From: Pseudomonadales bacterium
GTDB taxonomy: Bacteria > Pseudomonadota > Gammaproteobacteria > Pseudomonadales > UBA7239
Assembly: GCA_028280345.1 (NCBI GenBank)
Contig: JANQLY010000008.1
Location: 29,198-93,197, forward strand
DNA: 64,000 nt
Reading direction: 5' to 3'
In this document: one piece after another, positions 1 through 64,000 of the stretch
Numbering within the stretch: position 1 is the stretch's first letter
Layout of the letters: the number at the start of each line of letters is the position of its first letter
Program-made: the position numbers and the translations under genes
Notes under the pieces: generated by a model
Told to the model about the DNA's origin: nothing
The model's database searches: none
What the model saw: only the letters and a program-made list of their open reading frames with translations

Positions 1-3000
1 TGGCAACATCGACAAATACAACACCAAAGCCATTCAAGGCAAGTAGTAGCTTGTTATCGATCACTTCTATTGCGGTGATTTGACCTTCAAAGGTCGCCTG
101 CAAGCCACTCTCGTTATAGAGATTATGGCCCTGGCTATACCAGTAGCCACCTGCGTGCGGCATAAATGCATCAAATACAAGACTTGCAGCTGGCGTCAGG
201 GATAGCAGATCAACAATATTGACAGTTTTAACCAGGCTGCGTTGATTACCCAGACCATCACTGATAACAGCAGTGATTTCCAGCGCAGTCTCGCTACCAT
301 TCAATTGCAACTCAAGTACACGATCACCGGAAGCAATAACGATTCCGTTTTGATCCCTGACGGTAATCGTACCGATTAAATGACTCTCCAGATCAGATTG
401 CAGTGCAAGTTTGACAACACTACCTTTATAAAGCTGTGTCGGTACGCCTGACAGCTGCGGATCCGGCACGCTAAAGCGCGGCGACAGCTTAATACCTACC
501 GTGGTTTCAGCCACATCGTAGCTGTCATCGTAGTAGGCTCTGGCAACCAACACATAGTTCTGCAACGAGGACACATTCGGCAGTTGCAGTGCAAAGCTAC
601 CGGAATCAGTGCTGTGGCGTATCAGGGCCTGACGGTTACCGTTAAAGTCAGTGAGTTCAATTTCTGCGTGTTTAAAGCTTGCCGAACCATCCAGCTGACT
701 GACACTGAAGCTCGCCGTCAACGTATCACCTTCGACAAATATCTGGTTATGAGCAATACCCTGTATAAAGACATTCGCCAGACCATTTTCGTTGGCAAGC
801 GTTGTCACATCGGCGGATTGCAAGGTCTGCGCCGCCTGACTAACTGCGACAGTTGTTTCATCATTAATCGCAGCGGTATTTTCCAGCCAACCGTAACTGA
901 TAAACGGCAGTGCAGTCGTACGTGGCGTTACAACGGTATCGAGCGTCAGGCTGACATCATCAAGATATTGCAAGCCATCGAGTGTCGCCGACAACGGCAG
1001 GTGCGCCCGCTCACTGATCGTTGCAGCCTCTGCCGGGTTCAGCACAACACTACCACTCTGTTGCACGGCAGAGTCAATGATCAGCGACTGCTGCTCCACA
1101 CTGCCACCGTGGTTGGCAATATGCACTTCAAGACTGCTCACTCCGGACAGCGCGGTGGCAGGTACGAACCACAGTTGCGATTGTGTAATCGAAGCAGACA
1201 CACCGGCAAACTGGCCGCTGTTCCACAGCGGGTAAGCCGGCAGCAAGGCTCCATCAATACTATCGTCTTCTATATAGAGGGCTTCGCTACCGAGGCCACT
1301 ACTATCAACCGTTGCCGCAAGCAGGATACCCATCGGCAGGCGCGTCACATTCAGTGTGCTGATTGTTGCCGCATCACCGCTTTGTAGAGCACGACTATAG
1401 AGTGTGCCACTATTCGCATCAGCGTAGTACAAGGCATCCGCACCTACCGCCAACTCATCAGCCGCAATACTCAGGTTCGCAACACGCTCACCCGCGAGTA
1501 CCGCCTGCCAATGCGCACCGGTTTGTGCACCTGCAACACTTTCCATACCCGCCAGTTGCAGCCAGAGAATTTCACCGTCAACCACTGTCTGTACGATCTC
1601 ACCTTCGGCATCGTAGCTATACAGCTCAGCATCCACTGTGCCATCTGCAGCCAGACGGTAATGTGTCAGTTGCGAACCGGCAATGGTATACAGTTCATCA
1701 CCACTGAGTACAACCTGTTCAACATCCATCAGCTCAATCGTTGAGATCAACTGTAGTTCAGGGGCCGCCTGCTCACGCAGTTCGTAGTGATAGATTTCAC
1801 GCTGCGTAACAGCATAGACACGTTGCTGTGCCACAGTCACGCTGACAATACTCTCGGGCACACTGACTGCAAGCGCATCGACAAAACTGTCACCACTGCG
1901 AATCAGTGCTGTAATGGTATCGCCGTACTGAAGATAAACCCTGTCGCCATTGGCGCCGACAACCCTGCCCAACACACGCTGCTCGACGGCACTGGCAAAA
2001 TCACCGCCACTGAGTGGATAGAACACCAGCCAACGCTCACCATTGCGCACGACCTCAGCAGCAAGACCAGTTCCTGTGAAGTACAGCTCACTCACAGCAG
2101 CATCGGCAACCGCAGCGATCAGCCCACCCGGACCAACCAGTTCATAGCGGCTTTCGAGGTAGTTTTGTGCATAGACCACCCCGTAACCCGGCACATCGAC
2201 GAGCCCATCTATCTGCCACTCGGCATCAGGCACCTGGGTCAAAGCTACTGCATCCCCATCAAAGTACGGTATGCGTGTCACGGTGTAAGGTGTCACCACC
2301 TCATGGGCAGAGCGATCGTGCAGCGTGACATCAACACTGACATCACCACTGTTACTATCGAGTACGACCTTCTGCAAGTGATCGGAAATTTCAAGCGTTT
2401 CGGTATTAACACCATCACTGACAGCGACCGATGAAGTGGCAGCAAAGTCATCCATACCCATCGGCACTGGCGCGTGTAGCCACAATTCACTGCCCGAAAG
2501 CATGGTGTTAGCGGGCCACAGACCAAGACTGACACGCTCATCAATGCCGTCATCTTGTAACAGATTATAGAAACGCTGCGCCTGTACCGGCTGACCATCA
2601 GCATCTGCTTCGGCACGCACCAATAGCACAGTATCTTTGCTGATACCTGCAGGCAGTGTGACATCTACCAGCACGTATTCACTGTCATCCGGATTGCGCG
2701 TCGCAGTTTTAGCCACTGTTGCCGATGCCACAGCACCCACATCGAGATAAATATCTGCCGACGTCAAATTACGCATCAACACATTAAGGGTAATGGTCTC
2801 GCCAGCATGGAAGGTGTTGCCATCGGCAGGCAGCACAATATCCAGCTCCGGCGCTCCGGTTTCACCATCGTAAGGCACGATAGTTGCCGATGCAGTCTCA
2901 CTGACAAGATTGTTAAGGTCTATTGCACGGGCATCGAGCCTGATCGGATCCTCCGCATCTTCCGCTACCGTTAATTCATAGCGATTCGGATTCGTGAGTA

Positions 3001-6000
3001 CCTGACATGCCGTCTGGTCGCTGAAAATATCTCCTGCTGTACTGTCAATACACAGCTCTACTCTCGCAACACCGTAGCGATCAAACGACTTGAGCACCAC
3101 ATCAACCACTTCACCGCGAGGCACAAAGGTGCCATTAACCGGTGTCACCAGCTCAAGTTCAGGTGGCGTACTATCAGGCAGCAACAGATAAGTATTATTA
3201 AACGGCAAGGTAATTTCAGAACCCGGTATACCATAAGCCACACGCAGTTCAACCGGTATCGGTGTTGCAACTGGCGGTGCGCCTTGCGGCAGAATATCTG
3301 CGAGGCGCGGACTCAGGTAATCAAGTGACACGCGACCACTATCAATATCAAAGTTCGCCGGCAACCACGGTCCCTGTGCAGAAATCTGCATATAGAGGGA
3401 GCTGATAAGATCCAGATCACCCTCAAGATGGAAGCCCACTTCCGCACGAATCAGCTCTTCAATGCTCGGCGGATTAGTATAGGCGCTGTCACCCTGCGGC
3501 AAAGTAAAGAACCCTGGCTTGAGACCATCGGTGGACAGCTGAATATTTGGCAGTTCCAGCGGTACCACAAAGCTGCGCTCGGTCACATTCTGACCATCGC
3601 TCGCTCTGACCAGCAAGGTCAGTGTAGTAAAGCCTGGTTGAACCGCTACAGTAATATCACCATCAGCTTCCGCACCCTCCCAGTTATTCACAAAGGTAAA
3701 ACCACCGTCTCCGGAGTAACGATAGCTGAAGGAAATTTCGCCCGCACTGATATAGTTGTCCTGCGCCGCCAGATTCAACAAATACTCCTGACCGATCTTA
3801 AGCGGGGTTGTACCATCAACTACCTGACCAGTCGCTGCCTGTGTCAGCACAATAGAATCTGCCTGTGGCGGCAACAGGTCCTGGGCTTCAAACACTTCGG
3901 TGTAGGTACCATTATTGAAACCACCGGCATTTTTCACCGGATTGCCATTGGTGTCAGTAACACCAGTAACCGTGATCGTGTAAACCGCATTGTGTTCAAT
4001 CACCTGATCGCTGCGCAGGCGTACGAGCAAGCGATCACCCTGGATCACGATCGGATCAAAGCGATGGGTAATATCTTCGCTATTGTCGCTGCGTACCACA
4101 TAATCGCGGTATTCCTTGATAACCGTAAAGCCGCTCGCGAGTAACGTCTCACTGCCGCGTATGATCAGCGGATTCACATAATCGAAGTTCTGGATAACTT
4201 CCGCACTCGGTGCAGTATCGTCAATTGCACTGAGCAAGGTATCAATTTCAGCGAAGACCGTTTCCGCTGTTTCGGCACGCAATAGTACCACTTGATACTG
4301 CTCGCCAATCAGACTCTCCGGTGTTATAAATTGCAGACTATCACCAACCAACTGATAATCTACTGCATTGCTCACACCCGGTTGCACACCCTTGTTATAG
4401 GGAATCCAGTGCGCAGTCATATTTGCCGAGAAGCCGGAACCACTGACGGTAATAAGATCACCACCGGAGTCACTGACAATATTCATTCCGGTCGGGTTAT
4501 TCGATACAACCGTATTAATAACCATCGGCTCAACGGCTACGATCGCGGCCGGCAGAGTCGTTTCGGTGCCTTCATGTTTCACAGTAATTGATAGGACACC
4601 CGCATTCGACAGCACTGTGTTAAAGATAATCTCTGTGCCATTGTTATTCACTGTGAACAGACTGCTGTCGAGTTCAACGTCATCAATAAGAATCTGCTCA
4701 ACCAGTGACAACTGTTGGCCAAGCAGACGAATGGTCACGGGCTGATCTACAACAACGGTGGCTGGCATCAGATAGGATAGATTCAAGGCACTCAGACCAA
4801 ATAGCGGACTGGCCTGAATCGTACGCGGCAGATCAATGTTCAGTTGCGCACCATCAATCTGCGACACCGGATTTGCTGACAACGCCAGTTCGTACAATGT
4901 GGAAACTGCAAAACCACCACCCTGCGGCTCAAACACCAGACGCTGACCTTCAAGCGTTGTGGTACCACTCACTGCCGTGCCACTAAACTGCTCATTGAGA
5001 TCAAGGTCAACACTGAGCCAGGACTCAGCAGCACCCGCCAGATCGGCAATCACAATATCACCACTGTTGCCGAGTGCCGCCGGAGAAATCGTCGAAACAT
5101 TCGCAACAGGCACTTCGGCATTGTAGTAGTTAGCATCGTAGTGCCATTCAAGCAGACCAGCGGAGAACTGCAGCGATGCAACTGCCCCACCCAGAGTCTC
5201 TGGCAAATCAATAACCGCAAAAGCTCGCGCCGACAACTGCTTGTCGAGCTGCATATCCAGGTCGTACAAGTCGACAGACGCATTATTAAAGACAGCCAGC
5301 ACATCACCATCAAGCACAAGGCCATAGGGGCTACTACTACCGCCAAGCTCTGCAATCAGAGGCTCTGCAAATTCATCGGCAAACAGATTGCGGTCAAGCA
5401 CAGCCAATCCGGTCTCACTGTAGAGCACAATATGTTGCCCGTTAACCTGCATATCACGATTCGCAGCAATGTCATCACTGTAGGCACTGTAGATATAGCT
5501 ACGTATTACTGTATCTAGATCAGCAATCGAACGCTGCTCCAGACCATTTTCATAAAGTGTATAGGCAGAGCCGCCGAATACTTCAAGCGCAACAAACACA
5601 CCCATATTCTGAGCAAGGCTGTATTCAGCAAAATCAGAACCACGAACATTCGCCGCATATAACGTATCCTGATCCCGGACGATCACATCCTGGCCGGATA
5701 CCGCAATACTTTCGTATACGGTACCTTTTACATTGTTAAAGCGGTTTACAAACTCCGGCGCATAAATATTGCCGAGGTCATAAACCTCAACATCATTGTT
5801 AGCAGCAACCAATACGGCGAGTACCGCCCCATCGAGAGACAGCGCCGCAACCTGACCCGAGGCAGCAAACTGTGAAATAAACAGCGGCGTAGCACTATCG
5901 CGTAAACTGAAGACTTTTATAGTGTTGCCAGCGGCAGTGACCAGCAGATCACCACTGCGTTCCATATGCGTCAATCCGGCCAACTGCTGACGCGCATCAA

Positions 6001-9000
6001 ACTCGATCAACAGTTGCTGATCCGACACCGTATCGGTAGTGAAATCCTGATTGCTCACTTCAACAAGCAAGGTACCAACCGCATCTACCGGTACCGGCAC
6101 ACTGAGCAACTGGTGACCTTCGATACGCAGATCCTCAACGACTCGACCATTGATACGCACACGGGTACTGGATCCCAGACCAACCCCGGACAATCCAATG
6201 TGTTCACCCGCATTAAAGACAAAACGCTTGTCATTAACATTGAAATAGCCACTGCTGCGATCATAGCTGCCAATACTGCTAATGACCGGATCGGCAATAT
6301 AGGTATAGGCAGCGGTTTCTACCGCTGCGAGCGGACCGTTGCTCACCGCCACACCGACCAGCACGTTGCCACTCGGCGAAGATGCAAGCTCCGGCACTGT
6401 AATATGCAGCACGCTGGAAGACTCCACCGTAATATCACTGCCGGAAATCTCGACACCACCCATGATGACAACAGTGTTACTACCAAAGCCTTCACCCTGA
6501 ATCGTCAGTGTTTCACCACCGCGCCAGGAACCCATTACCGGATCAACAACGGTAATTTGCGGCTGTACTTCATCAGTGGTAAAGAACTCGAAACGGTAGT
6601 CATCTTCAAGTGTAATGCCGTGCAGATCACGCAACGCCTGACTGATCTCCGCCTTGTAAAGTTTATCGGCTGCAAAGTCTGCAAGCGGGCGGAAAATTAA
6701 CAGCGAACCGGCGTTATTCACCTGCTGTGAAACCAGTCCGGTAATTGGCGCGCCATCAAGCGTTACGGTAAACAGACTGTCACCGAGCGCATCAACCTGG
6801 GTGTAATCGAGGATACGGTTGAACTGAATTTCCAGCGGCTCTGCAACCGAATGCCAACCACCAGCCAGCGGTTGCTGCTCAACCACCAACAGGTCAGTGT
6901 TCAGAATTGTGTTCAGCGCACCACCTAACTGACCATAAGCGCCATCAATCGGGTTCTCACTCGGCTCTTCATTAACATAAACAAACGAGGAACCTGCATA
7001 AATGGCTTCCGGGCTAAAGCTGATGCTGTTGACGTTACCGGTTACTGCGAAGTAATTCTTCAGATTAACCGGCGTCTGGAAATCGCTCGCAAGCCACGGC
7101 GAAATATCAAAGGCCTGTAAATCACCCTGTCCGGATGCCACATACAAGGTTTGGCCACGCAGGATCATTTCACCGGCGAACAGATCGCCATTGGCAACCA
7201 GGTACTCAAGCTGCAAGCGCGCAACAAAGGAGGCACTCGTATCACTATCGATCGCGTAGGCATTGACTGTGGCACTGCTACCGGTTGATATGAGCAACAG
7301 ATTTTCGTGCAACAGCATGTTCTCGGGTATAAACAGCTGGTTCGCGAGATCTTCTATCAATACTCGGCGTGTGACCGAGTAGTCTCCTGCCATCAGATCA
7401 ATTTGCAGCAGTTCGTTGCTCGACGGCACAACCACCCAGAGACTGCCATCGTAGATCGACACTTCCGTCGGCTTACCACCGAGTTTGCTCACCGTCAGCT
7501 GAGCAAGCTCGCGCAGACCAAGCTCATTAGTTAGGCGATAGATATAAACACCATTGGTGGTTGCAACATAAATAACATTATTTTCAACCGCAAAGTCCTT
7601 GATCTCGCCATTAACATTCAATGTATTAAGTAATAGCGGATCAGCGAGCAGCGTAATATCAAAGTGATAGAGACGATTGCCGCCAGCAAGATAGAGATTG
7701 TTTTCCTCATATTGCAGTGCCACTACGCCTTCAGGATCAAGACCGCCATTGACATCAAAATGATAGGGTTCGAGTTCGTTGATAAATTCTTTCTCAAGAA
7801 TAATCGGGCGAACCGGATCAGAAATATCCGCGAGCACAAGACGCGCTACATCGGAGTACAGACGTCTAATAAATACACCCTGGCTGTCAATCACATCAAA
7901 GCTGCCGCCCGTAACCGCATAGAGCAGCTGGCCGTTCAGGGTAATCGCCGATACCGGACTCGATTTATCATCTGACAGGTTAACTGAACCGGTTTCCCTG
8001 CCGCTGTAGAAATAGTCCACCGGAGAGGTTTCTACCTCACCCGGGAACAGACGGTTTTCAATGGTGATGGTGGCTGGGCCAAAGCTGCCGCTCGGTGCCC
8101 GTACCTGGATATGGTTACTGTCGTAAACCCTGAGATCGCCGGCAGTTGCGCCGTTGAACTTCACAGTGATGTCGTGGCTAAAGCCGCGACCATAGATATT
8201 GACACGAGTACCACCCTGCGGCGGACCGGTTTGCGGATTAATATCATCGATCTCAATTTGCGGCAGAATCGCAAGCGCACCGTAGAGAATGTAACTCAGA
8301 CCACTATCATTACGTACTACCTTAACCGGCAACAGTGCATTGGCACCGGCAAGCTGTGGCATCTCGGGCAGCACCACAATGATTTCTGTATCACTGACAG
8401 AAACAACATTCTCCGGCGCAATTAAGGTATCGCCAATAATCACCGACGTCAGCGTGGCATTGACAAAATTCTGGCCAATGATCTGCACCTGCTCGCTACC
8501 ATTGGCGTGGAAGAACGCATCGTAAACTTCGTTATTGAGCAAGCGCGACACGGATTCAATGCGAGGCACCACACCACTTTGCAACGTGTAGTGACCGACA
8601 AACTCATGGGCCAGGCTATGGCCACCCAGATCGAGCACGGTTGTCGGTACCGTTATCGTAATATCACCGGTGTAAGTAAAGTCACCGATGAAGCGAATAT
8701 CGACATAACCACCTGACAGCGTATTAATCGCTTCCATTTCATACTGCGTATCAGGCAGTGGACTGCTATCCGCCTGAGTCAGCGTGATTGCCCCAATATT
8801 GGCTTCGGACGTATTCATCAGGTTATTGAACTGTAGTCGCAGGGTATCGCCTGGTGTCATTGTGGTTCCTTCAACCGGCGATACGGCAGAAACCAGCAGA
8901 CTGTTGTTGCGGTTGATAATTACACCGTCACGGTTGCCTACCATTACACCACCGCCGTTAAACAGCAGTTCGCTGGTTTGCGCGTTAGAGCCATTGACCA

Positions 9001-12000
9001 GTGGCTGCCAGTAAACGGTTTCAAAACCGCTCTGCGCATCACCTTCGATAATCGCGAGCTCACTGCCGGAAGAAATCGTTACTTGCCCATACTGTACAAG
9101 CATGGAAACATCGCGAATATTACCAACAGAACCGCGCTCAATCGGATGCAGTGTATAGCTCGGGTTTGTACCGAAGCTGTCGATAATCGCCAGCATCAGC
9201 TCGCCGTTGTGGGCAAGTAGCACGTATAGCGAATCGCCCTGCCACTGCAGATCCAGTGGTTGCCCGTAAAGCCCGCCGCCAAGCTCATCCTGTTCCAGCG
9301 TAATCGTTTCGTAACCGGATGGCGTACTCAACTCACCGCCATTGAGTCGGATAAAGCGAATGAAACCACTGCCAAGATCATTGGCCGCTGCCAAGGCAAA
9401 GATATGGTTACCCTGATGTACATCGATATCCATCGCGCGATGCCCCGGTAACTCCCAGTGACGAATCAACAGTGGCTCGGTTTTATCGCGAATATCGATC
9501 AGCGCCAGGCCCTCACTATCATTGGCTGCAAGCATCATGCTGTCGAGTACAGCAACACCATTTACGGGCGCGTTCATCGGCAGCGCACCGAGGCGAACCG
9601 GACGCTCCCAGATGCTCACATCGAAGGTTTCCACACCGTATTCCATCAGGAAGCGGTTGTAGTAAGTCGCACGTGTTCCCTTCTTCACACCGACATACAT
9701 AGTGCTATCGACAAACTGCGCACCACCTATTTCATGAGGCGGATAATTCGGTAAATCAATACTCAGGCCCTGGGATAAGGTATAGGAGAAGTCACCGACA
9801 TAGACTTGCTCAACAGAGTTACCCACCGGAATGCGCAGATAAACGCGATAGAGATCCTGATGCACAACACCCGGCAGCAGGAAGGCAAACTTGCCAAGCC
9901 CTTCCACGTTGTCCTTGAGGTCAATCGTGTATTCACCGAAAACCGGATCTGTATCCTGATAGCCGGTATAAATCACATTGTCAGTGTTGCGACGCTGTTC
10001 CAGTACAACGCGGGTACCTGGCAGAATCACCTCGTAGTCAGAGCGGATGGAAATACCAATACCTCCGCGCTGATCACCTGCATCAGGACTAATAATGAAA
10101 TTAACCTGATCCAGGGCAATCTCTTCACCAACCACCAGGCCACCGAGCCAATGCCCGGTTAACTCGCCATCGATGACGCGCAGGTGATGCTGCCCCGGCT
10201 CCAGCGGAATACCATCCATTGCCAAAGAACCTGCGGGAATTTCAATCGTTTGCTCGTCGACCCAAACCGAGGATACCGGATACTGATCTACATAAACCTG
10301 GGCTCCACTGCGGAAGTATTCACCGCGAATAGTAATCCTATCCTGGCGGCCTTTGTGGAAGGTGGCACCTTCAACTGCTGTCACTTTGGGTTGCCATGCG
10401 CCGCCCTCTGCAATGGAGAAGCGCTGTTTAAACGGCATCCAGAGGCCAACACCGCGCGCATTATTTGCACTGTTAACACGCAGCTCAAGTTCCGCACCGG
10501 AGACACGGGCAAAATCAATCTCAAAATACTGAGCTGTATCAGTTTGACCACTGTGATATTGAGGCACCAGCGTAAAGCTGACCGGTGTTTCTGTGCCATC
10601 CTGCGCATCAATCTCAACCAGTTCCACTGCACCAGGTAGCTGCACAGAAGCGACATCCATGATTTCGTTAAATGTCAGCACCATCTTCTGGGCAACGTTG
10701 TTCGACAGTTCACCGCCTTCTGCGACTGAAGTGCGCATAACCACTGCCGCAGGTAAGTCAAACACGTTCACACCGCGCCCACCGGCACCGATCACACGAT
10801 CCTTATAAATTTCCACATCGCGAGTGGTTTCCGTATTACCCGCTGAAATCACCACCGGGTTTTGCAGATCGCGAATATCCAGCACCACAAGTCCGCGAGT
10901 TGCAGACACAAACAACGCACTACCAAACAGGTCGAGCTTCTCGGCGGTACCGCCGCCGCCTTGCAATTTTTCATCGATCGCAAACTGATAACGTTCTTCC
11001 GGGCGATCTCTATGAACAAACTCAATACCCTGATAGCCAAGTGCCGCCACTATATAGTCACCATAGATAAGCATATCGCGCACATTGCCATTGAAACTGT
11101 ATTCAGTTCTCAGGTTCGCATCGTAGAGATGCTGCGCGTAGATCGTACTGGTTTCAGCTTTCTCGGTGAAACCTTCGATGGAATAATCAGGCCAGAACTG
11201 ACATGGTGGTGAATTCACAAATGTTTTACCGCTGCGGCTCGCGCCACCGGAGAACATCCAGTTATCGTTACGGTAGAGCCAGTCACCTACGAGGCTCGTG
11301 CCACCCATTTCAATCGGATCAAACGGATCGATATAGTTCACCATCGACACACCGGAACCACTGAATTCCGCAATACTGGTTGCACAAGGTTCCTGGGCAT
11401 TTTCACTGAAGCTGAGGCCGGTGCTAGCGGCAAATAACAGATTACCCTGTTTGTTTACGTCAGTAATGTAACCACCCGGCAGCATTTCATTGATGTACTG
11501 CAAACCGTTTTGTTCGTCGAGGTTAAGACGCGCCACACCACCTTTTTCGTTAGCTACATACAGGCGTTTACGCACCACACCTTCTTCAAGCTCTTCCAGC
11601 GGGAAGAGTCGGATCGAACCCATACCCATCGCATACTCAAACGCATTGGAACGATCAAGCAGAGTTTGCTCTTCTTCAGAGATACCATCGAGATTTGCCT
11701 CAATACTCCAGCCAATCGCTTTACCTTGTAACCAGTTATAACCTTCATCACCCGACGGCAAGCTGAAGTTTCCACCCACGAGTAGAGGTTGATCCGGATT
11801 TTGAATATCAAAGCTCACCGCACGATAGGTTTCCGGGAACAGCACACCGAGCACGCCAGTAGCCCAGTGATTGCTCGGGAAGTAACCGGCGTTGGTCACC
11901 AGTACGCCGGTCTCCTCGTCTATCCACAAATCCGACGGCGTAACATTTTCAGGGTTCACTGAGGAGCGGAATTTGAGACCATAACCAAAGCCATCTTCAC

Positions 12001-15000
12001 CGTGCAACGACACTGTACGGCCGTAGCGATCTTCTACATAAACACTGTGTAGCCCCGGCGTACCTTTTGGCATCGTAACGCGCATCAGATCCGTGGCTAC
12101 CACCGTCACATTAGTTGCCGGCAGTGAACCGACCTTGAGCTTGATACCATCAATAACAGTATTACCCGGCTCAAAGCCGCTACCGCGAACGGTTACAACT
12201 GTGCCACCACCAATCGCACCCCACTTCGGTTCAATACTGGTGACCTGCAACTCACCATCTACAACCAGACCACCCGCCAGGGTATCGCGCTGCCACACAC
12301 CATCTTTTTCTACTTCTACTGTGACATCAAACTGCCCCGCCTCATTAAAGGCCGGACTTGTAAAACGTGCAATCGCCACACGTTCATCTTCATCACTTGT
12401 GAGCAAGTCATCAATGCTCACCTGGGTCTCACCGATATACAAGCGTACGCGGGATGTATCAGTCGGCGCACCGAGCAAGGCAACCGTTACCAGCGTCGGC
12501 TCACCCTGAGCAACACGACGCGGCACCACACCTTCCACACTGACAATTTCGTATTCGGCACCGCGATAGACAAAATCAAAGTCCTGGTTCTGCAGCAACG
12601 TATAGAGAATGATTTCATCATTCGTACCAACTGCACCGGGTTTCACTGAAGCCACTCCGGCATCGGCACGTGCCGTCAACGTAGCGCCGACCTGCAACTG
12701 AGCAAGCACCTGGTCCTGTAGCGTCAGAATGGCATCGTTATTAATAATGCTCACATCCGCAGGCAGCGCCGCAGCATTGTTATCGAAGATATGGAAACGG
12801 TTGAGGTTCGGCGCATGCAGATCAATCGCCTTGTTAAAGCGCAAACGCACCACAGCGCTACCATCCACATTGAGATCAATAATGCGGTTCTGCGGATCAA
12901 CCGTATGCACCTTGAGCACTATATCGGGCACTACCTGAATCACAGCATTTTGACCCGCCATACCGGAGCCAATTGCACTGTAGTTACTGGCAAGCACGGC
13001 ATCAATGATGTTATCACTGTAGGCCTGCATGCCCTCACTGAGAATCGGACTATAAGGATCAGTCACATCAACCGTTGCAATACCGCGCTCACCGCGCGCG
13101 ATATAAACAATATTGCCGCTGATATCAATATCGTAAACAAACCCGGCTTCGGTAACCCGGGAGATAATCTGCGGCGCAAGCACATCACTGATATCAACAA
13201 TCACCAGACCACCGGCACCCGCGGCAAGATAGGCGTAGTTGCCAACAACGCGCACCCGACTCGCAGGAATATCCAGGCTTGCAATTACGGCTAGACCACG
13301 TGCCGTACTGTTCTCAACAATATAGAAACCACCACCATCAACCTGTTCAGTCTCGGTGAGGCGATTATTACCATAATGGAATTCACCACCGACAACGACA
13401 ATCTTCTGCGTTTCGCCCGGCAGCGAATCCACTGTATCGAGATCAAGAATATGTTTGTTGTTCGGCATCGCAATATGATCTGCCAGATACTGTTTGGTGT
13501 GCAGATACACATCAACAATACCCAGACCATCATCACCCATGGCAAGCAAGGCGCGGTTATTCTCTACCTCGATACCTTTCGCTGCACCACCGAGTAACTG
13601 CAAGTTATTAATGATTACCGAGTTGGTAATATCGAGACTGTCAAACGACACGGTAAACAATTTGGCATCACTGGCTTTCGCACCGTTAGTTTTTGCACCG
13701 GTAACAAACACCCGGTCAAGACCTTTCTCAAAGAAGGTATCAACACCCAGTGCGGCATAACCGGACGGTAATTTCACCTGGGTCAGAATACGGTCGTCAA
13801 CTTCATCGCCATTTTCATCAATAAGTTCCAGTAGCTCATCCGGATTCAGTAACTGCTCGGTATTGGTGGTATAGGACGATGCACTGATATCATAAATAAA
13901 GATGCCCTGATCACCGTTCGCGGTCACCAGATAGGTACCTGTGGGATCGAGCACCATATCGTAGATACGACCTTCCGATTCAATATTGGACTGTACCGGC
14001 TGTAAGTACTGGAATGCATTTTCAATGGTTTGCTCCTGGCCGGTACTCAAACGCACAGTAATATCAACCCAGCCAATACGGCCACCCGGTGTAACAATTT
14101 CAATGGTGCCAGTATCCAGTACTTTAACTTTTTCGCTATCGAGCTCCACACCATCCATGAGCACCACAAGCTCACCGACTCCGGCACGGAAACCCTGACC
14201 AATAATATTGACAACGGTACCACCACCGAGACCACCCTCGTTCGGCGTTACAGATTTCACCAACATCGGTTCTACATAGTGCAAGGCACCAATGCGGCGC
14301 GCCTCACTGCCGTTACCAGTACGCACCCTGAGTGTTGCAGGTCCGGGGTTGTTTGGTGGTGTTTGTACTTCATAGCGCACAGAACCATCCGGCAGTGTTT
14401 CTTCAGACAACACATTGGCAAACTGTTCGGAAACAAAGAACTGCGGCGCACCACTACTGTTGCGCAAGGTAATGTAGGTCACACCACCGGTGACTTCGGT
14501 GATCGATGGTGCTATGGAAACAATTTCTACCGGATCGCCCGTCGCATCACCGGTGCTGAAACGAATCTCGTGGTTAAACAGGCCTATCGTGCGACGACTT
14601 GCAAGATCACCCTTCAGCTCGATGCGATAGACACGGTTCGCTTCAAGCAGTGACTGCGGATTAATGTGCAGGATGCTATCGTCAGCACTATCGATCACCA
14701 GGTTAGCCGCAACCGCCTGCTCACCATCAGTGCCATTATCAAGGTAGAGCGTCACATAACTCGCAAGCTCCGCTTCGGTGAGTGGCAGCGAATGAGTAAA
14801 GTTGAGTGCAATCGACACATCGCGATGCACATTGCTCTCGCCCGCCGCCGGCACACTGTCGGCAAGATCGATCATCAAGGTATCGAGAATATTCAAACTC
14901 GAGAACAGTCCGTCACCACCGGCACCGCGATTGATACCAAATATCACAAGACCATCATCGCTATACACCATAGCATCCTGGCCCGGCATAGCCGGAGTGA

Positions 15001-18000
15001 AATCCATCCAGCTACAGGCCTGATCCACCTTGAGTGCATCCAGCAGCAAGATTTCTTCGGTGCGACCCGCATCATAAAGTGCAAGATAGGGAATCTTATA
15101 GCCGAGCGTGTCAGTAGAATCAAAACCATCGAGGTTTGTCATAAAACCTTGCGGCTGACATTCTTCCGGACCACGCTGCTGCTTGCTAGTGAGAATCGCC
15201 GCAACACTGGACTGAGCCGCAATCGCACTGCTCTCACCCGGAATCTCGAAACCATTCGCGGTATAGCGACCCAGTGTTTTCAGATACTGCGGGAAGCGCG
15301 CATCTACCACTTCCAAGGCATTACCGGTAGCAAAACGATTCTGTCCCGGGAATGCTGCCGAGAGCGTACTGTAACCACTCTGTCCCAGTTGCGGCAGCGA
15401 AGGCTTGGTCAAGTCGTAAACGAGGCGCTTGTCATCCTTAAGCACTACATGCAGGTAGTCGCCAATAATTTCAATATCATCAACTTCAAGATTTTTCTCG
15501 GCTCCGGACACCACCGCAGTTTCAATTTGTTTAATAATCGAGGGACGTATGCGATCGGCAATGCTGATAATCGCAATGCTGCTATTGGCATTAATGATCA
15601 GCAGGTCATCCTTGATCAATAGTTTTTCCGGCGTACCCTGCAGCGGCATCGGCAACGCAAAGATATAATCACGTCGGTTACCTTCCGGCAGGGTTTCACT
15701 GTTCTCCGACTGTGCAGTTTCGCGATCAAACACCAGCAATACCGCCTGGCCATCAAACGGCGTATTGATATGTGGATAGTTGTAGCCCTGTGCCGTCACA
15801 TAAACATGGTTATCATCCAGTTCCATATCGATTGGCATCACATCCTGCGGCAAATTCAGATAACCAAGCGCATGGCGCGGTGCTGCATCCTGCAAGTTAT
15901 CGCGATCATACTGCACAAGACTGATCCAGCCCGGCGCAGTGAAATCCCTGAACGTATCCTGGTTGTAAACACGTTTCGGATCTACTTTCGTGTCGATCAA
16001 ACCGCGACCGAGCACATAAATCCAGCGCAGCTCCGTATCCACTTCAAGCGCTGCAATTTCACCCGGTGGCAACTTCGTTGCATCCGGCACATAACTGTCA
16101 AAACTCCTGTTCTCAATTGTATTGAGACGATCCTGGATGTCTTTTTCCTTGAATGGCAGCTCCGTTACCAGCGTGCGGTTAATCGAGAGGCGGCCGTAGA
16201 ACACCGCATTCTGTAATAAATAGAAGCGCCCCATCTCATCGCGAATCTCGATATCAATAAAGCCCCGATAAGGCTGCCCCTGACCATCACTGAAGTCAGG
16301 TACATACCAATACATCTTCTCGGCGCTGTAGAGTTCGAGCAATTCATCATCAACGGTATAGGTCACTGCTGTGCCCGGCTGGCCACTCTTATAGGCCTTG
16401 AGTTCAATACCGGTATGGAAACCGTAGCCGACAATATTCACACGATCATTGACACCTACTTGTGCAGTGCGCACAACCGCGGGATCAATAAATGAGATCT
16501 GCAAAATATCCACATAGGTGAAGCCGCCGATTACGGTATCCGTGAGCCCGTCGTCATTAGTTACAGTGACCGCTGCCGGACCCGCGTAGTTCGGATAAGT
16601 TGTCGCGTAAATACGCTCATAGGGATCTTCTAGCGTCGGTGCCTCAATGCGATCAATCACTACCGGCTGCCCACCGATTTCCAGTTCCGGATCACTACCG
16701 AAATTTAACCCGCGAATAACAATTTCCGTACCACCTTCAATACCGCCCGTCGCAGTACAGTAGTTGTTGCCTACCAGCTCGCTGACCAGCGAACAAATAC
16801 CGGTAATATCAGGTTGCAGCGCATCACCCGCAGCCGAGGTAAAGAACTTGAATTGATAATCGCTGCCAAGCGGGCGACCGGTTAACGGCATCAACCCTGC
16901 CGTCACACGCACCACATAACGCTGACTCGGCTGTAACACATCAGCATCAGGCACAATTTCAATGGTGCGGTAATGCGGCTCACTATTGCGCGTACCGAAG
17001 CGCACGGTAAAGTCACCGGTAATATCCGGCGCACCAAGCTCAGGATCACCACCAAATACCGTAATGTAATCATCAAGCACGGTCGCAGGATCGAGCACCG
17101 CAGACAGCTCCAGCTCAATCGCTGTGATATTCGTCGGCACATCCACCTCATCAAAACCAGGTTGATGCGCCAGTACAGTCAGCTCGTGCATTTCAAGGCG
17201 GTTAATACCCTGCTTGCCACCGGCCACCTGTACTGCACCACGCGCCAGCGTGAGTCCGCGCGCAGAGAGATTCGCCACACTGGTATGGCGATCAATCATC
17301 GCCGGTATCGTCGCATCCAGTGTCGGATCCAGTGCCTTCTGTAAATCGATCACCTCAACGATGGATTGCGCCGGTTTATCTTCCTGGTCAGAGTACAGCA
17401 CAGTCACATAAGCAAGGTTGCCGGATACCATCACGTCGTAAACACCATCACTGACCAGATCCGGTCGTGCCGGACGCAAGTCAATAACACGCTCCATTTG
17501 CGGATGATAGGGATCGGTAATATCAAAGATATTAAGTTGTGATGTTCCGCCATCGCCGGCCATATCCGTCACAAACACACGGTTACCGGAGATTTCCAGG
17601 CGATTTGCAACACCGAGCGTGTCGATCTTTGCCACAATCGGTAGTGACGGATCATTGATATCGGCAATCACCAGCCCTTCATGGGAAGCGGCAATATAGG
17701 CAAAACCATCCTTGATTTTCACATCGCGGCTAAAGCCGTTCGGTTTGATAAAGCCGATATGGTATGGCGCTGTGATCAAACTGATATCGAGCACCTGAAT
17801 GCCGCCATGGCCATTAGCGACAAATGCCAGGTTGTCCTTGATATCCAGACCATAGGTATCAATAAACGGCATATCGATGCGGCCGGCGAGCAGATACGGC
17901 AGTCCGAACTGGTTATCGCCATTTTGTGTCGTGAACAGTAACAGTTCACCACTTTCGTTATCGTAGAACAGGTTGCCACTGCCTTCGGCAGAATTATCGC

Positions 18001-21000
18001 CACCGAGCCAGTTTTCCCGAACCTTTTCTTCAAGTTCGCCGATAAAGAAACAGGCCGGCGGCTGATCATCGCCAACACATCCTGTGTTGTCTTCGGTACC
18101 GGACTTGCTCGCCGCAATCATATTCGGGTCAGCGTGCAGCTCGGTAATCGTACCGACAAAAATTTCTGACGCGCCGTTTAACAGATTGGAGTAAACAAAG
18201 AAGTCACCCTGCTCATTACCCTGGGTTTCATCCACTGCATCAAGCAGGAACAAACCGGTGCGCGGCAAAATGCTGCCAGGAATATCATCCTCTTTAAACA
18301 GTCCGAGATCCTGCTCGGTCCAGAATGGATCGTGAGACGCCCATGTCGCCACCATGGCACCGGTGCGCTCAGCACTCTTGTACTGATCAACCGATGTATA
18401 GAAAACAGATTTCGCCCTGTTTTCTGCACTATTCTCCTGTGGATTCAGGAAACGTCGTTCACTCGTGTTAAGGCCAATTTCATAGAAGTTTGTTGTGGTA
18501 ACCGTATGGTTCGGTGTCACGACTTCAGTGACTACGCGCACCCGTTCATTATCGAAGACGCCGCGACGTAAAATATTACCTTCAGTAAAGTCAGCCCAAT
18601 AGATAAAGTAGAAGTTATCCGGATCACTGACCGGAGTCGCATCACCATCCACGCGCACATCGTCACGGAACAGTGACAGATCAAAGGTATCTGCACTGAT
18701 CCAGTTGCCCGCACTGTCTTCGTAACCACGGCTCCAGTATTGCGTGACCGCTTCAATTTCCTCACCAGTATCAACGATGCTCACAATCGAACGCAGGCTT
18801 TCTGCCGTAGTGAGAATCTCGCGATCAAACGGATTGATCACACTGACCTTCGGTTCCACCGTATCCTTGATACGACCGACCAGCACAACCTGTGAAGCAC
18901 CGGCCTGACCCAACACATCGTAGGCAACAGCCTGTAAATAGAAACCATCCACACCTTCCGGCGCCGAAATTTCCGCACGATAGACATGTTCCTGAGCGAA
19001 GCTGCCAACCTGCTTGCCATAGTTATCGTAAACATCGGCAACCGGCTGGTCATTGAGATAGAACACTACATGATCGACGCCATCCGGGCCGAGATCATCA
19101 AACACATCAACAAACACTTCGATGTTCTGACCATCGATAATCACAGAGTTGTTGTTATCCGGCTTGGTAATACGCGCCGTCGGCGGCTGGTCGGCAACAA
19201 TTTCCAGATCGATAAGACCCGCTGACAGTGGTGATTCATAACCATCCACATCACGCGCTTGTGCCATAAAGCTCAACGTGCTGCCTACGATATCCGTCGG
19301 CACCTGCATATGGAACTGGAACGGCGCAGAGGAATCTTCGCCTACAAGCACCTGGGCAGTTTCCTCGCCATCCGGATTGGTAATACTGTAGTACAACGTC
19401 GCAGAGTCAACACCGACTTCCGGATCATTCGCAAGCACGTTGACCACAATCGCGCGACCCTCGGCAATCTGACTGATATTGCCCATATTGAAACCGCGTG
19501 CATCAAGCACATTAATGCCGGTCACTTCCGGCGGCTGATTGTGAATCATCTTCAGCGGCACAGAAGTAGACGACTCATTGCCCGCTCCATCGCGTGCGGT
19601 CACTTTAAATTGCAACGATAACTGGTCCGGTATCAGCGCAGGATCTTCTGCATCGACATACTCGGCGATTTCCTTGAGCATGACTGTGCCGAAGAACGGC
19701 GGATTCAATAGCAGCGACTCGTAAACCAGCTCTTCTTCCTCATAGCTACCGGAGTCATCTGCATCGGCAAACAGACTGATCGTCACCACACCGACTTCCA
19801 CATCATCAAGCACATCCATGCTGTAATCGAAGTCACGGTTTTCCACCACCGTACCGTTACTTACCGGTGAGAACAGCAGAATCTCCGGTGCAAGTTCATC
19901 TTTCTCTACATGAACGGTTACCACATCCGGCGTAGTCACGGTGCGCGCCACACCATTGGCCCGCTGTTCGGTCACACTCGCAGTTAACTGCAAATCAGCA
20001 CCCGCCTGACCGTACGGCAACTGAATCAGGAATTCATAGGGGTAAACCAGATCCGTGAAGGTTTCGTCACCGGTACGGAAACCCGCCACATCAAGTACAA
20101 CACGATCTACACCGACATCATCAACCGCATTGACCTGCACCAACATGTACTGACCTTCTTTAAACACACTGCCATCCTGTGGCGTACCGATGGCCACCAC
20201 GGGCGCAACATCTTCCACAATGCGAATCGACAGAGATTCACTCGCCGTATGATTGTCGAGTTCGCCGTATTTATGACCATAGGTATCCAGTGCGTACAGT
20301 TGCAGGTCGACAATATTATTTTCCGGATTATCTTTGTCAAAGGCCGGCACCGTGAAACTGTAGCTGTAAGGTGGCTGATAAAGTTTCAGCGGCTGTAGTG
20401 CCTCACCGCCGCGATGGGTCGGCGTCATTTCAACATACTGAATACCCACATCATCAAAAGCCTGCACATTGACAAACACCTGGGTGCCTTCCACAACCGG
20501 CGTGGAATCAAGCGGCTCAATCACATCAATGACCGGGCGTTCATCTACATGCACGCGATAGGTTTGCGACACCTCATCTGAATAAGCGAGATCGTGCGCC
20601 ACAACTTTGAGGATCACATCAAAGTGGGTATCGTTATCGAGCGATACACCACTAAACTGCGCAGCAATTTCCGTGAGCCGATCCACATGGATAATCTGTT
20701 CGTAAATCGGTGTATCAATCTGCTCTGTGGAAACTGGCTGATAGTCAAGATTGGGAATACCGGAAATCACCCGCAACTGTTCGAACGCAGTTTGTTCGTA
20801 GCTATTATCCGGCTTGAGCACACCGTAGGCGCGATAGACTTCAAGGCGCTGCACCTTCACATTGTCATAACCGCCAAAACCGAGGGTAAAGTCGGAACTT
20901 TCCGCCGGCGAATAGCCAAACGGCTTGGAAATAAAGGCCACCGGAATAATCGTATCCGGTTCAATATTCAGGGTCACCTCATCATGACCAACCGCCTGTT

Positions 21001-24000
21001 CAGTATCCTCAACTGTCGCGGTAAGTTTCAGCGGCTCGCTTTCACGCATCACCCCTTCCGGTATTTGCAGAACATACTCATAGCGCACCGCATAGGGGTT
21101 ATGAATATGGCCGTACTCGGCGGCGATATCCGGACCGTAGTTCACTTCGAGTGAATCAGTCATCGACTCAAAAGCCTGTTCGATCAGATCGATTTCATCC
21201 GGTCGAATCTCATCCGGTTCCAGTTTGACGCGACTGACTTCCTGCAGAGTGATGCCGTTTGCACGGATTGTTATAGAAGGTGCACCTTTTTCCACCGACA
21301 GGAAGCGATCATCCGTCGCTACAACACCCACCTTGATTTTGAAGGTACCCGATGCAATAGACTGGTTATCCGCCGGGGTTACGATGCGCACTTCAGGCGC
21401 CACATTATCAACCGGGTGTACCAGGAAGCGGCGATCACTGTATTGACCCACACTATCAGTGATTCGAATCAAAAACTCCACTGGCTCGGAGTAATTGAAG
21501 TTAATCTCTGATTGAATATCAGCGACTTTAAGCGGCAAATCCGGACAGGTACGACTCAGGTCCCTGTAATAAATCTGCTCACCGAGCGTACCGTCGCGGT
21601 TCATGCGATAGATTGCGACATTATCGAGCCCGGCATCATCGGTAACCTGATAATCAAGCCGGAAGGTTTCGTCAACACGCACCCAGAACTCCGCATAGTT
21701 CAGGCGCTCAGGCTCTGTGATATTTTTCAGGTAGGCCGAACCCACCTTATAGGAATGGAAGCCGCGCAAGTCAATCAACGGCTTCTCATTACTGTCGATT
21801 GGCATAACAACCGATTGCTGCGTCACATTACCTGCGTAATCCGACACCAACGCCGAGATTTCCAATGACGAGCCAGCGTAATCAACCGGGATCTGATAAT
21901 GCGCAGTAAACTCACCACCGGTGAGATTACCAAACTGATGGATCAGATCGATATTGTTCTGATAAAACTGTATATCGCGAATCAGTTTACTTTCATCATT
22001 CGCATCAACCTTGATCTCAAGTACTTCACCGGGAACACGCACGCTACCATTTTCCGGCTGCACCAGCGTAAGCTCTGGCAGCACACTGTCTTCAACCAGG
22101 TTGTGAACATGAACCGGCTCTAGCGCCAGGTCGCCGCGTACTTCCGATAAGCGGTCAATCGCGTGAGCAAGAATCGTAAAGGTCTGCGCCGCGTGAGGCT
22201 CCATCGTCTGTACCGCAACAGAACCATTGAACTCAATATGCTCATAAGTCGCCGAGTGGAAATCGCCGATCTGGATAAACGCATCGCTACCTACCGGAGA
22301 CTGGGCATCGGCAAGCTCAACTATTACCAATGCCTGCTTGTCTGCCGAATAGTTAATATGAATATTGCGCAGGAAGCCCGGCGTTGCACCACTACTTGAA
22401 AGCACCTCGGGGCGAATACTCAGACCGGTTATATTGCCGCGATCCACAAACGGATCAAGATCCAGAGAGTTGCCACCATCGACAACCACCACTTCCGGCA
22501 TCGCGAGACAAACATTGTCTGAATGCACGGCGACATGGAAGCGATACTCGGTACCGTTATCGTCGAGGATATCAAGCTGATTAGATGTATAGAGATTAAA
22601 AGTATCGGCAACCTCGACCTTGCCATCGGCAAACTCAAGCCGTTGTGTACCGTTATAAACAATTTGACCTTCCCAGCCAGCCGCTTCCGGATAGTTCAAG
22701 CGCACTAATGGCAAGGTGTGATTCAACCACAGCTTCAGACTACCTGTCGGATCACGGGTACCACCCGCTCCGACACCGGTGAGATTGGTAAACATCGGCA
22801 CAAACTGCACATGGCGCTCGCCTTTCTCTTTGAAATCATCAGTTACGATGTAATCCGCATTAAACAAACCACCCTTCGATAGCTCATCTTCGGGATCAGG
22901 ATTTGAAAACTCAATCACCGGTGGCAAGTCCGGATCAACGGTGATCAACTTGCTTTCAGTTGTCGTGTTACCCGAAGAATCGATTGCGACAACCACAACA
23001 TTAAACTGTGAACCTGGTGCAAAACCGGTGATGTCGTAATCAATATCACCAATCTCGGGATCAACGCCACTGGGAATATTATAGGTTGAGCGATTTTCCA
23101 GACCACCTTCGGTAAAGATCAGCTCGCGACCACGCAATTCACTCTCAACACTGAGACTGACAGAGGTAATCAGTACTTCGTCACTGATATTGATATCCCA
23201 GTCGAGAATCTGCTGCTCAATCTCGTTCGCCTCAGGGCTAACAATAGTCACTTCCGGCCCTTCGGTATCGGGTTTGATTCTGACGGGCACACCCGGCGAG
23301 TCTGTACTGTTGATACCGTTATCACTAACGCGCACGACAAATTGCAACACCTGGTTTTCGTAGGAGATCATGTGCGCCGGAATTTCCAGCGTCGCTTTAA
23401 AATCGGTATAGAGTTTGCGCGCCACAAGCGAGGAACCAAACGAACTCTGATTCGCAATTTCAATCACTTCTTCACGATTAACACGACTATCAACACGCAC
23501 ATTAAGCGGCAACTCCGTGCCCTGCTCGTCAATCAACATGTATTGAATATCACTGACGACAAAATCATCACTCGCTGTACCTTCCACCTCAAAACTCTTC
23601 GTCGGTAGAATCGAGAACGGCTCAAGCGGCTTTTGCAGAATCACCGTTGGCGGAACAATGTCGTCAATTACATTGAGATTGATCGTCTCTTCTGTCGTCT
23701 GCGGTGTCGGCGCGTTATCGACTGCACGCACACCGATCACCAGCTCAGTCCCATCGGGCCGATGAGGAATACGCAACTCCGCAGTCGCATAGGATCCGGC
23801 GACATAGTCGCGCATCTCGAAAGACCTTGTAACAATATCCGGACCACCACTGAGCAGACGCACAAAGAACTCGATCGAGTTCACCTTGTTGTCATCGAGC
23901 ACCAGTGCTGCCACGGTGACTTTCTCACCTTCAACCAGCCTGGAACCCGCCGCCGGATTGCGAATACTGATGGTTGGCGGTGCATCGGTGCGCACAGAGT

Positions 24001-27000
24001 AATCCCAGCTAGACACATCGGTGTTACCGAAGATATCAACAGCGGTATAGGTCAAACTCAGCGAAGGTTGTGCCGGGATCTCATAGTTGAATTTGGTCTC
24101 AAAACTTTCCGTGTTTTCACCGGAAAAGTCTTTTGCATACAACACGTCTGTGCCGTTTTTAACTTCCAGGCTTGCCAGTCGCGCTTCATCAAGAGCACGC
24201 AGTGTAAAACTGACACGATGCGACGCATACAGCTCCGCACCATAAACCGGATCAGAAATTGCGGTAATCGGCGCTTCCAGATCCTGAACAACCTGTAGAT
24301 CCTCAATTGCGCCGGCACTGATACCTGTGCTGTAGACAGCCGACTGCACACCGAGACTGTCCGTCGCGGTAATTTCAAGATGCAGCGTGTGATTATCGTT
24401 ATCAAGACCAAGATCGGCAGGCACAAAAGAGAAACGATGCTGAAGATTAGCCAGCGCCGCAAGACCGGTCGAGTTGTTTTCTACTATCACCAGACTCGGT
24501 GTCGATTCACCATTGGCAAACACTTCAAGTTTCAAACCGTGTACGGCAATATCATCTTTTGCCAGCACATCAAGCGCCACTTCATCATAGAGGTCGTAGG
24601 CTGCCTGGTTCGGCACCACGCGCACCACTTCTGGCGGAATATCTGCAAACACACCGACAACCACTTCCGCTTTCGATGAGTTACCCACTTCATCGTAGGC
24701 CGTAACGGTGATCGGGTAACGATCAAACTGCACCGCTTCGAGATGCTTGAAAGCGGGTGCCGCCAGCAGTTTTAATGATGAAAATGCCTTGAGCACACCC
24801 GGAATTTTCTGCGGCGCAAAATCATCACCGGTCACGATGTCGCTCTCATCACCGGTAAGCACAAAACCCTGTCCATCGATCTTCTTCACACCGGTTAATT
24901 CAAGATTAACCACACCGACGTTGTCATAGCCCACTGCTTTGATAACAAAATCGTTACCTTCAACTATCGAGGCAATATCATCTCCAGCATCCTTGCGATC
25001 CACAACCGGAGAAGAAATATTCACCACCGGCGGATCTTCATCCTTACCAAGGGTGGCGTTAACCACATTACTCTGTGACACCTGACCCGCACTGTCCGTA
25101 ACCAGCGCATAAAAACTGATCGGCTGCTCATTGGCAATCAGTGGCGGCGTGTCATAGATAAAACTGAACGGCACCGCTGGGTCAGAGCCGACCAGCTCAC
25201 CGTTAACAAAGAAATCAACTCGATCAATATCAATATCATCACTCGCATTGGCGCGCAGCTCTACCGGCAAGCCTGAAACAATGTGCTGCCCCTCTACCGG
25301 GTGACTGAATGCAATGGTCGGAAACTGATCCGCCTTGACCGGAATCACAATCGCCTCGGACTGACTCACCTTGTCGTGAAAATCGGTTGCAATCGCAATA
25401 ATTTCCAGGCTCTGTCCGACCGCATCTTCCGGCACCTCGTATTCAAACTGCTCGGTAAAACTGCCATAGGAAAAGTTCGGATTCGCACCACTCGGACGCT
25501 GGCGATAAGAAGCGGAATCTACAAGTTCATCGTTGATAAACAATCTGACATCGGTACCCGCAGCAAGCACATCATCCGTGGTTTGCACACTGATTGGCAG
25601 GGTTTGCCCTGCAGTGGCAATGCCCCCTGGTACCGGACTCAGTACTTTCACCGTAGGCTCGGTGTTTTCAACGACACGAATAAATTTGCTGCCCACTTCA
25701 AACGACTGTTTTCGTATGTACATAACAGCAGAAACCGCGATAGAGGTTTCGCGGGTAGAGATTTCAGGGGCTTTAGTATTGTACTTCCAGAGTTCGTAAC
25801 GTTTTGGTGGATCCTGGGGATATTCGAGATTGGGCCGCTCTTCATAGGTCGCGTAGGATGCTGTGCCTATTTTTATGCCATCGGCAAAGAACTCTACATA
25901 TTCGACACCGCTGGTAAAAAGCCCTCCTTCCGGGTCATTACCAACCGGCAAGGCCACCTGTAACGGAAACGGTGTACCTTCAATGATGCGACTACCATCT
26001 GTCGGGAATTCAAATTCCGACGGCGGCTTGATCACACGGGAGGCACTGACAACCGGAACCGAAAACACAGAAGTTTCTGTAGTCTGCCCGGCACTGTCAC
26101 GAGCCGCTGCCTTGAGTTCCAGAATCTGACCTTCCATCGCATCGGCAATCGGCAGTGTTAATTGATACGGTGGTTTCAGTCGGCGGCTCACCAGACTGTC
26201 ATCAAGCCAGAAAGTCACTTCGCTAATGCTGACATCATCACTTGCCGTTGCTTTCACGACATAGTCACTATCAACAACAGCACGTGCCGGCGCCTTGAGT
26301 TCAACTTCAGGATAGGCATCGGTAGCAATCACCGGAATGGTGACATCAACCTCGGGGTATAACGCTAGTGAAAGACCGAGTTGCAGTGGCGAGGTGGCGG
26401 GAATTTCTGCCGTCGATTTCAGGTTACGCTCTTCATCAACAAACAGAAAATCTTCAGCACCCTGGGGAATAGACACGCTGATCACCAGAGAGCTGTTAAT
26501 CGGCGCTTCACTGGTATCGTCAAACACCCCGTAGACCTGCGGCATGGCAAAATCGCTGTTAAGGCGATCAAGATGCAGCGGTGTAGCAACATCAACGCCC
26601 TCTACACGCAGCGCATCCAATCGCTTGGAAAAATCCACCGTCACCGGCACCTCGACATTCGGCAGACCCGCATAGGAAACCGTGATAATCACCGGTGTAT
26701 TCGGCAGGGTTTCAGCAATCGGATAAACCGAACCATTCGGGCCGACAAAGACTCTGGAAGTATCGGAAGAACTGTAGCTCACTCCCTGGGCAGAACCCGG
26801 CAGCGGTGTCGGGCCACGGAACTGGTAGTCTACGGTCGGAATCAACTGGCTGATTTCAAGTACGTTACTAAACAGTAAATTGGTCGGCGCCACAGTGAGG
26901 CCCAACGCCTCTTCGTTGAGGTCGGTACCGGTCAGCTTCAGTTCCGAGATACCGCGTTTTCTACCCCAGCTATCAACCGCAGTTACCTCAACAAGCACCA

Positions 27001-27694
27001 GCGCATTCGAGGCAATTTCTTCCGCACTCAATGGCGCATCCACCGGCAGACGCAACACAAACTCGGTTTGCGCACTGCGATCCGGGTAGCGGCGCGTAAC
27101 ACCACGGGTTTGCGCAAATGCTCTTTCCTTCGCCGTGTGAACCACACCACCCGCAGAGCGCAAGTCGGACGCGCGGAAACCGGTAATCTCATAACTCAGG
27201 TAGGCCATATCACCGGCATCGGAAGACACGGTAACCGCCAGGAACTGCTCACCGTCTTCTTCGCCGATGGCCACTTCAGAAAACTGCAAGGAAGGCCCGG
27301 TACCATCATCAGTAAAGTCCTCACTGATCGTGTCGGTACTGCCATCCAGATAAGTAATATCAGCGCGCGGTGAGAAACGTTCGGCGCCTTCAAGAGAGAA
27401 ATAATAATCACAACTCAACGGGCTGTCGGTTGGCGTCAGATTACTGCCCGGATCAAGTGCATGCAGTTCAGTAGCACTGCCTACTTCAAGGCTGACAATA
27501 TTGCTGCAATCCGATACGCGCAGCATATAACGACTGCTGTTATCAGAATTCGACAGAAACGACGCTGCCCGTATATCAAGATCTATAGCCTGAGCTGTGA
27601 AGGTCGCAAGAAATAGAAATAAGCCACACGTAGCTGTTACTGTCGTGCGCTTACCCATAGAGAAAACACGAATACCCCTATCCAAGATCCTCAT
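1..27694 (-). CDS. Giant secreted/surface repeat protein, partial (>=9,231 codons; C-terminus beyond the left window edge): Sec signal peptide, array of ~100-aa bacterial Ig-like modules, IPT/TIG-like modules, multiple LVIVD-type beta-propeller repeat blocks
   Basis: The ORF is absent from the track because it has no stop in the window. ATG at 27694 (in-frame alternative ATG at 27658) gives MRILDRGIRVFSMGKRTTVTATCGLFLFLATFTAQA/IDLD, with a basic n-region, a hydrophobic core and an AQA cleavage motif. Hand translations all fall in the same frame (first codon positions = 1 mod 3). 25330-24950: PTIAFSHPVEGQHIVSGLPVELRANASDDIDIDRVDFFVNGELVG...ALVTDSAGQVS (Ig-like module). ~24090-23880: TAVDIFGNTDVSSWDYSVRTDAPPTISIRNPAAGSRLVEGEKVTVAALVLDDNKV. 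~17830-17690: DNLAFVANGHGGIQVLDISLITAP. 13336-13080: GNYAYLAAGAGGLVIVDISDVLAPQII. 12259-12090: VTSIEPKWGAIGGGTVVTVRGSGFEPG (IPT/TIG signature). ~10940-10850: RGLVVLDIRDLQNP. 61-2 is also open in frame. All 23 minus-strand track ORFs between 1903 and 27411 lie in one other frame. Spot checks of four 60-nt lines found no in-frame stop. Confidence 0.9.
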   Translation of the reverse strand, partial: MRILDRGIRVFSMGKRTTVTATCGLFLFLATFTAQAIDLDIRAASFLSNSDNSSRYMLRVSDCSNIVSLEVGSATELHALDPGSNLTPTDSPLSCDYYFSLEGAERFSPRADITYLDGSTDTISEDFTDDGTGPSLQFSEVAIGEEDGEQFLAVTVSSDAGDMAYLSYEITGFRASDLRSAGGVVHTAKERAFAQTRGVTRRYPDRSAQTEFVLRLPVDAPLSAEEIASNALVLVEVTAVDSWGRKRGISELKLTGTDLNEEALGLTVAPTNLLFSNVLEISQLIPTVDYQFRGPTPLPGSAQGVSYSSSDTSRVFVGPNGSVYPIAETLPNTPVIITVSYAGLPNVEVPVTVDFSKRLDALRVEGVDVATPLHLDRLNSDFAMPQVYGVFDDTSEAPINSSLVISVSIPQGAEDFLFVDEERNLKSTAEIPATSPLQLGLSLALYPEVDVTIPVIATDAYPEVELKAPARAVVDSDYVVKATASDDVSISEVTFWLDDSLVSRRLKPPYQLTLPIADAMEGQILELKAAARDSAGQTTETSVFSVPVVSASRVIKPPSEFEFPTDGSRIIEGTPFPLQVALPVGNDPEGGLFTSGVEYVEFFADGIKIGTASYATYEERPNLEYPQDPPKRYELWKYNTKAPEISTRETSIAVSAVMYIRKQSFEVGSKFIRVVENTEPTVKVLSPVPGGIATAGQTLPISVQTTDDVLAAGTDVRLFINDELVDSASYRQRPSGANPNFSYGSFTEQFEYEVPEDAVGQSLEIIAIATDFHDKVSQSEAIVIPVKADQFPTIAFSHPVEGQHIVSGLPVELRANASDDIDIDRVDFFVNGELVGSDPAVPFSFIYDTPPLIANEQPISFYALVTDSAGQVSQSNVVNATLGKDEDPPVVNISSPVVDRKDAGDDIASIVEGNDFVIKAVGYDNVGVVNLELTGVKKIDGQGFVLTGDESDIVTGDDFAPQKIPGVLKAFSSLKLLAAPAFKHLEAVQFDRYPITVTAYDEVGNSSKAEVVVGVFADIPPEVVRVVPNQAAYDLYDEVALDVLAKDDIAVHGLKLEVFANGESTPSLVIVENNSTGLAALANLQHRFSFVPADLGLDNDNHTLHLEITATDSLGVQSAVYSTGISAGAIEDLQVVQDLEAPITAISDPVYGAELYASHRVSFTLRALDEARLASLEVKNGTDVLYAKDFSGENTESFETKFNYEIPAQPSLSLTYTAVDIFGNTDVSSWDYSVRTDAPPTISIRNPAAGSRLVEGEKVTVAALVLDDNKVNSIEFFVRLLSGGPDIVTRSFEMRDYVAGSYATAELRIPHRPDGTELVIGVRAVDNAPTPQTTEETINLNVIDDIVPPTVILQKPLEPFSILPTKSFEVEGTASDDFVVSDIQYMLIDEQGTELPLNVRVDSRVNREEVIEIANQSSFGSSLVARKLYTDFKATLEIPAHMISYENQVLQFVVRVSDNGINSTDSPGVPVRIKPDTEGPEVTIVSPEANEIEQQILDWDINISDEVLITSVSLSVESELRGRELIFTEGGLENRSTYNIPSGVDPEIGDIDYDITGFAPGSQFNVVVVAIDSSGNTTTESKLITVDPDLPPVIEFSNPDPEDELSKGGLFNADYIVTDDFKEKGERHVQFVPMFTNLTGVGAGGTRDPTGSLKLWLNHTLPLVRLNYPEAAGWEGQIVYNGTQRLEFADGKVEVADTFNLYTSNQLDILDDNGTEYRFHVAVHSDNVCLAMPEVVVVDGGNSLDLDPFVDRGNITGLSIRPEVLSSSGATPGFLRNIHINYSADKQALVIVELADAQSPVGSDAFIQIGDFHSATYEHIEFNGSVAVQTMEPHAAQTFTILAHAIDRLSEVRGDLALEPVHVHNLVEDSVLPELTLVQPENGSVRVPGEVLEIKVDANDESKLIRDIQFYQNNIDLIHQFGNLTGGEFTAHYQIPVDYAGSSLEISALVSDYAGNVTQQSVVMPIDSNEKPLIDLRGFHSYKVGSAYLKNITEPERLNYAEFWVRVDETFRLDYQVTDDAGLDNVAIYRMNRDGTLGEQIYYRDLSRTCPDLPLKVADIQSEINFNYSEPVEFLIRITDSVGQYSDRRFLVHPVDNVAPEVRIVTPADNQSIASGTFKIKVGVVATDDRFLSVEKGAPSITIRANGITLQEVSRVKLEPDEIRPDEIDLIEQAFESMTDSLEVNYGPDIAAEYGHIHNPYAVRYEYVLQIPEGVMRESEPLKLTATVEDTEQAVGHDEVTLNIEPDTIIPVAFISKPFGYSPAESSDFTLGFGGYDNVKVQRLEVYRAYGVLKPDNSYEQTAFEQLRVISGIPNLDYQPVSTEQIDTPIYEQIIHVDRLTEIAAQFSGVSLDNDTHFDVILKVVAHDLAYSDEVSQTYRVHVDERPVIDVIEPLDSTPVVEGTQVFVNVQAFDDVGIQYVEMTPTHRGGEALQPLKLYQPPYSYSFTVPAFDKDNPENNIVDLQLYALDTYGHKYGELDNHTASESLSIRIVEDVAPVVAIGTPQDGSVFKEGQYMLVQVNAVDDVGVDRVVLDVAGFRTGDETFTDLVYPYEFLIQLPYGQAGADLQLTASVTEQRANGVARTVTTPDVVTVHVEKDELAPEILLFSPVSNGTVVENRDFDYSMDVLDDVEVGVVTISLFADADDSGSYEEEELVYESLLLNPPFFGTVMLKEIAEYVDAEDPALIPDQLSLQFKVTARDGAGNESSTSVPLKMIHNQPPEVTGINVLDARGFNMGNISQIAEGRAIVVNVLANDPEVGVDSATLYYSITNPDGEETAQVLVGEDSSAPFQFHMQVPTDIVGSTLSFMAQARDVDGYESPLSAGLIDLEIVADQPPTARITKPDNNNSVIIDGQNIEVFVDVFDDLGPDGVDHVVFYLNDQPVADVYDNYGKQVGSFAQEHVYRAEISAPEGVDGFYLQAVAYDVLGQAGASQVVLVGRIKDTVEPKVSVINPFDREILTTAESLRSIVSIVDTGEEIEAVTQYWSRGYEDSAGNWISADTFDLSLFRDDVRVDGDATPVSDPDNFYFIYWADFTEGNILRRGVFDNERVRVVTEVVTPNHTVTTTNFYEIGLNTSERRFLNPQENSAENRAKSVFYTSVDQYKSAERTGAMVATWASHDPFWTEQDLGLFKEDDIPGSILPRTGLFLLDAVDETQGNEQGDFFVYSNLLNGASEIFVGTITELHADPNMIAASKSGTEDNTGCVGDDQPPACFFIGELEEKVRENWLGGDNSAEGSGNLFYDNESGELLLFTTQNGDNQFGLPYLLAGRIDMPFIDTYGLDIKDNLAFVANGHGGIQVLDISLITAPYHIGFIKPNGFSRDVKIKDGFAYIAASHEGLVIADINDPSLPIVAKIDTLGVANRLEISGNRVFVTDMAGDGGTSQLNIFDITDPYHPQMERVIDLRPARPDLVSDGVYDVMVSGNLAYVTVLYSDQEDKPAQSIVEVIDLQKALDPTLDATIPAMIDRHTSVANLSARGLTLARGAVQVAGGKQGINRLEMHELTVLAHQPGFDEVDVPTNITAIELELSAVLDPATVLDDYITVFGGDPELGAPDITGDFTVRFGTRNSEPHYRTIEIVPDADVLQPSQRYVVRVTAGLMPLTGRPLGSDYQFKFFTSAAGDALQPDITGICSLVSELVGNNYCTATGGIEGGTEIVIRGLNFGSDPELEIGGQPVVIDRIEAPTLEDPYERIYATTYPNYAGPAAVTVTNDDGLTDTVIGGFTYVDILQISFIDPAVVRTAQVGVNDRVNIVGYGFHTGIELKAYKSGQPGTAVTYTVDDELLELYSAEKMYWYVPDFSDGQGQPYRGFIDIEIRDEMGRFYLLQNAVFYGRLSINRTLVTELPFKEKDIQDRLNTIENRSFDSYVPDATKLPPGEIAALEVDTELRWIYVLGRGLIDTKVDPKRVYNQDTFRDFTAPGWISLVQYDRDNLQDAAPRHALGYLNLPQDVMPIDMELDDNHVYVTAQGYNYPHINTPFDGQAVLLVFDRETAQSENSETLPEGNRRDYIFALPMPLQGTPEKLLIKDDLLIINANSSIAIISIADRIRPSIIKQIETAVVSGAEKNLEVDDIEIIGDYLHVVLKDDKRLVYDLTKPSLPQLGQSGYSTLSAAFPGQNRFATGNALEVVDARFPQYLKTLGRYTANGFEIPGESSAIAAQSSVAAILTSKQQRGPEECQPQGFMTNLDGFDSTDTLGYKIPYLALYDAGRTEEILLLDALKVDQACSWMDFTPAMPGQDAMVYSDDGLVIFGINRGAGGDGLFSSLNILDTLMIDLADSVPAAGESNVHRDVSIALNFTHSLPLTEAELASYVTLYLDNGTDGEQAVAANLVIDSADDSILHINPQSLLEANRVYRIELKGDLASRRTIGLFNHEIRFSTGDATGDPVEIVSIAPSITEVTGGVTYITLRNSSGAPQFFVSEQFANVLSEETLPDGSVRYEVQTPPNNPGPATLRVRTGNGSEARRIGALHYVEPMLVKSVTPNEGGLGGGTVVNIIGQGFRAGVGELVVLMDGVELDSEKVKVLDTGTIEIVTPGGRIGWVDITVRLSTGQEQTIENAFQYLQPVQSNIESEGRIYDMVLDPTGTYLVTANGDQGIFIYDISASSYTTNTEQLLNPDELLELIDENGDEVDDRILTQVKLPSGYAALGVDTFFEKGLDRVFVTGAKTNGAKASDAKLFTVSFDSLDITNSVIINNLQLLGGAAKGIEVENNRALLAMGDDGLGIVDVYLHTKQYLADHIAMPNNKHILDLDTVDSLPGETQKIVVVGGEFHYGNNRLTETEQVDGGGFYIVENSTARGLAVIASLDIPASRVRVVGNYAYLAAGAGGLVIVDISDVLAPQIISRVTEAGFVYDIDISGNIVYIARGERGIATVDVTDPYSPILSEGMQAYSDNIIDAVLASNYSAIGSGMAGQNAVIQVVPDIVLKVHTVDPQNRIIDLNVDGSAVVRLRFNKAIDLHAPNLNRFHIFDNNAAALPADVSIINNDAILTLQDQVLAQLQVGATLTARADAGVASVKPGAVGTNDEIILYTLLQNQDFDFVYRGAEYEIVSVEGVVPRRVAQGEPTLVTVALLGAPTDTSRVRLYIGETQVSIDDLLTSDEDERVAIARFTSPAFNEAGQFDVTVEVEKDGVWQRDTLAGGLVVDGELQVTSIEPKWGAIGGGTVVTVRGSGFEPGNTVIDGIKLKVGSLPATNVTVVATDLMRVTMPKGTPGLHSVYVEDRYGRTVSLHGEDGFGYGLKFRSSVNPENVTPSDLWIDEETGVLVTNAGYFPSNHWATGVLGVLFPETYRAVSFDIQNPDQPLLVGGNFSLPSGDEGYNWLQGKAIGWSIEANLDGISEEEQTLLDRSNAFEYAMGMGSIRLFPLEELEEGVVRKRLYVANEKGGVARLNLDEQNGLQYINEMLPGGYITDVNKQGNLLFAASTGLSFSENAQEPCATSIAEFSGSGVSMVNYIDPFDPIEMGGTSLVGDWLYRNDNWMFSGGASRSGKTFVNSPPCQFWPDYSIEGFTEKAETSTIYAQHLYDANLRTEYSFNGNVRDMLIYGDYIVAALGYQGIEFVHRDRPEERYQFAIDEKLQGGGGTAEKLDLFGSALFVSATRGLVVLDIRDLQNPVVISAGNTETTRDVEIYKDRVIGAGGRGVNVFDLPAAVVMRTSVAEGGELSNNVAQKMVLTFNEIMDVASVQLPGAVELVEIDAQDGTETPVSFTLVPQYHSGQTDTAQYFEIDFARVSGAELELRVNSANNARGVGLWMPFKQRFSIAEGGAWQPKVTAVEGATFHKGRQDRITIRGEYFRSGAQVYVDQYPVSSVWVDEQTIEIPAGSLAMDGIPLEPGQHHLRVIDGELTGHWLGGLVVGEEIALDQVNFIISPDAGDQRGGIGISIRSDYEVILPGTRVVLEQRRNTDNVIYTGYQDTDPVFGEYTIDLKDNVEGLGKFAFLLPGVVHQDLYRVYLRIPVGNSVEQVYVGDFSYTLSQGLSIDLPNYPPHEIGGAQFVDSTMYVGVKKGTRATYYNRFLMEYGVETFDVSIWERPVRLGALPMNAPVNGVAVLDSMMLAANDSEGLALIDIRDKTEPLLIRHWELPGHRAMDIDVHQGNHIFALAAANDLGSGFIRFIRLNGGELSTPSGYETITLEQDELGGGLYGQPLDLQWQGDSLYVLLAHNGELMLAIIDSFGTNPSYTLHPIERGSVGNIRDVSMLVQYGQVTISSGSELAIIEGDAQSGFETVYWQPLVNGSNAQTSELLFNGGGVMVGNRDGVIINRNNSLLVSAVSPVEGTTMTPGDTLRLQFNNLMNTSEANIGAITLTQADSSPLPDTQYEMEAINTLSGGYVDIRFIGDFTYTGDITITVPTTVLDLGGHSLAHEFVGHYTLQSGVVPRIESVSRLLNNEVYDAFFHANGSEQVQIIGQNFVNATLTSVIIGDTLIAPENVVSVSDTEIIVVLPEMPQLAGANALLPVKVVRNDSGLSYILYGALAILPQIEIDDINPQTGPPQGGTRVNIYGRGFSHDITVKFNGATAGDLRVYDSNHIQVRAPSGSFGPATITIENRLFPGEVETSPVDYFYSGRETGSVNLSDDKSSPVSAITLNGQLLYAVTGGSFDVIDSQGVFIRRLYSDVARLVLADISDPVRPIILEKEFINELEPYHFDVNGGLDPEGVVALQYEENNLYLAGGNRLYHFDITLLADPLLLNTLNVNGEIKDFAVENNVIYVATTNGVYIYRLTNELGLRELAQLTVSKLGGKPTEVSIYDGSLWVVVPSSNELLQIDLMAGDYSVTRRVLIEDLANQLFIPENMLLHENLLLISTGSSATVNAYAIDSDTSASFVARLQLEYLVANGDLFAGEMILRGQTLYVASGQGDLQAFDISPWLASDFQTPVNLKNYFAVTGNVNSISFSPEAIYAGSSFVYVNEEPSENPIDGAYGQLGGALNTILNTDLLVVEQQPLAGGWHSVAEPLEIQFNRILDYTQVDALGDSLFTVTLDGAPITGLVSQQVNNAGSLLIFRPLADFAADKLYKAEISQALRDLHGITLEDDYRFEFFTTDEVQPQITVVDPVMGSWRGGETLTIQGEGFGSNTVVIMGGVEISGSDITVESSSVLHITVPELASSPSGNVLVGVAVSNGPLAAVETAAYTYIADPVISSIGSYDRSSGYFNVNDKRFVFNAGEHIGLSGVGLGSSTRVRINGRVVEDLRIEGHQLLSVPVPVDAVGTLLVEVSNQDFTTDTVSDQQLLIEFDARQQLAGLTHMERSGDLLVTAAGNTIKVFSLRDSATPLFISQFAASGQVAALSLDGAVLAVLVAANNDVEVYDLGNIYAPEFVNRFNNVKGTVYESIAVSGQDVIVRDQDTLYAANVRGSDFAEYSLAQNMGVFVALEVFGGSAYTLYENGLEQRSIADLDTVIRSYIYSAYSDDIAANRDMQVNGQHIVLYSETGLAVLDRNLFADEFAEPLIAELGGSSSPYGLVLDGDVLAVFNNASVDLYDLDMQLDKQLSARAFAVIDLPETLGGAVASLQFSAGLLEWHYDANYYNAEVPVANVSTISPAALGNSGDIVIADLAGAAESWLSVDLDLNEQFSGTAVSGTTTLEGQRLVFEPQGGGFAVSTLYELALSANPVSQIDGAQLNIDLPRTIQASPLFGLSALNLSYLMPATVVVDQPVTIRLLGQQLSLVEQILIDDVELDSSLFTVNNNGTEIIFNTVLSNAGVLSITVKHEGTETTLPAAIVAVEPMVINTVVSNNPTGMNIVSDSGGDLITVSGSGFSANMTAHWIPYNKGVQPGVSNAVDYQLVGDSLQFITPESLIGEQYQVVLLRAETAETVFAEIDTLLSAIDDTAPSAEVIQNFDYVNPLIIRGSETLLASGFTVIKEYRDYVVRSDNSEDITHRFDPIVIQGDRLLVRLRSDQVIEHNAVYTITVTGVTDTNGNPVKNAGGFNNGTYTEVFEAQDLLPPQADSIVLTQAATGQVVDGTTPLKIGQEYLLNLAAQDNYISAGEISFSYRYSGDGGFTFVNNWEGAEADGDITVAVQPGFTTLTLLVRASDGQNVTERSFVVPLELPNIQLSTDGLKPGFFTLPQGDSAYTNPPSIEELIRAEVGFHLEGDLDLISSLYMQISAQGPWLPANFDIDSGRVSLDYLSPRLADILPQGAPPVATPIPVELRVAYGIPGSEITLPFNNTYLLLPDSTPPELELVTPVNGTFVPRGEVVDVVLKSFDRYGVARVELCIDSTAGDIFSDQTACQVLTNPNRYELTVAEDAEDPIRLDARAIDLNNLVSETASATIVPYDGETGAPELDIVLPADGNTFHAGETITLNVLMRNLTSADIYLDVGAVASATVAKTATRNPDDSEYVLVDVTLPAGISKDTVLLVRAEADADGQPVQAQRFYNLLQDDGIDERVSLGLWPANTMLSGSELWLHAPVPMGMDDFAATSSVAVSDGVNTETLEISDHLQKVVLDSNSGDVSVDVTLHDRSAHEVVTPYTVTRIPYFDGDAVALTQVPDAEWQIDGLVDVPGYGVVYAQNYLESRYELVGPGGLIAAVADAAVSELYFTGTGLAAEVVRNGERWLVFYPLSGGDFASAVEQRVLGRVVGANGDRVYLQYGDTITALIRSGDSFVDALAVSVPESIVSVTVAQQRVYAVTQREIYHYELREQAAPELQLISTIELMDVEQVVLSGDELYTIAGSQLTHYRLAADGTVDAELYSYDAEGEIVQTVVDGEILWLQLAGMESVAGAQTGAHWQAVLAGERVANLSIAADELAVGADALYYADANSGTLYSRALQSGDAATISTLNVTRLPMGILLAATVDSSGLGSEALYIEDDSIDGALLPAYPLWNSGQFAGVSASITQSQLWFVPATALSGVSSLEVHIANHGGSVEQQSLIIDSAVQQSGSVVLNPAEAATISERAHLPLSATLDGLQYLDDVSLTLDTVVTPRTTALPFISYGWLENTAAINDETTVAVSQAAQTLQSADVTTLANENGLANVFIQGIAHNQIFVEGDTLTASFSVSQLDGSASFKHAEIELTDFNGNRQALIRHSTDSGSFALQLPNVSSLQNYVLVARAYYDDSYDVAETTVGIKLSPRFSVPDPQLSGVPTQLYKGSVVKLALQSDLESHLIGTITVRDQNGIVIASGDRVLELQLNGSETALEITAVISDGLGNQRSLVKTVNIVDLLSLTPAASLVFDAFMPHAGGYWYSQGHNLYNESGLQATFEGQITAIEVIDNKLLLALNGFGVVFVDVA

Positions 27695-28014
27695 AGATAT
27701 TTTTATATCCTGCCTTTTTTGTCCCGTTGTACTTCTTAAAGTACTAAAAACTCCAGTTACCTATAAAAAACTTATACAAAACAATATCTTATGTTTATTT
27801 TTTAAAGTTCTTTATACCTTGTACATCCCACCACCTAATAGCTGGGCATATTAATGACAAGTGCCTTAAAACTCAACTGCCAGCACTGGTAGTTTTGCCA
27901 AACAGCACTTTAAGAAATACACATAACTTATTGAAAAATATGACTTTGTGTTTTTTTTAACCATAAAGATTTTGTGAAGAAAGTCACCCAATGCGTACAG
28001 TTACAAAACCGCGC

Positions 28015-28140
28015 CTAAAAGCCTTTAGCACCAAAAAAAGAGCCCTCAGCGTTTCCAAGAGAGCCCTTAGCGTTTTAAAGAGAGCCCTCAGCTTTTTAAA
28101 GAGGGCCCTCAGCATTTATGAAAGAACTCTCAGCGAATAA
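28015..28140. repeat. Phased 21-bp tandem direct repeat, 5 clear copies plus 1 degenerate copy, consensus about AAAGAGAGCCCTCAGCGTTTT. Each unit holds a near-palindrome GAGrGCCCTC (perfect GAGGGCCCTC at 28101-28110).
   Basis: The core GAGCCCTCAGC-like 11-mers start at 28040, 28061, 28082, 28103 and 28124, exactly 21 nt apart. A weaker in-phase copy starts at 28019. Both strands carry stop codons, so the array is non-coding. It lies 320-450 bp upstream of the giant ORF start. Confidence 0.85.
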
Positions 28141-28160
28141 GCGAGTAACAGATAGCCTCA

Positions 28161-28234
28161 GATACGCCTGAAGAGACTCTTACATTTTATAATTTGAGTG
28201 TTTTTTAACGCCCGGATTAACCGTCAGGCGTATC
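28161..28234. repeat. 11-bp perfect inverted repeat GATACGCCTGA / TCAGGCGTATC with a 52-nt spacer. The right arm overlaps the Rrf2 gene stop codon. It may form a 3' stem-loop.
   Basis: Read directly at 28161-28171 and 28224-28234, which are exact reverse complements. No clean U-tract follows on the minus strand, so terminator function is uncertain. Confidence 0.4.
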
Positions 28235-28700
28235 AGCTATCCGCTGCTGTCACCCCATCCGGCTTAAGCTCGCTGCTAAAGCTGCCAAGTGATGACAGTG
28301 CCGGCGAACGCGTTTCAGCCGCTATCCCATTGTGATTCTCCACCAGACTTTTGAGGTTTATCTGGCTCAAATACTCATGCACATCATCACTGAAATCAGC
28401 CCAAAGCTGTTCAACCAGCCCGGCGTCAGTCGCGAGTGTTTCCTGAGGGTAGACCGCGTCGACAATCTCGCTGACACTGATGTCCGCACTATCGCGGCCA
28501 AGAAAATACCCGCCACCCGGTCCGCGACTACTGCTCACAAGGCCGCAGGCTTTGAGATGGGAGAATATTTGTTCGAGATAAGACAGAGATACCCCGCGGC
28601 GGCGAGCTAACTCGGCGAGATTCAACGGTTTCTTGCTTCCCTGAAGGGCCAATTCAAATAAAGACATAATCGCCAATTGGCTTTTTGCGGTCAGTTTCAT
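28233..28700 (-). CDS. Rrf2-family (IscR/NsrR-like) transcriptional regulator
   Basis: 155-aa ORF. The N-terminal wHTH MKLTAKSQLAIMSLFELA...LNLAELARRRGVSLSYLEQIFSHLKACGLVSSSRGPGGGYFL is typical of Rrf2 proteins. Confidence 0.85.
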   Translation of the reverse strand: MKLTAKSQLAIMSLFELALQGSKKPLNLAELARRRGVSLSYLEQIFSHLKACGLVSSSRGPGGGYFLGRDSADISVSEIVDAVYPQETLATDAGLVEQLWADFSDDVHEYLSQINLKSLVENHNGIAAETRSPALSSLGSFSSELKPDGVTAADS

Positions 28701-28811
28701 AGTTCCATTACCTTAGCTAAACCGTAACCATTGTGTGGGATTTAGGCAGAAATTACAACCTTATAAACAGCCATGGGCCCGCTATCAAAAGCCCTGAGCG
28801 GCTTTTAAAAC

Positions 28812-30185
28812 CTATGCTTCCTCCCGTAATGTCACAAACTCCTCTGCCGCAGTCGGGTGAATGCCAATGGTTGTATCAAAAACCGCTTTCGTGGCTCCGG
28901 CGCGGATAGCAACCGCAATACCCTGAATAATCTCCCCCGCCTCACTGCCAAGCATATGGGCACCAACCACTTTGTCGCTGGAACGCTGTACCACGAGCTT
29001 CATAAAAGTCTGTTCGTCGCGCCCGCTCAAAGTGTGCTTAAGGTGGCGAAAGCTGCTTTTAAACACCGCAACATCCGCATCGCCAAAACGCTCGCGGGCC
29101 CGCTCTTCGCTAAGCCCGACTGTAGCCAAATTGGGTTGGGAAAATACCGCGCTGGGAATATTGTCGTAGTCAATAGTCTGCGACTGATCACCATAATAGT
29201 AGCTGCTAAACACCATGGCCTCTGCCGTCGCGACCGGTGTTAATTCGGTACCGCCCGTCACATCACCGAGGGCAAACACCGAAGGCTCAGTGGTTTGAAA
29301 TACGTCGTTCACTGCGATATAGCCGCGCTCATTAATTGTTACTGCGGTATTGGCCAACCCGAGCTCATCGACCAATGGCACGCGACCAGTGGCATACATA
29401 ACCAGATCGGTATTGAGCTTCTCACCCGTTTTTGTGGTGACGCAATAACCGGCATCGCTTTGCTCAATTGAAGCAATATCGGTATTAAAGCGCAGATCAA
29501 TGCCGTGCTTCGGCATTTCCACCGCGAGCTTCTCCCGCAAGTCTTTTTCAAAACCGCGCAAAAACAGATCGCGGCGGTAAAATTGTGTCACTTCCACACC
29601 GAGACCAGTAAAAATACCGGCAAACTCCACGGCAATATAACCACCACCGACAATCACCATCTTCTGCGGCAAGCTATCGAGATAAAACGCTTCATTTGAA
29701 GTAATCACATGTTCACTGCCCGGAAAATCCGGTACAAACGGTTTGCCTCCCGTGGCAATCAGTATCTTATCTGCACTTAATATCTGTGTAGCGCCATTAT
29801 CACTAACAATTCGCACTGTGTGCGCATCCGCAAGACTCGCCTCTCCTTCGTACAAGGTGACACCGGCGTTTTCCAACAGGTTTTTATAAATGCCGTTCAG
29901 GCGCTCAATCTCACGGTTTTTATTTTCCCGCAATGTCGTCCAGTCAAACTGCGCGTCATTTACCTGCCAGCCAAAACCACGCGCATCGGCAAAATCTTCA
30001 TGGTAGTGAGAGGCATAAACAAACAGTTTTTTCGGCACACAACCCACATTGACACAGGTACCACCAAGATATTGTCGTTCAACAATAGCCACTTTCGCGC
30101 CGTATCCCGCCGCCGTACGCGCTGCGCGTACACCACCGGAACCGGCACCGATTACCACAAGGTCATAGTCGAATGTTGTGCTCAT
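28812..30185 (-). CDS. gor: Glutathione-disulfide reductase
   Basis: 457 aa. It has the FAD motif VIGAGSGG, the redox-active disulfide [13 protein letters not shown] and the C-terminal [15 protein letters not shown]. Confidence 0.9.
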
Positions 30186-30234
30186 AGCTTTATCTGTTTC
30201 CCGTTACCACCTGCAAACAAGTGGCTGAAAATAG

Positions 30235-31638
30235 TTAACCGGATGTGCTGTCTGACTGTGTCTGAAACCAGTCCAGTGTCTTATGCAGCGTTACCACCTG
30301 CCCGACAATCGTCAGACTCGGCGCTTTGACCGCACAACTGACAATTAATTCCGGCAACTGTTCCAGTGTGGAAACAATGACGCGTTGTTCATTGGTGGTG
30401 CCTTTTTCAATCACGGCTACCGGTGTATCCGCGGCACGGCCATGGCTAATCAATTGCTCACAGATATGCGAAGTACCGGTAAGGCCCATATAAAAGACCA
30501 GGGTTTGCCCCGGATCCATCAGCTCGGCCCAGTTCATATCGATATAACCGTCTTTCATATGCCCGGTAAGAAAGCGTACCGATAATGCGTGATCACGGTG
30601 GGTCAGCGGTATCCCGGCATAGGCTGCACAACCTGAAGCCGCAGTAATGCCTGGCACCACCTGAAAGTTAACGCCCTGTGCTGCAAGGGTTTCCATTTCC
30701 TCACCACCGCGCCCGAAAATAAACGGATCGCCCCCTTTAAGACGCAACACACGCAAACCCTGCTTCGCATAATCCACCAAAGTCTGATTGATTTGATCCT
30801 GTGGTACCGCGTGATCAGATTTTTGTTTACCCACATACATCATCGTCGCGTCCTTGCGCACCAGCTCAAGAATCGGTTCTGATACAAGACGATCGTAAAG
30901 CACCACATCCGCCTGCTGCATCAAACGCAACGCTTTAAAGGTTAGCAAATCAGGGTCACCCGGACCTGCGCCGACCAGATACACTTCACCGATCACCGGT
31001 TTACCGCTTTCATTTGCCAGTGTTGCTTCAAACAGTTGCTCCGCCTCTGCCTGGCGATTGTTAAACACCAGCTCCGCCACCGGCCCCTGCAGTACTTTCT
31101 CCCAGAAATAACGCCGCTCGTTGACGGTTTCATAAGCCTGTTTGACCTTGTCACGAAATTTGCCCGCCATTGCTGTAAGCTTGCCATAGTTAGCCGGAAT
31201 CAGCGTTTCAAGTCTGGCTCTAAGCAGGCGCGCAAGTACCGGTGACTGCCCGCCACTGGAAATCGCTACGGTAATCGGGTTGCGATCAATCACCGAGGGA
31301 AAAATAAATGTGCACAGATCCGGCTGATCCACCACGTTTACCGGCAGGTTGCGTTTCACCGCATCCGCATGAATCTGACGATTTACTTCTTCGACACAGG
31401 TCGATGCCACCACGAGCACGCAGCCATCAAGGTCGCTGCTCTCATAGGCGCGCTCTTGCCAACTGCAACTGTGTTGCTCGAGAAAGGCTTTTAATGACTC
31501 ATCAATTTCGAGACCAACCAGACGGATGCGCGCACCCGCCTTGACCAGAAAGCGACACTTGCGATATGCCACATCGCTACCGCCGACAACCAGACAAACC
31601 TGGTCGGTGATATTCAGAAAAACCGGCAAATAGTCCAT
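30235..31638 (-). CDS. cysG: Siroheme synthase (precorrin-2 dehydrogenase/ferrochelatase + uroporphyrinogen-III C-methyltransferase)
   Basis: 467 aa. The N-terminal CLVVGGSDVAYRK Rossmann region is followed by a C-terminal SUMT domain with VYLVGAGPGDPDLLTFKA. Confidence 0.9.
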   Translation of the reverse strand: MDYLPVFLNITDQVCLVVGGSDVAYRKCRFLVKAGARIRLVGLEIDESLKAFLEQHSCSWQERAYESSDLDGCVLVVASTCVEEVNRQIHADAVKRNLPVNVVDQPDLCTFIFPSVIDRNPITVAISSGGQSPVLARLLRARLETLIPANYGKLTAMAGKFRDKVKQAYETVNERRYFWEKVLQGPVAELVFNNRQAEAEQLFEATLANESGKPVIGEVYLVGAGPGDPDLLTFKALRLMQQADVVLYDRLVSEPILELVRKDATMMYVGKQKSDHAVPQDQINQTLVDYAKQGLRVLRLKGGDPFIFGRGGEEMETLAAQGVNFQVVPGITAASGCAAYAGIPLTHRDHALSVRFLTGHMKDGYIDMNWAELMDPGQTLVFYMGLTGTSHICEQLISHGRAADTPVAVIEKGTTNEQRVIVSTLEQLPELIVSCAVKAPSLTIVGQVVTLHKTLDWFQTQSDSTSG

Positions 31639-31662
31639 AACGGATCAATATGAAATTGGCAA

Positions 31663-32979
<1,317 letters not shown>

Positions 32980-33002
32980 TCACAAACCAATGTAACAAAT
33001 AA

Positions 33003-33380
33003 TCAAAGCAGTGAACGGGTTAAATAAATACCCAGCCACACACCGAGCAAACATACCCCGGTGGTACTTAACATATACAGGAAGGCAAGCATCATATGAC
33101 CCTCCTCAATTAACTGAAAACTTTCCAGCGAAAACGTCGAGTACGTGGTGAACGCACCGAGAAATCCCGCCACAAGCAGATGTTTGAAATCCGAGTGAAG
33201 CAATTGTTTTTCAACAATCATCACAAACACCACACCGATAATCACTGAGCCGACAAGATTCACAGTTAATGTTCCCCAGGGAACCCGGCTCACATGCAGG
33301 CCGTTAATCAGTTGCGACAAGCCAAAACGCGCCAACGCACCAAGTGCGCCGCCGAAGGCTATATAAAACAGTTGCAACAT
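33003..33380 (-). CDS. crcB: Fluoride ion channel CrcB/FluC
   Basis: 125-aa, four-TM hydrophobic protein with GGALGALARF and GFLGAFTTYSTFS motifs. Confidence 0.85.
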   Translation of the reverse strand: MLQLFYIAFGGALGALARFGLSQLINGLHVSRVPWGTLTVNLVGSVIIGVVFVMIVEKQLLHSDFKHLLVAGFLGAFTTYSTFSLESFQLIEEGHMMLAFLYMLSTTGVCLLGVWLGIYLTRSLL

Positions 33381-33409
33381 GACTAACTCTCTACCTTCAC
33401 CCGCAAAAG

Positions 33410-34831
33410 CTAACTCTTGTCATTTCCATCACCATCATTGCCGCCTTGATCACTCTGACTCCCATCATCAGGCCAGCGCTGGAATTCACTTTGCTGATTC
33501 ATTTGCCGTAGCTGTTCAAGCTTCTCGGCAATTTTGATTTCCAGGCCGCGCTCCACCGGTTCATAATAAACACGATCGTGAAGCTCTTCGGGAAAATACG
33601 ACTCCCCCGCCACAAACGCATCCTCAAACTCATGGGCATACTGGTACTCCTTGCCATACCCGAGATCTTTCATCAGGGTGGTTGGCGCGTTGCGGATATG
33701 CAGTGGAACGTCATAACTCGGCAGGGATTGCACATCGGCCCGAACGGCTCTGAACGCATTATACACGGCGTTACTTTTCGGTGCTGCTGACATATAGACC
33801 ACCGCCTGGGCAATCGCAAGCTCCCCTTCCGGACTACCGAGCCGCTCCTGCACCTCCCAAGCATTGAGCGCAATTTGCAGCGCACGCGGATCTGCATTGC
33901 CGATATCTTCGCTCGCCATACGCACCACACGTCGCGCAAGATAGATCGGATCACAACCGCCGTCGAGCATACGCATGAACCAATACAGTGCTGCATCCGG
34001 TGACGAGCCGCGCACCGCCTTGTGCAAGGCCGATATCTGGTCGTAAAACAAATCGCCACCCTTGTCGAAACGGCGAAAATCCTGCTGCGCAACCTGGGCG
34101 AGTACTTCCTCGTTAATTTCTCCCTCCCCGGCCATATCCGCGGCAATCTCAAGCAGATTGAGCGCACGGCGCGCATCGCCATCGGCAACCTCCGCCAGTT
34201 GTTGCAACTGTTCATCGGGTACAGTGATGCCGCGCTGCTGCAACTCCGCATCCCGTTCGAGTGCCGCACAAATCACCTGACGAATATCCTCAACCGACAA
34301 ACTCTTCAGCACATACACCCGCGCGCGGGACAACAATGCATTATTAAGTTCAAATGACGGGTTCTCCGTGGTGGCACCGATAAAAATCACCGTGCCATCT
34401 TCCACATAAGGTAGAAACGCATCCTGCTGCGCCTTGTTAAAACGGTGCACCTCGTCGACAAACAGAATGGTTTTTTTGCCGTACTGCTGTTGCTGCTGCG
34501 CCTGACTCACCGCACTGCGAATATCTTTAACACCGGATAACACCGCCGACAAGGCAATAAACTGCGCATCCACCTGTTCGGCAAACAACCGCGCGAGCGA
34601 AGTCTTACCGACACCGGGCGGCCCCCAGAGAATCATCGAGTGTAAATGTTTTTGCTCCAACGCCTGGCGCAGCGGCTGGTCTATACCGAGGATATGTTGC
34701 TGACCAATATAGTCATCGAGTTGAGTCGGACGCATGCGCGCCGCAAGCGGCTGAAACGAGGCCCGTTGCGCTGCCTCCTGTTCGCTAAACAAATCACTCA
34801 CGGATAATATCGATGCCCGCTGGTGGTTCAA
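33410..34831 (-). CDS. rarA: Replication-associated recombination protein A (AAA+ ATPase)
   Basis: 473 aa. Motifs FQPLAARMRP, Walker A GPPGVGKTSLA and FVDEVHRFNK are present. The 5' end overlaps the lolA stop by 38 nt, so the start is uncertain. Confidence 0.9.
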   Translation of the reverse strand: MNHQRASILSVSDLFSEQEAAQRASFQPLAARMRPTQLDDYIGQQHILGIDQPLRQALEQKHLHSMILWGPPGVGKTSLARLFAEQVDAQFIALSAVLSGVKDIRSAVSQAQQQQQYGKKTILFVDEVHRFNKAQQDAFLPYVEDGTVIFIGATTENPSFELNNALLSRARVYVLKSLSVEDIRQVICAALERDAELQQRGITVPDEQLQQLAEVADGDARRALNLLEIAADMAGEGEINEEVLAQVAQQDFRRFDKGGDLFYDQISALHKAVRGSSPDAALYWFMRMLDGGCDPIYLARRVVRMASEDIGNADPRALQIALNAWEVQERLGSPEGELAIAQAVVYMSAAPKSNAVYNAFRAVRADVQSLPSYDVPLHIRNAPTTLMKDLGYGKEYQYAHEFEDAFVAGESYFPEELHDRVYYEPVERGLEIKIAEKLEQLRQMNQQSEFQRWPDDGSQSDQGGNDGDGNDKS

Positions 34832-35507
34832 ACGTAAACAGCGTAGCGGGCAATTCGCTGTTTAGCAAAACGTCGGTAAAATTCAGCGTAGTAGTTTGTT
34901 GCAAGCTGTCCATAATCACCAGGCCCCGGGGCTCTGTGTTTTCAAACTGTAACCACAGCTGTTCATAGAGCGAGGTTTCATTGTTCGGACGCAGAACAAA
35001 GAAAGTAGTTTGCTCTGTAGAACGCTCTTTATCCTCGCTCACCTCATACATCAAGGCAATTGCCTGCTTGTTACCGGTAAACAGCAACAACGGTGTTTCA
35101 AGCAGCGAGCGGTTAACCGGTTTAATCGTTACCTGCTCAAGATCCGGATCATAGACCCAGAGGTTTTCGTTATCGGAAATAATGCTCTGCAAAAATGGCT
35201 CGTCGATATGCCAGGCAAACTCACCGGAGCGCTGTATCGCCAGGTTCCCGGTACTTTCCTGTTGCAGCACACCATCCGCATCGTGAATCTGCTGTGAGAA
35301 TACTGCGCGCAGGTTTTGCAGTGGTTCGATCAGTGCTGCGAGCTGATCCAGTGCTTCGTTACTAATGCCACTGGCATCACTATCGGCATTATTAACATCC
35401 ATTGGCGCCATAACTTTTGCCGGCTCTGAATCGGCGTGGGCCACAGACACAAAACCGCATAACAGCGCACTAGCGAATAATAATGAAAACAAACGACTGA
35501 TCTGCAT
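34794..35507 (-). CDS. lolA: Outer-membrane lipoprotein carrier protein LolA
   Basis: 237 aa with a signal peptide. The LolA-like core ...GNLAIQRSGEFAWHIDEPFLQSIISDNENLWVYDPDLEQVTIKP is present. Its position between ftsK and rarA matches enterobacterial synteny. Confidence 0.85.
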   Translation of the reverse strand: MQISRLFSLLFASALLCGFVSVAHADSEPAKVMAPMDVNNADSDASGISNEALDQLAALIEPLQNLRAVFSQQIHDADGVLQQESTGNLAIQRSGEFAWHIDEPFLQSIISDNENLWVYDPDLEQVTIKPVNRSLLETPLLLFTGNKQAIALMYEVSEDKERSTEQTTFFVLRPNNETSLYEQLWLQFENTEPRGLVIMDSLQQTTTLNFTDVLLNSELPATLFTFEPPAGIDIIRE

Positions 35508-35530
35508 AACTCACAGACTCGTAAAAAGTA

Positions 35531-37924
35531 TTAAAGTTGCGGCGGTGCCGCGGCAATAACCTCACGAGCACCGTTATGCCCCATCGGTGTTACCACCCCG
35601 GCTTCTTCCATCGCTTCGATAAGCCGCGCAGCGCGGTTATAACCGATACGGAACTTGCGCTGCACCGAGGAAATCGATGCCTTATTGGTTTCTGTAACAA
35701 ATGCTACCGCTTCATCGTAGAGTGCATCCTGCTCAGGGTCATCACCGTCACCGTTATCCTCTTTCGACAGACCCGGCACCATCACATCACTGTGATCATC
35801 AACAATGCCATCGAGATAAGCCGGTTGACCGCGCTGTTGCCAGTCACTCACCACCTTGTGTACCTCGTGATCGTCAACAAACGCACCGTGCACACGGATC
35901 GGCACGCCGGTACCTGGCGGCAGGTATAACATATCACCGTGACCGAGCAGTTGCTCTGCGCCACCCTGATCAATGATCGTGCGCGAATCCACCTTGGTGG
36001 AAACCTGGAACGCCATGCGCGTTGGCACGTTGGCCTTGATCAAACCGGTAATTACATCCACTGATGGGCGCTGCGTGGCAAGAATCAAATGAATACCCGC
36101 AGCACGCGCCTTTTGCGCAATACGCGCAATCAGCTGTTCAACTTTCTTGCCGACAATCATCATCATGTCGGCGAACTCGTCTATGACAATGACAATCGCC
36201 GGCAGCGCTTCGAGATCCGGTGCTTCCTGTTCACCTTCAACCAGCTCGTCCGGTTTCCAGATCGGATTTTTGAGCGGTTCTCCTGCGGCTTTGGCATCGG
36301 TAATTTTCTTGTTAAAGCCCGCCAAATTGCGCACACCCATCGCCGCCATGAGTTTATAACGGCGCTCCATTTCACCGACCGCCCAACGCAAACCGTTCGA
36401 GGCCTCGTTCATATCGGTAATAACGGGTGTCAGCAAATGGGGAATGCCTTCATAGACAGAAAGTTCCAACATCTTTGGATCGACAAGAATCAGACGCACT
36501 TCCTGCGGTGAGGATTTAAACAGCAGGCTCAACAACATCACATTCACGCCCACCGACTTACCGGAGCCCGTGGTACCAGCCACCAGCAAGTGTGGCATTT
36601 TGGCTAGGTCGGCGATCACCGGCTCACCCGCAATGTCGTGACCGAGCGCCAGCGTTAACGAGCTTTTCGCTTCATCAAAGGCCTGGGAAGCGAGCACTTC
36701 ACTTAAACGCACAATTTCGCGATCTTCATTCGGTATCTCAATACCGACGCAGGTTTTACCCGGAATCACTTCCACCACACGCACACTGACTACGGCAAGG
36801 GAACGCGCGAGGTCTTTTGCCAGCCCGGTAATACGACTGACCTTAACACCGGGCGCCGGCTGAATTTCAAAACGCGTTACCACAGGCCCGGGCAACACCG
36901 ACACGACCTCGGCACTGATATTGAAATCCTGCAATTTCATTTCCAGCAGCTTCGACATCGCCTCAAGGGATTCCTCCGAATAACCCTTGTCGCTTTTCTC
37001 CGCTTCATCAAGCAAGTTAATTTTTGGCAACTCGCCACTGACCGGCGCATCAAACAGGTTGCCCTGCTTCTCGCGCTGCACACGTTTGCTCGGCTGCGCC
37101 TTCGGTGTCGGTTTCGGCGCGGTAATGCGCGGCGGAATACGCTTGCGCTGTTTTTCCACCTTGCGCTCGACCACCACCTGGCGCTCCTGTTGCGCCTGCT
37201 TCGACTGCTGCTTCTCCTTGAGCTGATGCATCAGTTGTCGCACCAACTGACTACCGCGCTGCCAACCTTCCATACTGTAATGACCGAGTTGATCCATCAC
37301 CCGCAGCCAGGAAAGATCGGTAAATATCGTCATACCAAACAGAAACACTGCGAGCAGAATAATGGTTGCGCCCACATCACTGAATGCTTCATCGGCACTG
37401 CTTGCGATCACCTCGCCGAGCATGCCTCCTGTATTCGCAGGCAACAGGGAGTTCGGCTCGTAAAACTGCAGCGCTGCGAGACCACAGCCCGATGACACCA
37501 CAAGTAAAAAACCCACGACACGCAGACCGAGCACCACCCAGTCCAGCTCAAAAGCCTTGTTGCGGTCGCGAAACTGGATCGCTGCCAGGTAAGTGAGAAT
37601 AAGTGGAATCAGAAAGGAAAGGTTGCCAAACAGGTTGTAGAGAATATCCGCCACCCAGGCACCGGACTTACCCGCAAGATTGGCAATCGCCTGTTCCGAA
37701 CCGGTTTTGGACCAACCCGGATCTGCGGGACTGTAGCTGGCAAGTGAGATAAAAGCATAGAGCACGAGGCAAATGAGGCCAATCAGTACCCCTTCCCGGC
37801 TCAGGCGCTGGATAATTTCCCCGCCCTTGGCCGAGCCATTGGCGGCATCGCCCTGCTTACCAGCTCTGTTGCCAGCCGCGCTCTTTTTACCCGCCGCGGC
37901 ACTGACTGCTTTCGCCTTGCTCAA
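35531..37924 (-). CDS. ftsK: DNA translocase FtsK
   Basis: 797 aa. It has N-terminal TM segments, the motor domain [14 protein letters not shown] and a gamma wHTH domain [28 protein letters not shown]. Confidence 0.95.
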
Positions 37925-38239
37925 AGTTGTCTACCTAATCGTCTTTTATTCACTCACAAAATGCGCTGCACCTGGTTCCCCCGAACCCGCCTGCAATAAA
38001 GATGTCTCACCCCTTGTATACGCACTTTTAGGCACTATATAAATGGTGCTATATAAAAGGCGGTACATCGCGGTGATGCACTGCAGGCAAACAGCGCTTT
38101 TAGCCATGCACCAGCGATAACCTGGCGCTCGACTAAATGCCACCATTGTACAGGATATTGTATATTTTTCAGCCGCTTATACTATATTTTGTGGGTTTGA
38201 GGGTTTTCCTGTCTGTACCTGCCTGCTTGCATCCACTAA

Positions 38240-39235
<996 letters not shown>

Positions 39236-39264
39236 CTCACCGGCACTTACAGGTCTGAAAAGTC

Positions 39265-39978
39265 ATGGCAACGACCCCCGGAATCCAGTTGCCATGGCTG
39301 CACGAGCACCAGCCCGGCTTTCCCCATCCCAATCAGGCCTTCGAGGAACCAAATGGTCTGCTTGCCGCCGGAGGTGACCTCTCTCCGGAATGGCTGCTAC
39401 TTGCCTATCAGAACGGCATTTTTCCTTGGTATAGCGAAGGTGAACCGATTCTGTGGTGGTCACCCGACCCGCGCGCGGTGATTCTGCCCGGTGGCGTGCA
39501 TGTCTCACGAAGCTTACAAAAAACCCTTAAAAAACAAAGCTTTGAAATACAATTTGATAGTAATTTCGAGGCTGTAATCGAAGCCTGTAGCAGTGTGGAA
39601 CGCCTTGGTCAGTTCGGTACCTGGCTCACAGAAGATATGAAAGCCGCCTACTGCCAGATGCACGAACTCGGCTATGCCCATTCGGTGGAATGCTGGCAAG
39701 ACGGCGAACTTGTAGGCGGTTTTTACGGCCTGGCGATCGGCAAATGCTTCTTTGGCGAATCCATGTTCAGCCTCGAGCGCGATGCGAGCAAGGTGGCACT
39801 CGTCACGTTTGCCGACTATCTGTGGCAGCGCGACTACCAGCTGATCGACTGCCAGGTCAGTTCACCCCATATTCTGTCCCTTGGCGCGGTGGAAATTCCG
39901 CGCCATGACTTCCTCAATCTGCTCGCGCGTGGCTGTACTTTTCCCTCAGATACGGGAAAATGGAGCTATCAGCAATAA
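39265..39978 (+). CDS. aat: Leucyl/phenylalanyl-tRNA--protein transferase
   Basis: 237 aa with GIFPWYSEGEPILWWSPDPRAVI and YAHSVECW motifs. It lies downstream of trxB, as in Enterobacteria. Confidence 0.9.
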   Translation: MATTPGIQLPWLHEHQPGFPHPNQAFEEPNGLLAAGGDLSPEWLLLAYQNGIFPWYSEGEPILWWSPDPRAVILPGGVHVSRSLQKTLKKQSFEIQFDSNFEAVIEACSSVERLGQFGTWLTEDMKAAYCQMHELGYAHSVECWQDGELVGGFYGLAIGKCFFGESMFSLERDASKVALVTFADYLWQRDYQLIDCQVSSPHILSLGAVEIPRHDFLNLLARGCTFPSDTGKWSYQQ

Positions 39979-40017
39979 CCCCCACGGCTCTGCAAACCCC
40001 TGAGCAGCTAATCGTTT

Positions 40018-40725
40018 ATGGCACAGGCACCGCAAATCAATTTCTACGCCACCCAGCCCCACAGCTGTAGCTACCTCGATGATCAGGAAGCCTCAACCAT
40101 CTTTATCGATCCAAACCACCGCGTGGACGCCGAACTGTACAGCCGGCTCTCCGAACACGGCTTTCGCCGCAGCGGTGAGCACCTGTATCGGCCCGGGTGT
40201 GAAAACTGCCAGGCCTGCATTCCGCTGCGTGTTATCGTCGACGCGTATCAACCCACCCGCCAGCAACGACGCGTATGGAAAAAGAATCAGGACCTGAATA
40301 TCGAAGTCAGCGAAGATATCAGCAGCGGCGAGCACTATGCGCTTTACGAAAAGTATATTAACGAGCGCCACTACGACGGCGATATGTACCCGCCAAGCCG
40401 TGAACAGTATGGCAGCTTTCTCAGTGCGCAGTGGGATGTGACCCACTATATCGAATACCGGCTCGAAAACCGCCTGCTCGGCGTGGCTGTCACCGACACC
40501 CTCGACAATGCGGTTTCCGCCATCTATACCTTCTTTGACCCTGCCGAAACCAAACGCAGCCTCGGCGTCTACAGCGTACTGTTCCAGATCGAACTGGCGA
40601 AAAAGCTGCAGCGGCCCTATCTCTACCTCGGCTACTGGATCAAGGACAGCCCGAAAATGAACTACAAAAGCCAGTATCGCCCGTTTGAAATCTATCGCGA
40701 CGGACGCTGGTTACTCGTACGCTGA
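40018..40725 (+). CDS. bpt: Arginyl-/leucyl-tRNA--protein transferase (Bpt/ATE family)
   Basis: 235 aa. It has the N-terminal Cys-rich CSYL...CxxCxxC region and the C-terminal YLYLGYWI motif typical of bacterial Bpt. Confidence 0.85.
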   Translation: MAQAPQINFYATQPHSCSYLDDQEASTIFIDPNHRVDAELYSRLSEHGFRRSGEHLYRPGCENCQACIPLRVIVDAYQPTRQQRRVWKKNQDLNIEVSEDISSGEHYALYEKYINERHYDGDMYPPSREQYGSFLSAQWDVTHYIEYRLENRLLGVAVTDTLDNAVSAIYTFFDPAETKRSLGVYSVLFQIELAKKLQRPYLYLGYWIKDSPKMNYKSQYRPFEIYRDGRWLLVR

Positions 40726-40837
40726 CAGGCGGCCGCGAAGCCCTCTCAACCGGATTGTAATTAACCCCACAAGACTTTGATTATTCGGGTGTTTTCAGGC
40801 AAAATGCCGCTGTTTTTACTACCGCTCAGCATTATTT

Positions 40838-41056
40838 ATGGCTAAAGAAGATTGTATTGAAATGGAAGGCGAAGTCATCGACACGCTTCCGAACACCACA
40901 TTTCGCGTCAAACTCGAAAACGACCACGTTGTGACCGCCCATATCTCGGGCAAAATGCGCAAAAACTACATTCGTATTCTGACCGGCGACAAAGTCACCG
41001 TCGAAATGACCCCCTATGATCTGACCAAGGGGCGTATTACCTACCGCGAGCGTTAA
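40838..41056 (+). CDS. infA: Translation initiation factor IF-1
   Basis: 72 aa. [62 protein letters not shown] is near-identical to the canonical IF-1. Confidence 0.97.
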
Positions 41057-41123
41057 TAGCTAGGCGGTGCTTTTATCTTCAGTACTTCCAGCACCGCCGA
41101 CTCAACTCCTTTCCCCAAACTCG

Positions 41124-41915
41124 CTACTCCTTATTTTCCCCGCTTGCTTCAACTGGCTGTTCGTCTAGTTGACCTTGCTGTTGATCATCGCCAGACGTTT
41201 CAAGAGTGCTTTGTGCCGTCTTCGCGGCTTTGATATCGCGAATACACTGCCGGTTTAAAGAAAAAAAGAATTCTGCCGCAATCTCCGCCGAAGGCATTTG
41301 ATAAACAGCCGTCACCATCTCCGAGATATTCTGCCGATCAACCGCCGAATCAGCACCGGACATACTGACCAATGATTCAACGACCGCGTTAGCGTCATTG
41401 CCATAAAGTTTCTGATCAAGGATAAACATATGCAGATCGAGAAAACTGAAACAGAGTTTCTCTTCTGCCAGATCATAGGCAACCGATCCTGAATCGAGAC
41501 AGGCACGATAAGCCTCAAACGCAAAATTCTGTGGGTTACTGACCTGACCGGTTTTCAGCAATTCATATTGGGACTCAATAATTGGGTAAACCGGCTTATC
41601 TTTATAGTCATCAATAAACTCACGCTCAAAGTCATCAGCCACGTCATAACGCTTGAAGGTATTAAACAGCATATAATTTGACATCGCGAAATACAGACAG
41701 GTTTTGTGATGCCACAAGACCGCCACACGCTCCCCGACCTCGACAAGGTTGTCGTCCGTCAGCTGCAAAGATGGATCATCCTTGAGCACCTCCTTGATCA
41801 GCCGCTTTGTTTCCTCCCGGGAAGGTTCGGATTGGTTCGCGAATGCTGTGCTGGTAAATAGCAAGCTGGTGAGTAGAAGGAAGGTGGTGGCTATTTGGAG
41901 TGGTTGAAAGGCCAT
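41124..41915 (-). CDS. Hypothetical secreted/periplasmic protein with an acidic Q/E-rich C-terminus
   Basis: 263-aa ORF with signal peptide MAFQPLQIATTFLLLTSLLFTSTAFA/NQ. I recognise no domain. Confidence 0.6.
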   Translation of the reverse strand: MAFQPLQIATTFLLLTSLLFTSTAFANQSEPSREETKRLIKEVLKDDPSLQLTDDNLVEVGERVAVLWHHKTCLYFAMSNYMLFNTFKRYDVADDFEREFIDDYKDKPVYPIIESQYELLKTGQVSNPQNFAFEAYRACLDSGSVAYDLAEEKLCFSFLDLHMFILDQKLYGNDANAVVESLVSMSGADSAVDRQNISEMVTAVYQMPSAEIAAEFFFSLNRQCIRDIKAAKTAQSTLETSGDDQQQGQLDEQPVEASGENKE

Positions 41916-42165
41916 AATCAGTTCGAGCTAAGTCACGTAATATACATTTAGTTATCTTACGTGCTCGTTACGCAAGTAACAATGCCACCCCAACTCACCC
42001 ATTGATAATCTCGTATTCTGACTTATTAGATTTAGTAAGTGCTGGCTTTGAACAAACAATAGCACAAAAGATTTAGAGACTTTTAATGTCAGTTCGGGGC
42101 CGCACCCTAATCCTCTGCGCAAGCTATTGTTTTGAAAACACATTTTGAACCCCCTAAAAGGTGGT

Positions 42166-42183
42166 TACAACAGCGATACCAAC
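42166..42183. repeat. Left copy of the island-flanking direct repeat
   Basis: The sequence is TACAACAGCGATACCAAC, 69 nt downstream of the stop of the last operon gene. Confidence 0.6.
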
Positions 42184-42251
42184 GCCAAAATGTCCCCTTT
42201 TCGGACTTGAATTCGGACAATCCGGCCAACAGAGCGCAGCTCAGAAATTGT

Positions 42252-43577
42252 TTATTTATATTCAATATTCTCAAAAACAGTAATTCCAAGCTTATCTCTT
42301 ACTTGATAAAGCTGCCTGGGCAGTGCTGTAGCTAGAACCAAAACACAATCAACATCATATTTTTTCTGATTAACGTCACGCTCAGACTTTAAAACTGCAG
42401 AATACTTGATGCACTGATATAACCCTCTCTCAATATCATCATTACCTGAACGCTCCGACTTTACCTCTACCCCTAGAAGCTTGTTCAGACTCTCAAAAAC
42501 CACATCAACCGAATCGCCAGACCTTAAAGGATACTCAGGCACTCCAGTAATATTCTTATCATATCCAACCATTTCGGGGTGGGCTGCAATGTAATCACGC
42601 AAAGCCCGATGCTCAGGAGACCCTTCGCTTCCATAGGGATTGTAAAGACCTCTTCCAGGTTTTCTTTTGCTATACTTCTTGCCTATTGGGGTTATATTTA
42701 AGTTATGTAAAACTTTGTCCCATCTACCTCCAAAGCTAAATATTTTTTTATATTCAGAGAGCAAAAAGTCTTTCTTTTTTGTTGCAGTTAATTTTGGATA
42801 TGATGGATTAAATTCTTTAAGTCCATCACTAGGCAGTTTATTTCCAGAGTTAACAACCAGTGCTTGAATTATAGGTATAGTCTCGCCATCTATAGTCATC
42901 CCATCAAAAAGATGGCCCATTACGCCTAGCGTCTCACCAATTTGCTTTCCAAATAAATTTCCAGTATATGGCTTAGGGTAATTAACCGCCTCAGCCAATT
43001 CCCCATATGTAATATATTTATTACCGCCTTTAAAATCTCGAATGTGCTTGACAAGATAAGCCAAACACTTTTTTGCATATTTTTTGTGATTTATATTCTT
43101 TGACTTTTTTGCTTCGGTATCTTTGGCAGGTTTATCAGTATTTTCCAGCGGCTTAACATCTAATAATTTGCATACTATTTCTGAAGGCAGCCTTTTCTTA
43201 TATTGAGCTATTTTTTCCACGTTTGACCATAAAACACCATGCCTTCCATCTTTTCGCTCTCCAAGTAATTCTTCAATATCGCAGATATATACTATACAAG
43301 AACCTTCTCCATCCTCGCGAAATAAGCAAATATAATCTCTGTTATGCCATCCAACACTTCCGTAACTACTGTCCTCTCGACGGGTACTGCTTACCATGGC
43401 TGCCCTGTGGTGCGTATATGCCGCCACATGACAGTCCCCCCACTTGGGAATCTTGACAGTTCGACTATCAATCACCTTAGAGCTAGTAAAAAACCTCAAA
43501 CAAAATTGAATTGCTGTTTTTTTATTGGCAGCTTGATTCCCTGTTCGTGGATGTAAAACGCTGAAATTATTATTCAT
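42252..43577 (-). CDS. Uncharacterised three-part protein: unknown N-terminal domain, MGMT/ATL-like wHTH-type region, C-terminal NucS/DUF91-like PD-(D/E)xK nuclease domain
   Basis: 441-aa ORF, the last gene of the operon. Residues ~185-250 read ITYGELAEAVNYPKP...GKQIGETLGVMGHLF...IPIIQALVVNSGNKLPSDG. Residues ~320-395 read PEHRALRDYIAAHPEMVG...EYPLRSGDSVDVVFE...LLGVEVKSE...GLYQCIKYSAVL, giving D358, E371-x-K373 and a Q..Y helix. Confidence 0.6.
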   Translation of the reverse strand: MNNNFSVLHPRTGNQAANKKTAIQFCLRFFTSSKVIDSRTVKIPKWGDCHVAAYTHHRAAMVSSTRREDSSYGSVGWHNRDYICLFREDGEGSCIVYICDIEELLGERKDGRHGVLWSNVEKIAQYKKRLPSEIVCKLLDVKPLENTDKPAKDTEAKKSKNINHKKYAKKCLAYLVKHIRDFKGGNKYITYGELAEAVNYPKPYTGNLFGKQIGETLGVMGHLFDGMTIDGETIPIIQALVVNSGNKLPSDGLKEFNPSYPKLTATKKKDFLLSEYKKIFSFGGRWDKVLHNLNITPIGKKYSKRKPGRGLYNPYGSEGSPEHRALRDYIAAHPEMVGYDKNITGVPEYPLRSGDSVDVVFESLNKLLGVEVKSERSGNDDIERGLYQCIKYSAVLKSERDVNQKKYDVDCVLVLATALPRQLYQVRDKLGITVFENIEYK

Positions 43578-43602
43578 GATAAAAAAATCAGTATGTTAGA
43601 GA

Positions 43603-44256
43603 TCAATAAACATCTGCATGAGAAATTGGTACAAATTCCATGTTGTTGTTCAACTCAACTAGACCATTCTGGCTGAATGAAAATATCCTACTTTTTGGAA
43701 AAGTCTCTCTCAACTCACTCCATCCAATGCTTTTGTTGAGCCATGTTTTTTCTTTCAAACTTTCAGGCATATCATCAGGAAAATCGGGGTAATCAAATAT
43801 AGATATTTCGAGTGGTACTGCGGCAAAGATTCCTATAATTTCTTGGTTTTTAACAACCCATTCGTTATGAGACTCTATTTTTCGATTAGCAATCGTATCT
43901 TCTAGTTCATCAATAGAAATATTCTCAACTGGATTTGCATCTCTATTATCATTTTCATCAGCTCCAGATCCGCAGTCCCCTCTACATGCATTTACTATAG
44001 AGCCAGGCTCTTGAAAACCCAGGACGACTCCAATGCTTCCAATTGCATTACGAGTATTGCCATAAAAGTTATCTCCTGGCATAACAACGCTACAAGCCAA
44101 CCCATTTAACGCCCCCATGTTTAAAACATTATTAAGATCGTCCGGAAATGGATATTTATTATAGCCCGCACCCTTTGGTGTTCCTGAGAAATGAACCACC
44201 AGCGCATTATAACTTCGCAACAAAGAGATTACTGCGGATACATCTGGCCTAGCCAT
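43603..44256 (-). CDS. Hypothetical protein, orphan (no domain recognised)
   Basis: 217-aa ORF starting 35 nt after the Res stop and ending 25 nt before the next gene. It has no TM segment or signal peptide. An acidic linker (GADENDNRDANPVENISIDELED) separates two halves. Confidence 0.6.
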   Translation of the reverse strand: MARPDVSAVISLLRSYNALVVHFSGTPKGAGYNKYPFPDDLNNVLNMGALNGLACSVVMPGDNFYGNTRNAIGSIGVVLGFQEPGSIVNACRGDCGSGADENDNRDANPVENISIDELEDTIANRKIESHNEWVVKNQEIIGIFAAVPLEISIFDYPDFPDDMPESLKEKTWLNKSIGWSELRETFPKSRIFSFSQNGLVELNNNMEFVPISHADVY

Positions 44257-44291
44257 GACAAAGTTTAGTTCCTTCCACCATCTACTCCCTC

Positions 44292-47006
44292 TTATTTGGA
44301 ATATTCATACTGAGCGACAAAATCTTTTAAACTTTTATTTTCAGCTACAGCATCATGCGGAATCAGTGAATAATGCCATGATTTCCCATTGTTCTTTTTG
44401 GAATGCTCAGTAGCATTTCTACACCACTCAGACGCCGCTTCCGCTTTAGATAGAACCTCAGGGTCTTCCATGTTTACACTGGCTTTTGTTTCGGCCATAA
44501 GAATAAAGTCTTCGCCCTCAGCAACAAAATCCGGAATATACTCTTTATGATCGTTACCAGATTTATAGAATATCTTGAATTGCCCATTGGCTGGTTTAAA
44601 CCATTTTTCAGAATCCCTATCAACTATTATCGAGAAACGACGCTCAGTATCCGAATCGAACTTCTGAGGGTAATGCAGGCACTTCTTGAAACCACCAAAA
44701 AGCATTTTTCTTATATTTTTAACATCAGACACGGTTTCTCTAAAATCTTTAACAGACTCCCCTGCCGCAACCGAATATGTGGGTTTTCTCAGGTCCGTGA
44801 ATCCAGAACGAACCTCAACATCATATCCCGTCACCTCTTCCCAAAAATGCTCAGTCATTTGAGCGTGAACCAGATCAGCAATCCTGACTCGGTTGCCATC
44901 AAGGATATTAATGACTTCATCTTCTGAGAAGTCTTGAGTCTGCAAGTGCTTTACCACTTGCCCCGATAGATCGTATATAAGGTCTGCATGATCCTCATAA
45001 GAAATATCGTCATAATCAATAAGCGAATGAACAATATAATCTTCCAATCTATCTTCTTTAATACCAACTTGAGCTGATACGGTTAACTGCTCATTCGTAT
45101 GAAGATTCTGTAGCAAGATGTCCCGCTCACTGGCCTGCAAGTTAAATTTACTCAAATCAAGATCAAAATTGTTGTACCCGTAAGTCACATCTCCTTTGGG
45201 CACAACTACAACCCTTGGTATATCAATCGTCTCCTGCACTACCAATGCCGTCGCTTTTTCAACAACCGCTGCCAGGTCAACCTTCTCTTCTTCTTCCAGC
45301 AGTGATCTCTGTTGGCCAGTGATACGTTCTTCAACCTGGGATAGGACTTGTGCCTGAACTTCTGGCGATAAGAGGGATAAGCTATTTGGCGCAATATCGG
45401 GTGAATGTTGAAGCGAACTAATGACCTCAACGGTAGTCATCGCAACCTTCTGCTCTTCAACACCAGCAAACACCGGCTTAACACTGTCTGGCTTCGCATA
45501 TATGGTTCCCTGACTACCCTGAACGACAGTATTGGTAATTTGGCTCTCAAGAGTAGACGTGACTTGGACGCTCTCCTTGGGGCCAGTTTCAATATCTTCG
45601 CCAATAACAATCTGCTTCAGACGAATTGGGTTTTTCGGGTCATTGGCCTCATCTACTATCTCTTGGAACTTATCATGGGCAACAATATTCAAGCGATCCA
45701 CAGAGTCCTCTCCGGTACGCTTACCATATGGCAGGCGCAAACCTCTACCGATAGACTGCTCAATTAATGTACGGGCATTTGCTGCTCTTAAAGGTACGAT
45801 GGTGTACAGATTGGTAACATCCCAACCTTCCTTCAGCATATTAACGTGAATTACCACTTCTGTTGGCTCATCAAAGCTTTCAACGTCAAGCAAACGACGT
45901 ATCATCTCTTCTTCCGCCGCCCCAGATTTTGAGCTATCAACCTGAATTACCTTTCCTTTATAACGTCCTTCAAAAAAGCTATCGGACTCCATCAACTCCA
46001 ATAATTGAGCCGCATGGGTAATATCTCTTGCGATAACCAGCATAAATGGCTTCACCGGACTAAGCTCATTCATTTTGGCATAGGTAAGCAAGTCCACCTT
46101 GGTTATTTCATGTAGACGTATACCGTCTTCCAGCTTGATCTTTTCTACCTGCTCAGGAGTGTACTGGCTGACATCAAAGTTTTTTTGCGTGACTACGGCA
46201 GGCTCTTTTACAAACCCGTCATCCATAGCTCTTGCCAGCGGGTAATCCACCACAACATTTTTGAACTGAACAGGTCCACGGCTTGATTCTGTAAAAGGCG
46301 TAGCGGTAAGCTCCAAGCCCATCAGGGGCTTTAGCTCATTGATAGCACGAATCCCCGCACTAGCCCTGTAGCGGTGAGACTCATCCATAATCATGACGAG
46401 ATCAGGCAGGCTGGCCAAATAAGAGAAGTAGCTGTCGCCCAGGTATTCGGAAAGTCGCTTTATCCGCGGTGCTTTACCACCACGAACCTCAGAATTAATC
46501 TTTGAAATATTAAATATATTAATATCGACAGAACCCAGAAGGCTGCCGCCAGAGATATTTTGCTGTTCATAATTATCACCAGTGATAATCCTTGGCGCAT
46601 CTACAGAGAATTCTGCGATGCCTTTAAATACATACTTGGGGGTATTCGGTGTAAAGTCAGTAATCAACTTGTCATAAATTGTGAGATTGGGCGCAAGAAC
46701 AAAGAAATTTTTTATGCCATACGCGAGGTGCAAATAGGCAATAAATGCACCCATTAACCGAGTTTTACCCACACCTGTTGCCAAGGCGAAGCATAGAGAA
46801 GGAAAGTCACGCTCAAAATCTGATAGAGCGTCAAACTCTTCATGCAGTATCTTTAGAACATTATCTAAATCCTTCTCCTTCTGTAGAATATCTGGTGCTA
46901 TTTCCAACGACTTGGCCAAGACTTCAAGCGACTCATGCTGAGGAGCTCGTAGACTTAAACGTCCGTTTATTGAGTTTACGATTCGTTGATGTGTTAGGAC
47001 CGTCAT
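44292..47006 (-). CDS. res: Type III restriction enzyme Res-like subunit (SF2 helicase + C-terminal PD-(D/E)xK endonuclease)
   Basis: 904 aa. Helicase motif I is FALATGVGKTRLMG, II is IMDESHRY, III is LELTATP and VI is QSIGRGLRLPYG. The C-terminal nuclease motif is YIPDFVAEGEDFILMAETKAS. Its start overlaps the upstream Mod stop (ATGA at 47003-47006). Confidence 0.85.
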   Translation of the reverse strand: MTVLTHQRIVNSINGRLSLRAPQHESLEVLAKSLEIAPDILQKEKDLDNVLKILHEEFDALSDFERDFPSLCFALATGVGKTRLMGAFIAYLHLAYGIKNFFVLAPNLTIYDKLITDFTPNTPKYVFKGIAEFSVDAPRIITGDNYEQQNISGGSLLGSVDINIFNISKINSEVRGGKAPRIKRLSEYLGDSYFSYLASLPDLVMIMDESHRYRASAGIRAINELKPLMGLELTATPFTESSRGPVQFKNVVVDYPLARAMDDGFVKEPAVVTQKNFDVSQYTPEQVEKIKLEDGIRLHEITKVDLLTYAKMNELSPVKPFMLVIARDITHAAQLLELMESDSFFEGRYKGKVIQVDSSKSGAAEEEMIRRLLDVESFDEPTEVVIHVNMLKEGWDVTNLYTIVPLRAANARTLIEQSIGRGLRLPYGKRTGEDSVDRLNIVAHDKFQEIVDEANDPKNPIRLKQIVIGEDIETGPKESVQVTSTLESQITNTVVQGSQGTIYAKPDSVKPVFAGVEEQKVAMTTVEVISSLQHSPDIAPNSLSLLSPEVQAQVLSQVEERITGQQRSLLEEEEKVDLAAVVEKATALVVQETIDIPRVVVVPKGDVTYGYNNFDLDLSKFNLQASERDILLQNLHTNEQLTVSAQVGIKEDRLEDYIVHSLIDYDDISYEDHADLIYDLSGQVVKHLQTQDFSEDEVINILDGNRVRIADLVHAQMTEHFWEEVTGYDVEVRSGFTDLRKPTYSVAAGESVKDFRETVSDVKNIRKMLFGGFKKCLHYPQKFDSDTERRFSIIVDRDSEKWFKPANGQFKIFYKSGNDHKEYIPDFVAEGEDFILMAETKASVNMEDPEVLSKAEAASEWCRNATEHSKKNNGKSWHYSLIPHDAVAENKSLKDFVAQYEYSK

Positions 47007-48631
47007 TTGTCATCTCCAAAAAAATCTTCTTGCTCAGGATCTTCCTCAGGCAACTCCATTTGAGGCAAGCTCTTCACATTCAAACTATAGTCATCTCTAC
47101 CCCACTCGCAGCGAGACAGCACCATCTTCGGTATTTTCTTCAGCGTCAGATTTTCAAAGCGATCTGCTTTACAGCGGAAAGCACTACAACAAACCAGCAA
47201 ACTCCGACCTTCACCCACCTCTTCTGACAAGGCTTCGAGTTGCTCAACAGACAAGTTCTGAGTTGTCACATAGATAAAGTCGGTCTCTGTAGAGCGGCCA
47301 TGCTGCCACCAGACTGAGTCAGAGGGGTCATATTCAAAACCTTCAAGCTTACAGATAGCTTCTGCAAGCATCGCGGGGTTGTATTGCTGATTTACAACCC
47401 AATTGCCCCACCTATCCTTCTCTAACAAAGAAGGAGCAAGGGTGTAGTAGCGGAAACCACCACCACCTTTCCAATCTACAGACTCGCTAACACCACCATC
47501 ATCTTCCCCATCTATTACCATCTGGAGACGCGGAACAATATGGGTATCGCAGTGCTCACCAAGCTCTACCATTATCCACTTACGACCCATCTTATGAGCC
47601 ACTGCTCCAGTAGTACCAGAGCCAGCGAAGGAATCTAGAACCAAATCCCCTGGCTCACTACTCAGTGATATTATTTTTTCGAGCAATTGCTCAGGCTTCG
47701 GAGTTGCAAAAACATTATCCTCATCACTGAACATTGATTTTAGATGTGTACTTGCTATTTTATTACTACCAAAGTCTTCATGATTCCACCATGTATTTGG
47801 AGTCAGCTCATCTTTCATCTCATTTAAGTATTTTTTTAACATGGGTCTTCCGTCGCCTTTAAGCCCAAAGGTAATTCTTCCATCATTGAGCCATTCATTG
47901 AACTGCTCTAAATTGCATCTCCAATAACGATTTTTAGGCGGGAGGAATTTCTTTCCTGTCGGACCTGTTATCTCATATTGTCCCGCTGAATAAAATTTTC
48001 CGGCAGATAGGTTCTCCGATTTCCATGGTCCACGAGGATCACTATCAGGATTCTTAAACTTGGCTTTTTGCTCTACGGTTCTCGGCAATTTACCAAGCCT
48101 TGTTGCCATTTGGTTTTTTGCGTATAGCAATATATGGTCATTTGTACTCGACACATGCCGAGCAGTTTGATTGGATGTATATGCTTTTTGCCAAGATATA
48201 TCTGCAACAAAGTTAGCTCTGCCAAAAACCTCATCACAGAGCACTTTCAAATAATGCGCTTCATTGTCATCTATAGTAACCCACAACCATCCATCTTCTT
48301 TTAAGAGTGATCTAATAACTTCCAACCTCTCTCTTATTAAAGATAACCATATGGAATGCTCAAGACCATCTTCATAGTGCTCAAATGCACTACCGGTGTT
48401 ATAGGGTGGATCAATAAATACGCACTTTACTTTTCCAGCATAGTCCTGCTCTAAAGCCTTTAATGCCAATAGGTTGTCACCGAATATCAACTTATTATCA
48501 AAGATGTCATCGTCGGTGACTTTATGCTTGGCATGATAGGAATTACTCGGATCTTCTAATAGAATCCGTGGCTCAGGTTTTGGCCTTTTATCTTTACCTA
48601 TCCAAGTAAGCTCTAGCTTAGTTTTACTCAT
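47003..48631 (-). CDS. mod: Mod-type (beta-class) N6-adenine DNA methyltransferase, copy 2
   Basis: 542 aa. Motif IV FIDPPYNTG (aa ~72-80) precedes motif I DSFAGSGTTG (aa ~333-342), the order seen in type III Mods. It is a paralogue of the upstream gene. Confidence 0.85.
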   Translation of the reverse strand: MSKTKLELTWIGKDKRPKPEPRILLEDPSNSYHAKHKVTDDDIFDNKLIFGDNLLALKALEQDYAGKVKCVFIDPPYNTGSAFEHYEDGLEHSIWLSLIRERLEVIRSLLKEDGWLWVTIDDNEAHYLKVLCDEVFGRANFVADISWQKAYTSNQTARHVSSTNDHILLYAKNQMATRLGKLPRTVEQKAKFKNPDSDPRGPWKSENLSAGKFYSAGQYEITGPTGKKFLPPKNRYWRCNLEQFNEWLNDGRITFGLKGDGRPMLKKYLNEMKDELTPNTWWNHEDFGSNKIASTHLKSMFSDEDNVFATPKPEQLLEKIISLSSEPGDLVLDSFAGSGTTGAVAHKMGRKWIMVELGEHCDTHIVPRLQMVIDGEDDGGVSESVDWKGGGGFRYYTLAPSLLEKDRWGNWVVNQQYNPAMLAEAICKLEGFEYDPSDSVWWQHGRSTETDFIYVTTQNLSVEQLEALSEEVGEGRSLLVCCSAFRCKADRFENLTLKKIPKMVLSRCEWGRDDYSLNVKSLPQMELPEEDPEQEDFFGDDK

Positions 48632-48638
48632 TCAAACC

Positions 48639-50261
48639 TCAATCATCATCGAACATGCTAACTTGTTCAGGGTCTTCCTCAGGCAACTCCATCAGAGGCA
48701 AGTTCTTCACATTCAAGCTATAGTCATCTCTACCCCACTCGCAGCGGGACAGTACCATCTTCGGTATTTTCTTCAGCGTCAGGTTTTCAAGCCGATCTGC
48801 TTTACAGCGAAACGCGCTACAGCAAACCAGTAAACTGCGATCTTCACCAACCTCTTCCGATAGAGCTTCAAGTTGCTCTACTGAGAGATTTTGAGTTGTC
48901 ACATAGATAAAGTCGGTCTCTGTAGAGCGGCCATGCTGCCACCACAAAGAATCAGAGGGCTCATACTCAAAACCCTCTAGCTTACAAATGGCCTCGGCTA
49001 ACATCGCAGGATTATACTGTTGGTTTACAATCCAATTGCCCCACCTATCTTTCTCTAGCAGCGACGGGGCCAAGGTGTAATAACGGAAGCCACCGCCACC
49101 TTTCCAATTATTAGTTTTGGTAATACCGCCCTCATCTTCTCCATCTACCACTTTTTTTAGCCGAGGGACAATATGGGTATCACAGTGCTCACCAAGCTCC
49201 ACCATAATCCACTTGCGGCCCATCTTATGAGCTACCGCTCCAGTAGTGCCCGAACCCGCAAAGGAATCTAAAACCAAATCACCAGGGTTCGTCGCAAGAT
49301 GCACAACCCTTTCAAGTAGTCTCTCTGGTTTTGGGGTTGCAAAAGCAGAGTCTGCTCCAAATAATTTATGCCCCTCTTTTTTTGCTTCTTGTGAATGACC
49401 TACTTCAGAGTGCGTCCACCAAGACCAAGGAACCATACCAGGCATATCCGATAAAAATCTTTTTAGAGATGGCAAACTATCGCCTTTTGGACCATAGTAC
49501 ATTCTATTTTCACTTGTAAATTTTTCAAACCCTTCCTTAGTTACTCGCCAACAGCGGCCTGCCGACGGTGTTACAGACCTTCCTGAAGGTAGAGTAATGG
49601 CATACATTTGATTTGGTCTATAACCAGCAGCCGTGAAGTCACTAGCCTTCCATGGACCTCTTGGGTCATCATCAGGGTTTTTAAACTGTTTTGTTTGTTT
49701 CTCGTCAAGGGGAAGTAAATTTCGTGCTTGTTTAAATCTTGAAGGACTAGACGCGTAACATAGCAAATGCTCGTGAGCATCACTAATAGCTACTCGAGCA
49801 TCAGGTGAATATCGCTTCTGCCATAAAATATTCGCAACAAAACTTGATCTACCGAAAATCTCATCACATAGTACTTTCAAATAATGCGCCTCATGGTCAT
49901 CAATTGTTATCCACAATGAACCATCATCAGCAAGAAGATTTTTGATGATCTCCAATCTATCTTGCATCAAGCCCAACCAAATAGAATGCTCAAGACCATC
50001 TTCATAGTGCTCAAATGCACTTCCAGTGTTATAGGGCGGGTCAATAAATACGCACTTCACTTTTCCTGAATAGTCGTGCTCCAAAGCTTTTAATGCCAAC
50101 AGGTTGTCACCGAATATCAACTTATTATCAAAGATGTCACGGTCGGTAACTTTATGCTTGGCATGATAGGACTTGCTCGGATCTTCTAATAAAATCCGAG
50201 GTTCTAGCTTAGGTCTTTTATCCTTACCGACCCAGGTTAATTCAAGTTTATTTTTGCTCAT
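48639..50261 (-). CDS. mod: Mod-type (beta-class) N6-adenine DNA methyltransferase, copy 1
   Basis: 540 aa with the same motifs. The N-terminal ~150 aa and C-terminal ~200 aa are near-identical to copy 2, while the central ~170 aa are strongly divergent. Confidence 0.85.
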   Translation of the reverse strand: MSKNKLELTWVGKDKRPKLEPRILLEDPSKSYHAKHKVTDRDIFDNKLIFGDNLLALKALEHDYSGKVKCVFIDPPYNTGSAFEHYEDGLEHSIWLGLMQDRLEIIKNLLADDGSLWITIDDHEAHYLKVLCDEIFGRSSFVANILWQKRYSPDARVAISDAHEHLLCYASSPSRFKQARNLLPLDEKQTKQFKNPDDDPRGPWKASDFTAAGYRPNQMYAITLPSGRSVTPSAGRCWRVTKEGFEKFTSENRMYYGPKGDSLPSLKRFLSDMPGMVPWSWWTHSEVGHSQEAKKEGHKLFGADSAFATPKPERLLERVVHLATNPGDLVLDSFAGSGTTGAVAHKMGRKWIMVELGEHCDTHIVPRLKKVVDGEDEGGITKTNNWKGGGGFRYYTLAPSLLEKDRWGNWIVNQQYNPAMLAEAICKLEGFEYEPSDSLWWQHGRSTETDFIYVTTQNLSVEQLEALSEEVGEDRSLLVCCSAFRCKADRLENLTLKKIPKMVLSRCEWGRDDYSLNVKNLPLMELPEEDPEQVSMFDDD

Positions 50262-50276
50262 TTAACACATCAGACA

Positions 50277-52082
50277 TTAATTAGTTACTAACTCTAGTTG
50301 ATTAGCTTTACTGGAAAGCACTCTATATAAAGCTTGATTGTATGGATCATTGCCAGCCACTCTGCCAATTAGATTCTGCACGGTCTCATCATCCACTAAA
50401 TTTAAATACTCAATCCACACTTTGTAGATCAAGTCTTTTGTATCGGGAATTCGCTTAAAAAAAGCGTGAGGGGCAGCTCCTTGCGCCTGAGCTTCATAAT
50501 TGTCAGCAAACAACTGCCTTACTTCATCAAATGGCGTACTAAATGTTAATGCAATATCCGCCTCACTCAACAATGAATCACCATCAATTTCATCTTTAAA
50601 GTGCTTCATAAGAATAGAAATGATGGCGTAGCTGCAATGCCTGTAAACAAGCTTTTCTGGGCTAATTGATCCTTTTTCAGCAGTCAGAATAAGCTTATGC
50701 AATTGCTCATAAACCAATGTAGCGTTAACGGCTTTGATGCCAGTTAAATCATCGGTAAATATTTTTTTATAGGCTTCCGAATTAACAGTCGTAAACTGAC
50801 TCGGATCAGATTTCAATCTTGCCGGATATCGTATATCAACATATAAACAACCCAAAGCCTTTGATAAGCTTTCAATCGTTATCACCTTAACGCCTGTGGT
50901 CGAAACTCTCTGTGGTCGGTAATGGTACTCTACGCCATAGAGTTTAATTTCTTGACGCAATCTCTCTTGATTGTCATCAAGAGCAGCAAAATTGGATAGC
51001 TCAACAGGGTTTTGTAAGTTTCTAGCCTTTGTTACTTTCTTATGAAATTGCTCTTGCCCTGTATTAATAAGGGTTACCATGACTTGAGCTGTAGATATGT
51101 CTGCGTCTGGGTGCTCATCAACGAATTGTGAGGCCGACGAAATTGTCTGAGCCCCATTAACCACCGAAAGCCCGAGAACATTAAAATTTTTAGTCAATGT
51201 TGAACCCCTAACATTTGACTTTGCCTCTACATGATTGCCAACCATTGTTATGCCATTATTTAAATACTGAAAATTTTCAGGCTCATTAACTAATGTATCT
51301 CTTATTGCAGTGTTTACCCCTCTCTTTCCGGAGCCGATATAATATCGAATATTCTTTTCGTAAAGCTTTTTCCCATGCTTTTCGTATAAACCCACCAATT
51401 CACTGACCCTCATAAGCCCAAAGACAGAATATCGAGGGCTGCTTGAAGTGCGGTATTTATGGATTTTTACTTTTTCATTAATTGGTCGTACTGCACTTTC
51501 TTCCCTCAAGGCCGCTTCAATATCATCTGCACCAAATACGATAGGGTCTACTTGTAACTGCTCTTCACCACCATCAATTAAATCTTGCAGCTTTTGTCTT
51601 AGCTCATTCGATGCCTGCTGAGAAACCCCGTCTCCAGTACAAGCAATCAAAAGACATATTTTTTCACACTCATCAAGTGCATTCTCAATGTACTGCTCAA
51701 TATTTTTTACATTTTGGTTAAATGAATCAAAGTCTTTTGCAAGAATAAGCTCCAATCCGCTGATTAACGCCTGCGCTTCAGACAATTTAAATTGCTCGCT
51801 CTCTTTAAGTTTGGATTGAATTATGTAGAGCGTTTTACTTGCATCATCATAATAAAAAGCATCAATTCCATGATCCTCATAATCATCAACAACCAAACGA
51901 GAAGCCGTTAAAGCGTCCACTTCAAACTTAGTACTAATAGCATAGGCACTGAGTGCTCTAGATATTTCTTTTGTTGCCGCATCTACTGGGTTAGCATTCC
52001 CCAATAATGGCGGAAGATGGGGAACATACCTCTCATCCAAAATCTTCTTCAAGGCAGTTATCATTGCGGGCTGCATAGCCAT
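50277..52082 (-). CDS. AIPR-like (abortive infection phage resistance family) protein with a possible N-terminal D...QxK nuclease-like motif
   Basis: 601 aa. YLNNGITMVGN and LSVVNGAQTISS match AIPR-family signatures as I remember them. The N-terminus has HGIDAFYYDD...LYIIQSKL. Its start codon overlaps the SNF2 stop (TAATG at 52080-52084). Confidence 0.6.
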   Translation of the reverse strand: MAMQPAMITALKKILDERYVPHLPPLLGNANPVDAATKEISRALSAYAISTKFEVDALTASRLVVDDYEDHGIDAFYYDDASKTLYIIQSKLKESEQFKLSEAQALISGLELILAKDFDSFNQNVKNIEQYIENALDECEKICLLIACTGDGVSQQASNELRQKLQDLIDGGEEQLQVDPIVFGADDIEAALREESAVRPINEKVKIHKYRTSSSPRYSVFGLMRVSELVGLYEKHGKKLYEKNIRYYIGSGKRGVNTAIRDTLVNEPENFQYLNNGITMVGNHVEAKSNVRGSTLTKNFNVLGLSVVNGAQTISSASQFVDEHPDADISTAQVMVTLINTGQEQFHKKVTKARNLQNPVELSNFAALDDNQERLRQEIKLYGVEYHYRPQRVSTTGVKVITIESLSKALGCLYVDIRYPARLKSDPSQFTTVNSEAYKKIFTDDLTGIKAVNATLVYEQLHKLILTAEKGSISPEKLVYRHCSYAIISILMKHFKDEIDGDSLLSEADIALTFSTPFDEVRQLFADNYEAQAQGAAPHAFFKRIPDTKDLIYKVWIEYLNLVDDETVQNLIGRVAGNDPYNQALYRVLSSKANQLELVTN

Positions 52083-54934
52083 TACGCCACCTCCCAGTGT
52101 ATTGACAATATTTCTGACTCAGATACCTTCTGAACCAACTTATCTTCTAAACCCTGAATCAAAGTATCACGACGCACATCAACCTCGTCCTGCCTATCAA
52201 AAAGCTCTCTTCTTAACTTATTCCGCTTCTTTTCCATTTCCTTTTGCTGCTTCTGTAAATCAAGCTTTTCTTCTAGGGTCATCACAAATTTGGCCATTTT
52301 ACGAACCCCATTAATTTCCTTTTCGAGTTCCTTTATTTCCTGCTCTATGCCCTGTTTCTGGTCATCCGCCCAAGCATCAAGCTTATCTATCTCTTCACTA
52401 AAAAACTCAAGGTTACGGCTATTAATAGCCTCGATAACCGTCTGCTTCTCATCTTCCAACCTTTTATTAAGCGATTCCGGTATAACCCCATCAGCTTCTC
52501 CAACCACTTCAGCAGAATACATCCACAAAGACTCAACCTGATCTCTATTTAAAAACTCGCCATCTTCAGACTGAGAGACCATTACAATAACGTCCTCAAC
52601 CTCACCAAATGTCTCAACAGAAAGTAGCAGCATTCTCAGCCACCCAGACTCTCCGACTAGGGTCTCAACCTTTGTGGAAGAAACTGGGTTGTTAGAGTAA
52701 TCAAACCTGATTGTAGAGAACGGTAGCTCCTGAGCCTTGGCACTATCAATGATCGCGCCTGCCAATGGATGCCTGACTCCAAAGGCATGAGCATCTTCAA
52801 TGTTCTTTCCTATCTCATAGTCGCCCAGCGGTATGCTTGCTTCAGCTAATGGCGGCAGCCCCTTTAAAGAAAACCTATGGCGACTCGCATCGAATTCTGC
52901 AAAGCCTTCAAGTCTATTCTTCGACAAATCCCATAACCTCTGGCTATATTTATCCAGATATGCCTTGCTTTCCCTTAAATTAACCTTGAGTTTGTCATGA
53001 ACTTCGGCATCGAAATTTTCCAGCAATTTCTGTCTGGTTGAATCCATTGCAACATTTATTTGTTCATCCAGCTCTGACCTTAGCTCCTCAAACTGAAAGT
53101 CAATTTGCTCAGGCTCTCGGCACGTCTGGTATATATCAACAATTCGATTTTCAAATTCCACCCCAGACTCAATAGCCCCTAGAACTTCATCACTTGCACC
53201 AAAGACTCCGCTGAATAGATTGAATTTTTGATCCAGAAGCTCAAACACTCGTTGATCTGCCGCATTAGCCCTATTTAAAAAGTTTATAACCACTACGTCA
53301 TGTTTCTGACCATAGCGATGGCATCGGCCAATGCGCTGCTCAATCCTTTGAGGGTTCCATGGGAGATCATAATTTACCAGTAGGGAGCAGAACTGAAGAT
53401 TGATGCCCTCTGCTGCCGCTTCTGTCGCAATCATAATCTGCGCATCTTCACGAAAATAATCTACCAAAGCCGCTCTCATATCCGCAGTTCGAGACCCCGT
53501 TACCCGATCACTACCGGCATACGCCTCTTTCCAGTCTGAATATATCTGCTTTGATTTTTCATCATTATTTGAACCATTAAACAAGACAATTTTATCTTGA
53601 TAGCCTCGATCACCAAGCAGCTTAACCAAGTAGTTCTGCGTTCGCCTTGATTCTGTAAAGATAATTGCCTTGTTAGCCGCACCTAACTCCTCTGCTTTTT
53701 TGAAACCTGTTTCTAGCGCATCTATCAATGCCAATCCCTTAGCATTCTCGGTAATAGACACAGCTAAATCTTTGAAAACGGTAAGCTCACCAATCTCTTC
53801 ATTTATTGCTGCAATATCTTCTTCTGTTAGAGGCTCATTTTCATCCTCTATCTCAAACTCATCCTCATACTCTTCCAGTAATTCAAAATCTTCTTCTAGT
53901 GACTCCAGCCTATCGACCAGCCTCTGATTCTCCTTAAGCTGCCTATTCAACTTGTTGACCAGAGAATCTAGTGCTCCAGCTATCGCAAAAGTCGATGAGG
54001 CCAATAATTTTCTCATCACCAGTGTCATCAGCTTACGCTGGGCATTCGGTAATGCACACAGCTCAGGTCTTTGAAGATAACCAGATACCATGTCATACAA
54101 ATCTTGCTCATCTTGAGTTGGCCAGAACTCTTGAGTGATGGGCAATCGGTTCGTATATTTCACATACTCAAGCACCTGTCTTCTCAATGTCCTATGACAC
54201 AGAGGGCTTAAACGAACTTTTAATTCCGCAAACTGAGAATCATTGGTGATTCTCGAATACTGAGCTTTGAAACTTTTCTCATCCCCAAATGCAAATTCGT
54301 CAATAAAGCTCACCAATCCATACAACTCCATCAACGAATTTTGCAAAGGGGTTGCGGTAAGAAGAACTTTGGGTACGTTTGCAAGTGCCGTCCTTAAGGC
54401 TCTGGCTGTTTTATTCTGCTTCTTATATACATTTCTCAGACGATGCGCCTCATCCAGAATGACAAGGTCCCACTTCACCAACATCAATTCTTCTGCATGG
54501 CGAGCAGCAAATGGATAGGAACAAATCAAAATCTCAGTATGCTCAAACGGGTTTGACTTGCCCTGCTTGATGGCACTGTTCCACGTACGCGCTTCCAGAA
54601 TATATGATGGCAAAAAGAATTTATCGGCAAGCTCCTGACTCCACTGCTTCCTTAAACTGGCGGGCACGATAATTATTATTCTTCTCTTACCCTCAGCCCA
54701 TTTCTGCGATAACACCAAACCCGCCTCAATAGTCTTACCCAAGCCAACTTCATCGGCCAGTATTGCCCCATTGGATAGTGGAGACTTAAAGGCAAACAGG
54801 GCCGCTTCTACCTGATGCGGATTTAAATCAACCTGAGCATCCATCAATGTACCGGCAAACTTCTCCATGCTGTCTGAGGAGCATCGCTTGCTAAGCTCAT
54901 GAGCGAAATATTTAGCGTGGTAGTCGGTAATCAC
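52082..54934 (-). CDS. SNF2-family helicase with a ~350-aa uncharacterised C-terminal extension ending in a coiled coil
   Basis: 950 aa. Motif I is LADEVGLGKTIEAG, II is LDEAHRLRN, III is LLTATPLQNSLMELY, and V/VI is ATEAAAEGINLQ...WNPQRIEQRIGRCHRYGQK. The C-terminus is rich in E/K heptads (EIKELEKEINGVRK...KQQKEMEKKRNKLRREL). Confidence 0.88.
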   Translation of the reverse strand: MITDYHAKYFAHELSKRCSSDSMEKFAGTLMDAQVDLNPHQVEAALFAFKSPLSNGAILADEVGLGKTIEAGLVLSQKWAEGKRRIIIIVPASLRKQWSQELADKFFLPSYILEARTWNSAIKQGKSNPFEHTEILICSYPFAARHAEELMLVKWDLVILDEAHRLRNVYKKQNKTARALRTALANVPKVLLTATPLQNSLMELYGLVSFIDEFAFGDEKSFKAQYSRITNDSQFAELKVRLSPLCHRTLRRQVLEYVKYTNRLPITQEFWPTQDEQDLYDMVSGYLQRPELCALPNAQRKLMTLVMRKLLASSTFAIAGALDSLVNKLNRQLKENQRLVDRLESLEEDFELLEEYEDEFEIEDENEPLTEEDIAAINEEIGELTVFKDLAVSITENAKGLALIDALETGFKKAEELGAANKAIIFTESRRTQNYLVKLLGDRGYQDKIVLFNGSNNDEKSKQIYSDWKEAYAGSDRVTGSRTADMRAALVDYFREDAQIMIATEAAAEGINLQFCSLLVNYDLPWNPQRIEQRIGRCHRYGQKHDVVVINFLNRANAADQRVFELLDQKFNLFSGVFGASDEVLGAIESGVEFENRIVDIYQTCREPEQIDFQFEELRSELDEQINVAMDSTRQKLLENFDAEVHDKLKVNLRESKAYLDKYSQRLWDLSKNRLEGFAEFDASRHRFSLKGLPPLAEASIPLGDYEIGKNIEDAHAFGVRHPLAGAIIDSAKAQELPFSTIRFDYSNNPVSSTKVETLVGESGWLRMLLLSVETFGEVEDVIVMVSQSEDGEFLNRDQVESLWMYSAEVVGEADGVIPESLNKRLEDEKQTVIEAINSRNLEFFSEEIDKLDAWADDQKQGIEQEIKELEKEINGVRKMAKFVMTLEEKLDLQKQQKEMEKKRNKLRRELFDRQDEVDVRRDTLIQGLEDKLVQKVSESEILSIHWEVA

Positions 54935-54937
54935 AGA

Positions 54938-55129
54938 TCAACTGTCCTTGTCCTCAGATTGGTTATGATGGTCATCCATCCATTGCTCTAATTCAGACTT
55001 CTTAAAACGCCAACTACCCCCTACTTTGAAGCCAGGTATCTTTCCTGCAGCTGCCAGTCTATAGGTGGTCTTTTCAGCGAGCTTTAAGTATTCAGCCACC
55101 TCTTTAAGGGTGAAAATTTCATCATCCAT
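54938..55129 (-). CDS. Small excisionase/MerR-type helix-turn-helix DNA-binding protein
   Basis: The track ORF extends to 55237, but the conserved part starts at ATG 55129: MDDEIFTLKEVAEYLKLAEKTTYRLAAAGKIPGFKVGGSWRFKKSELEQWMD (63 aa). It ends 3 nt before the SNF2 start. Confidence 0.75.
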   Translation of the reverse strand: MDDEIFTLKEVAEYLKLAEKTTYRLAAAGKIPGFKVGGSWRFKKSELEQWMDDHHNQSEDKDS

Positions 55130-55314
55130 TAATATGTTCTCAATATTTCCGCTTGAGAGAATAGTTGAAAAATGGGGAAATGACAAACCTATAGTTTTAG
55201 TATGGTTATACACCCTAATCTTTGTGCTTATTAGCAATTAGGTATTAGGAAAAAAGACCGGATCAGCCCTCTGAACCAGCCTTTCACGTGTCTGTCAGTT
55301 TATGTATTGCCATT

Positions 55315-55364
55315 TGTTGGTATCACGCCTAAATTGAACCAAGAATACCAACACGATACCAACA
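55315..55364. promoter_or_regulatory. 10-bp perfect inverted repeat TGTTGGTATC (55315-55324) / GATACCAACA (55355-55364) with a 30-bp spacer, plus a third ATACCAAC copy at 55345-55352. It is a candidate operator or recombination site upstream of the operon.
   Basis: Read directly. It lies ~80-235 bp upstream of the HTH gene start candidates, and its right arm coincides with the right island direct repeat. Confidence 0.45.
55346..55363. repeat. Right copy of the island-flanking direct repeat
   Basis: The sequence is TACCAACACGATACCAAC. Confidence 0.6.
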
Positions 55365-55593
55365 ATTAGCGTTAATTCACAGGGTACGCATGGGACAATA
55401 TGGGACGTCAATATAGGTATAACTTATTGTTTTTATTGTATTTTAGGTACCACCATGGACGCCATGGGACCCAGTGGGAAACGAGGAGTGGTACCCAAAG
55501 CATTCGTTCTCCTCATGGGGCAGGCTCTACCCGGGGCTGGGCGAAACGGATCAGAAAACGATTGAGTATCGTTTTTCCGCTGAGCGCCCGAAG

Positions 55594-55615
55594 GGCCGGA
55601 ATAGTCCGGCCTTTT
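55594..55615 (+). terminator. GC-rich hairpin GGCCGGA-ATAG-TCCGGCC followed by TTTT on the plus strand. A second, weaker hairpin AAAACGAT-TGAGT-ATCGTTTTT lies at ~55556-55577.
   Basis: The stem, loop and T-run were read directly. On the minus strand (the tRNA operon direction) only the second hairpin is followed by a U-tract, so which transcript these terminate is unclear. Confidence 0.4.
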
Positions 55616-55671
55616 CAACCTCTGTAATGCGAATCCTGAAAAGCGAAAGAAAAATATAGCTTTATTGAAGT

Positions 55672-55758
55672 TGGTGCCCGGGGCCGGACTTGAACCGGCA
55701 CGGCCGTGAAGCCGGGAGATTTTAAGTCTCCTGTGTCTACCAATTCCACCACCCGGGC
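55672..55758 (-). tRNA. leuZ: tRNA-Leu, anticodon UAA (type II, long variable arm)
   Basis: The reverse complement is GCCCGGGTGGTGGAATTGGTAGACACAGGAGACTTAAAATCTCCCGGCTTCACGGCCGTGCCGGTTCAAGTCCGGCCCCGGGCACCA. It has a 7-bp acceptor stem, anticodon loop CTTAAAA and an encoded CCA, and it closely resembles E. coli leuZ. Confidence 0.93.
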
Positions 55759-55834
55759 CACGAGAGGTATTTATCCACGAAGGTAGTTCGTGCCTGCCCC
55801 TGGTTTTTGGCGCTATCACGCCAGACTGGGAAAA

Positions 55835-55908
55835 TGGAGGCGCGGGTCGGAATCGAACCGGCGTACACGGAGTTGCAGTCCGCTGCATAACCACTCTGCC
55901 ACCGCGCC
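55835..55908 (-). tRNA. cysT: tRNA-Cys, anticodon GCA
   Basis: The reverse complement is GGCGCGGTGGCAGAGTGGTTATGCAGCGGACTGCAACTCCGTGTACGCCGGTTCGATTCCGACCCGCGCCTCCA. It folds as a cloverleaf with one C-A mismatch in the T stem, and CCA is encoded. Confidence 0.9.
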
Positions 55909-55920
55909 TTTAATCTGTGT

Positions 55921-56041
55921 GGCCCGCTCTTCCATCTGCGAGCCGCGTGTCCGGCGTACACGGAGCACCCAAAACACTCAATGGCTCTCCGAGCCGTTTC
56001 GCGGGGCAAGCTTTTGCAGTCCTTGATAACCACACCACCGC
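55921..56041 (-). pseudogene. Decayed tRNA-Cys-like relic (5' half with a GCA anticodon context, ~50-nt insertion, T-arm deleted)
   Basis: The reverse complement is GCGGTGGTGTGGTTATCAAGGACTGCAAAAGC...[~50 nt]...GCTCCGTGTACGCCGGACACGCGGCTCGCAGATGG. It aligns piecewise with the adjacent tRNA-Cys (GCGGTGG, GGTTAT, GGACTGCAA, CTCCGTGTACGCCGG, CGCGxCTCxCA) but cannot fold into a cloverleaf. Confidence 0.45.
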
Positions 56042-56167
56042 TTTGATTTTTCTGGCCCCGCTATCCCTATACCTTACCTACAAATTGGCGGGCCATAACC
56101 GGCTAACCCGGTGAATGGCGGGCTATTCTAGGGCCTGGCCACGATTAGTCAATGCCTATTTGGGCGT

Positions 56168-56737
56168 TTACTTGCCGGGTGCGGTCATTCCTTCGCGCAG
56201 TTTTGGCCAGGCAGCCTTGAGATAGAGGAAAGCTGACCAAATTGTGAGCAATACCGCCAGATACAGGCAAACATAGCCGATTTTCTCCATGATCTGGCCG
56301 CTGCCCGGGATCACTGCAAGCAGGATAAGGATTGAGGCCATCTGCATGGTGGTTTTGACCTTGCCGATATAGGAGACCGCCACACTCGCGCGCTGGCCAA
56401 TTTCGGCCATCCATTCACGCAGGGCGGATATCAACAGCTCGCGGGAGACGATTACCGCTGCAGGTATCGAGAAAATCGGGGTGTCGTAGCGTTCGATCAT
56501 CAGCACGAGCACCACTGCCACCATGATTTTATCGGCTACGGGGTCGAGGAAGGCGCCAAATGGCGTAGCCTGGTCAAGTTTGCGGGCAAGATAGCCATCA
56601 AACCAGTCGGTGACTGCGGCAACCGCAAACACGACTGCGGAGGCCAGATAGCTCCATTCATAGGGCAAATAGAAGAACACCACAAACAGCGGGATCAGAA
56701 AGATGCGGAACAGTGTCAGGGTGTTGGGTATATTCAT
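56168..56737 (-). CDS. pgsA: CDP-diacylglycerol--glycerol-3-phosphate 3-phosphatidyltransferase
   Basis: 189 aa with MNIPNTLTLFRIFLIPLFV and the CDP-alcohol phosphotransferase motif DWFDGYLARK...GAFLDPVADK. Its position upstream of the tRNA cluster matches E. coli. Confidence 0.93.
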   Translation of the reverse strand: MNIPNTLTLFRIFLIPLFVVFFYLPYEWSYLASAVVFAVAAVTDWFDGYLARKLDQATPFGAFLDPVADKIMVAVVLVLMIERYDTPIFSIPAAVIVSRELLISALREWMAEIGQRASVAVSYIGKVKTTMQMASILILLAVIPGSGQIMEKIGYVCLYLAVLLTIWSAFLYLKAAWPKLREGMTAPGK

Positions 56738-56836
56738 TCTGGTTTGGTGTACTGCCGTGCCGCCATTCTACCGGCTCACCCTGCCCCTGGCCAGTTTGAC
56801 CCGGATTCCTCTTAACGCAATATTAACTATCGTGAG

Positions 56837-58819
56837 TTAGCTATCGTGAAAAGTATCGTAGATGGTTTGGGCCAACGTGCGACTGATGCCCGGCACCCGC
56901 GCCAGTTCGTCAACGCCGGCTCGTGTGATTGCCTGTTGACCACCAAAGAAGCGCAATAATTCGCGGCGGCGCTTGGCACCTACGCCAGGAATACCTTCGA
57001 GGGTTGAGGTGCGGCGTTTTTTATCGCGCCGTTGTTTGTGGCCAGTAATCGCAAAGCGGTGTGCTTCATCGCGTATTTGTTGAATCAGATGTAATGCGCT
57101 GTTGCTTGATGACAGCACAAATTCCTTCGCTTTGTTTTTTGCGCGATTTTTTTCTGATGAATCATTTTCACTGCTATCGCGTTCTTCACTCAGATACAGG
57201 GTTTCAAAGCCGGCCTTGCGTGTGGTGCCCTTGGCCACACCGAGCAGTGTGACACCAAACACTTGCAGCTCATCCATGACCTGCTCGGCCTGACTCAACT
57301 GCCCCTTGCCGCCATCGATAAGCAAAATATCCGGCAATTTGCCCGCTTCTTCCTGCAGGCGTGTATAACGCCGTGTTAATGCCTCGCGCATTGCGGCATA
57401 GTCATCGCCACTGTTTGCGCTTTCGATATTAAAACGGCGATAGTCGGATTTCACCGCGCCAGCGGTTTCAAATACCACACAGGAAGCGACCGTGGCTTCC
57501 CCGCTGCTGTGGCTGATATCAAAACACTCAATACGCTCCGGCACCGCTTCAAGTTGCAGGGTTTCCTGTAACTGTTCAAAGCGGCGCGCAATATGCTGCT
57601 CGTTGGCCAGCCGGCCAGTGAGATTTTGTTGTGCCGTAGTATCTGCGAGCTGTATCCATTTTTGTCGCCCGCCACGCACCTGATGGGTGATTTGTAATTT
57701 GTGTCCGGCAGCTTCCGATAACGCATCCGCAATCAGTTTGCGATCTTCACCGAGGTCGATGGCAGTAATAATCTCCCGTGGAAATTCCCGACCGTCGTGC
57801 GCGAGATAATACTGGGGCAAAAATGCGGCGAGAATTTGCCTGATGTCATCTTCGAGTTTGATACGTGGATAATAACTGCGACTGCCGAGCACACGCCCCT
57901 GGCGAACACATAGCATTTGTACGCAGGCCATACCCTGATCATAGGCTGCCGCAAACACATCCACATTACCTGCGCCCTCTTCTATTACCTGCTGTTCCTG
58001 CACACGGCGCAGATGGGTGATCTGATCGCGACAGGCCGCGGCCTGCTCAAATTCCAGATTCGCAGAAGCCGCATCCATCTGTTTGACCAGCTCATCAGTA
58101 ATGCGCTCTTCCTTACCTTCGAGAAACATTTGTGTGTGGCGCACATCCTCGTCGTATTGTTCTTTTGTGACCGCACCGACACAGGGAGCGGTACAGCGAT
58201 CAATCTGGTACTGCAAACACGGGCGCGAGCGATTGCGAAAAAACGAGTCCTCACACTGGCGCACGCGAAAGATTTTTTGCAGCAGGTTAAGGCTTTCTTT
58301 GACTGAGCCCGCACTTGGAAACGGCCCATAGTATTTCCCCTTGCGTCGTTTACTGCCGCGGTGATACGCAAGGCGCGGATAATCATCTTCGGTGGAAATA
58401 TAGATATAGGGATAGGATTTATCGTCGCGCAGCAAAATATTGTACGGCGGACGCTGTTGTTTAATCAGGTTATGTTCAAGTAACAGTGCTTCGGTTTCGG
58501 TGTGGGTGACGGTCACTTCAATATGGGCAATACGCGCCACGAGTGACAGGGTTTTGCTACCGAGGCGACTTTTCTGGAAATAACTCGACAGGCGTTTTTT
58601 GAGATTCTTTGCCTTGCCGACGTAAAGGATCTCGCCGGACTGATCAAACATCTGGTAAACACCGGGGCTACCGGTTTGCTCGGCAAGGAAACGTTTTGCA
58701 TCAAACTCACTGGTCGATTCATCCGCCCCGGACTCGGCATCACTCGTTATGAGCTTGCCCACTCTCGCACTGGAGGTGGACGTTTCATCCGGTGAATCAG
58801 GTTTGGAAGCTCGGGGCAT
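56837..58819 (-). CDS. uvrC: Excinuclease ABC subunit C
   Basis: 660 aa. It has the GIY-YIG domain [30 protein letters not shown], a UVR domain and a C-terminal HhH2. The ~40-aa N-terminal extension relative to E. coli leaves the start uncertain. Confidence 0.93.
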
Positions 58820-58884
58820 GCACCTGTGCCATTACGCTATCGCGTGGTTATTAGATCAGGTGTCTATTATAGCGGTTTTAGCCC

Positions 58885-59538
58885 TTATTTCATTTCCTCG
58901 GCATTAATCACGCCGTGCTTGACCGCGAGCATCGCCAGTTCCATATCGCTGTTGATTTTCAGCTTGTTAAACACACGGTAACGGTAGGTGTTAACGGTTT
59001 TATAGCTTACGTTGAGTTTGTCGGCGATCTCGGTGGTTTTAATCCCTTCAATCACCATGAGGCTGGTTTGCAGTTCTCTTTCGGAAAGTTTGTCAAACGG
59101 TGAATCGGTGCCGCCATTGAGGTTGTCCATGGCCATTTCCTGCGCCACCTGCTTGCTGATATAACGCTTGCCGCTGGCAACAGCACGTATCGCTTCCACC
59201 ATTTCGTCGATATCCGCATCCTTGGTAATAAAACCCGATGCACCACCGTCGAGCAAACGCTGCGGGAACGGATTCTCACCGCAGCCAGTGACCGCAAGAA
59301 CTTTGGTCTCCGGTGCAGAGCGCACAATCGACTTGGTTGCACCAATGCCGCCAATACCTGGCATACGAACATCCATCAACACCACGTCAGGTTTGAGTGC
59401 CTTCACAAGGTCAATGGCTTCTTCACCACTATCCGCTTCACCGGCAATATGAAAACCGTCCATGTCCTCGAGCATGCGTGCCAACGCTGCTCGTACCAGA
59501 TGTTGATCATCAACAACCAGGATACTGATATCCGTCAT
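58885..59538 (-). CDS. uvrY: Two-component response regulator, UvrY/GacA (NarL/FixJ) family
   Basis: The track ORF reaches 59625, but the homologous protein starts at ATG 59538: MTDISILVVDDQHLVRAALARML...VVLMDVRMPG. It has a C-terminal LuxR HTH (LSERELQTSLMVIEGIKTTEIADKLNVSYKTVNTYR) and sits upstream of uvrC, as in E. coli. Confidence 0.9.
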   Translation of the reverse strand: MTDISILVVDDQHLVRAALARMLEDMDGFHIAGEADSGEEAIDLVKALKPDVVLMDVRMPGIGGIGATKSIVRSAPETKVLAVTGCGENPFPQRLLDGGASGFITKDADIDEMVEAIRAVASGKRYISKQVAQEMAMDNLNGGTDSPFDKLSERELQTSLMVIEGIKTTEIADKLNVSYKTVNTYRYRVFNKLKINSDMELAMLAVKHGVINAEEMK

Positions 59539-59774
59539 AGTACAATCACTCTGTACAACCACCTGGTACAGCCATTTAGTAAAACCTGGTGCACCAGTTA
59601 TTCTTAACTGCCGGTTGTAACCCATGACGTTCTACACATATCAACCGGTAAGAAGCCCGAATGATGTCCGGCTTCGATATGCTTTCCGTTGCAACACTTC
59701 TATTCTTCACGAAAACCACAAAAGATCAACCGCTTTTCAGCAAATTCACTTTAAATGCTAAACACGCCTTGACA

Positions 59775-60407
59775 TCAGGTGTTAATCTGCACCAGGCGAA
59801 ATGTCAGGTTGATACGAGGTTTGTCGATACCCTTCTCTTTCGGCACACTGTGACACCAAAGGCGTTGTATCCGGCCACGCATTAGCAGTAGTGAACCCGC
59901 CGGCAAATGCAATTCAAGACTGTTGCGCTGTGTCTGTTTTTTGTACTGCTGTTTTTTTGTCGGTTTTATCAGAAAACGACGCGTTTCACCCAGGCTTAAT
60001 GAAGCAATCGTCGGTGCTGCTCCAAGTTCAGGCTCATCGTCACTGTGCCAGCCGACACTGTCATTGCCGTTGCGATACAGATTGAGCAAAACACTGTTGT
60101 AGACACTGTCTGTACATTGCTCAATACGCTGCTTGAGATACAACAGCTCATCACTCCAGGGGGTTGGTGTATGCACTACACCGGAATAGCGGTAACCCGC
60201 ACCCGGATCACCATACCAGGCGGTGAGTCGCGGTGCCGGATGTGACTTGCCATAAACGGTTACCGTTTCTTCCTGCCAATCCACATGATTATAGAGAGAA
60301 GTAAAAACCCGCTCAGCGGTTTCGGGTTTAAGAAATTGTTCGCAATAACACAGTTGGCAATCCGGCGTGCCCGGCAAGTCGATAATTTCAAACAGGTCAG
60401 CGTTCAT
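59775..60407 (-). CDS. AlkB-family Fe(II)/2-oxoglutarate-dependent dioxygenase (nucleic-acid oxidative demethylase)
   Basis: 210 aa. Motifs RLTAWYGD, NLYRNGNDSVGWHSDDEPELG (HxD) and RINLTFR match the ALKBH2/3-like type. Confidence 0.8.
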   Translation of the reverse strand: MNADLFEIIDLPGTPDCQLCYCEQFLKPETAERVFTSLYNHVDWQEETVTVYGKSHPAPRLTAWYGDPGAGYRYSGVVHTPTPWSDELLYLKQRIEQCTDSVYNSVLLNLYRNGNDSVGWHSDDEPELGAAPTIASLSLGETRRFLIKPTKKQQYKKQTQRNSLELHLPAGSLLLMRGRIQRLWCHSVPKEKGIDKPRINLTFRLVQINT

Positions 60408-60420
60408 TAAACCGAACCTT

Positions 60421-61443
60421 TCACAGAATCGTAGGTTCTATCTCCAGCTCCACAGAGAATTTTTCGCGCACATCAGCCGCAATCTTTTCTGCCAACTGTA
60501 AAATGTCTGCGCCTTTGGCGTTACCGTGGTTCATCAGCACCAGTGCCTGACGTTCAAACACACCCACATCTCCTTCGCGATAGCCTTTCCATCCCGCACG
60601 GTCAATCAGCCATCCTGCTGCTAGCTTGTAGTTATCACCGAATTCATACGCTACAAGATCCGGGTATTTTTCTTTCAAGGTTTGATAGTGACCTGCTGTA
60701 ACAATCGGATTTTTAAAAAAACTGCCCGCATTTGGTTGCTCCGCAGGATTCGGTAAACGCTGTTGGCGTATCTCGACCACCGCAGCAAATACCTGCTGCG
60801 GTGTCACATTGTCTGCATCCTGACCTTGAAAATAGTCGGCCAGTATCTGGTAAGACAAATTGATATTTGCGCGTTTGGACAAACGTAAATTAAGCGCCGT
60901 GATCAGATAGCGCCCTGGCTGTTGTTTGAAAAGGCTGTCGCGATAGGTAAAACCGCAGGCACTGTTATCCAATATCACTAATTTTGAAAGTTCAGTATCA
61001 AACGCTTCAACACTTTCAACAAACTGCTGAATTTCCACACCATAGGCGCCAATATTCTGGATCGGTGCCGCGCCAACACGCCCTGGAATCAGCGCAAGGT
61101 TTTCCAAGCCGTACCAGTGCTGTTGCAAACAGTGAGCGACAAAGTTGTGCCAGTTTTCACCGGCGGCGACTTTTATTATTACCTTATCATCCTGCTCTTC
61201 GCCAGACGCTTCATTCAATTCAATGCCACGCAGATTGTTTTGAATGATCAAACCGCGATAGTCATCGGACAACACCAGGTTGCTACCATCGCCAATTACC
61301 CGCACAGGAATACCCTGCTCACGCGCAAATGCCCAGGCCTGTTCGAGTTCAGCAACAGTTTCCACACACACAAAGTAATCGGCACACTGATCCAGTGCCA
61401 GTGTGTTACAGCTGCGCAGTGAAACTTGTTGCTGAATATCCAT
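60421..61443 (-). CDS. murB: UDP-N-acetylenolpyruvoylglucosamine reductase
   Basis: 340 aa with an FAD-binding PCMH domain (VIGDGSNLVL) and the C-terminal GSFFKNP and AAGWLID motifs. Confidence 0.92.
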   Translation of the reverse strand: MDIQQQVSLRSCNTLALDQCADYFVCVETVAELEQAWAFAREQGIPVRVIGDGSNLVLSDDYRGLIIQNNLRGIELNEASGEEQDDKVIIKVAAGENWHNFVAHCLQQHWYGLENLALIPGRVGAAPIQNIGAYGVEIQQFVESVEAFDTELSKLVILDNSACGFTYRDSLFKQQPGRYLITALNLRLSKRANINLSYQILADYFQGQDADNVTPQQVFAAVVEIRQQRLPNPAEQPNAGSFFKNPIVTAGHYQTLKEKYPDLVAYEFGDNYKLAAGWLIDRAGWKGYREGDVGVFERQALVLMNHGNAKGADILQLAEKIAADVREKFSVELEIEPTIL

Positions 61444-61464
61444 GGGTTGTTATCTCACCACTCG

Positions 61465-61941
61465 CTACCAGCGCTGCTGAATGGTATCAAGCAAACCCCG
61501 TGAAGCATCTTCGACAAGATCCAGCACGAGCTCAAATCCTTCATCGCCTTCGTAGTAAGGATCCGGCACCTGCTTGTGGGTACGCTGCTTGCTAAAGTCG
61601 AGGAATAAACTGACATGGCCATGATAGTCCGCCGGTTTCATCGCCTCGAGTACACCGAGGTTCATACGGTCCATCGCAAGAATAAAATCAAAGGCTTGAA
61701 AATCTTCAGGCTTTAACTGGCGCGCACGCAACGTCGATAAATCGTAATCCCGTTTGGCCGCAGCCTTGATCGCACGACTATCGGGTTTTTCGCCGATATG
61801 GAACGAACCGGTACCGCAGGAATCTACGAGAATGCGGTCAGCCAGGCTTTGCTGCTCCACAAGTTGACGAAACACACCATCGGCTGTCGGGGAACGACAG
61901 ATATTGCCGAGGCAGACAAATAACACACTGCTTTTGCTCAC
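61465..61941 (-). CDS. Low-molecular-weight protein-tyrosine phosphatase
   Basis: 158 aa with the P-loop VLFVCLGNICRSPTADG and DPYY near the C-terminal third. Confidence 0.9.
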   Translation of the reverse strand: MSKSSVLFVCLGNICRSPTADGVFRQLVEQQSLADRILVDSCGTGSFHIGEKPDSRAIKAAAKRDYDLSTLRARQLKPEDFQAFDFILAMDRMNLGVLEAMKPADYHGHVSLFLDFSKQRTHKQVPDPYYEGDEGFELVLDLVEDASRGLLDTIQQRW

Positions 61942-62256
61942 ACAGACTCCTGAAGGTTAAACCAAAAAACTATAAGCTATTGATTTTAATGGATTTTATA
62001 GCTCACCTCAAATATATCCCGTTATATTCGCGAGCCAGCTTATTTACGGCAGGCAAAATACATTGCAAGAGCACCTATTGCAACTTGCTAACCTGGCAGT
62101 AAGTATATCTGGCATCAGACTAGGTAATCTCGTGATAATAGGCGTGCCCTGAGAAGGCCTTCCAGCCATCAAGCGCATTAAATTAATTTAATTTTTAAAA
62201 GAAATCCCCCATTGCTCACTTCCACAGCAACATGCATAACGTGCTTTATACAGTTA

Positions 62257-62625
62257 TCACTCAGAGATTTTTATGAACTTTTTCAAGACATCTGAAGAAA
62301 CATCTTCAGAATCCAGCCTAACTTTTCGAACCACTTCTTTAAATTCAGGATTCAAATTAATGTAGTCTTCTATTATTGAAATATATAAATTACCATGATA
62401 AACCATTAAATCTTCCAATGGGCCCGCTCCAAGCGACTCCAATATTTTTTGTGAACTATTAGCCTCAAAAACCGCTTTTACAATCTCAAAAAGGTTATCT
62501 GGATCAGATATCGCCATCTCGATACATTTATCAACAGCCCAACTTCTCTCCTTATAGCCCACTTCATCAACATCAAAGCACTGAGCCTCTATCCAATTTT
62601 TGGCAATATTCTCTATATCCAACAT
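62257..62625 (-). CDS. Hypothetical small cytoplasmic protein (122 aa from ATG 62625; the track ORF extends to 62706)
   Basis: AT-rich ORF reading MLDIENIAKNWIEAQ...LESLGAGPLEDLMVYHG... The 27-codon upstream extension is antisense to the integrase remnant and is probably not translated. Confidence 0.5.
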   Translation of the reverse strand: MLDIENIAKNWIEAQCFDVDEVGYKERSWAVDKCIEMAISDPDNLFEIVKAVFEANSSQKILESLGAGPLEDLMVYHGNLYISIIEDYINLNPEFKEVVRKVRLDSEDVSSDVLKKFIKISE

Positions 62626-62636
62626 TTTTATAATAA

Positions 62637-62894
62637 ACCTCTGGTTGCCCATATCAGGGTAGCACTTATCGCAGCCCCGGCCAGTGCCGCCACACATATG
62701 GTTCACAGTGTATTAGCCACTACATTCCTCTGGAACTTGTTACTCACAATATGGGCCACACATCTTCTGCCATGATTCGTAAGCACTATGGTAAGTGGAT
62801 ACCGGCAGACTCACCAGACAGGTCTGACATCCTTAACGATGCTTTCGGCTTCAAAACGACAACCACCAAGACACCTATCCTTGCAAGCAAGTAA
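62637..62894 (+). pseudogene. 5'-truncated tyrosine recombinase (phage-type integrase) remnant; only the C-terminal ~70-85 codons remain
   Basis: Hand translation gives ...CRHTYGSQCISHYIPLELVTHNMGHTSSAMIRKHYGKWIPADSP...ASK*. This matches the box II region RHT(Y/F)(A/G)S ... LGH.S..M...Y with the catalytic Tyr. The frame is closed by TAA at 62634-62636 and has no plausible start for a full-length protein. Confidence 0.6.
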
Positions 62895-62969
62895 TACCCA
62901 AGTACGTACTACCACAACAACTTCTTATCCAAAGGTAAGATAATTTGCATAAACAATGGAGCCACGATA

Positions 62970-63458
62970 TTAATCAAGCAAAGCCGAATAGCAGCCAAGT
63001 GAAGAAATTTTAGACTTCAAGCCAGATTTCATAGAATCGCTAAGCAGATAACGAATGTTGCATTTTCCTTCAGAAGTATGAGAGTTTGTAGAACCATCAA
63101 CAGAATAAACTATGAAGACCTGCTCAGGATCATCTGAAAATTCAACCCATACATTTTCAAATGAGCAACATTCAGGAATTCTGATAAAAGAGCTTCTCCT
63201 GTCATAAATGCGCTTTTCTGAGCCCAACACAACCATGGCATATACATCTTCACCCTTCGAATCTATGGTAACGGAACCATTTACACCTGAAGCAGGATGA
63301 ACGAAACCAACGCCCCACATATTCGGAGCCTCTTCTCGCAATCGAGGCTCAGGCAGCACAGATTGCATAGACACGTCACCGGCTGCTTCCGCCATTGAAC
63401 CCGGCGAATATAGACAGAATGAAAAAAGAGCAAAATAGAGTAACGTTTTATTCATCAT
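62970..63458 (-). CDS. Small secreted hypothetical protein (paralogue A)
   Basis: 162 aa with signal peptide MMNKTLLYFALFSFCLYSPGSMAEA. It is a paralogue of the next ORF. Confidence 0.6.
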   Translation of the reverse strand: MMNKTLLYFALFSFCLYSPGSMAEAAGDVSMQSVLPEPRLREEAPNMWGVGFVHPASGVNGSVTIDSKGEDVYAMVVLGSEKRIYDRRSSFIRIPECCSFENVWVEFSDDPEQVFIVYSVDGSTNSHTSEGKCNIRYLLSDSMKSGLKSKISSLGCYSALLD

Positions 63459-63623
63459 ATAAATGTCCGAAATTATCTTTCGTGAATGGAACGCCGCTTG
63501 TACGAACGCCCCCTAGCACTGCATCATCTGCAAAAACACCCGGCTATGCCACAAAGACCCAGACAGGGCCATAGAAATATTAACGAAGTATTCTGAGCAG
63601 CAGCAAGACAAAAACCGCCTCAC

Positions 63624-64000
63624 TCACCACCAATTATCCCAATCGGCGACATGGCAATTTCCAACTATCATCACTGGTTTCTTTTCCTGCTCAATGAAAA
63701 CAACTTCACTGCCAAGAACACGAAAGTTACAATTTCCATGCTCATCCAGCGTATTCATTGTTCCATCCTTAGAATAGACAATATACACATTATCTATCTT
63801 ATCTTCATCCTTGGAAAACTTTACCCACGCACTTTGTTGAACAGAAAATATTGAATCAAAAGTATAAAAATCCCTTTTCTTGTATATTCTTTCATCGTCT
63901 CCCAAAGAAACCACCCCATATGAATACTCGCTATTTGTATCAATCCTTACACTGCCTGCAAGCCCCGATACGGGATGCACAAAAAAAACCTGCCAGACCC
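63624..64000 (-). CDS. Small hypothetical protein (paralogue B), 5' end beyond the right window edge
   Basis: The track gives 118 aa from GTG 63980, but the frame stays open to position 64000 (..VWQVFFVHPVSG). This aligns with ..MWGVGFVHPASG in the middle of paralogue A, so the true start lies outside the window. Confidence 0.55.
   Translation of the reverse strand, partial: VWQVFFVHPVSGLAGSVRIDTNSEYSYGVVSLGDDERIYKKRDFYTFDSIFSVQQSAWVKFSKDEDKIDNVYIVYSKDGTMNTLDEHGNCNFRVLGSEVVFIEQEKKPVMIVGNCHVADWDNWW

Follow-up and report, generated by a model that had tools for sequence, protein, structure and literature searches.

A giant gene from a coral-associated gammaproteobacterium encodes Ig-like, LVIVD, and IPT/TIG modules and is a candidate for a Sec-exported surface adhesin

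INTRODUCTION

Bacteria rarely have proteins of more than 10,000 amino acids (aa). Among Gammaproteobacteria, the giants that have been studied well are T1SS RTX adhesins, e.g., MpIBP of Marinomonas primoryensis (~1.5 MDa), LapA of Pseudomonas, and SiiE of Salmonella, which consist of near-identical tandem repeats. These giant, acidic, Ig-rich surface fibres project distal ligand-binding modules by means of spacer domains; they are made without a Sec signal peptide, carry RTX repeats and the T1SS signal at their end, and are encoded beside ABC and MFP genes.

A recent survey of bacterial proteins of >10,000 aa stresses Omnitrophota and other PVC phyla, Actinobacteriota, Myxococcota, Margulisbacteria, and Clostridia, and a text search of the paper found Gammaproteobacteria unmentioned (West-Roberts et al. 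2023, bioRxiv 10.1101/2023.11.21.568195). The Omnitrophota giants described there contain enzymatic domains and are located near T2SS-like loci. For cell-surface proteins with LVIVD repeats (PF08309), a beta-propeller fold has been predicted (Adindla et al. 2004, PMC2447325). The current study deals with a 64,000-nucleotide stretch of DNA (the window) from a gammaproteobacterium that has been met only in coral metagenomes, and with a giant gene that enters this stretch on its minus strand.

RESULTS

A single open frame that continues beyond the window

The first-pass annotation had claimed an uninterrupted minus-strand open reading frame (ORF) of at least 27.7 kb, and translation of the reverse complement of window positions 2 to 27694 bears this out: between the ATG at 27694 and the edge of the window, 9,231 codons follow one another with 0 stops and without a frameshift. 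The encoded protein begins with MRILDRGIRVFSMGKRTT..., the same frame is stop-rich upstream of 27694, and the five remaining frames across positions 2 to 27694 contain 122 to 840 stops. Given the base composition, the probability of 9,231 open codons by chance is ~10^-194. The ORF was absent from the list of ORFs because this list omits those running off the source.

The extension of the contig, which had been proposed as a check, was possible with Logan contig SRR20820735_253567: this contig, assembled independently from the same coral metagenome, is identical over window positions 1 to 20000, has a flat depth of 21x across these 20 kb, and reaches 10,937 bp past the window. The frame is still open throughout this extension (at least 10.9 kb beyond the edge), and gene calling on the contig returned 12,877 aa up to the contig end. 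The protein therefore comprises at least 12,877 aa and the gene at least 38.6 kb, so that the earlier bound of at least 9,231 aa holds but is raised considerably; going by the total length of a collinear orthologue, the full protein probably has ~13,600 aa and a mass of ~1.4 to 1.5 MDa. Two more samples carry the giant gene with >99% identity, the only differences being 1 SNP and 1 in-frame 3-nt deletion. A search of RNA runs for the gene sequence found it present in none.

Neither tandem nor dispersed DNA repeats were found in the giant gene, and the modules within the protein share merely 20 to 36% identity. Repeat collapse, a worry voiced with the first-pass annotation, is therefore not a concern, and the independent assembly that is identical over 20 kb removes it as well. 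The RSCU correlation of the giant gene is 0.88 with the flanking housekeeping genes versus 0.17 with a nearby defence island, which argues for a native gene; a horizontal-transfer island was rejected for this reason. The 36 kb upstream of the gene encode Rrf2, CysG, SerS, RarA, LolA, FtsK, and others. Among 80 SerS-anchored GTDB loci (top SerS identity of 67%), 0 of 80 carry a homologue of the giant gene.

N-terminus, composition, and upstream region

The N-terminus is Sec-like, in keeping with the signal peptide initially proposed: positive charges come first, then a hydrophobic core, and an AQA motif (aa 34 to 36) precedes I at aa 37 (Table 1). The signal peptide was called by eye and from hydropathy alone; the hydropathy peak at aa 16 to 33 is the sole hydrophobic segment in the 9,231 aa. 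The second ATG, at 27658, is an alternative start, with which the signal peptide would correspond to aa 13 to 36. Residues 37 to 458 gave no match in Pfam or NCBIfam, where Big_7 appears only further on; a Big_7-like match at aa 185 to 281 was non-significant, and a single-sequence AlphaFold model of the N-terminal 435 aa was unusable (pLDDT of 36.6). The upstream intergenic region contains four tandem 21-nt units at 28035 to 28117, and no match to the sigma-70 consensus was found in it. The part of the protein encoded in the window is very acidic (pI of 4.3; D+E of 14% versus K+R of 5.9%) and almost free of cysteine (15 Cys in 9,231 aa). The protein is all-beta, with modules of extracellular type only, and neither enzymatic nor membrane domains were found in the window part.

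TABLE 1 Positions and content of the features of the giant gene and its upstream region in the window
Feature	Residues (aa)	Window positions	Strand	Content	Basis
Upstream intergenic region		27695..28232	-	538 bp, AT-rich; presumed promoter and 5'UTR	
Giant ORF, 5' part	1-9231 (codons)	2..27694	-	No stops; runs on past window position 1	
Sec-type signal peptide	1-36	27587..27694	-	MRILDRGIRVFSMGKRTTVTATCGLFLFLATFTAQA followed by IDL; predicted cleavage after AQA	
N-terminal region	37-458	26321..27586	-	No significant family match; reads beta-rich, Ig-like	
Ig-like array	459-2933	18896..26320	-	15 significant Big_7-type domains	Pfam and iterative HMM
Ig-like linker and supermodule 1	2934-3833	16196..18895	-	LVIVD blades 3283-3503, Big_5 3504-3619, TIG 3648-3727, TIG 3733-3833	Pfam and iterative HMM
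Supermodule 2	3834-4563	14006..16195	-	Propeller (LVIVD 4025-4101), Big_5 4278-4366, TIG 4391-4473, TIG 4479-4563	Pfam and iterative HMM
Supermodule 3	4564-5234	11993..14005	-	Predicted ~seven-blade propeller 4564-4930, Big_5 4932-5016, TIG 5053-5143, TIG 5151-5234	AlphaFold2 and Foldseek
Supermodule 4	5235-5852	10139..11992	-	Propeller (LVIVD 5372-5650), Big_5-like 5655-5715, single TIG 5768-5852	Iterative HMM
Supermodule 5	5853-6558	8021..10138	-	Propeller (LVIVD 6017-6074), Big_5 6267-6365, TIG 6394-6475, TIG 6482-6558	Pfam and iterative HMM
Supermodule 6	6559-7225	6020..8020	-	Propeller 6569-6907, Big_5 6938-7022, TIG 7047-7132, TIG 7156-7225	Pfam and iterative HMM
Supermodule 7	7226-7812	4259..6019	-	Propeller (LVIVD 7244-7351), TIG 7639-7719, TIG-like 7738-7808	Iterative HMM
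Ig-like stretch	7813-8370	2585..4258	-	Weak Big_5 7879-7921; two Big_7, 8175-8266 and 8280-8370	Pfam and iterative HMM
Divergent propeller-like tail	8371-9231	2..2584	-		Profile-profile comparison

Domain architecture

The Pfam matches of the window part comprise Big_7 (5e-64), LVIVD (6e-24), and TIG (2e-45, second half), plus Big_5, and all four exceed the Pfam gathering thresholds, in line with the LVIVD and IPT/TIG modules first described. The Ig-like array that had been placed at ~27.0 to 18.7 kb coincides with the Big_7 array, which has at least 15 Big_7 domains and in which the 100- to 150-aa stretches between these domains are probably divergent Ig modules. Its matches among PDB sequences were only Ig domains of chitodextrinase and GH9 and an Ig B1 domain, and no PDB sequence matched the second half of the window part.

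The array is followed by seven supermodules of ~590 to 730 aa, each composed of an LVIVD beta-propeller, Big_5, and TIG domains; this regular seven-fold supermodule, including Big_5, is an addition to the earlier description. In aa 1 to 5000, LVIVD scored 83.5 bits (cut-off of 20.2), with matches at aa 3320 to 3354 and 4811 to 4847, and iterative HMMs detected LVIVD blades in all seven supermodules (7/7). An AlphaFold2 model of aa 4470 to 5241 (pLDDT of 83; pTM of 0.81) has 28 strands in its propeller part; the LVIVD repeats of supermodule 3 are thus predicted to fold as a propeller of about seven 4-stranded blades, plus Ig-like domains, and Foldseek retrieved WD40-type propellers with this model (TMt of 0.57 to 0.70). 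The propeller of supermodule 7 is related to that of supermodule 3 with 70% probability (hhalign), and aa 8371 to 8800 of the tail are related to the supermodule-7 propeller with 96.6% probability (profile-profile comparison). The tail as a whole (aa 8371 to 9231) gave no Pfam match and closes, where the window ends, with GFGVVFVDVA, a motif resembling LVIVD. The architecture, called unusual in the first-pass annotation, is indeed rarer than an ordinary one, but its domain types are known, and the family was already in the databases as fragments, albeit unrecognised.

A collinear family in marine Gammaproteobacteria

The relatives (labelled P0001 to P0009, with the loci L082 and L083 and the representatives P0085 to P0226) are fragments from marine gammaproteobacterial MAGs that are annotated only as "IPT/TIG domain-containing protein"; one homologue, P0001, is 50% identical to the giant protein. 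In tblastn comparisons, L082 is collinear over aa 1020 to 8849 with 38 to 50% identity along a single path; it comprises a Big_7 array and then LVIVD/Big_5/TIG supermodules and adds up to 13,617 aa. For L083, the collinear span is aa 602 to 8700. The orthologous modules (38 to 50% identity) are closer to each other than the internal paralogues (20 to 36%), and this module-by-module conservation is indicative of long-term purifying selection on the giant gene. The orthologues of both loci are split by frameshifts, which may be long-read errors but could also represent real decay.

A full HMMER search with the final 1,200 aa encoded in the window matched 142 representative clusters, and in these 142 representative proteins the divergent tail is conserved. 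When the final 915 aa were queried in a word-index homologue search, the result was empty, probably because this index returned no protein of more than ~2,100 aa in any search. No relative was found when the last 400 aa of the window part were scanned against GTDB genomes and JGI metagenomes. The family also occurs in free-living marine lineages, i.e., in Reinekea, Kangiellaceae, and Chromatiales MAGs.

The C-terminal ends of the family consist of RCC1 plus LamG, a BNR/sortilin propeller, TSP3 repeats, or a Gly-rich, beta-helix-like region; the C-terminal regions diverge sharply among members 3' of the shared TSP3 repeats, and some relatives end in lectin-type modules. A profile of the relatives' C-termini yielded only noise against the PDB and no match in JGI. 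The 3' context of the relatives is confined to one 4-kb, low-coverage contig (L084), which is uninformative, and the P0003 locus is a fragment.

DISCUSSION

With moderate confidence for the interpretation as a whole, the best explanation is that a novel gammaproteobacterium associated with corals has one intact gene, native to its chromosome, of which the window contains the 5' two-thirds, and that this gene encodes a giant surface adhesin or fibril of Ig domains and propellers that is exported by the Sec pathway. The extracellular reading follows from the signal peptide, the lack of any other hydrophobic segment, the acidity, and the few cysteines, and an export signal, a long Ig array, and the absence of cytoplasmic or enzymatic domains are what was found of the features of a generic Ig-array adhesin. 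The giant protein is most likely a micron-scale surface adhesin. After export via Sec, its chain would form a long semi-rigid fibril that either stays on display at the cell surface or is released from it. The Ig and TIG domains of this fibril would serve as spacers, and the many different propellers would offer multivalent binding to ligands of the host or the matrix. The distal C-terminal region, which contains lectin-type modules in relatives, may provide further binding sites; coral mucus, glycans, and other cells are candidate ligands. The distal modules and the anchoring of the giant protein are extrapolated here from relatives that are just 30 to 50% identical. The first suggestion of an extracellular adhesin or matrix protein has thus gained strength from the acidic, all-beta composition, the collinear family, and the lectin-type ends of some members, yet it is still something that we infer.

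An unlikely alternative is that the protein is released or cut proteolytically and forms a matrix, sheath, or aggregate scaffold around bacteria in coral tissue. Some coral-associated bacteria grow as dense aggregates, TSP3-type calcium-binding repeats and LamG, both present in relatives, are typical matrix components, and the family as a whole yielded no anchoring signal: searches for RTX, autotransporter, TPS, and sorting signals in the relatives were negative, and no outer-membrane secretion or anchoring signal was recognised in the N-terminus of the giant protein or in the C-termini of the relatives. Against a matrix scaffold, neither protease domains nor recognisable processing sites were seen, and the strictly conserved module order suits a single fibril equally well as a polyprotein.

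Export as an adhesin of the LapA/MpIBP/SiiE type, in which T1SS would deliver the protein C-terminus first, an N-terminal module would be held in TolC, and the signal peptide would be irrelevant, is very unlikely. The size and mass class, the acidity, the Ig-like arrays, and the gammaproteobacterial host do resemble LapA and the 1.5-MDa MpIBP, and RTX repeats might be located in the C-terminus of the giant protein, which lies beyond the window. The canonical Sec-like N-terminus and the absence of near-identical tandem repeats speak against this route. Moreover, Pfam gave no match to HemolysinCabind/RTX (PF00353), neither in the window part nor in seven family members for which the C-terminal region is complete (P0107, P0166, P0123, P0099, P0088, P0102, and P0129), and ABC, MFP, and TolC genes are absent from the 36 kb upstream of the giant gene. 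Type V secretion (TpsA, classical or inverse autotransporter) was rejected as well, since N-terminal TPS or inverse-autotransporter features are missing; a Pfam search of aa 1 to 924 (E<=0.1) for type V N-terminal domains (TPS, LysM) yielded only Big_7 and an NCBIfam search yielded nothing, and a C-terminal autotransporter beta-barrel is absent from the C-terminal regions of the relatives.

The order of a propeller followed by IPT/TIG is common to the supermodules and the ectodomains of plexin, semaphorin, and Met, and the best PDB matches by E-value in the Foldseek search with the supermodule model were plexin A1/A4 ectodomains (E of 2.6e-13 to 9e-11). Together with an organism known from coral metagenomes only, this could suggest a host-mimicking ligand or receptor that engages cnidarian cell-surface signalling. 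We regard such a function as scarcely probable, because the plexin matches have TM-scores of 0.16 to 0.20 and identities of 8 to 10%, Sema (PF01403) and PSI (PF01437) have no Pfam matches in the window part, LVIVD repeats make up the propeller, and relatives also occur in the free-living marine lineages. The likeness to plexins is an architectural analogy, with IPT/TIG as the sole shared component.

There is likewise very little to be said for an interbacterial weapon or capture device, i.e., a polymorphic-tip fibre or grappling structure with the variable C-terminus as the effector. The sharp differences past the shared TSP3 repeats are reminiscent of polymorphic toxin systems, but the variable ends are lectin, propeller, and beta-helix modules rather than nucleases, deaminases, or pore-formers, and no context with an immunity-like small gene was seen; the sole 3' context (L084) is uninformative. 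That the assembly is chimeric, or that the gene is decaying and open by chance, as the frameshift-broken orthologues in two long-read-style assemblies might suggest, is effectively refuted by the chance probability of the 27.7-kb frame, its identity in an independent assembly in which it stays open to 38.6 kb, the in-frame nature of the sole indel among the samples, and the conservation of the modules.

The preferred reading as a Sec-exported surface adhesin has several implications. It presents a different building plan for a 1.4-MDa surface fibre, namely about a hundred individually diverged modules behind a Sec signal, which stay in a fixed order across lineages and include seven propellers that differ from one another and are candidates for ligand binding. 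Should the surface route be confirmed, the passage of a 1.4-MDa Sec substrate across the outer membrane becomes a concrete problem, and the protein becomes a candidate factor by which an uncultured, coral-associated bacterium attaches to its host. The observations are also relevant for annotation, because a giant gene family of this kind breaks assemblies and gene callers, and many MAG entries named "IPT/TIG domain-containing protein, partial" are pieces of it.

The collinear giant IPT/TIG-LVIVD family is conserved yet uncharacterised. A more far-reaching proposal, which we consider rather improbable in its entirety, is an undescribed family of ~13,000- to 14,000-aa, non-repetitive fibres with Sec signals, plexin-like propeller-Ig-IPT supermodules, and interchangeable lectin-type tips in marine and host-associated Gammaproteobacteria. 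Its members would reach the surface by none of T1SS, T5SS, T9SS, and sortase-like sorting, and the present one would mediate attachment to coral tissue.

Compared with known systems, the giant protein shares with the T1SS RTX adhesins the properties discussed above, but it differs from them not only in its Sec-like N-terminus and the lack of DNA-level and RTX repeats but also in its seven predicted beta-propellers. With the LVIVD-repeat proteins (PF08309) it has in common above-threshold repeats and a modelled beta-propeller; the LVIVD proteins among the matches listed typically have 700 to 2,000 aa and one propeller, whereas the giant protein has at least seven, each combined with Big_5/TIG. 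It belongs to the same class of >10,000 aa as the giants surveyed by West-Roberts et al. and is, like them, predicted to be extracellular, with an abundance of beta-propeller and beta-sandwich modules; unlike in the Omnitrophota giants, neither enzymatic domains nor a T2SS-like locus were seen at the giant gene. The closest counterparts are the collinear IPT/TIG fragments from MAGs of marine Gammaproteobacteria, which are mostly partial, named after a domain, 30 to 50% identical, and variable in their C-terminal ends, but are true homologues with the same module order and a similar total length.

Integrity and length of the giant gene

The giant gene proved to be both intact and native, and it is conserved. 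The uninterrupted minus-strand frame of at least 9,231 aa claimed by the first-pass annotation was confirmed by translating the reverse complement of window positions 2 to 27694, which gave 9,231 stop-free codons from the ATG at 27694 versus 122 to 840 stops in the five alternative frames; upstream of this ATG, the same frame contains many stops. The computed probability of such an open frame by chance is ~10^-194 for this base composition. The gene is missing from the ORF list because ORFs running off the source are left out. The proposed contig extension was achieved with the Logan contig SRR20820735_253567 (40,996 bp; flat depth of 21x), which was found via the neighboring Rrf2 protein, is identical to window positions 1 to 20000 (zero differences, zero gaps), and reaches 10,937 bp beyond window position 1. 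On this contig, the frame stays open from the called ATG to the final base, i.e., over 12,877 residues without a stop. The end of the protein is expected near residue 13,600, because a collinear orthologue places it there. Neither GTDB genomes nor JGI metagenomes yielded a match when scanned with the last 400 aa in the window.

An assembly artefact is ruled out by the identical 21x Logan contig and by the absence of DNA repeats in window positions 1 to 28000 (Tandem Repeats Finder and repeat search). The earlier worry about repeat collapse is likewise dispelled, since there are no DNA repeats and even the most similar internal modules of the protein share only 20 to 36% identity. A foreign origin is ruled out by a GC content of 51%, like that of the flanking housekeeping genes, and by the correlation with their synonymous codon usage (RSCU r = 0.88).

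The giant-gene sequence is present in three runs, all from one coral-metagenome study, and the two low-coverage coral samples match the window at >99%. Over 20 kb of the gene, only two variants were observed in the three coral samples, namely, a 3-nt in-frame deletion at window position 10950 in one sample and a G>A exchange at 14346 in another, which is consistent with a clonal population and with constraint on the coding sequence. A search of RNA runs found no expression evidence for the gene.

Domain architecture and structure models

The giant protein is wholly beta and of the extracellular type, with seven distinct propellers and with Ig and TIG domains between them. At its N terminus, MRILDRGIRVFSMGKRTTVTATCGLFLFLATFTAQA (followed by IDL) is built like a Sec signal peptide, as predicted from sequence and hydropathy and in line with the first reading; no further hydrophobic segment occurs in the 9,231 aa. 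The window part amounts to 1.0 MDa with a pI of 4.3, an excess of D+E (14%) over K+R (5.9%), and only 15 cysteines. Pfam domains above threshold, i.e., Big_7 (5e-64), LVIVD (6e-24), Big_5, and TIG (2e-45), substantiate the postulated Ig, LVIVD, and IPT modules, and NCBIfam offers no family-level model for the protein. The domain map (see the table) is based on iterative HMMs that were seeded from the giant protein itself and enriched with homologues. Each supermodule (numbered 1 to 7 along the protein) consists of an LVIVD propeller with Big_5 and TIG domains after it; numbers 4 and 7 deviate slightly from this scheme. The tail finishes at the window edge with an LVIVD-like motif.

Features of the giant protein and of its genomic surroundings (aa, residues of the giant protein; nt, window positions)
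Feature	Location	Strand	Evidence
N-terminal region	aa 37-458	minus	no significant match
Ig array, 15 significant Big_7-type domains with weaker Ig-like stretches between	aa 459-2933	minus	HMM map
Seven supermodules, each ~590-730 aa	aa ~2934-7812	minus	HMM map
Second Ig-like stretch, including two Big_7 domains	aa 7813-8370	minus	HMM map
Tail without Pfam hit	aa 8371-9231	minus	profile-profile comparison, like supermodule-7 propeller (96.6% probability)
Housekeeping blocks	nt 28233-40725 and 56168-61941
Three island ORFs	nt 41124-41915, 42252-43577, 43603-44256	minus	no significant match
Type III Res	nt 44292-47006	minus
Two paralogous type III Mod methyltransferases	nt 47003-48631, 48639-50261	minus
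AIPR/AbiU-like protein	nt 50277-52082	minus
DrmD-like SNF2 helicase	nt 52082-54934	minus	PADLOC, 7.9e-215

AlphaFold2 yielded a confident model of supermodule 3 (aa 4470 to 5241; nine-homologue alignment; pLDDT 83; pTM 0.81) with the order TIG, propeller with 28 strands in about seven blades, and three beta-sandwich domains, and a model of the N-terminal 435 aa with a pLDDT of just 36.6. In Foldseek comparisons with the PDB, the propeller matched WD40-type propellers (TMt 0.57 to 0.70). The top rank by E value (2.6e-13) went to plexin A1/A4 ectodomains, with TM-scores of only 0.16 to 0.20; plexins, like the supermodules, have a propeller followed by IPT domains, an architectural analogy rather than demonstrated homology.

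Relatives

Residues 4401 to 5600 (1,200 aa) retrieved nine "IPT/TIG domain-containing protein" homologues, P0001 with 50% and P0002 to P0009 with 36 to 45% identity, all with TIG and LVIVD and most also with Big_5. Nearly all are "partial" pieces on short contigs, originating from gammaproteobacterial MAGs (Chromatiales, Reinekea, and Kangiellaceae) and one Polyangiales MAG. P0001, located on a 592-kb ENA contig (L082), is the second of four successive same-strand ORFs of 4392, 1157, 1339, and 6729 aa (sum, 13,617 aa). Tblastn revealed a single collinear path on L082 over residues 1020 to 8849 (38 to 50% identity), and the ORF breaks are three simple frame changes at 9944-10001, 13471-13563, and 17582-17668. 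A second locus, L083, is collinear over aa 602 to 8700, heavily frameshifted, and split into many ORFs. The frame changes of both loci may reflect either homopolymer errors in long reads or real gene decay. Orthologous modules resemble each other more than paralogous ones do, and the whole array is therefore older than the lineage split and has been preserved at the level of single modules.

When the last 1,200 aa of the window were searched with full HMMER, 142 representative clusters were found (64 at E<=1e-30), many of which are pieces of 3,000 to 7,500 aa. Word-indexed protein searching returned nothing longer than ~2,100 aa and, for the last 915 aa, missed every relative later recovered with full HMMER; its empty results for giant proteins should thus not be read as absence. 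The relatives' ends are variable and in some cases lectin-type. P0107, P0108, and P0166 have a common conserved end, all with TSP3 repeats; a C-terminal region of ~1,700 aa, Gly-rich and beta-helix-like, is common to P0107 and P0108, and P0166 has its last ~700 aa. This region ends with ...LGAANDEFIELLN.SGA.VTW and has zero Pfam or PDB matches. Other relatives (P0123, P0099, P0088, and P0102 among them) split off after the common TSP3 repeats into an RCC1 propeller plus LamG (fibrinogen-like tail), a BNR/sortilin-type propeller, or Big_7 plus CarboxypepD_reg, which looks like tip swapping. Domains of the RTX, autotransporter, OmpA, T9SS, and PEP-CTERM types are absent from the C-terminal ends of the relatives examined.

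Neighborhood and host lineage

Upstream lie housekeeping genes of the ordinary gammaproteobacterial kind (Rrf2, pyridine-nucleotide disulphide oxidoreductase, CysG, SerS, RarA, LolA, FtsK, TrxB, Aat, and Ate; farther upstream, PgsA, UvrC, a UvrY-like regulator, AlkB, and MurB), and secretion genes are lacking within 36 kb upstream of the giant gene. Among ~15 billion proteins, SerS, TrxB, UvrC, CysG, and Rrf2 are all singletons at 90% identity, found solely on a single NCBI contig of 97.8 kb and in Logan, and in GTDB species representatives SerS reaches at best 67% identity, which indicates a deep, undescribed gammaproteobacterial lineage represented only in coral metagenomes. The intergenic stretch of 538 bp that separates Rrf2 from the giant gene contains four tandem 21-nt units (AAAGAGAGCCCTCAGCGTTTT on the plus strand; 85% matches) at window positions 28035 to 28117, which may form an array for binding a regulator or be left over from terminators.

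A minus-strand defense island at 41124 to 54934, adjoining tRNA genes at 55675-55758 and 55838-55908, is clearly foreign (GC, 42.5%; RSCU r ~0.17). It is unusual for two Mod genes to occur together with a DrmD-like helicase.

Proposed function and comparison with known giant proteins

The proposal of a giant extracellular adhesin or matrix protein gains from the predicted Sec-like N terminus and the all-beta, extracellular-type modules, while the surface fibril and its binding are part of a working model. The chain would be exported by Sec and project from the cell, forming a long fibril of perhaps several hundred nanometers (~4 to 5 nm per domain for >100 domains), with the Ig and TIG domains acting as spacers and the propellers and distal modules providing multivalent binding of host or matrix ligands. 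Calcium might stiffen the fibril, as suggested by the acidity of the protein and the TSP3 repeats of its relatives.

The rarity of proteins of >10,000 aa is documented, and surveys of them have dealt chiefly with other phyla (bioRxiv 10.1101/2023.11.21.568195). A T1SS RTX adhesin or a type V substrate is unlikely, as their N-terminal hallmarks are missing from the window part and their C-terminal ones from the relatives examined. In its presumed working mode, the protein may be likened to the giant gammaproteobacterial fiber adhesins MpIBP, LapA, and SiiE, but it probably does not belong to their class: it has a Sec-like signal and no identical repeats, and the RTX repeats of that class are absent from its window part and from the relatives examined. 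It ranks among the LVIVD-repeat proteins and belongs to a collinear, as yet unnamed family that is present in public databases only as fragments.

Follow-up and report, generated by a model that had tools for sequence, protein, structure and literature searches.

A tRNA-adjacent anti-phage island probably built on a SNF2-associated type III-like restriction-modification backbone with an AIPR gene and added cargo

In the window analyzed here, a 64,000-nucleotide stretch of a Pseudomonadales bacterium contig, we identified a horizontally acquired, AT-rich anti-phage island beside a tRNA-Leu gene. We consider it probable (roughly 0.7) that this island is organized on a SNF2-associated type III-like restriction-modification (R-M) backbone, with an AIPR gene in an insertion slot, a second Mod methyltransferase, and two orphan cargo genes, p217 and p441. 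A preliminary description of the same DNA had taken the tight packing of its eight genes to mean a single functional unit. This inference did not hold: three of the eight (p217, p441, and the second Mod) had no counterpart at the other sampled loci carrying the Mod/Res core. Gene-neighborhood comparison split the proposed unit, with SNF2, Mod, and Res constantly linked and AIPR frequently so, but p217 and p441 not linked.

Table 1. Window coordinates of the island, its genes and domains, and its insertion site.
Feature	Position (nt)	Strand	Length (aa)	Assignment
Block	42252-55237	-		Eight ORFs
p441	42252..43577	-	441	Predicted nuclease, cargo gene
p441 nuclease domain	~42255-42560	-		PD-(D/E)xK (predicted)
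p217	43603..44256	-		Small orphan family, members of ~220-230 aa; follows Res
Res	44292..47006	-	904	SF2 helicase-type ATPase with C-terminal PD-(D/E)xK nuclease
Mod2/Res overlap	47003-47006	-		ATGA, Mod2 stop and Res start
Mod2	47003..48631	-	542	Paralogue of Mod1
Mod2 TRD	~47651-48187	-		Residues ~149-327
Mod1	48639..50261	-	540	Beta-class amino-methyltransferase
Mod1 TRD	~49284-49817	-		Residues ~149-326
AIPR	50277..52082	-	601	AIPR-family (AbiU-like) protein between SNF2 and Mod
SNF2/AIPR overlap	52080-52084	-		TAATG
SNF2	52082..54934	-	950	SNF2-family helicase/translocase
HTH	54938..55129	-	63	HTH_17/excisionase-type DNA-binding protein, from ATG 55129
Promoter-like site	55158..55186	-		TTGTCA-17-TATTCT, 29 nt upstream of probable HTH start (consensus scan)
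tRNA-Leu(taa)	55672..55758	-		Insertion-site landmark (ARAGORN)
tRNA-Cys	55835-55908			ARAGORN

The physical layout was as first described. All eight closely spaced minus-strand ORFs are present where the ORF list places them (Table 1), and the recomputed junctions, in gene order, were +3, -1, +15, +7, -4, +35, and +25 nt, which reproduces both the reported range of -4 to +35 nt and the 3-nt gap between HTH and SNF2. Both reported start/stop overlaps were read on the minus strand, and every motif quoted for SNF2, AIPR, Mod, and Res was located in its protein. The impression of a block more AT-rich than its surroundings was also borne out: GC content is 41.8% and uniformly low along the whole block, versus 52.4% in the left flank and 50.9% in the right. 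The island lies between the tRNA-Leu/tRNA-Cys cluster and infA, and the flanking genes are housekeeping genes. The island as found here has no integrase or mobility genes, and no att repeats were significant. In a consensus scan, promoter-like and terminator-like sites were no more frequent in the block than in shuffled sequence, and none fell in its intergenic gaps; transcription of the block as one unit is plausible. Searches against Pfam, PADLOC, and NCBIfam assigned HTH_17, SNF2-rel_dom with Helicase_C, AIPR, N6_N4_Mtase (twice), and ResIII, confirming the earlier SNF2 and AIPR identifications, and returned no family match for the last two genes, p217 and p441.

The operon begins with a small HTH gene. 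Its mechanically called ORF of 99 aa uses a TTG start and reaches 55237; because the HTH domain, like the PADLOC/NCBIfam matches, starts only at residues 37 to 42 and a promoter-like site lies upstream, we favored the 63-aa start. That site is only a candidate for the operon promoter, since such sites are not enriched across the region. The HTH protein matched Pfam HTH_17 (7e-18) and PADLOC mad1 (1e-8) and passed the NCBIfam MAD1 model (81.3 bits versus a cut-off of 80). Homologues with 53 to 71% identity lie directly 5' of SNF2 in 13 of 29 AIPR-lineage loci having a Mod, and an HTH gene is annotated ahead of SNF2 in 3 of 10 plasmid loci. The protein is likely the transcriptional controller of the operon. 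The SNF2 protein that follows consists of a DrmD-like core and a C-terminal domain that is particular to this family and carries a coiled-coil tail. It carries LADEVGLGKT at residue 59, DEAHRLRN at 161, TATPLQN at 193, and QRIGRCHRYGQ at 533, and motifs I, II, III, and VI did not vary in 28 homologues. Its best matches were DrmD models, PADLOC PDLC02619 (714 bits) and NCBIfam DrmD_b (725 bits, below the cut-off of 950 and spanning residues 29 to 669 only); NCBIfam DrmD scored 273 bits against a cut-off of 610.

We compared the locus with other genomes from two seeds: AIPR, which yielded 29 AIPR-lineage loci with a Mod and is biased to AIPR-containing loci, and Res, which yielded seven independent lineages from plasmids only and is unbiased but small. 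From the AIPR seed, the order [HTH]-SNF2-AIPR-Mod-Res was recovered in 23 chromosomal loci of Gamma-, Alpha-, and Zetaproteobacteria and Verrucomicrobia, with identities of 48 to 63% for SNF2, 47 to 67% for Mod, and 53 to 65% for Res. A Calditrichaceae locus has the same order, its SNF2 partial at the contig start. SNF2 was present in all complete AIPR-seeded loci; at one locus, L021, no SNF2 was seen in the 3.4 kb upstream of AIPR, where the contig ends. From the Res seed, SNF2 lay directly 5' in all seven plasmid lineages. Plasmids of E. coli, Salmonella, and Klebsiella carry the architecture as well, and so does an island of V. cholerae. SNF2 is the constant partner of Mod-Res, and across the sampled gene orders SNF2-Mod-Res comes out as a constant trio, in most cases with a small HTH gene in front.

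AIPR, by comparison, is an optional occupant of a variable slot. The protein matched Pfam AIPR (PF10592; 3e-37, 129 bits versus a gathering cut-off of 25) and PADLOC AbiU (1.5e-36), with NNGITMV at residue 275 and VNGAQT at 308. Homologues with 35 to 65% identity occupy the same place in 23 complete loci, but AIPR is lacking or substituted in five to six of the seven Res-seeded plasmid lineages: it is present in Deinococcus and missing in Ketogulonicigenium and Paracoccus, and in its place Aeromonas has AAA_21+DUF4276 and Salmonella has Abi_2 with IS256. AIPR is the commonest content of the SNF2-Mod slot, which elsewhere holds Abi_2, AAA_21+DUF4276, HNH, RhuM, or nothing. Related loci show three such insertion slots (the SNF2-Mod gap, the Mod-Res gap, and the position after Res), filled with defense genes that vary by genome; these include Abi_2, PHP-SMC ATPases, AAA with S8 protease, HNH, RhuM, Fic, Schlafen, YhcG, PDDEXK_3, SduA, and GmrSD. 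AIPR genes are known inside R-M operons (PMC2292703). AIPR nevertheless keeps its place across phyla, which could mean that it is functionally integrated and not hitch-hiking.

The Mod and Res proteins support the earlier type III-like assignment. Both Mods matched PADLOC MTase_III over their full length (Mod1, 731.5 bits; Mod2, 748 bits), and Res matched PADLOC REase_III (680 bits) and Pfam ResIII (1e-22); its match to the EcoP15I-type NCBIfam model PRK15483 was weak (41.8 bits against a cut-off of 564). Each Mod has DPPYNTG (motif IV) at residue 74, then the target-recognition domain (TRD), then FAGSGTTG (motif I) at 334/335; throughout the family the methyltransferase motifs are invariant, as are those of the ATPases and the nuclease. 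In Res, ATGVGKT lies at residue 76, MDESH at 207, LTATP at 233, QSIGRGLR at 417, PDF at 825, and AETK at 838; motifs I, II, III, and VI and the nuclease residues P825-D826...E839-x-K841 did not vary in 27 homologues. Mod1 and Mod2 are ~90 to 95% identical outside the TRD and ~30% inside it, and this two-Mod arrangement was found only in the window among the sampled loci. The second Mod is an old duplication; both copies are maintained by purifying selection (dN/dS 0.073 and 0.052; dS 1.30 and 1.12) and differ only in their TRDs. In EcoP15I, the NTD and MTase regions mediate dimerization, the CTD contacts Res, and the TRD alone reads sequence (PMC4490356). Since the dimerization and Res-contact regions of the two Mods are near-identical while their TRDs differ, the pair most likely provides a single Res with two recognition specificities.

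The two genes after Res have another distribution. The p217 family, whose members occur in unrelated defense islands, comprises 44 homologue clusters without a Pfam or PDB sequence match. Its AlphaFold model is a confident predicted fold (pLDDT 90.3) for which nothing matched in BFVD, and the best PDB fold matches, to CteC ADP-ribosyltransferase, were weak (E 0.1 to 0.3, probability 0.35 to 0.47, TM 0.36 to 0.42); invariant residues H22/S24, S56, and E132 are only suggestive of the ART H/R...S...E triad. Other genes of the block were found at none of the 3 annotated places and 22 metagenomic loci (≥5 kb) carrying the family. For p441, a unique N-terminal region of ~160 aa precedes a conserved helical domain and a C-terminal PD-(D/E)xK domain. 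The N-terminal region lacks homologues and is modeled with low confidence, whereas the model is confident from residue 160 on; the start is uncertain, as this protein has a database entry of 391 aa. Homologues are mainly stand-alone proteins of ~283 aa covering 63% of the query. Conserved residues (D358, E371-x-K373, and Q388...Y392), Foldseek matches to EndoMS/NucS, Cdn1, Can2, XisH, and R2 endonuclease (probability 0.94 to 1.0), and weak NucS_C, Tox-REase-9, and NERD matches of family members assign the C-terminal domain to the PD-(D/E)xK nuclease fold. Proteins of this family occur in varied contexts, including unrelated defense islands, and never beside the SNF2-Mod-Res core. By these distributions, p217 and p441 appear to be unrelated single-gene cargo added after Res and specific to this window. 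They probably act independently yet share operon transcription; their spacing of 25 to 35 nt would also fit a functional link in this host.

Restriction by this locus, its methylation motifs, the transcription of its genes together, and what SNF2 and AIPR do are all inferred. Type III enzymes are defined by a Mod2Res1-2 composition, by hemimethylation of an asymmetric site, and by ATP-dependent cleavage that requires two unmodified sites in inverse orientation. With the HTH protein controlling expression, a Mod dimer would mark host DNA at short asymmetric sites, and Mod2-Res complexes would cut unmodified incoming DNA after ATP-triggered site-to-site communication, as in EcoP15I. The DrmD-like SNF2 translocase would serve as an auxiliary motor. 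In E. coli ECOR22, the EcoR22I type III mod-res is associated with a DrmD-related SNF2 helicase, yet mod and res suffice for phage restriction and for Ocr-triggered cell death; EcoR22I restricts lambda-vir, and a transposon screen gave no hits in SNF2 (Silas et al., bioRxiv 10.1101/2023.04.06.535777). By analogy, SNF2 is probably dispensable for basic restriction. It could instead be essential in the present Mod/Res subfamily, unlike in EcoR22I, because it was never missing from the sampled members. AIPR would act as a semi-autonomous, AbiU-type second-line module in the operon, with PrrC and the Ocr-triggered cell death of EcoR22I as analogues.

A bolder extension of this mechanism, which we hold to be unlikely, would make the HTH-SNF2 cassette a general adaptor that turns type III Mod-Res into a layered immune hub. 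The SNF2 motor would sense when DNA mimics or modified phage DNA, for instance, block or overwhelm restriction, and license the adjacent slot effector (AIPR here; Abi_2, AAA_21+DUF4276, HNH, or others elsewhere), while Mod1/Mod2 heterodimers sharing one Res would provide combinatorial specificity. If so, SNF2-slot-Mod-Res would be a distinct, unnamed defense class rather than type III R-M plus neighbors.

At the opposite pole, the locus might hold fully independent systems without functional links: HTH-SNF2, an AIPR Abi gene, ordinary type III Mod-Res, and two single-gene systems. PADLOC-style annotation divides it in this manner, into RM type III, AbiU, and orphan DrmD/mad1 matches; stand-alone AIPR genes occur on P4-satellite hotspots and small plasmids; and EcoR22I restricts and kills with mod and res alone. 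Full independence is nonetheless unlikely. The position of SNF2 directly 5' in every Res-seeded lineage, and its presence in all complete AIPR-seeded loci, argue against it, as does the occurrence of the same HTH-SNF2 cassette with two or more further Mod/Res lineages; along its whole length, the SNF2 protein shares 46% identity with that of an IncF plasmid whose Mod/Res are unrelated. Linkage across phyla therefore argues for a functional tie of SNF2 with Mod-Res.

We judge it very unlikely that the eight genes together make up an obligate multi-component system acting as a single complex or pathway. Co-directional genes spaced by -4 to +35 nt, gaps free of terminator-like sites, and a uniformly low GC content fit such a system. 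However, no other sampled locus joins p217, p441, or a second Mod to the core, the p217 and p441 families turn up in unrelated islands, and related R-M-type operons throughout tightly pack independent defense genes.

It is similarly hard to credit that the module mainly serves a mobile element, through post-segregational killing and stabilization, element competition, or epigenetic regulation by two methyltransferases, with phage defense secondary. R-M systems are known addiction modules, and related copies reside on conjugative and multidrug-resistance plasmids, beside integrases, and in satellite-like islands. Against this, the nuclease and ATPase motifs are strictly conserved, the slots hold classic anti-phage genes (Abi_2, SduA, and GmrSD), the EcoR22I relative restricts lambda-vir, and the window copy is without integrase or mobility genes. 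Finally, a degenerate or variant class 1 DISARM, with DrmABC lost or replaced by Res, has next to no credibility: the SNF2 protein matches DrmD models best and is paired with an adenine-type methyltransferase as in class 1 DISARM, but the DrmD_b match is partial and below cut-off, DrmA, DUF1998/DrmB, and the PLD protein DrmC are missing, and conservation of the DrmABC-less architecture across phyla shows that it is not a decay product.

Read as a SNF2-associated R-M backbone with slots and cargo, the locus has several implications. Standard annotation as type III R-M, AbiU, and an orphan helicase hides the unity of an architecture that is widespread (at least five bacterial groups) and little studied. 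The SNF2 motor is ever-present; EcoR22I, the sole experimental relative, worked without it. The window is a natural experiment in three respects: one Res with two maintained Mods differing only in their TRDs, an embedded AIPR gene, and two orphan defense-island families. Of these families, p217, with its confident unmatched fold, and p441, with its NucS/Can2-like nuclease, are candidates for new single-gene defense functions. In defense islands, tight operon packing does not equal a single system.

Compared with known systems, the earlier statement that the block is not BREX, DISARM, Dnd/Ssp, Druantia, or Zorya stands, as no defining component was detected with Pfam, PADLOC, or NCBIfam. The core described there as unassignable has a precedent, as a SNF2 plus type III core has already been published as EcoR22I. 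For BREX, no PglZ or BrxC/PglY domains were found, and the only match was that of the SNF2 protein to the BrxHI/II helicase model. For Mza, MzaE scored 54 bits against a cut-off of 1050, and the MutL and Z1 partners were not found in the eight proteins. The AIPR clade of the window differs from AbiU/AIPR and Mza in its fixed place between SNF2 and Mod. MADS of P. aeruginosa (mad1-mad8) is likewise a methylation-based multi-gene operon, and the leading HTH protein passes its MAD1 model; its methyltransferase, in contrast, reads a bipartite type I-like site. The detection model of its authors makes MAD6, MAD7, and MAD8 mandatory. None of these was detected: the complete PADLOC matches of AIPR, Res, p217, and p441 include no mad model, any mad model for SNF2 and Mod, judged from their best 25 matches, would be weaker than ~1e-13 to 1e-22, and NCBIfam returned no MADS family for the eight proteins besides MAD1 for HTH.

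Class 1 DISARM (DrmD + DrmMI + DrmABC) resembles the locus in a DrmD-like SNF2 adjoining an amino-methyltransferase and in methylation-based defense, and differs in that a type III Res presumably restricts here in place of DrmABC. DrmA, DrmB (DUF1998), and DrmC (PLD) were not found in the eight proteins with Pfam, PADLOC, or NCBIfam; the sole DrmA match in PADLOC was a generic helicase match by SNF2. EcoP15I and EcoP1I share the beta-class Mod with its motif IV-TRD-motif I order, a Res with SF2 motifs and a C-terminal PD-(D/E)xK nuclease, and mod followed by res with overlapping stop and start. Unlike them, the window has an always-linked SNF2, an HTH gene, accessory slots, and two Mods. EcoR22I is closest in encoding a DrmD-related SNF2 with type III mod and res in a mobile-element hotspot, with a PD-(D/E)xK Res and R-M able to feed an abortive or cell-death response. 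Its Res (catalytic D1024/D1043), compared by description only, is larger than the 904-aa Res of the window, so its Mod/Res probably belong to a different lineage. AIPR, a second Mod, and p217/p441 are not reported there, and its SNF2 is dispensable. Abi or backup genes have precedents in methylation operons, namely PrrC in the EcoprrI type I locus and the GmrSD-type BrxU in BREX. Like these second-line genes, Abi_2, GmrSD, SduA, AAA_21+DUF4276, and AIPR ride in the methylation operons described here.

ORF calling placed the eight minus-strand genes of the block where the preliminary description had put them: HTH, SNF2, AIPR, the paired methyltransferase paralogs Mod1 and Mod2 (540 and 542 aa), the 904-aa type III-like restriction protein Res, and two genes downstream of it, p217 and p441. 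The sequence features claimed for this block were also recovered. Successive junctions measure +3, −1, +15, +7, −4, +35, and +25 nt, TAATG and ATGA overlaps are read on the minus strand, every motif quoted was found in the block proteins, and GC content is 41.8% in the block versus 52.4% and 50.9% in its flanks. One flank carries the housekeeping genes ftsK, lolA, rarA, serS, trxB, aat, bpt, and infA; the other carries tRNA-Leu(taa), tRNA-Cys, pgsA, uvrC, and uvrY. The position of a low-GC block between housekeeping flanks and beside tRNAs therefore indicates an insertion adjoining a tRNA cluster. No integrase was detected at the island, and a candidate att repeat from the tRNA at the far island end was rejected, as the match spanned only 10 nt and was equaled in 43 of 300 shuffles. 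Promoter-like and terminator-like sites were not enriched within the block, and the intergenic gaps contain none. The most likely start of the HTH gene gives a 63-aa protein, and the start codon of p441 is uncertain. An inverted repeat upstream of the HTH gene could be an operator or a remnant of insertion.

Coordinates of features in the window and in comparison loci from other genomes and plasmids
Sequence	Feature	Coordinates	Strand	Description
Window	Giant ORF	2-27760	minus	At least 9,253 aa, runs past window start; first ATG 27694
Window	263-aa ORF	41124-41915	minus	Between island and infA; signal-peptide-like N-terminus; GC 47% (intermediate)
Window	63-aa ORF	41952-42143	minus	Between island and infA
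Window	Eight-gene block	42252-55237	minus	HTH, SNF2, AIPR, Mod1, Mod2, Res, p217, p441
Window	ATGA overlap	47003-47006	minus	
Window	AIPR residues 65-92	~51807-51890		N-terminal to Pfam AIPR domain
Window	TAATG overlap	52080-52084	minus	
Window	HTH start codon	55129		ATG
Window	Promoter-like site	55186-55158		
Window	Inverted repeat	55309-55370		16 nt, GCCATTTGTTGGTATC / GATACCAACAATTAGC, 30 nt apart; between tRNA-Leu and HTH gene
V. cholerae (L008/L009)	Module copy	~6900-16300 in locus		
Calditrichaceae (L025)	AAA ATPase and Peptidase_S8	681-4049		SNF2-AIPR slot
Paraburkholderia (L071)	AAA ATPase and Peptidase_S8	1107-4733		p217 neighborhood
Aeromonas media plasmid (L075)	AAA_21 ATPase and DUF4276 protein	4009-5777		SNF2/Mod slot
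E. coli IncF plasmid pEC316_2 (L077)	HTH-SNF2-methyltransferase-helicase	7765-17517		Methyltransferase 1046 aa, helicase 1120 aa

Between the island and infA, the 263-aa and 63-aa ORFs gave no significant family match; they may be part of either the island or the core genome. The giant ORF occupies much of the first 28 kb, which explains why ORFs of at least 150 aa are sparse there; its signal-peptide-like N-terminus is accompanied by Big_7 bacterial Ig-like repeats, features that make a giant surface adhesin its probable identity. PgsA, TrxB, and UvrY of the window were each alone in their own 90%-identity cluster among ~15 billion proteins. The host lineage is poorly sampled, and its gene order is suggestive of a gammaproteobacterium. 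A megablast search with the block as query matched none of 5,426 complete E. coli genomes, and the host is not E. coli.

We compared loci carrying AIPR homologs, which are common in Gammaproteobacteria at 52 to 65% identity. In E. coli, V. cholerae, and Marinobacter nauticus, AIPR lies within HTH_17-SNF2-AIPR-Mod-Res units adjoining integrases. A genome scan with the single AIPR protein returned no loci, and a scan with an AIPR alignment returned 60. Each of the eight block proteins then served as a tblastn query against these 60 loci. The order SNF2, AIPR, Mod, Res was present in 23 loci from Gamma-, Alpha-, and Zetaproteobacteria and Verrucomicrobia; other loci of the AIPR lineage, L021 included, were cut by contig ends or indeterminate. 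A Calditrichaceae locus had the same order, with SNF2 partial at the contig start. AIPR proteins below ~35% identity mostly lacked SNF2, Mod, and Res neighbors, with L039 (30%) the sole exception, and the alignment found no match among IMG/VR viral contigs. The E. coli HTH-SNF2-AIPR-Mod-Res block, whose RefSeq labels are generic, was matched in 30 of 5,426 complete E. coli genomes; for 20 of these, the match extended across 80% or more of the block. The V. cholerae copy is flanked by RadC/DUF2787 genes and an integrase adjoining rpoD/dnaG, a position that may resemble a variant of the VSP-II island; its AIPR cluster comprises 438 member sequences.

To avoid bias toward AIPR, we also used Res as the seed against annotated plasmids. 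SNF2 lay directly upstream of Mod-Res in 7 of 7 independent plasmid lineages: SNF2-Mod-Res in Ketogulonicigenium and Paracoccus, SNF2-unknown-Mod-Res in Roseomonas and Sphingopyxis, WYL-SNF2-AAA_21-DUF4276-Mod-Res in Aeromonas, SNF2-AIPR-HTH-VapC-Mod-Res in Deinococcus, and HTH-SNF2-IS256-Abi_2-Mod-Res in Salmonella IncFIB. Since SNF2 was present in all seven and AIPR varied, the invariant core is SNF2, Mod, and Res, with AIPR a frequent but optional occupant of a slot. The motifs of SNF2 were invariant across 28 homologs, as were the helicase and nuclease motifs of Res across 27. The Salmonella version (NZ_CP100694.1 and 14 similar Salmonella plasmids) is carried by conjugative plasmids that confer multidrug resistance, and it lies near floR and tet(A); in these plasmids IS256 follows SNF2 and AIPR is lost, with Mod and Res intact.

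The preliminary description had taken the tight packing to mean one functional unit of eight genes. The comparisons do not support such a system: tblastn detected no p217 or p441 homolog and no second Mod in the AIPR-seeded loci, and when neighborhoods were seeded with AIPR, p217, and p441, AIPR was often found with the core, while the p217 and p441 families occurred in unrelated contexts. AIPR is the module's usual embedded Abi-type passenger, and the window has additions of its own in the second Mod, p217, and p441. Related loci vary at three positions, namely the SNF2-to-AIPR/Mod gap, the Mod-to-Res gap, and the stretch downstream of Res, where they hold varied defense genes; the three added genes of the window are located at such positions. 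Elsewhere, occupants of these slots include Abi_2, PHP-SMC ATPases, AAA plus S8 protease, HNH, RhuM, Fic, Schlafen/AlbA_2, YhcG, PDDEXK_3, Shedu SduA, and GmrSD. An AAA ATPase and Peptidase_S8 pair was encountered twice, in Paraburkholderia and Calditrichaceae; the same pair is a P4 hotspot entry in Rousset et al. and looks like a mobile two-gene defense candidate. The Aeromonas media plasmid, besides its own slot genes, carries a WYL regulator instead of HTH.

The SNF2 C-terminal domain was also found on Klebsiella/E. coli IncF, Cupriavidus, and Blastomonas plasmids, in the order HTH-SNF2-methyltransferase-DEAD/DEAH helicase, although the last two genes are far larger there than in the window. 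The window and IncF SNF2 proteins share 46% identity over their full length, whereas alignment of the window Mod and Res to the IncF neighbors was confined to catalytic motifs. HTH-SNF2 is therefore a cassette with partners from several Mod/Res lineages. The variant on pEC316_2 has similar counterparts in 11 Klebsiella plasmids, and the whole block was matched in only 2 of 5,426 complete E. coli genomes. Its neighbors within a few kilobases include psiB/psiA and a ParB-like gene, and its location is apparently the leading region of the plasmid. Identification of its large Res as EcoR22I was ruled out by residue numbering (1024 is E and 1043 is P).

Mod1 and Mod2 are ~90 to 95% identical at residues 1-148 and 327-540 but only ~30% identical at residues 149-326, a stretch between motif IV and motif I that corresponds to the target-recognition domain (TRD) of beta-class enzymes. 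Outside the TRD, dN/dS was 0.073 and 0.052 and dS was 1.30 and 1.12, indicating an old duplication with no recent gene conversion and purifying selection on both copies. Close relatives of either TRD were absent from the sampled loci (best, 42 to 44%). In EcoP15I, Mod dimerizes through its NTD and MTase domains, the CTD of one protomer touches Res, and DNA is read solely by the TRD of that protomer (PMC4490356). By analogy, a single Res could be used by both Mods, as homo- or heterodimers, yielding two specificities.

Neither p441 nor p217 matched a family in Pfam, NCBIfam, or PADLOC. Homologs of p441 are mostly stand-alone proteins of ~283 aa that match its C-terminal 63%, encoded beside housekeeping or HicB genes or within a type I/AAA_21 cluster. 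The structural model is confident from residue 160; before this point, the ~160-residue N terminus is unique and poorly modeled. Conserved residues (D358, E371-x-K373, and Q388...Y392), the model, and Foldseek matches to EndoMS/NucS, Cdn1, Can2, XisH, and R2 endonuclease fit a predicted PD-(D/E)xK nuclease in the C-terminal region. The p217 family is small (44 clusters). Its members follow a BamHI-like R-M plus SNF2 plus NOV_C in a conjugative element, lie beside SMODS-SLATT genes, or follow BREX PglZ-BrxL; none of the 22 loci of at least 5 kb, among 52 metagenomic loci, contained another block gene. The best structural match of the p217 model (pLDDT 90.3) was the CteC ADP-ribosyltransferase, a weak one (E ~0.1, TM ~0.4). 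Viral structures gave no match, and a permissive Pfam scan of all family members returned only noise.

Among the remaining proteins, Mod1 and Mod2 matched PADLOC MTase_III (732 and 748 bits), Res matched REase_III (680 bits), and AIPR matched PF10592 and PADLOC AbiU (1.5e-36). No usable match came from PDB profile searches that started from alignments of AIPR, p217, and p441. AIPR residues 65-92 contain an invariant D65-D66-x2-D69-x-G71-x-D73...Q88-S89-K90, in which D73...Q88-S89-K90 resembles the D...QxK motif of Mrr-type nucleases and may mark an Mrr-like nuclease; Mrr_cat_2 matched 1 of 20 AIPR members, very weakly (E 0.37). SNF2 (SNF2-rel_dom plus Helicase_C) had DISARM DrmD models as top matches, below the curated cutoff (725 versus 950) and covering only residues 29-669. 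HTH (HTH_17) barely exceeded the NCBIfam MAD1 cutoff (81.3 versus 80 bits). Membership in MADS, raised by this match, was ruled out by its authors' definition, under which MAD6-8 define the system and MAD1 is an accessory regulator. The DUF4276 domain of the Aeromonas slot protein is known from MADS, where it is the Mad4 domain, and from NsnC-like proteins of Menshen.

In agreement with the earlier exclusion of BREX and DISARM, the block genes include no defining component of BREX, DISARM (DrmABC), Mza, or MADS. ARMADA, the BREX-related "BR," and Hma were rejected on their descriptions, since their methyltransferases and helicases differ from those of the block. AIPR has precedents as a protein commonly encoded in R-M operons (Iyer et al. 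2008, PMC2292703) and as a stand-alone gene listed and cloned from P4 hotspots (Rousset et al. 2022). For EcoR22I, an E. coli type III system associated with a DrmD-related SNF2 helicase, mod and res suffice for methylation-sensitive restriction of lambda-vir and for Ocr-triggered cell death, and suppressor transposon insertions were confined to these two genes (Silas et al., bioRxiv 10.1101/2023.04.06.535777). No published name for SNF2-AIPR-Mod-Res was found in a literature search with partial coverage of subscription journals. The interest of the block lies in its constant SNF2 motor, its slots, the presence of two TRDs, and its two orphan families. Its backbone is a type III-like R-M module associated with SNF2, little studied in its mechanism; modules of this kind had been noticed before in E. 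coli.

Follow-up and report, generated by a model that had tools for sequence, protein, structure and literature searches.

A putative Type III-like restriction-modification operon with tandem Mod genes that carry divergent target recognition domains

[quoted passage not shown] In EcoP15I, a Mod2Res1 complex, the target recognition domain (TRD) of one Mod protomer reads the site while the other protomer methylates, and only one TRD of the dimer touches DNA (PMC4490356); the dimer binds one site (PMC4490356; PMC4005696). Multi-Mod Type III loci are already known from Mycoplasma bovis, M. agalactiae and M. pulmonis. In M. bovis PG45, a single res is accompanied by three mod genes; the Mods share ~70% identity, their 5' and 3' parts being conserved and their TRD variable, and Mod1 is a homodimer forming Mod2Res1 (PMC5909438; bioRxiv 10.64898/2026.05.01.722158). 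The tandem mods of M. agalactiae are ~65% identical, and a motif was assignable to only one of the two Mods (PMC9465063). Replacement and movement of Type III mod TRDs are described for the modA alleles of H. influenzae and Neisseria and as "DoMo" in H. pylori (PMC1557822; PMC3467074).

Here, we consider a window of 64,000 nt from a Pseudomonadales bacterium (contig JANQLY010000008.1). We posit that it holds a horizontally gained, SNF2-helicase-associated, Type III-like R-M operon in which two co-expressed Mods of different specificity use one Res, and we put the probability of this explanation, taken as a whole, at about 0.6.

The operon, its island and its closest relatives

The gene order is HTH, SNF2, AIPR, ModA, ModB and Res, with the following features in window coordinates:

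55672..55908, minus strand: tRNA-Leu(taa) and tRNA-Cys(gca), one border of a low-GC island
54938..55237, minus strand: small HTH_17 ORF, AlpA/excisionase-like (Pfam PF12728, E = 7e-18), immediately 5' of the SNF2 gene
52082..54934, minus strand: SNF2-family helicase, DrmD-like (Pfam SNF2-rel_dom and Helicase_C; PADLOC DrmD, E = 8e-215)
50277..52082, minus strand: AIPR/AbiU-like abortive-infection protein (Pfam PF10592, E = 3e-37; PADLOC AbiU, E = 1.5e-36)
48639..50261, minus strand: ModA, 540 aa, the upstream Mod (PADLOC MTase_III, E = 2e-220)
49326..49826, minus strand: divergent centre of ModA, aa 146-312, which contains the TRD (pairwise alignment)
48632..48638, minus strand: ModA/ModB spacer, 7 nt, read from the sequence
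47003..48631, minus strand: ModB, 542 aa, the second intact Mod (PADLOC MTase_III, E = 2e-225)
47693..48196, minus strand: divergent centre of ModB, aa 146-313, which contains the TRD (pairwise alignment)
44292..47006, minus strand: Res, 904 aa (Pfam ResIII; PADLOC REase_III, E = 9e-205)
42252..44256, minus strand: two ORFs of 217 aa and 441 aa, same direction, tightly spaced, 3' of Res

The operon lies inside a low-GC island that spans ~41.1-55.6 kb and adjoins tRNA-Leu. The SNF2 gene is the first large gene of the cassette and is kept 5' of Mod in most related loci, and the AIPR gene occupies a variable slot between SNF2 and Mod and is found in only some of them. The HTH_17 ORF, whose real start is probably an internal ATG, has a counterpart in the equivalent position of a Salmonella plasmid cassette, and the 217-aa and 441-aa ORFs have no family match and are not kept in the related loci. 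The genes are tightly spaced: SNF2 and AIPR overlap by 1 nt, 15 nt separate AIPR from ModA, and a GAGG Shine-Dalgarno sequence at the 7-nt ModA-ModB gap shares letters with the ModA stop codon, a layout suggestive of translational coupling of ModA and ModB. The ModB stop codon in turn overlaps the Res start (ATGA), so that mod stands directly 5' of res in one operon, as in Type III systems. We infer that ModA and ModB are co-expressed from this operon.

The two Mod ORFs of 540 and 542 aa reported by the first-pass annotation were confirmed on the minus strand. Both match Pfam N6_N4_Mtase and carry DPPY (aa 74-77) and FAGSG (aa 334-338) on either side of the TRD, which places them among the beta-class N6-adenine methyltransferases of the Type III Mod layout (motif IV N-terminal, motif I C-terminal). 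Sequence matches in the PDB include H. pylori Mod (6k0w, 1e-46) and EcoP15I Mod (4zcf, 2e-26). In an AF2 model of ModA, the one copy modelled, the best folds are 6k0w, 4zcf and 7dsu across nearly the full length (E ~1e-25 against 4zcf chains A and B), and the modelled fold resembles the Mod subunits of EcoP15I, H. pylori and Mbo45V. Res, whose translation contains GVGKT, DESH, QSIGRGLR and a C-terminal IPDF...AETK (the PD...ETK nuclease motif), has the make-up of an SF2 helicase joined to a C-terminal PD-(D/E)xK endonuclease; its match to EcoP15I Res is weak (E = 8e-7 over ~100 aa). Across 129 homologues, ModA keeps 114/114 of the columns conserved at >=97%, and ModB keeps 113/114, the exception being L19P. 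With DPPY and FxGxG intact, these family-conserved columns kept and purifying selection acting, both Mods are predicted to be functional.

How does the locus compare with described systems? Like EcoP15I and EcoP1I, it combines a beta-class Mod whose TRD lies between motif IV and motif I with an SF2 helicase-nuclease Res, and places mod 5' of res so that the stop codon of the first overlaps the start codon of the second; it differs in its two Mods, its added SNF2 helicase and AIPR gene and its weakly similar Res. The Mycoplasma multi-Mod loci (M1/M2/M3.Mbo45ORF167P, or Mbo45V; MAGa1570/1580 of M. agalactiae 5632; M. pulmonis) come closest, with two to three co-oriented mods directly 5' of one res, paralogues 65-70% identical around a variable central TRD, and a last mod that overlaps res. 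The window likewise has two co-oriented mods 5' of one res, conserved termini and variable TRDs, and the origin proposed for the Mycoplasma loci, duplication followed by the gain of different TRDs, fits here too. However, the window Mod and Res belong to a different family (Mbo45V Mod and ModA are ~22% identical in the fold alignment), one that is accompanied by genes for an SNF2 helicase and an Abi protein. In addition, each Mycoplasma mod has a GA/AG simple-sequence tract and is switched independently, whereas the window mods have no such tract and form part of a single coupled operon, an arrangement that implies constitutive expression of both; the locus is therefore not a Mycoplasma-type phasevarion with a simple-sequence repeat (SSR) in each mod.

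Resemblances to other systems are partial. The modA alleles and DoMo share with the window conserved flanks around a hypervariable, horizontally exchanged TRD that is weakly tied to scaffold phylogeny, but those alleles replace each other or move between loci, whereas the window alleles coexist in tandem. Type I R-M systems with cargo or a duplicated hsdS are alike in that doubling the specificity module multiplies targets; there the module is a separate HsdS, and here it is the whole Mod subunit. Class 1 DISARM, which unites DrmA, DrmB and DrmC with DrmD and DrmMI, also sets a DrmD-related SNF2 helicase beside an N6-adenine methylase, and it was rejected: DrmA, DrmB and DrmC are absent, the SNF2 helicase scores 725 bits against NCBIfam DISARM_DrmD_b (below the cut-off of 950), the nuclease is a Type III Res, and no DUF1998 or PLD genes lie in the island. 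Type IIS M1/M2 pairs place two methylases beside an endonuclease without a helicase motor. Such a pair, with one methylase per strand, was rejected given the Res-type SF2 helicase-nuclease and the single Mod that is the family norm.

Mosaic structure and history of the two Mods

ModA and ModB are 70% identical over their full length (BLASTP), and the alignment proposed by the first-pass annotation maps the boundaries of a mosaic: identity is 84% over aa 1-145, ~36% over aa 146-312 and 87% over aa 313-540. The divergent block falls between DPPY and FAGSG, and the middle region singled out earlier lies near the blocks mapped here (49826-49326 and 48196-47693). The termini had been called almost identical, which holds for the C-terminal 200 aa (~95% over aa 331-520) and for aa 21-90 but not for aa 91-145 (60-80%). 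A 53-nt repeat with an offset of 1,633 nt had also been reported and is exact. The longest perfect direct repeats are as follows:

47259..47311 (ModB copy) and 48892..48944 (ModA copy): 53 nt, offset 1633
48471..48509 (ModB copy) and 50101-50139 (ModA copy): 39 nt
48354-48391 and 49984-50021: 38 nt, beside the 39-nt repeat

Perfect runs other than the 53-nt one measure 39, 38, 29, 29, 23 and 20 nt, all offsets being 1630 or 1633.

That the divergent centre is the TRD, as first proposed, is borne out by alignment with the EcoP15I and H. pylori Mods, by the known folds that the ModA model matches and by hypervariability of exactly that block across the family (median identity 35-39%). The ModA and ModB TRDs are 32-36% identical, which puts them at the 37th percentile among pairs drawn at random from the family, and TRD type tracks the scaffold weakly (rho 0.21). 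ModA has the commonest type in the family (a cluster of 39/131 sequences; nearest relative of the central block L109, 72% identical), and ModB has a rare one (a cluster of three: ModB, L001 and L156, at 63-67% identity). In the favoured reading, ModA and ModB have one scaffold in common (an N-terminal dimerisation part, a methyltransferase core and a C-terminal Res-binding domain) but bear unrelated TRD alleles.

Neither Mod gene is disrupted, and both evolve under purifying selection, with dN/dS ~0.07 and dS ~1.25-1.3 in the termini. With dS at ~1.3, the termini are not products of recent duplication, and ModA and ModB have coexisted long and stably. Much of their terminal similarity is common to the whole Mod family; even so, scaffold identity (87%) is at the 99.3rd percentile of family pairs. 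At positions where ModA and ModB agree in amino acid, matching and differing codons fall in clusters (permutation P = 0.0065 in the N terminus and 0.0018 in the C terminus; longest-run test P = 0.055 and 0.016, respectively), and the termini have same-codon fractions of 0.64 and 0.59, compared with 0.37 for the TRD and 0.32-0.50 for comparisons between loci. Clustered silent differences of this kind are the pattern expected from patchy gene conversion, and conversion in the past is all that is detectable between the two genes. We suggest three sources for the terminal similarity: constraint that is strong across the whole family, common ancestry, and gene conversion, in patches, between the tandem copies. 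The perfect DNA repeats would then be a side effect of this conversion rather than parts of a programmed switch.

The tandem Mod arrangement is rare in the family. A single Mod is present in ~98% of related loci, so a second Mod is unnecessary for self-protection, and ~160 loci together with one pattern scan yielded three other tandem cases (L107, L124 and L193). L193 has a like mosaic with perfect repeats of 287 and 185 nt, and one L124 copy has a premature stop. Variable slots of the cassette hold YhcG/DUF1016, RhuM, Abi_2, Schlafen-AlbA_2 and AIPR genes, cargo classes that are also those found within Type I R-M operons. The second Mod fills the variable cargo slot between Mod and Res, where other family members have accessory defence genes.

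Alternative readings of the tandem pair

Could a metagenome assembler have joined two strain alleles of a single mod in tandem? The sequence was assembled from metagenomes of coral samples (runs X1, X2 and X3), and the Mod genes hold repeats longer than k = 31. X1 unitigs do end right at the repeats of 53 and 39 nt, but these repeats have doubled depth (46.7 and 55, ~2x unique ModB at 26 and ModA at 21), the ModA/ModB junction piece (48480-48921) has a depth of 22 against 23-24 in the flanks, and a contig from the independent sample X2 (48361-48753) crosses the junction. A like architecture occurs in the three other tandem loci, one of them in a complete chromosome. Based on X1 depth and junction contigs from two samples, the tandem arrangement is real, and we regard an artefact as extremely improbable. 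Could the repeats instead delete one copy or swap TRDs and so vary specificity within the population? The perfect repeats of 53, 39 and 38 nt and the traces of past gene conversion that this idea builds on stand, as do the 185-287-nt repeats of L193, and an X3 contig joins ModA 49787-50021 to ModB-type letters (7/7 diagnostic sites) across the 38-nt repeat. That chimera, however, has 2-4x coverage with the canonical branches uncovered, and it may equally well be a misjoin in the k = 31 graph or a true variant. X1 depth is flat (21-26x) over flanks, unique parts and junction, with no deletion joint and no deletion subpopulation; the dS of ~1.3 speaks for long coexistence; and recombination between direct repeats would delete irreversibly rather than switch. 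We found no recombinase gene between 41 and 56 kb, no inverted repeats of note between the Mods (short imperfect matches of 73-90% only), no silent cassettes and no SSR in either mod (TRF, minimum score 30). A recombinase-driven shufflon, as in phase-variable Type I hsdS with its inverted repeats and recombinase, was therefore rejected, and we see no evidence of programmed switching, a weakly supported proposal that we consider unlikely.

It is also unlikely that one copy is a non-functional, decaying duplicate or an orphan methylase that serves gene regulation and not defence. One Mod copy can be silent or decaying, as the M. agalactiae Mod without an assignable motif and the interrupted L124 copy illustrate; in the window, however, both copies are full length though silent sites are saturated, dN/dS and the 113-114 of 114 invariant residues kept argue for function, and both genes sit within a tightly coupled operon. 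An obligate ModA-ModB heterodimer, which might split recognition from methylation, methylate both strands of one asymmetric site or read a bipartite site, would draw on the division of labour in the EcoP15I dimer, on conserved dimer surfaces (N-terminal domain and methyltransferase core) in both paralogues and on their translational coupling. Yet both paralogues retain all catalytic and family-invariant residues, and neither looks specialised; the single-Mod norm indicates that homodimers suffice; and M. bovis Mod1 alone is an active homodimer with Res. The both-strand and bipartite-site versions, put forward by the first-pass annotation, are not supported, and the bipartite one conflicts with EcoP15I, whose dimer engages a single site while its second TRD stays clear of DNA. 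We judge an obligate heterodimer quite improbable.

Two predicted specificities and one Res

With two undamaged genes on which purifying selection acts, the two specificities proposed at the outset are the natural reading of the pair, with TRD divergence pointing to distinct motifs. In the favoured model, two functional, co-transcribed and translationally coupled Mods would, by analogy with EcoP15I, each give their own asymmetric m6A motif. A ModA-ModB heterodimer is plausible, since the dimerisation and Res-binding parts are conserved in both paralogues, and the separate motifs would hold for homodimers and heterodimer alike; both kinds of complex would engage the single Res, and we infer that ModA and ModB use it in common. 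The SNF2-associated system may depart from the exact behaviour of EcoP15I. If this model is correct, one motor-nuclease would modify and restrict two motifs.

The operon and its setting

ModA (the upstream Mod) and ModB (the downstream Mod) belong to a series of genes that are all co-oriented on the minus strand, in the order HTH_17, SNF2, AIPR, ModA, ModB, Res and then two ORFs:

54938-55237, minus strand: small HTH_17 ORF, AlpA-like, heading the operon
52082-54934, minus strand: SNF2 helicase
50277-52082, minus strand: AIPR/AbiU-like protein
48639-50261, minus strand: ModA, 540 aa
47003-48631, minus strand: ModB, 542 aa
44292-47006, minus strand: Res-type helicase-nuclease
43603-44256, minus strand: 217-aa ORF, 3' of Res, inside the island
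42252-43577, minus strand: 441-aa ORF, 3' of Res, inside the island
41124-41915, minus strand: 263-aa ORF, 3' of Res, inside the island

The SNF2 and AIPR genes share 1 nt, AIPR and ModA are 15 nt apart, ModA and ModB are separated by a 7-nt spacer in which a GAGG overlaps the ModA stop, and ModB and Res share an ATGA overlap. These distances are what would be expected of a single operon, and we infer co-transcription solely from this gene spacing; promoter and terminator scans matched less often than they did in shuffled sequence and were left out of account. Searches of Pfam, NCBIfam and PADLOC matched none of the three ORFs downstream of Res, even at E = 1, and the related loci contain no counterpart of them. 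Two of the three, of 217 and 441 aa, follow closely upon Res and could be additional cargo for defence.

The block at ~41.1-55.6 kb (41100-55670) has a GC content of 37-44%, versus 51-56% in the flanks, and is bounded by infA and a tRNA-Cys(gca)/tRNA-Leu(taa) pair, the latter downstream of uvrC-pgsA. Given its low GC and its location between infA and the tRNA pair, we regard the block as a horizontally acquired island. No integrase was found in the island (41100-55670), and no repeat of at least 12 nt came to light when a second copy of the tRNA-Leu 3' end was sought as a possible attachment site. The host is a Cellvibrionales-like gammaproteobacterium whose UvrC shares no more than 60% identity with that of any species representative. 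The window sequence occurs in three coral metagenome runs (X1, X2 and X3), and exact-protein look-ups for ModA and ModB found no further contigs.

Both Mods match the PADLOC Type III methyltransferase model (E < 1e-220), and Res, which carries helicase motifs (GVGKT, DESH and QSIGRGLR) and a C-terminal nuclease motif (IPDF...AETK), matches the Type III endonuclease model (E = 9e-205). The nearest solved structures by sequence are Helicobacter pylori Mod 6k0w (1e-46) and EcoP15I Mod 4zcf (2e-26); the top folds of a ModA AlphaFold model (mean pLDDT 77, above 90 across aa 170-280) are, over near-full length, 6k0w, both EcoP15I Mod chains and 7dsu, the Mod of Mycoplasma bovis Mbo45V. Among residues at least 97% conserved in 129 homologues, ModA keeps 114/114 and ModB 113/114, the sole deviation being L19P. 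Neither Mod contains a simple-sequence repeat (SSR) tract. Class 1 DISARM, considered on account of the DrmD-like helicase, was rejected after a membership test.

A shared scaffold around divergent recognition domains

ModA and ModB are 70% identical overall, but this figure averages over very different regions. In sliding windows, identity is 85-100% across aa 1-90, 60-80% across aa 91-145, 20-45% across aa 146-312 and ~95% across aa 331-520. In both proteins DPPY (aa 74-77, motif IV) precedes and FAGSG (aa 334-338, motif I) follows the divergent block, as in the first-pass annotation, whose nucleotide positions for the block are close to ours. The EcoP15I target recognition domain (TRD) falls inside this block, and the sequence alignment shows the TRDs of ModA and ModB to be homologous. 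The 53-nt perfect repeat reported as shared by the two genes proved exact on rechecking, and further perfect runs of 39, 38, 29 and 29 nt occur at offsets of 1630 or 1633.

Could the tandem be an artefact of assembly? X1 unitigs are interrupted at the 53-nt and 39-nt repeats, where depth is doubled (46.7 and 55), and depth outside the repeats is even: 23-24 in the flanks, 26 in unique ModB, 21 in unique ModA and 22 in the piece that spans the ModA/ModB junction. That junction is also crossed by a contig from a second sample. On these grounds the artefact was rejected, and alignment, repeats and depth together uphold the first-pass description of tandem Mods with a divergent centre and direct repeats. 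An apparent joint in X1 (47929>54296) was disregarded, as one side comprised 21 nt only.

At the DNA level, the Mod termini are not the product of a fresh duplication. The Nei-Gojobori method puts dS between ModA and ModB at 1.25 for the N-terminal and 1.30 for the C-terminal part, where dN stays at 0.08-0.09; the centre shows saturated dS and a dN of 0.69. The protein similarity of the termini is partly just conservation across the whole family: over its N-terminal 145 aa, ModA shares 84% identity with ModB, 86% with L106, a metagenome homologue, and 85% with L028, a homologue from Methylococcaceae. In the C-terminal part, ModA and ModB are mutual closest relatives (87% versus 78% for the next best). 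Across 8515 family pairs, the identity of their scaffold, the conserved N- and C-terminal parts, is at the 99.3rd percentile, and that of their TRDs (32%) is at the 37th, like any random pair.

Silent sites point to a history of exchange. At identical amino acids, ModA and ModB use the same codon in 64% (N-terminal), 59% (C-terminal) and 37% (centre) of cases, and between loci the figure is 32-50%. Identical codons are clustered (P = 0.0065 in the N-terminal and P = 0.0018 in the C-terminal part), and patches of low dS cover codons 31-90, 436-465 and 481-525. We read ModA and ModB as two probably old alleles whose scaffold patches were swapped by gene conversion while the genes stood in tandem, and we read the perfect repeats as likely traces left by that exchange. 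The silent-site mosaic would then be a record of concerted scaffold evolution around a freely exchanged TRD.

The same repeats had suggested a programmed specificity switch, a reading that we consider unlikely and that the data leave unsupported. The repeats are direct, such that crossing-over would delete one TRD irreversibly, and a search turned up neither a recombinase nor an inverted repeat of note, and no silent cassette or SSR. The dS values indicate long coexistence of both genes, and X1 depth gives no hint of a deletion subpopulation. What could speak for recombination is one X3 contig (49787-50099, 4.3x), which follows ModA to 50021 and then carries ModB letters at 7/7 diagnostic sites (50022-50069), with the change falling across the 38-nt perfect repeat. 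However, X3 covers this region at 2-4x and both canonical branches are absent; the contig may come from a strain that is recombinant or gene-converted, or from a misjoin in the k-mer graph at low coverage, and the misjoin is at least as likely.

Tandem Mods in a widespread cassette family

The window carries one version of a very common cassette, SNF2-[slot]-Mod-[slot]-Res: ModA has more than 8000 protein matches at E < 1e-50, members are spread over many phyla, and Salmonella IncFIB plasmids carry it in the order HTH-SNF2-Abi-methylase-helicase. On one such conjugative plasmid from Salmonella enterica (L186; NZ_CP117699.1, 29910-47553), the Mod is 53% identical, an IS256 lies between the SNF2 and Abi genes, and gene annotation is generic only. 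Family-wide, the central block is hypervariable (median identity 35-39%, versus ~70-73% for the termini), and TRD type is weakly tied to scaffold relatedness (rho 0.21). Type III mod genes have long been known for TRD exchange of this pattern (PMC1557822; PMC3467074).

Both slots are often filled. The SNF2>Mod gap exceeds 300 bp in 74/101 loci, and contents seen there include AIPR, AAA_13 with HEPN_AbiV, and Abi genes. The Mod>Res gap exceeds 300 bp in 54/137 loci, with YhcG/DUF1016 (18 loci) and RhuM (12 loci) as recurrent cargo, followed by Schlafen-AlbA_2 (4 loci), PDDEXK_3 (3 loci) and Abi_2. These are the same classes as are found inside Type I restriction-modification operons. In the window, ModB fills the Mod>Res slot.

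A second Mod is rare. None occurs in ~77 loci from species-representative genomes, two occur in 80 metagenome loci (L107 and L124), and the nearest ModA relatives (77-78% identical) are in single-Mod loci. A junction-pattern scan of 185,579 genomes added one tandem, from Hyphobacterium sp. (L193); this single true match is a lower bound because the scan misses junctions of the L107 type (EWA, not EWG) and the L124 type (long spacer). The Hyphobacterium tandem (L193:219-3505, a MAG, NZ_OZ245794.1) is arranged Mod-Mod-Res, and its Mods (71% identical) show the same mosaic, much sharper, with perfect direct repeats at the 3' ends (287 nt) and the 5' ends (185 nt), an intermediate scaffold that is 88% identical and a centre at background level. 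Its mods overlap by ATGA, the upstream Mod has DPPF rather than DPPY, and its downstream TRD resembles, by eye, that of the second Mod of L107. In L124 (L124:1133-4567, metagenome contig JACXTT010049057.1), the upstream Mod has a premature in-frame stop where the WQK motif has its conserved Trp, which may reflect a decaying copy or an error in sequencing; the downstream Mod is intact (585 aa), with a larger, unrelated TRD. The four tandem junctions (the 7-nt spacer of the window, a TAATG overlap, a ~63-nt spacer and the ATGA overlap of L193) differ, as mostly do the downstream TRDs, and thus the tandem arose more than once. Tandem Mods appear sporadic in this SNF2-linked Type III-like family, at ~1-2% of loci with at least four origins.

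The tandem-Mod layout is already known from Mycoplasma, and the window adds a further locus. In M. bovis PG45, three mod genes lie together with one res; the 5' and 3' parts of the mods are conserved and their TRDs vary, and duplication followed by TRD acquisition was proposed as their origin (PMC5909438). Identity among these Mods is 69-71%, Mod1 forms a homodimer, and the enzyme, Mod2Res1, recognises YAATC (bioRxiv 10.64898/2026.05.01.722158). M. agalactiae 5632 has two tandem mods, ~65% identical, with a motif (GAAG) assigned to one only (PMC9465063). The several-mods-one-res layout is the same, but the window Mods and Res are of a different family, one associated with SNF2 and Abi genes, and the Mod pair has a measurable gene-conversion signature. 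Unlike the Mycoplasma genes, the window mods lack SSR tracts, and this implies that they are expressed constitutively and do not phase-vary independently of each other.

Two probable motifs and a probably shared Res

The EcoP15I holoenzyme, Mod2Res1, offers a guide to what the pair may do. One protomer's TRD reads the site and the other Mod protomer methylates the flipped adenine; the dimer forms via the NTD and methyltransferase core, and Res is held by the CTD of one protomer (PMC4490356). By analogy, the conserved parts of ModA and ModB would correspond to the dimerisation and Res-binding parts, with the TRD being what differs.

With TRDs so dissimilar and the conserved residues kept in both Mods, two specificities, as first proposed, are likely. 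In the simplest reading, one transcript would yield both Mods, each would confer its own asymmetric m6A motif, and ModA and ModB complexes would both draw on the single Res. A ModA-ModB heterodimer is possible. That such a dimer recognises a bipartite site is unlikely, since in EcoP15I the second TRD is off the DNA and the Mod dimer engages a single site (PMC4490356; PMC4005696). Methylation of both strands by a heterodimer is likewise improbable, single-Mod loci being the rule. Under the division of labour between protomers, a mixed dimer would still serve either motif; therefore, homo- and heterodimers predict an identical methylome.

How might two motifs serve restriction? After replication, the target strand of unmethylated sites of both kinds would be the nascent strand, in a single orientation; no head-to-head pair would therefore arise, and by the logic usual for Type III systems we infer that host DNA would be safe. 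On invading DNA, two motifs would give a higher site density. EcoP1I and EcoP15I were reportedly found to cooperate in cleavage (by Kunz et al., in 1998), and if ModA and ModB complexes did so, mixed head-to-head pairs would also count. We speculate, at a probability of about 0.3, that mixed ModA-ModB-Res complexes exist beside homodimeric ones and that complexes at ModA and ModB sites cooperate in cleavage via the shared Res. If they cooperate, any head-to-head pair from the union of both motifs would be a target on an unmethylated invader, the gain would be more than additive, and escape by site-orientation bias would be defeated. If mixed complexes form, gene conversion would be selected, since it would keep the scaffolds matched to one another and to Res.

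Whether Mod heterodimers can assemble and function is a question that arises because recognition and catalysis are split between protomers. Mod heterodimers are not addressed in the Type III literature cited here, and the word is absent from the text of bioRxiv 10.64898/2026.05.01.722158. Natural tests of it are offered by the window and by the Hyphobacterium locus, and their main value may be as a clean, SSR-free natural setting for mixed Mod dimers and concerted evolution. The several-Mods-one-Res layout is not peculiar to Mycoplasma; here it occurs in an SNF2-linked Type III-like family that is very large, little studied and found across many phyla and plasmids. For this organism, two Type III-like m6A motifs would be expected from one operon, which bears on how its methylome is interpreted.
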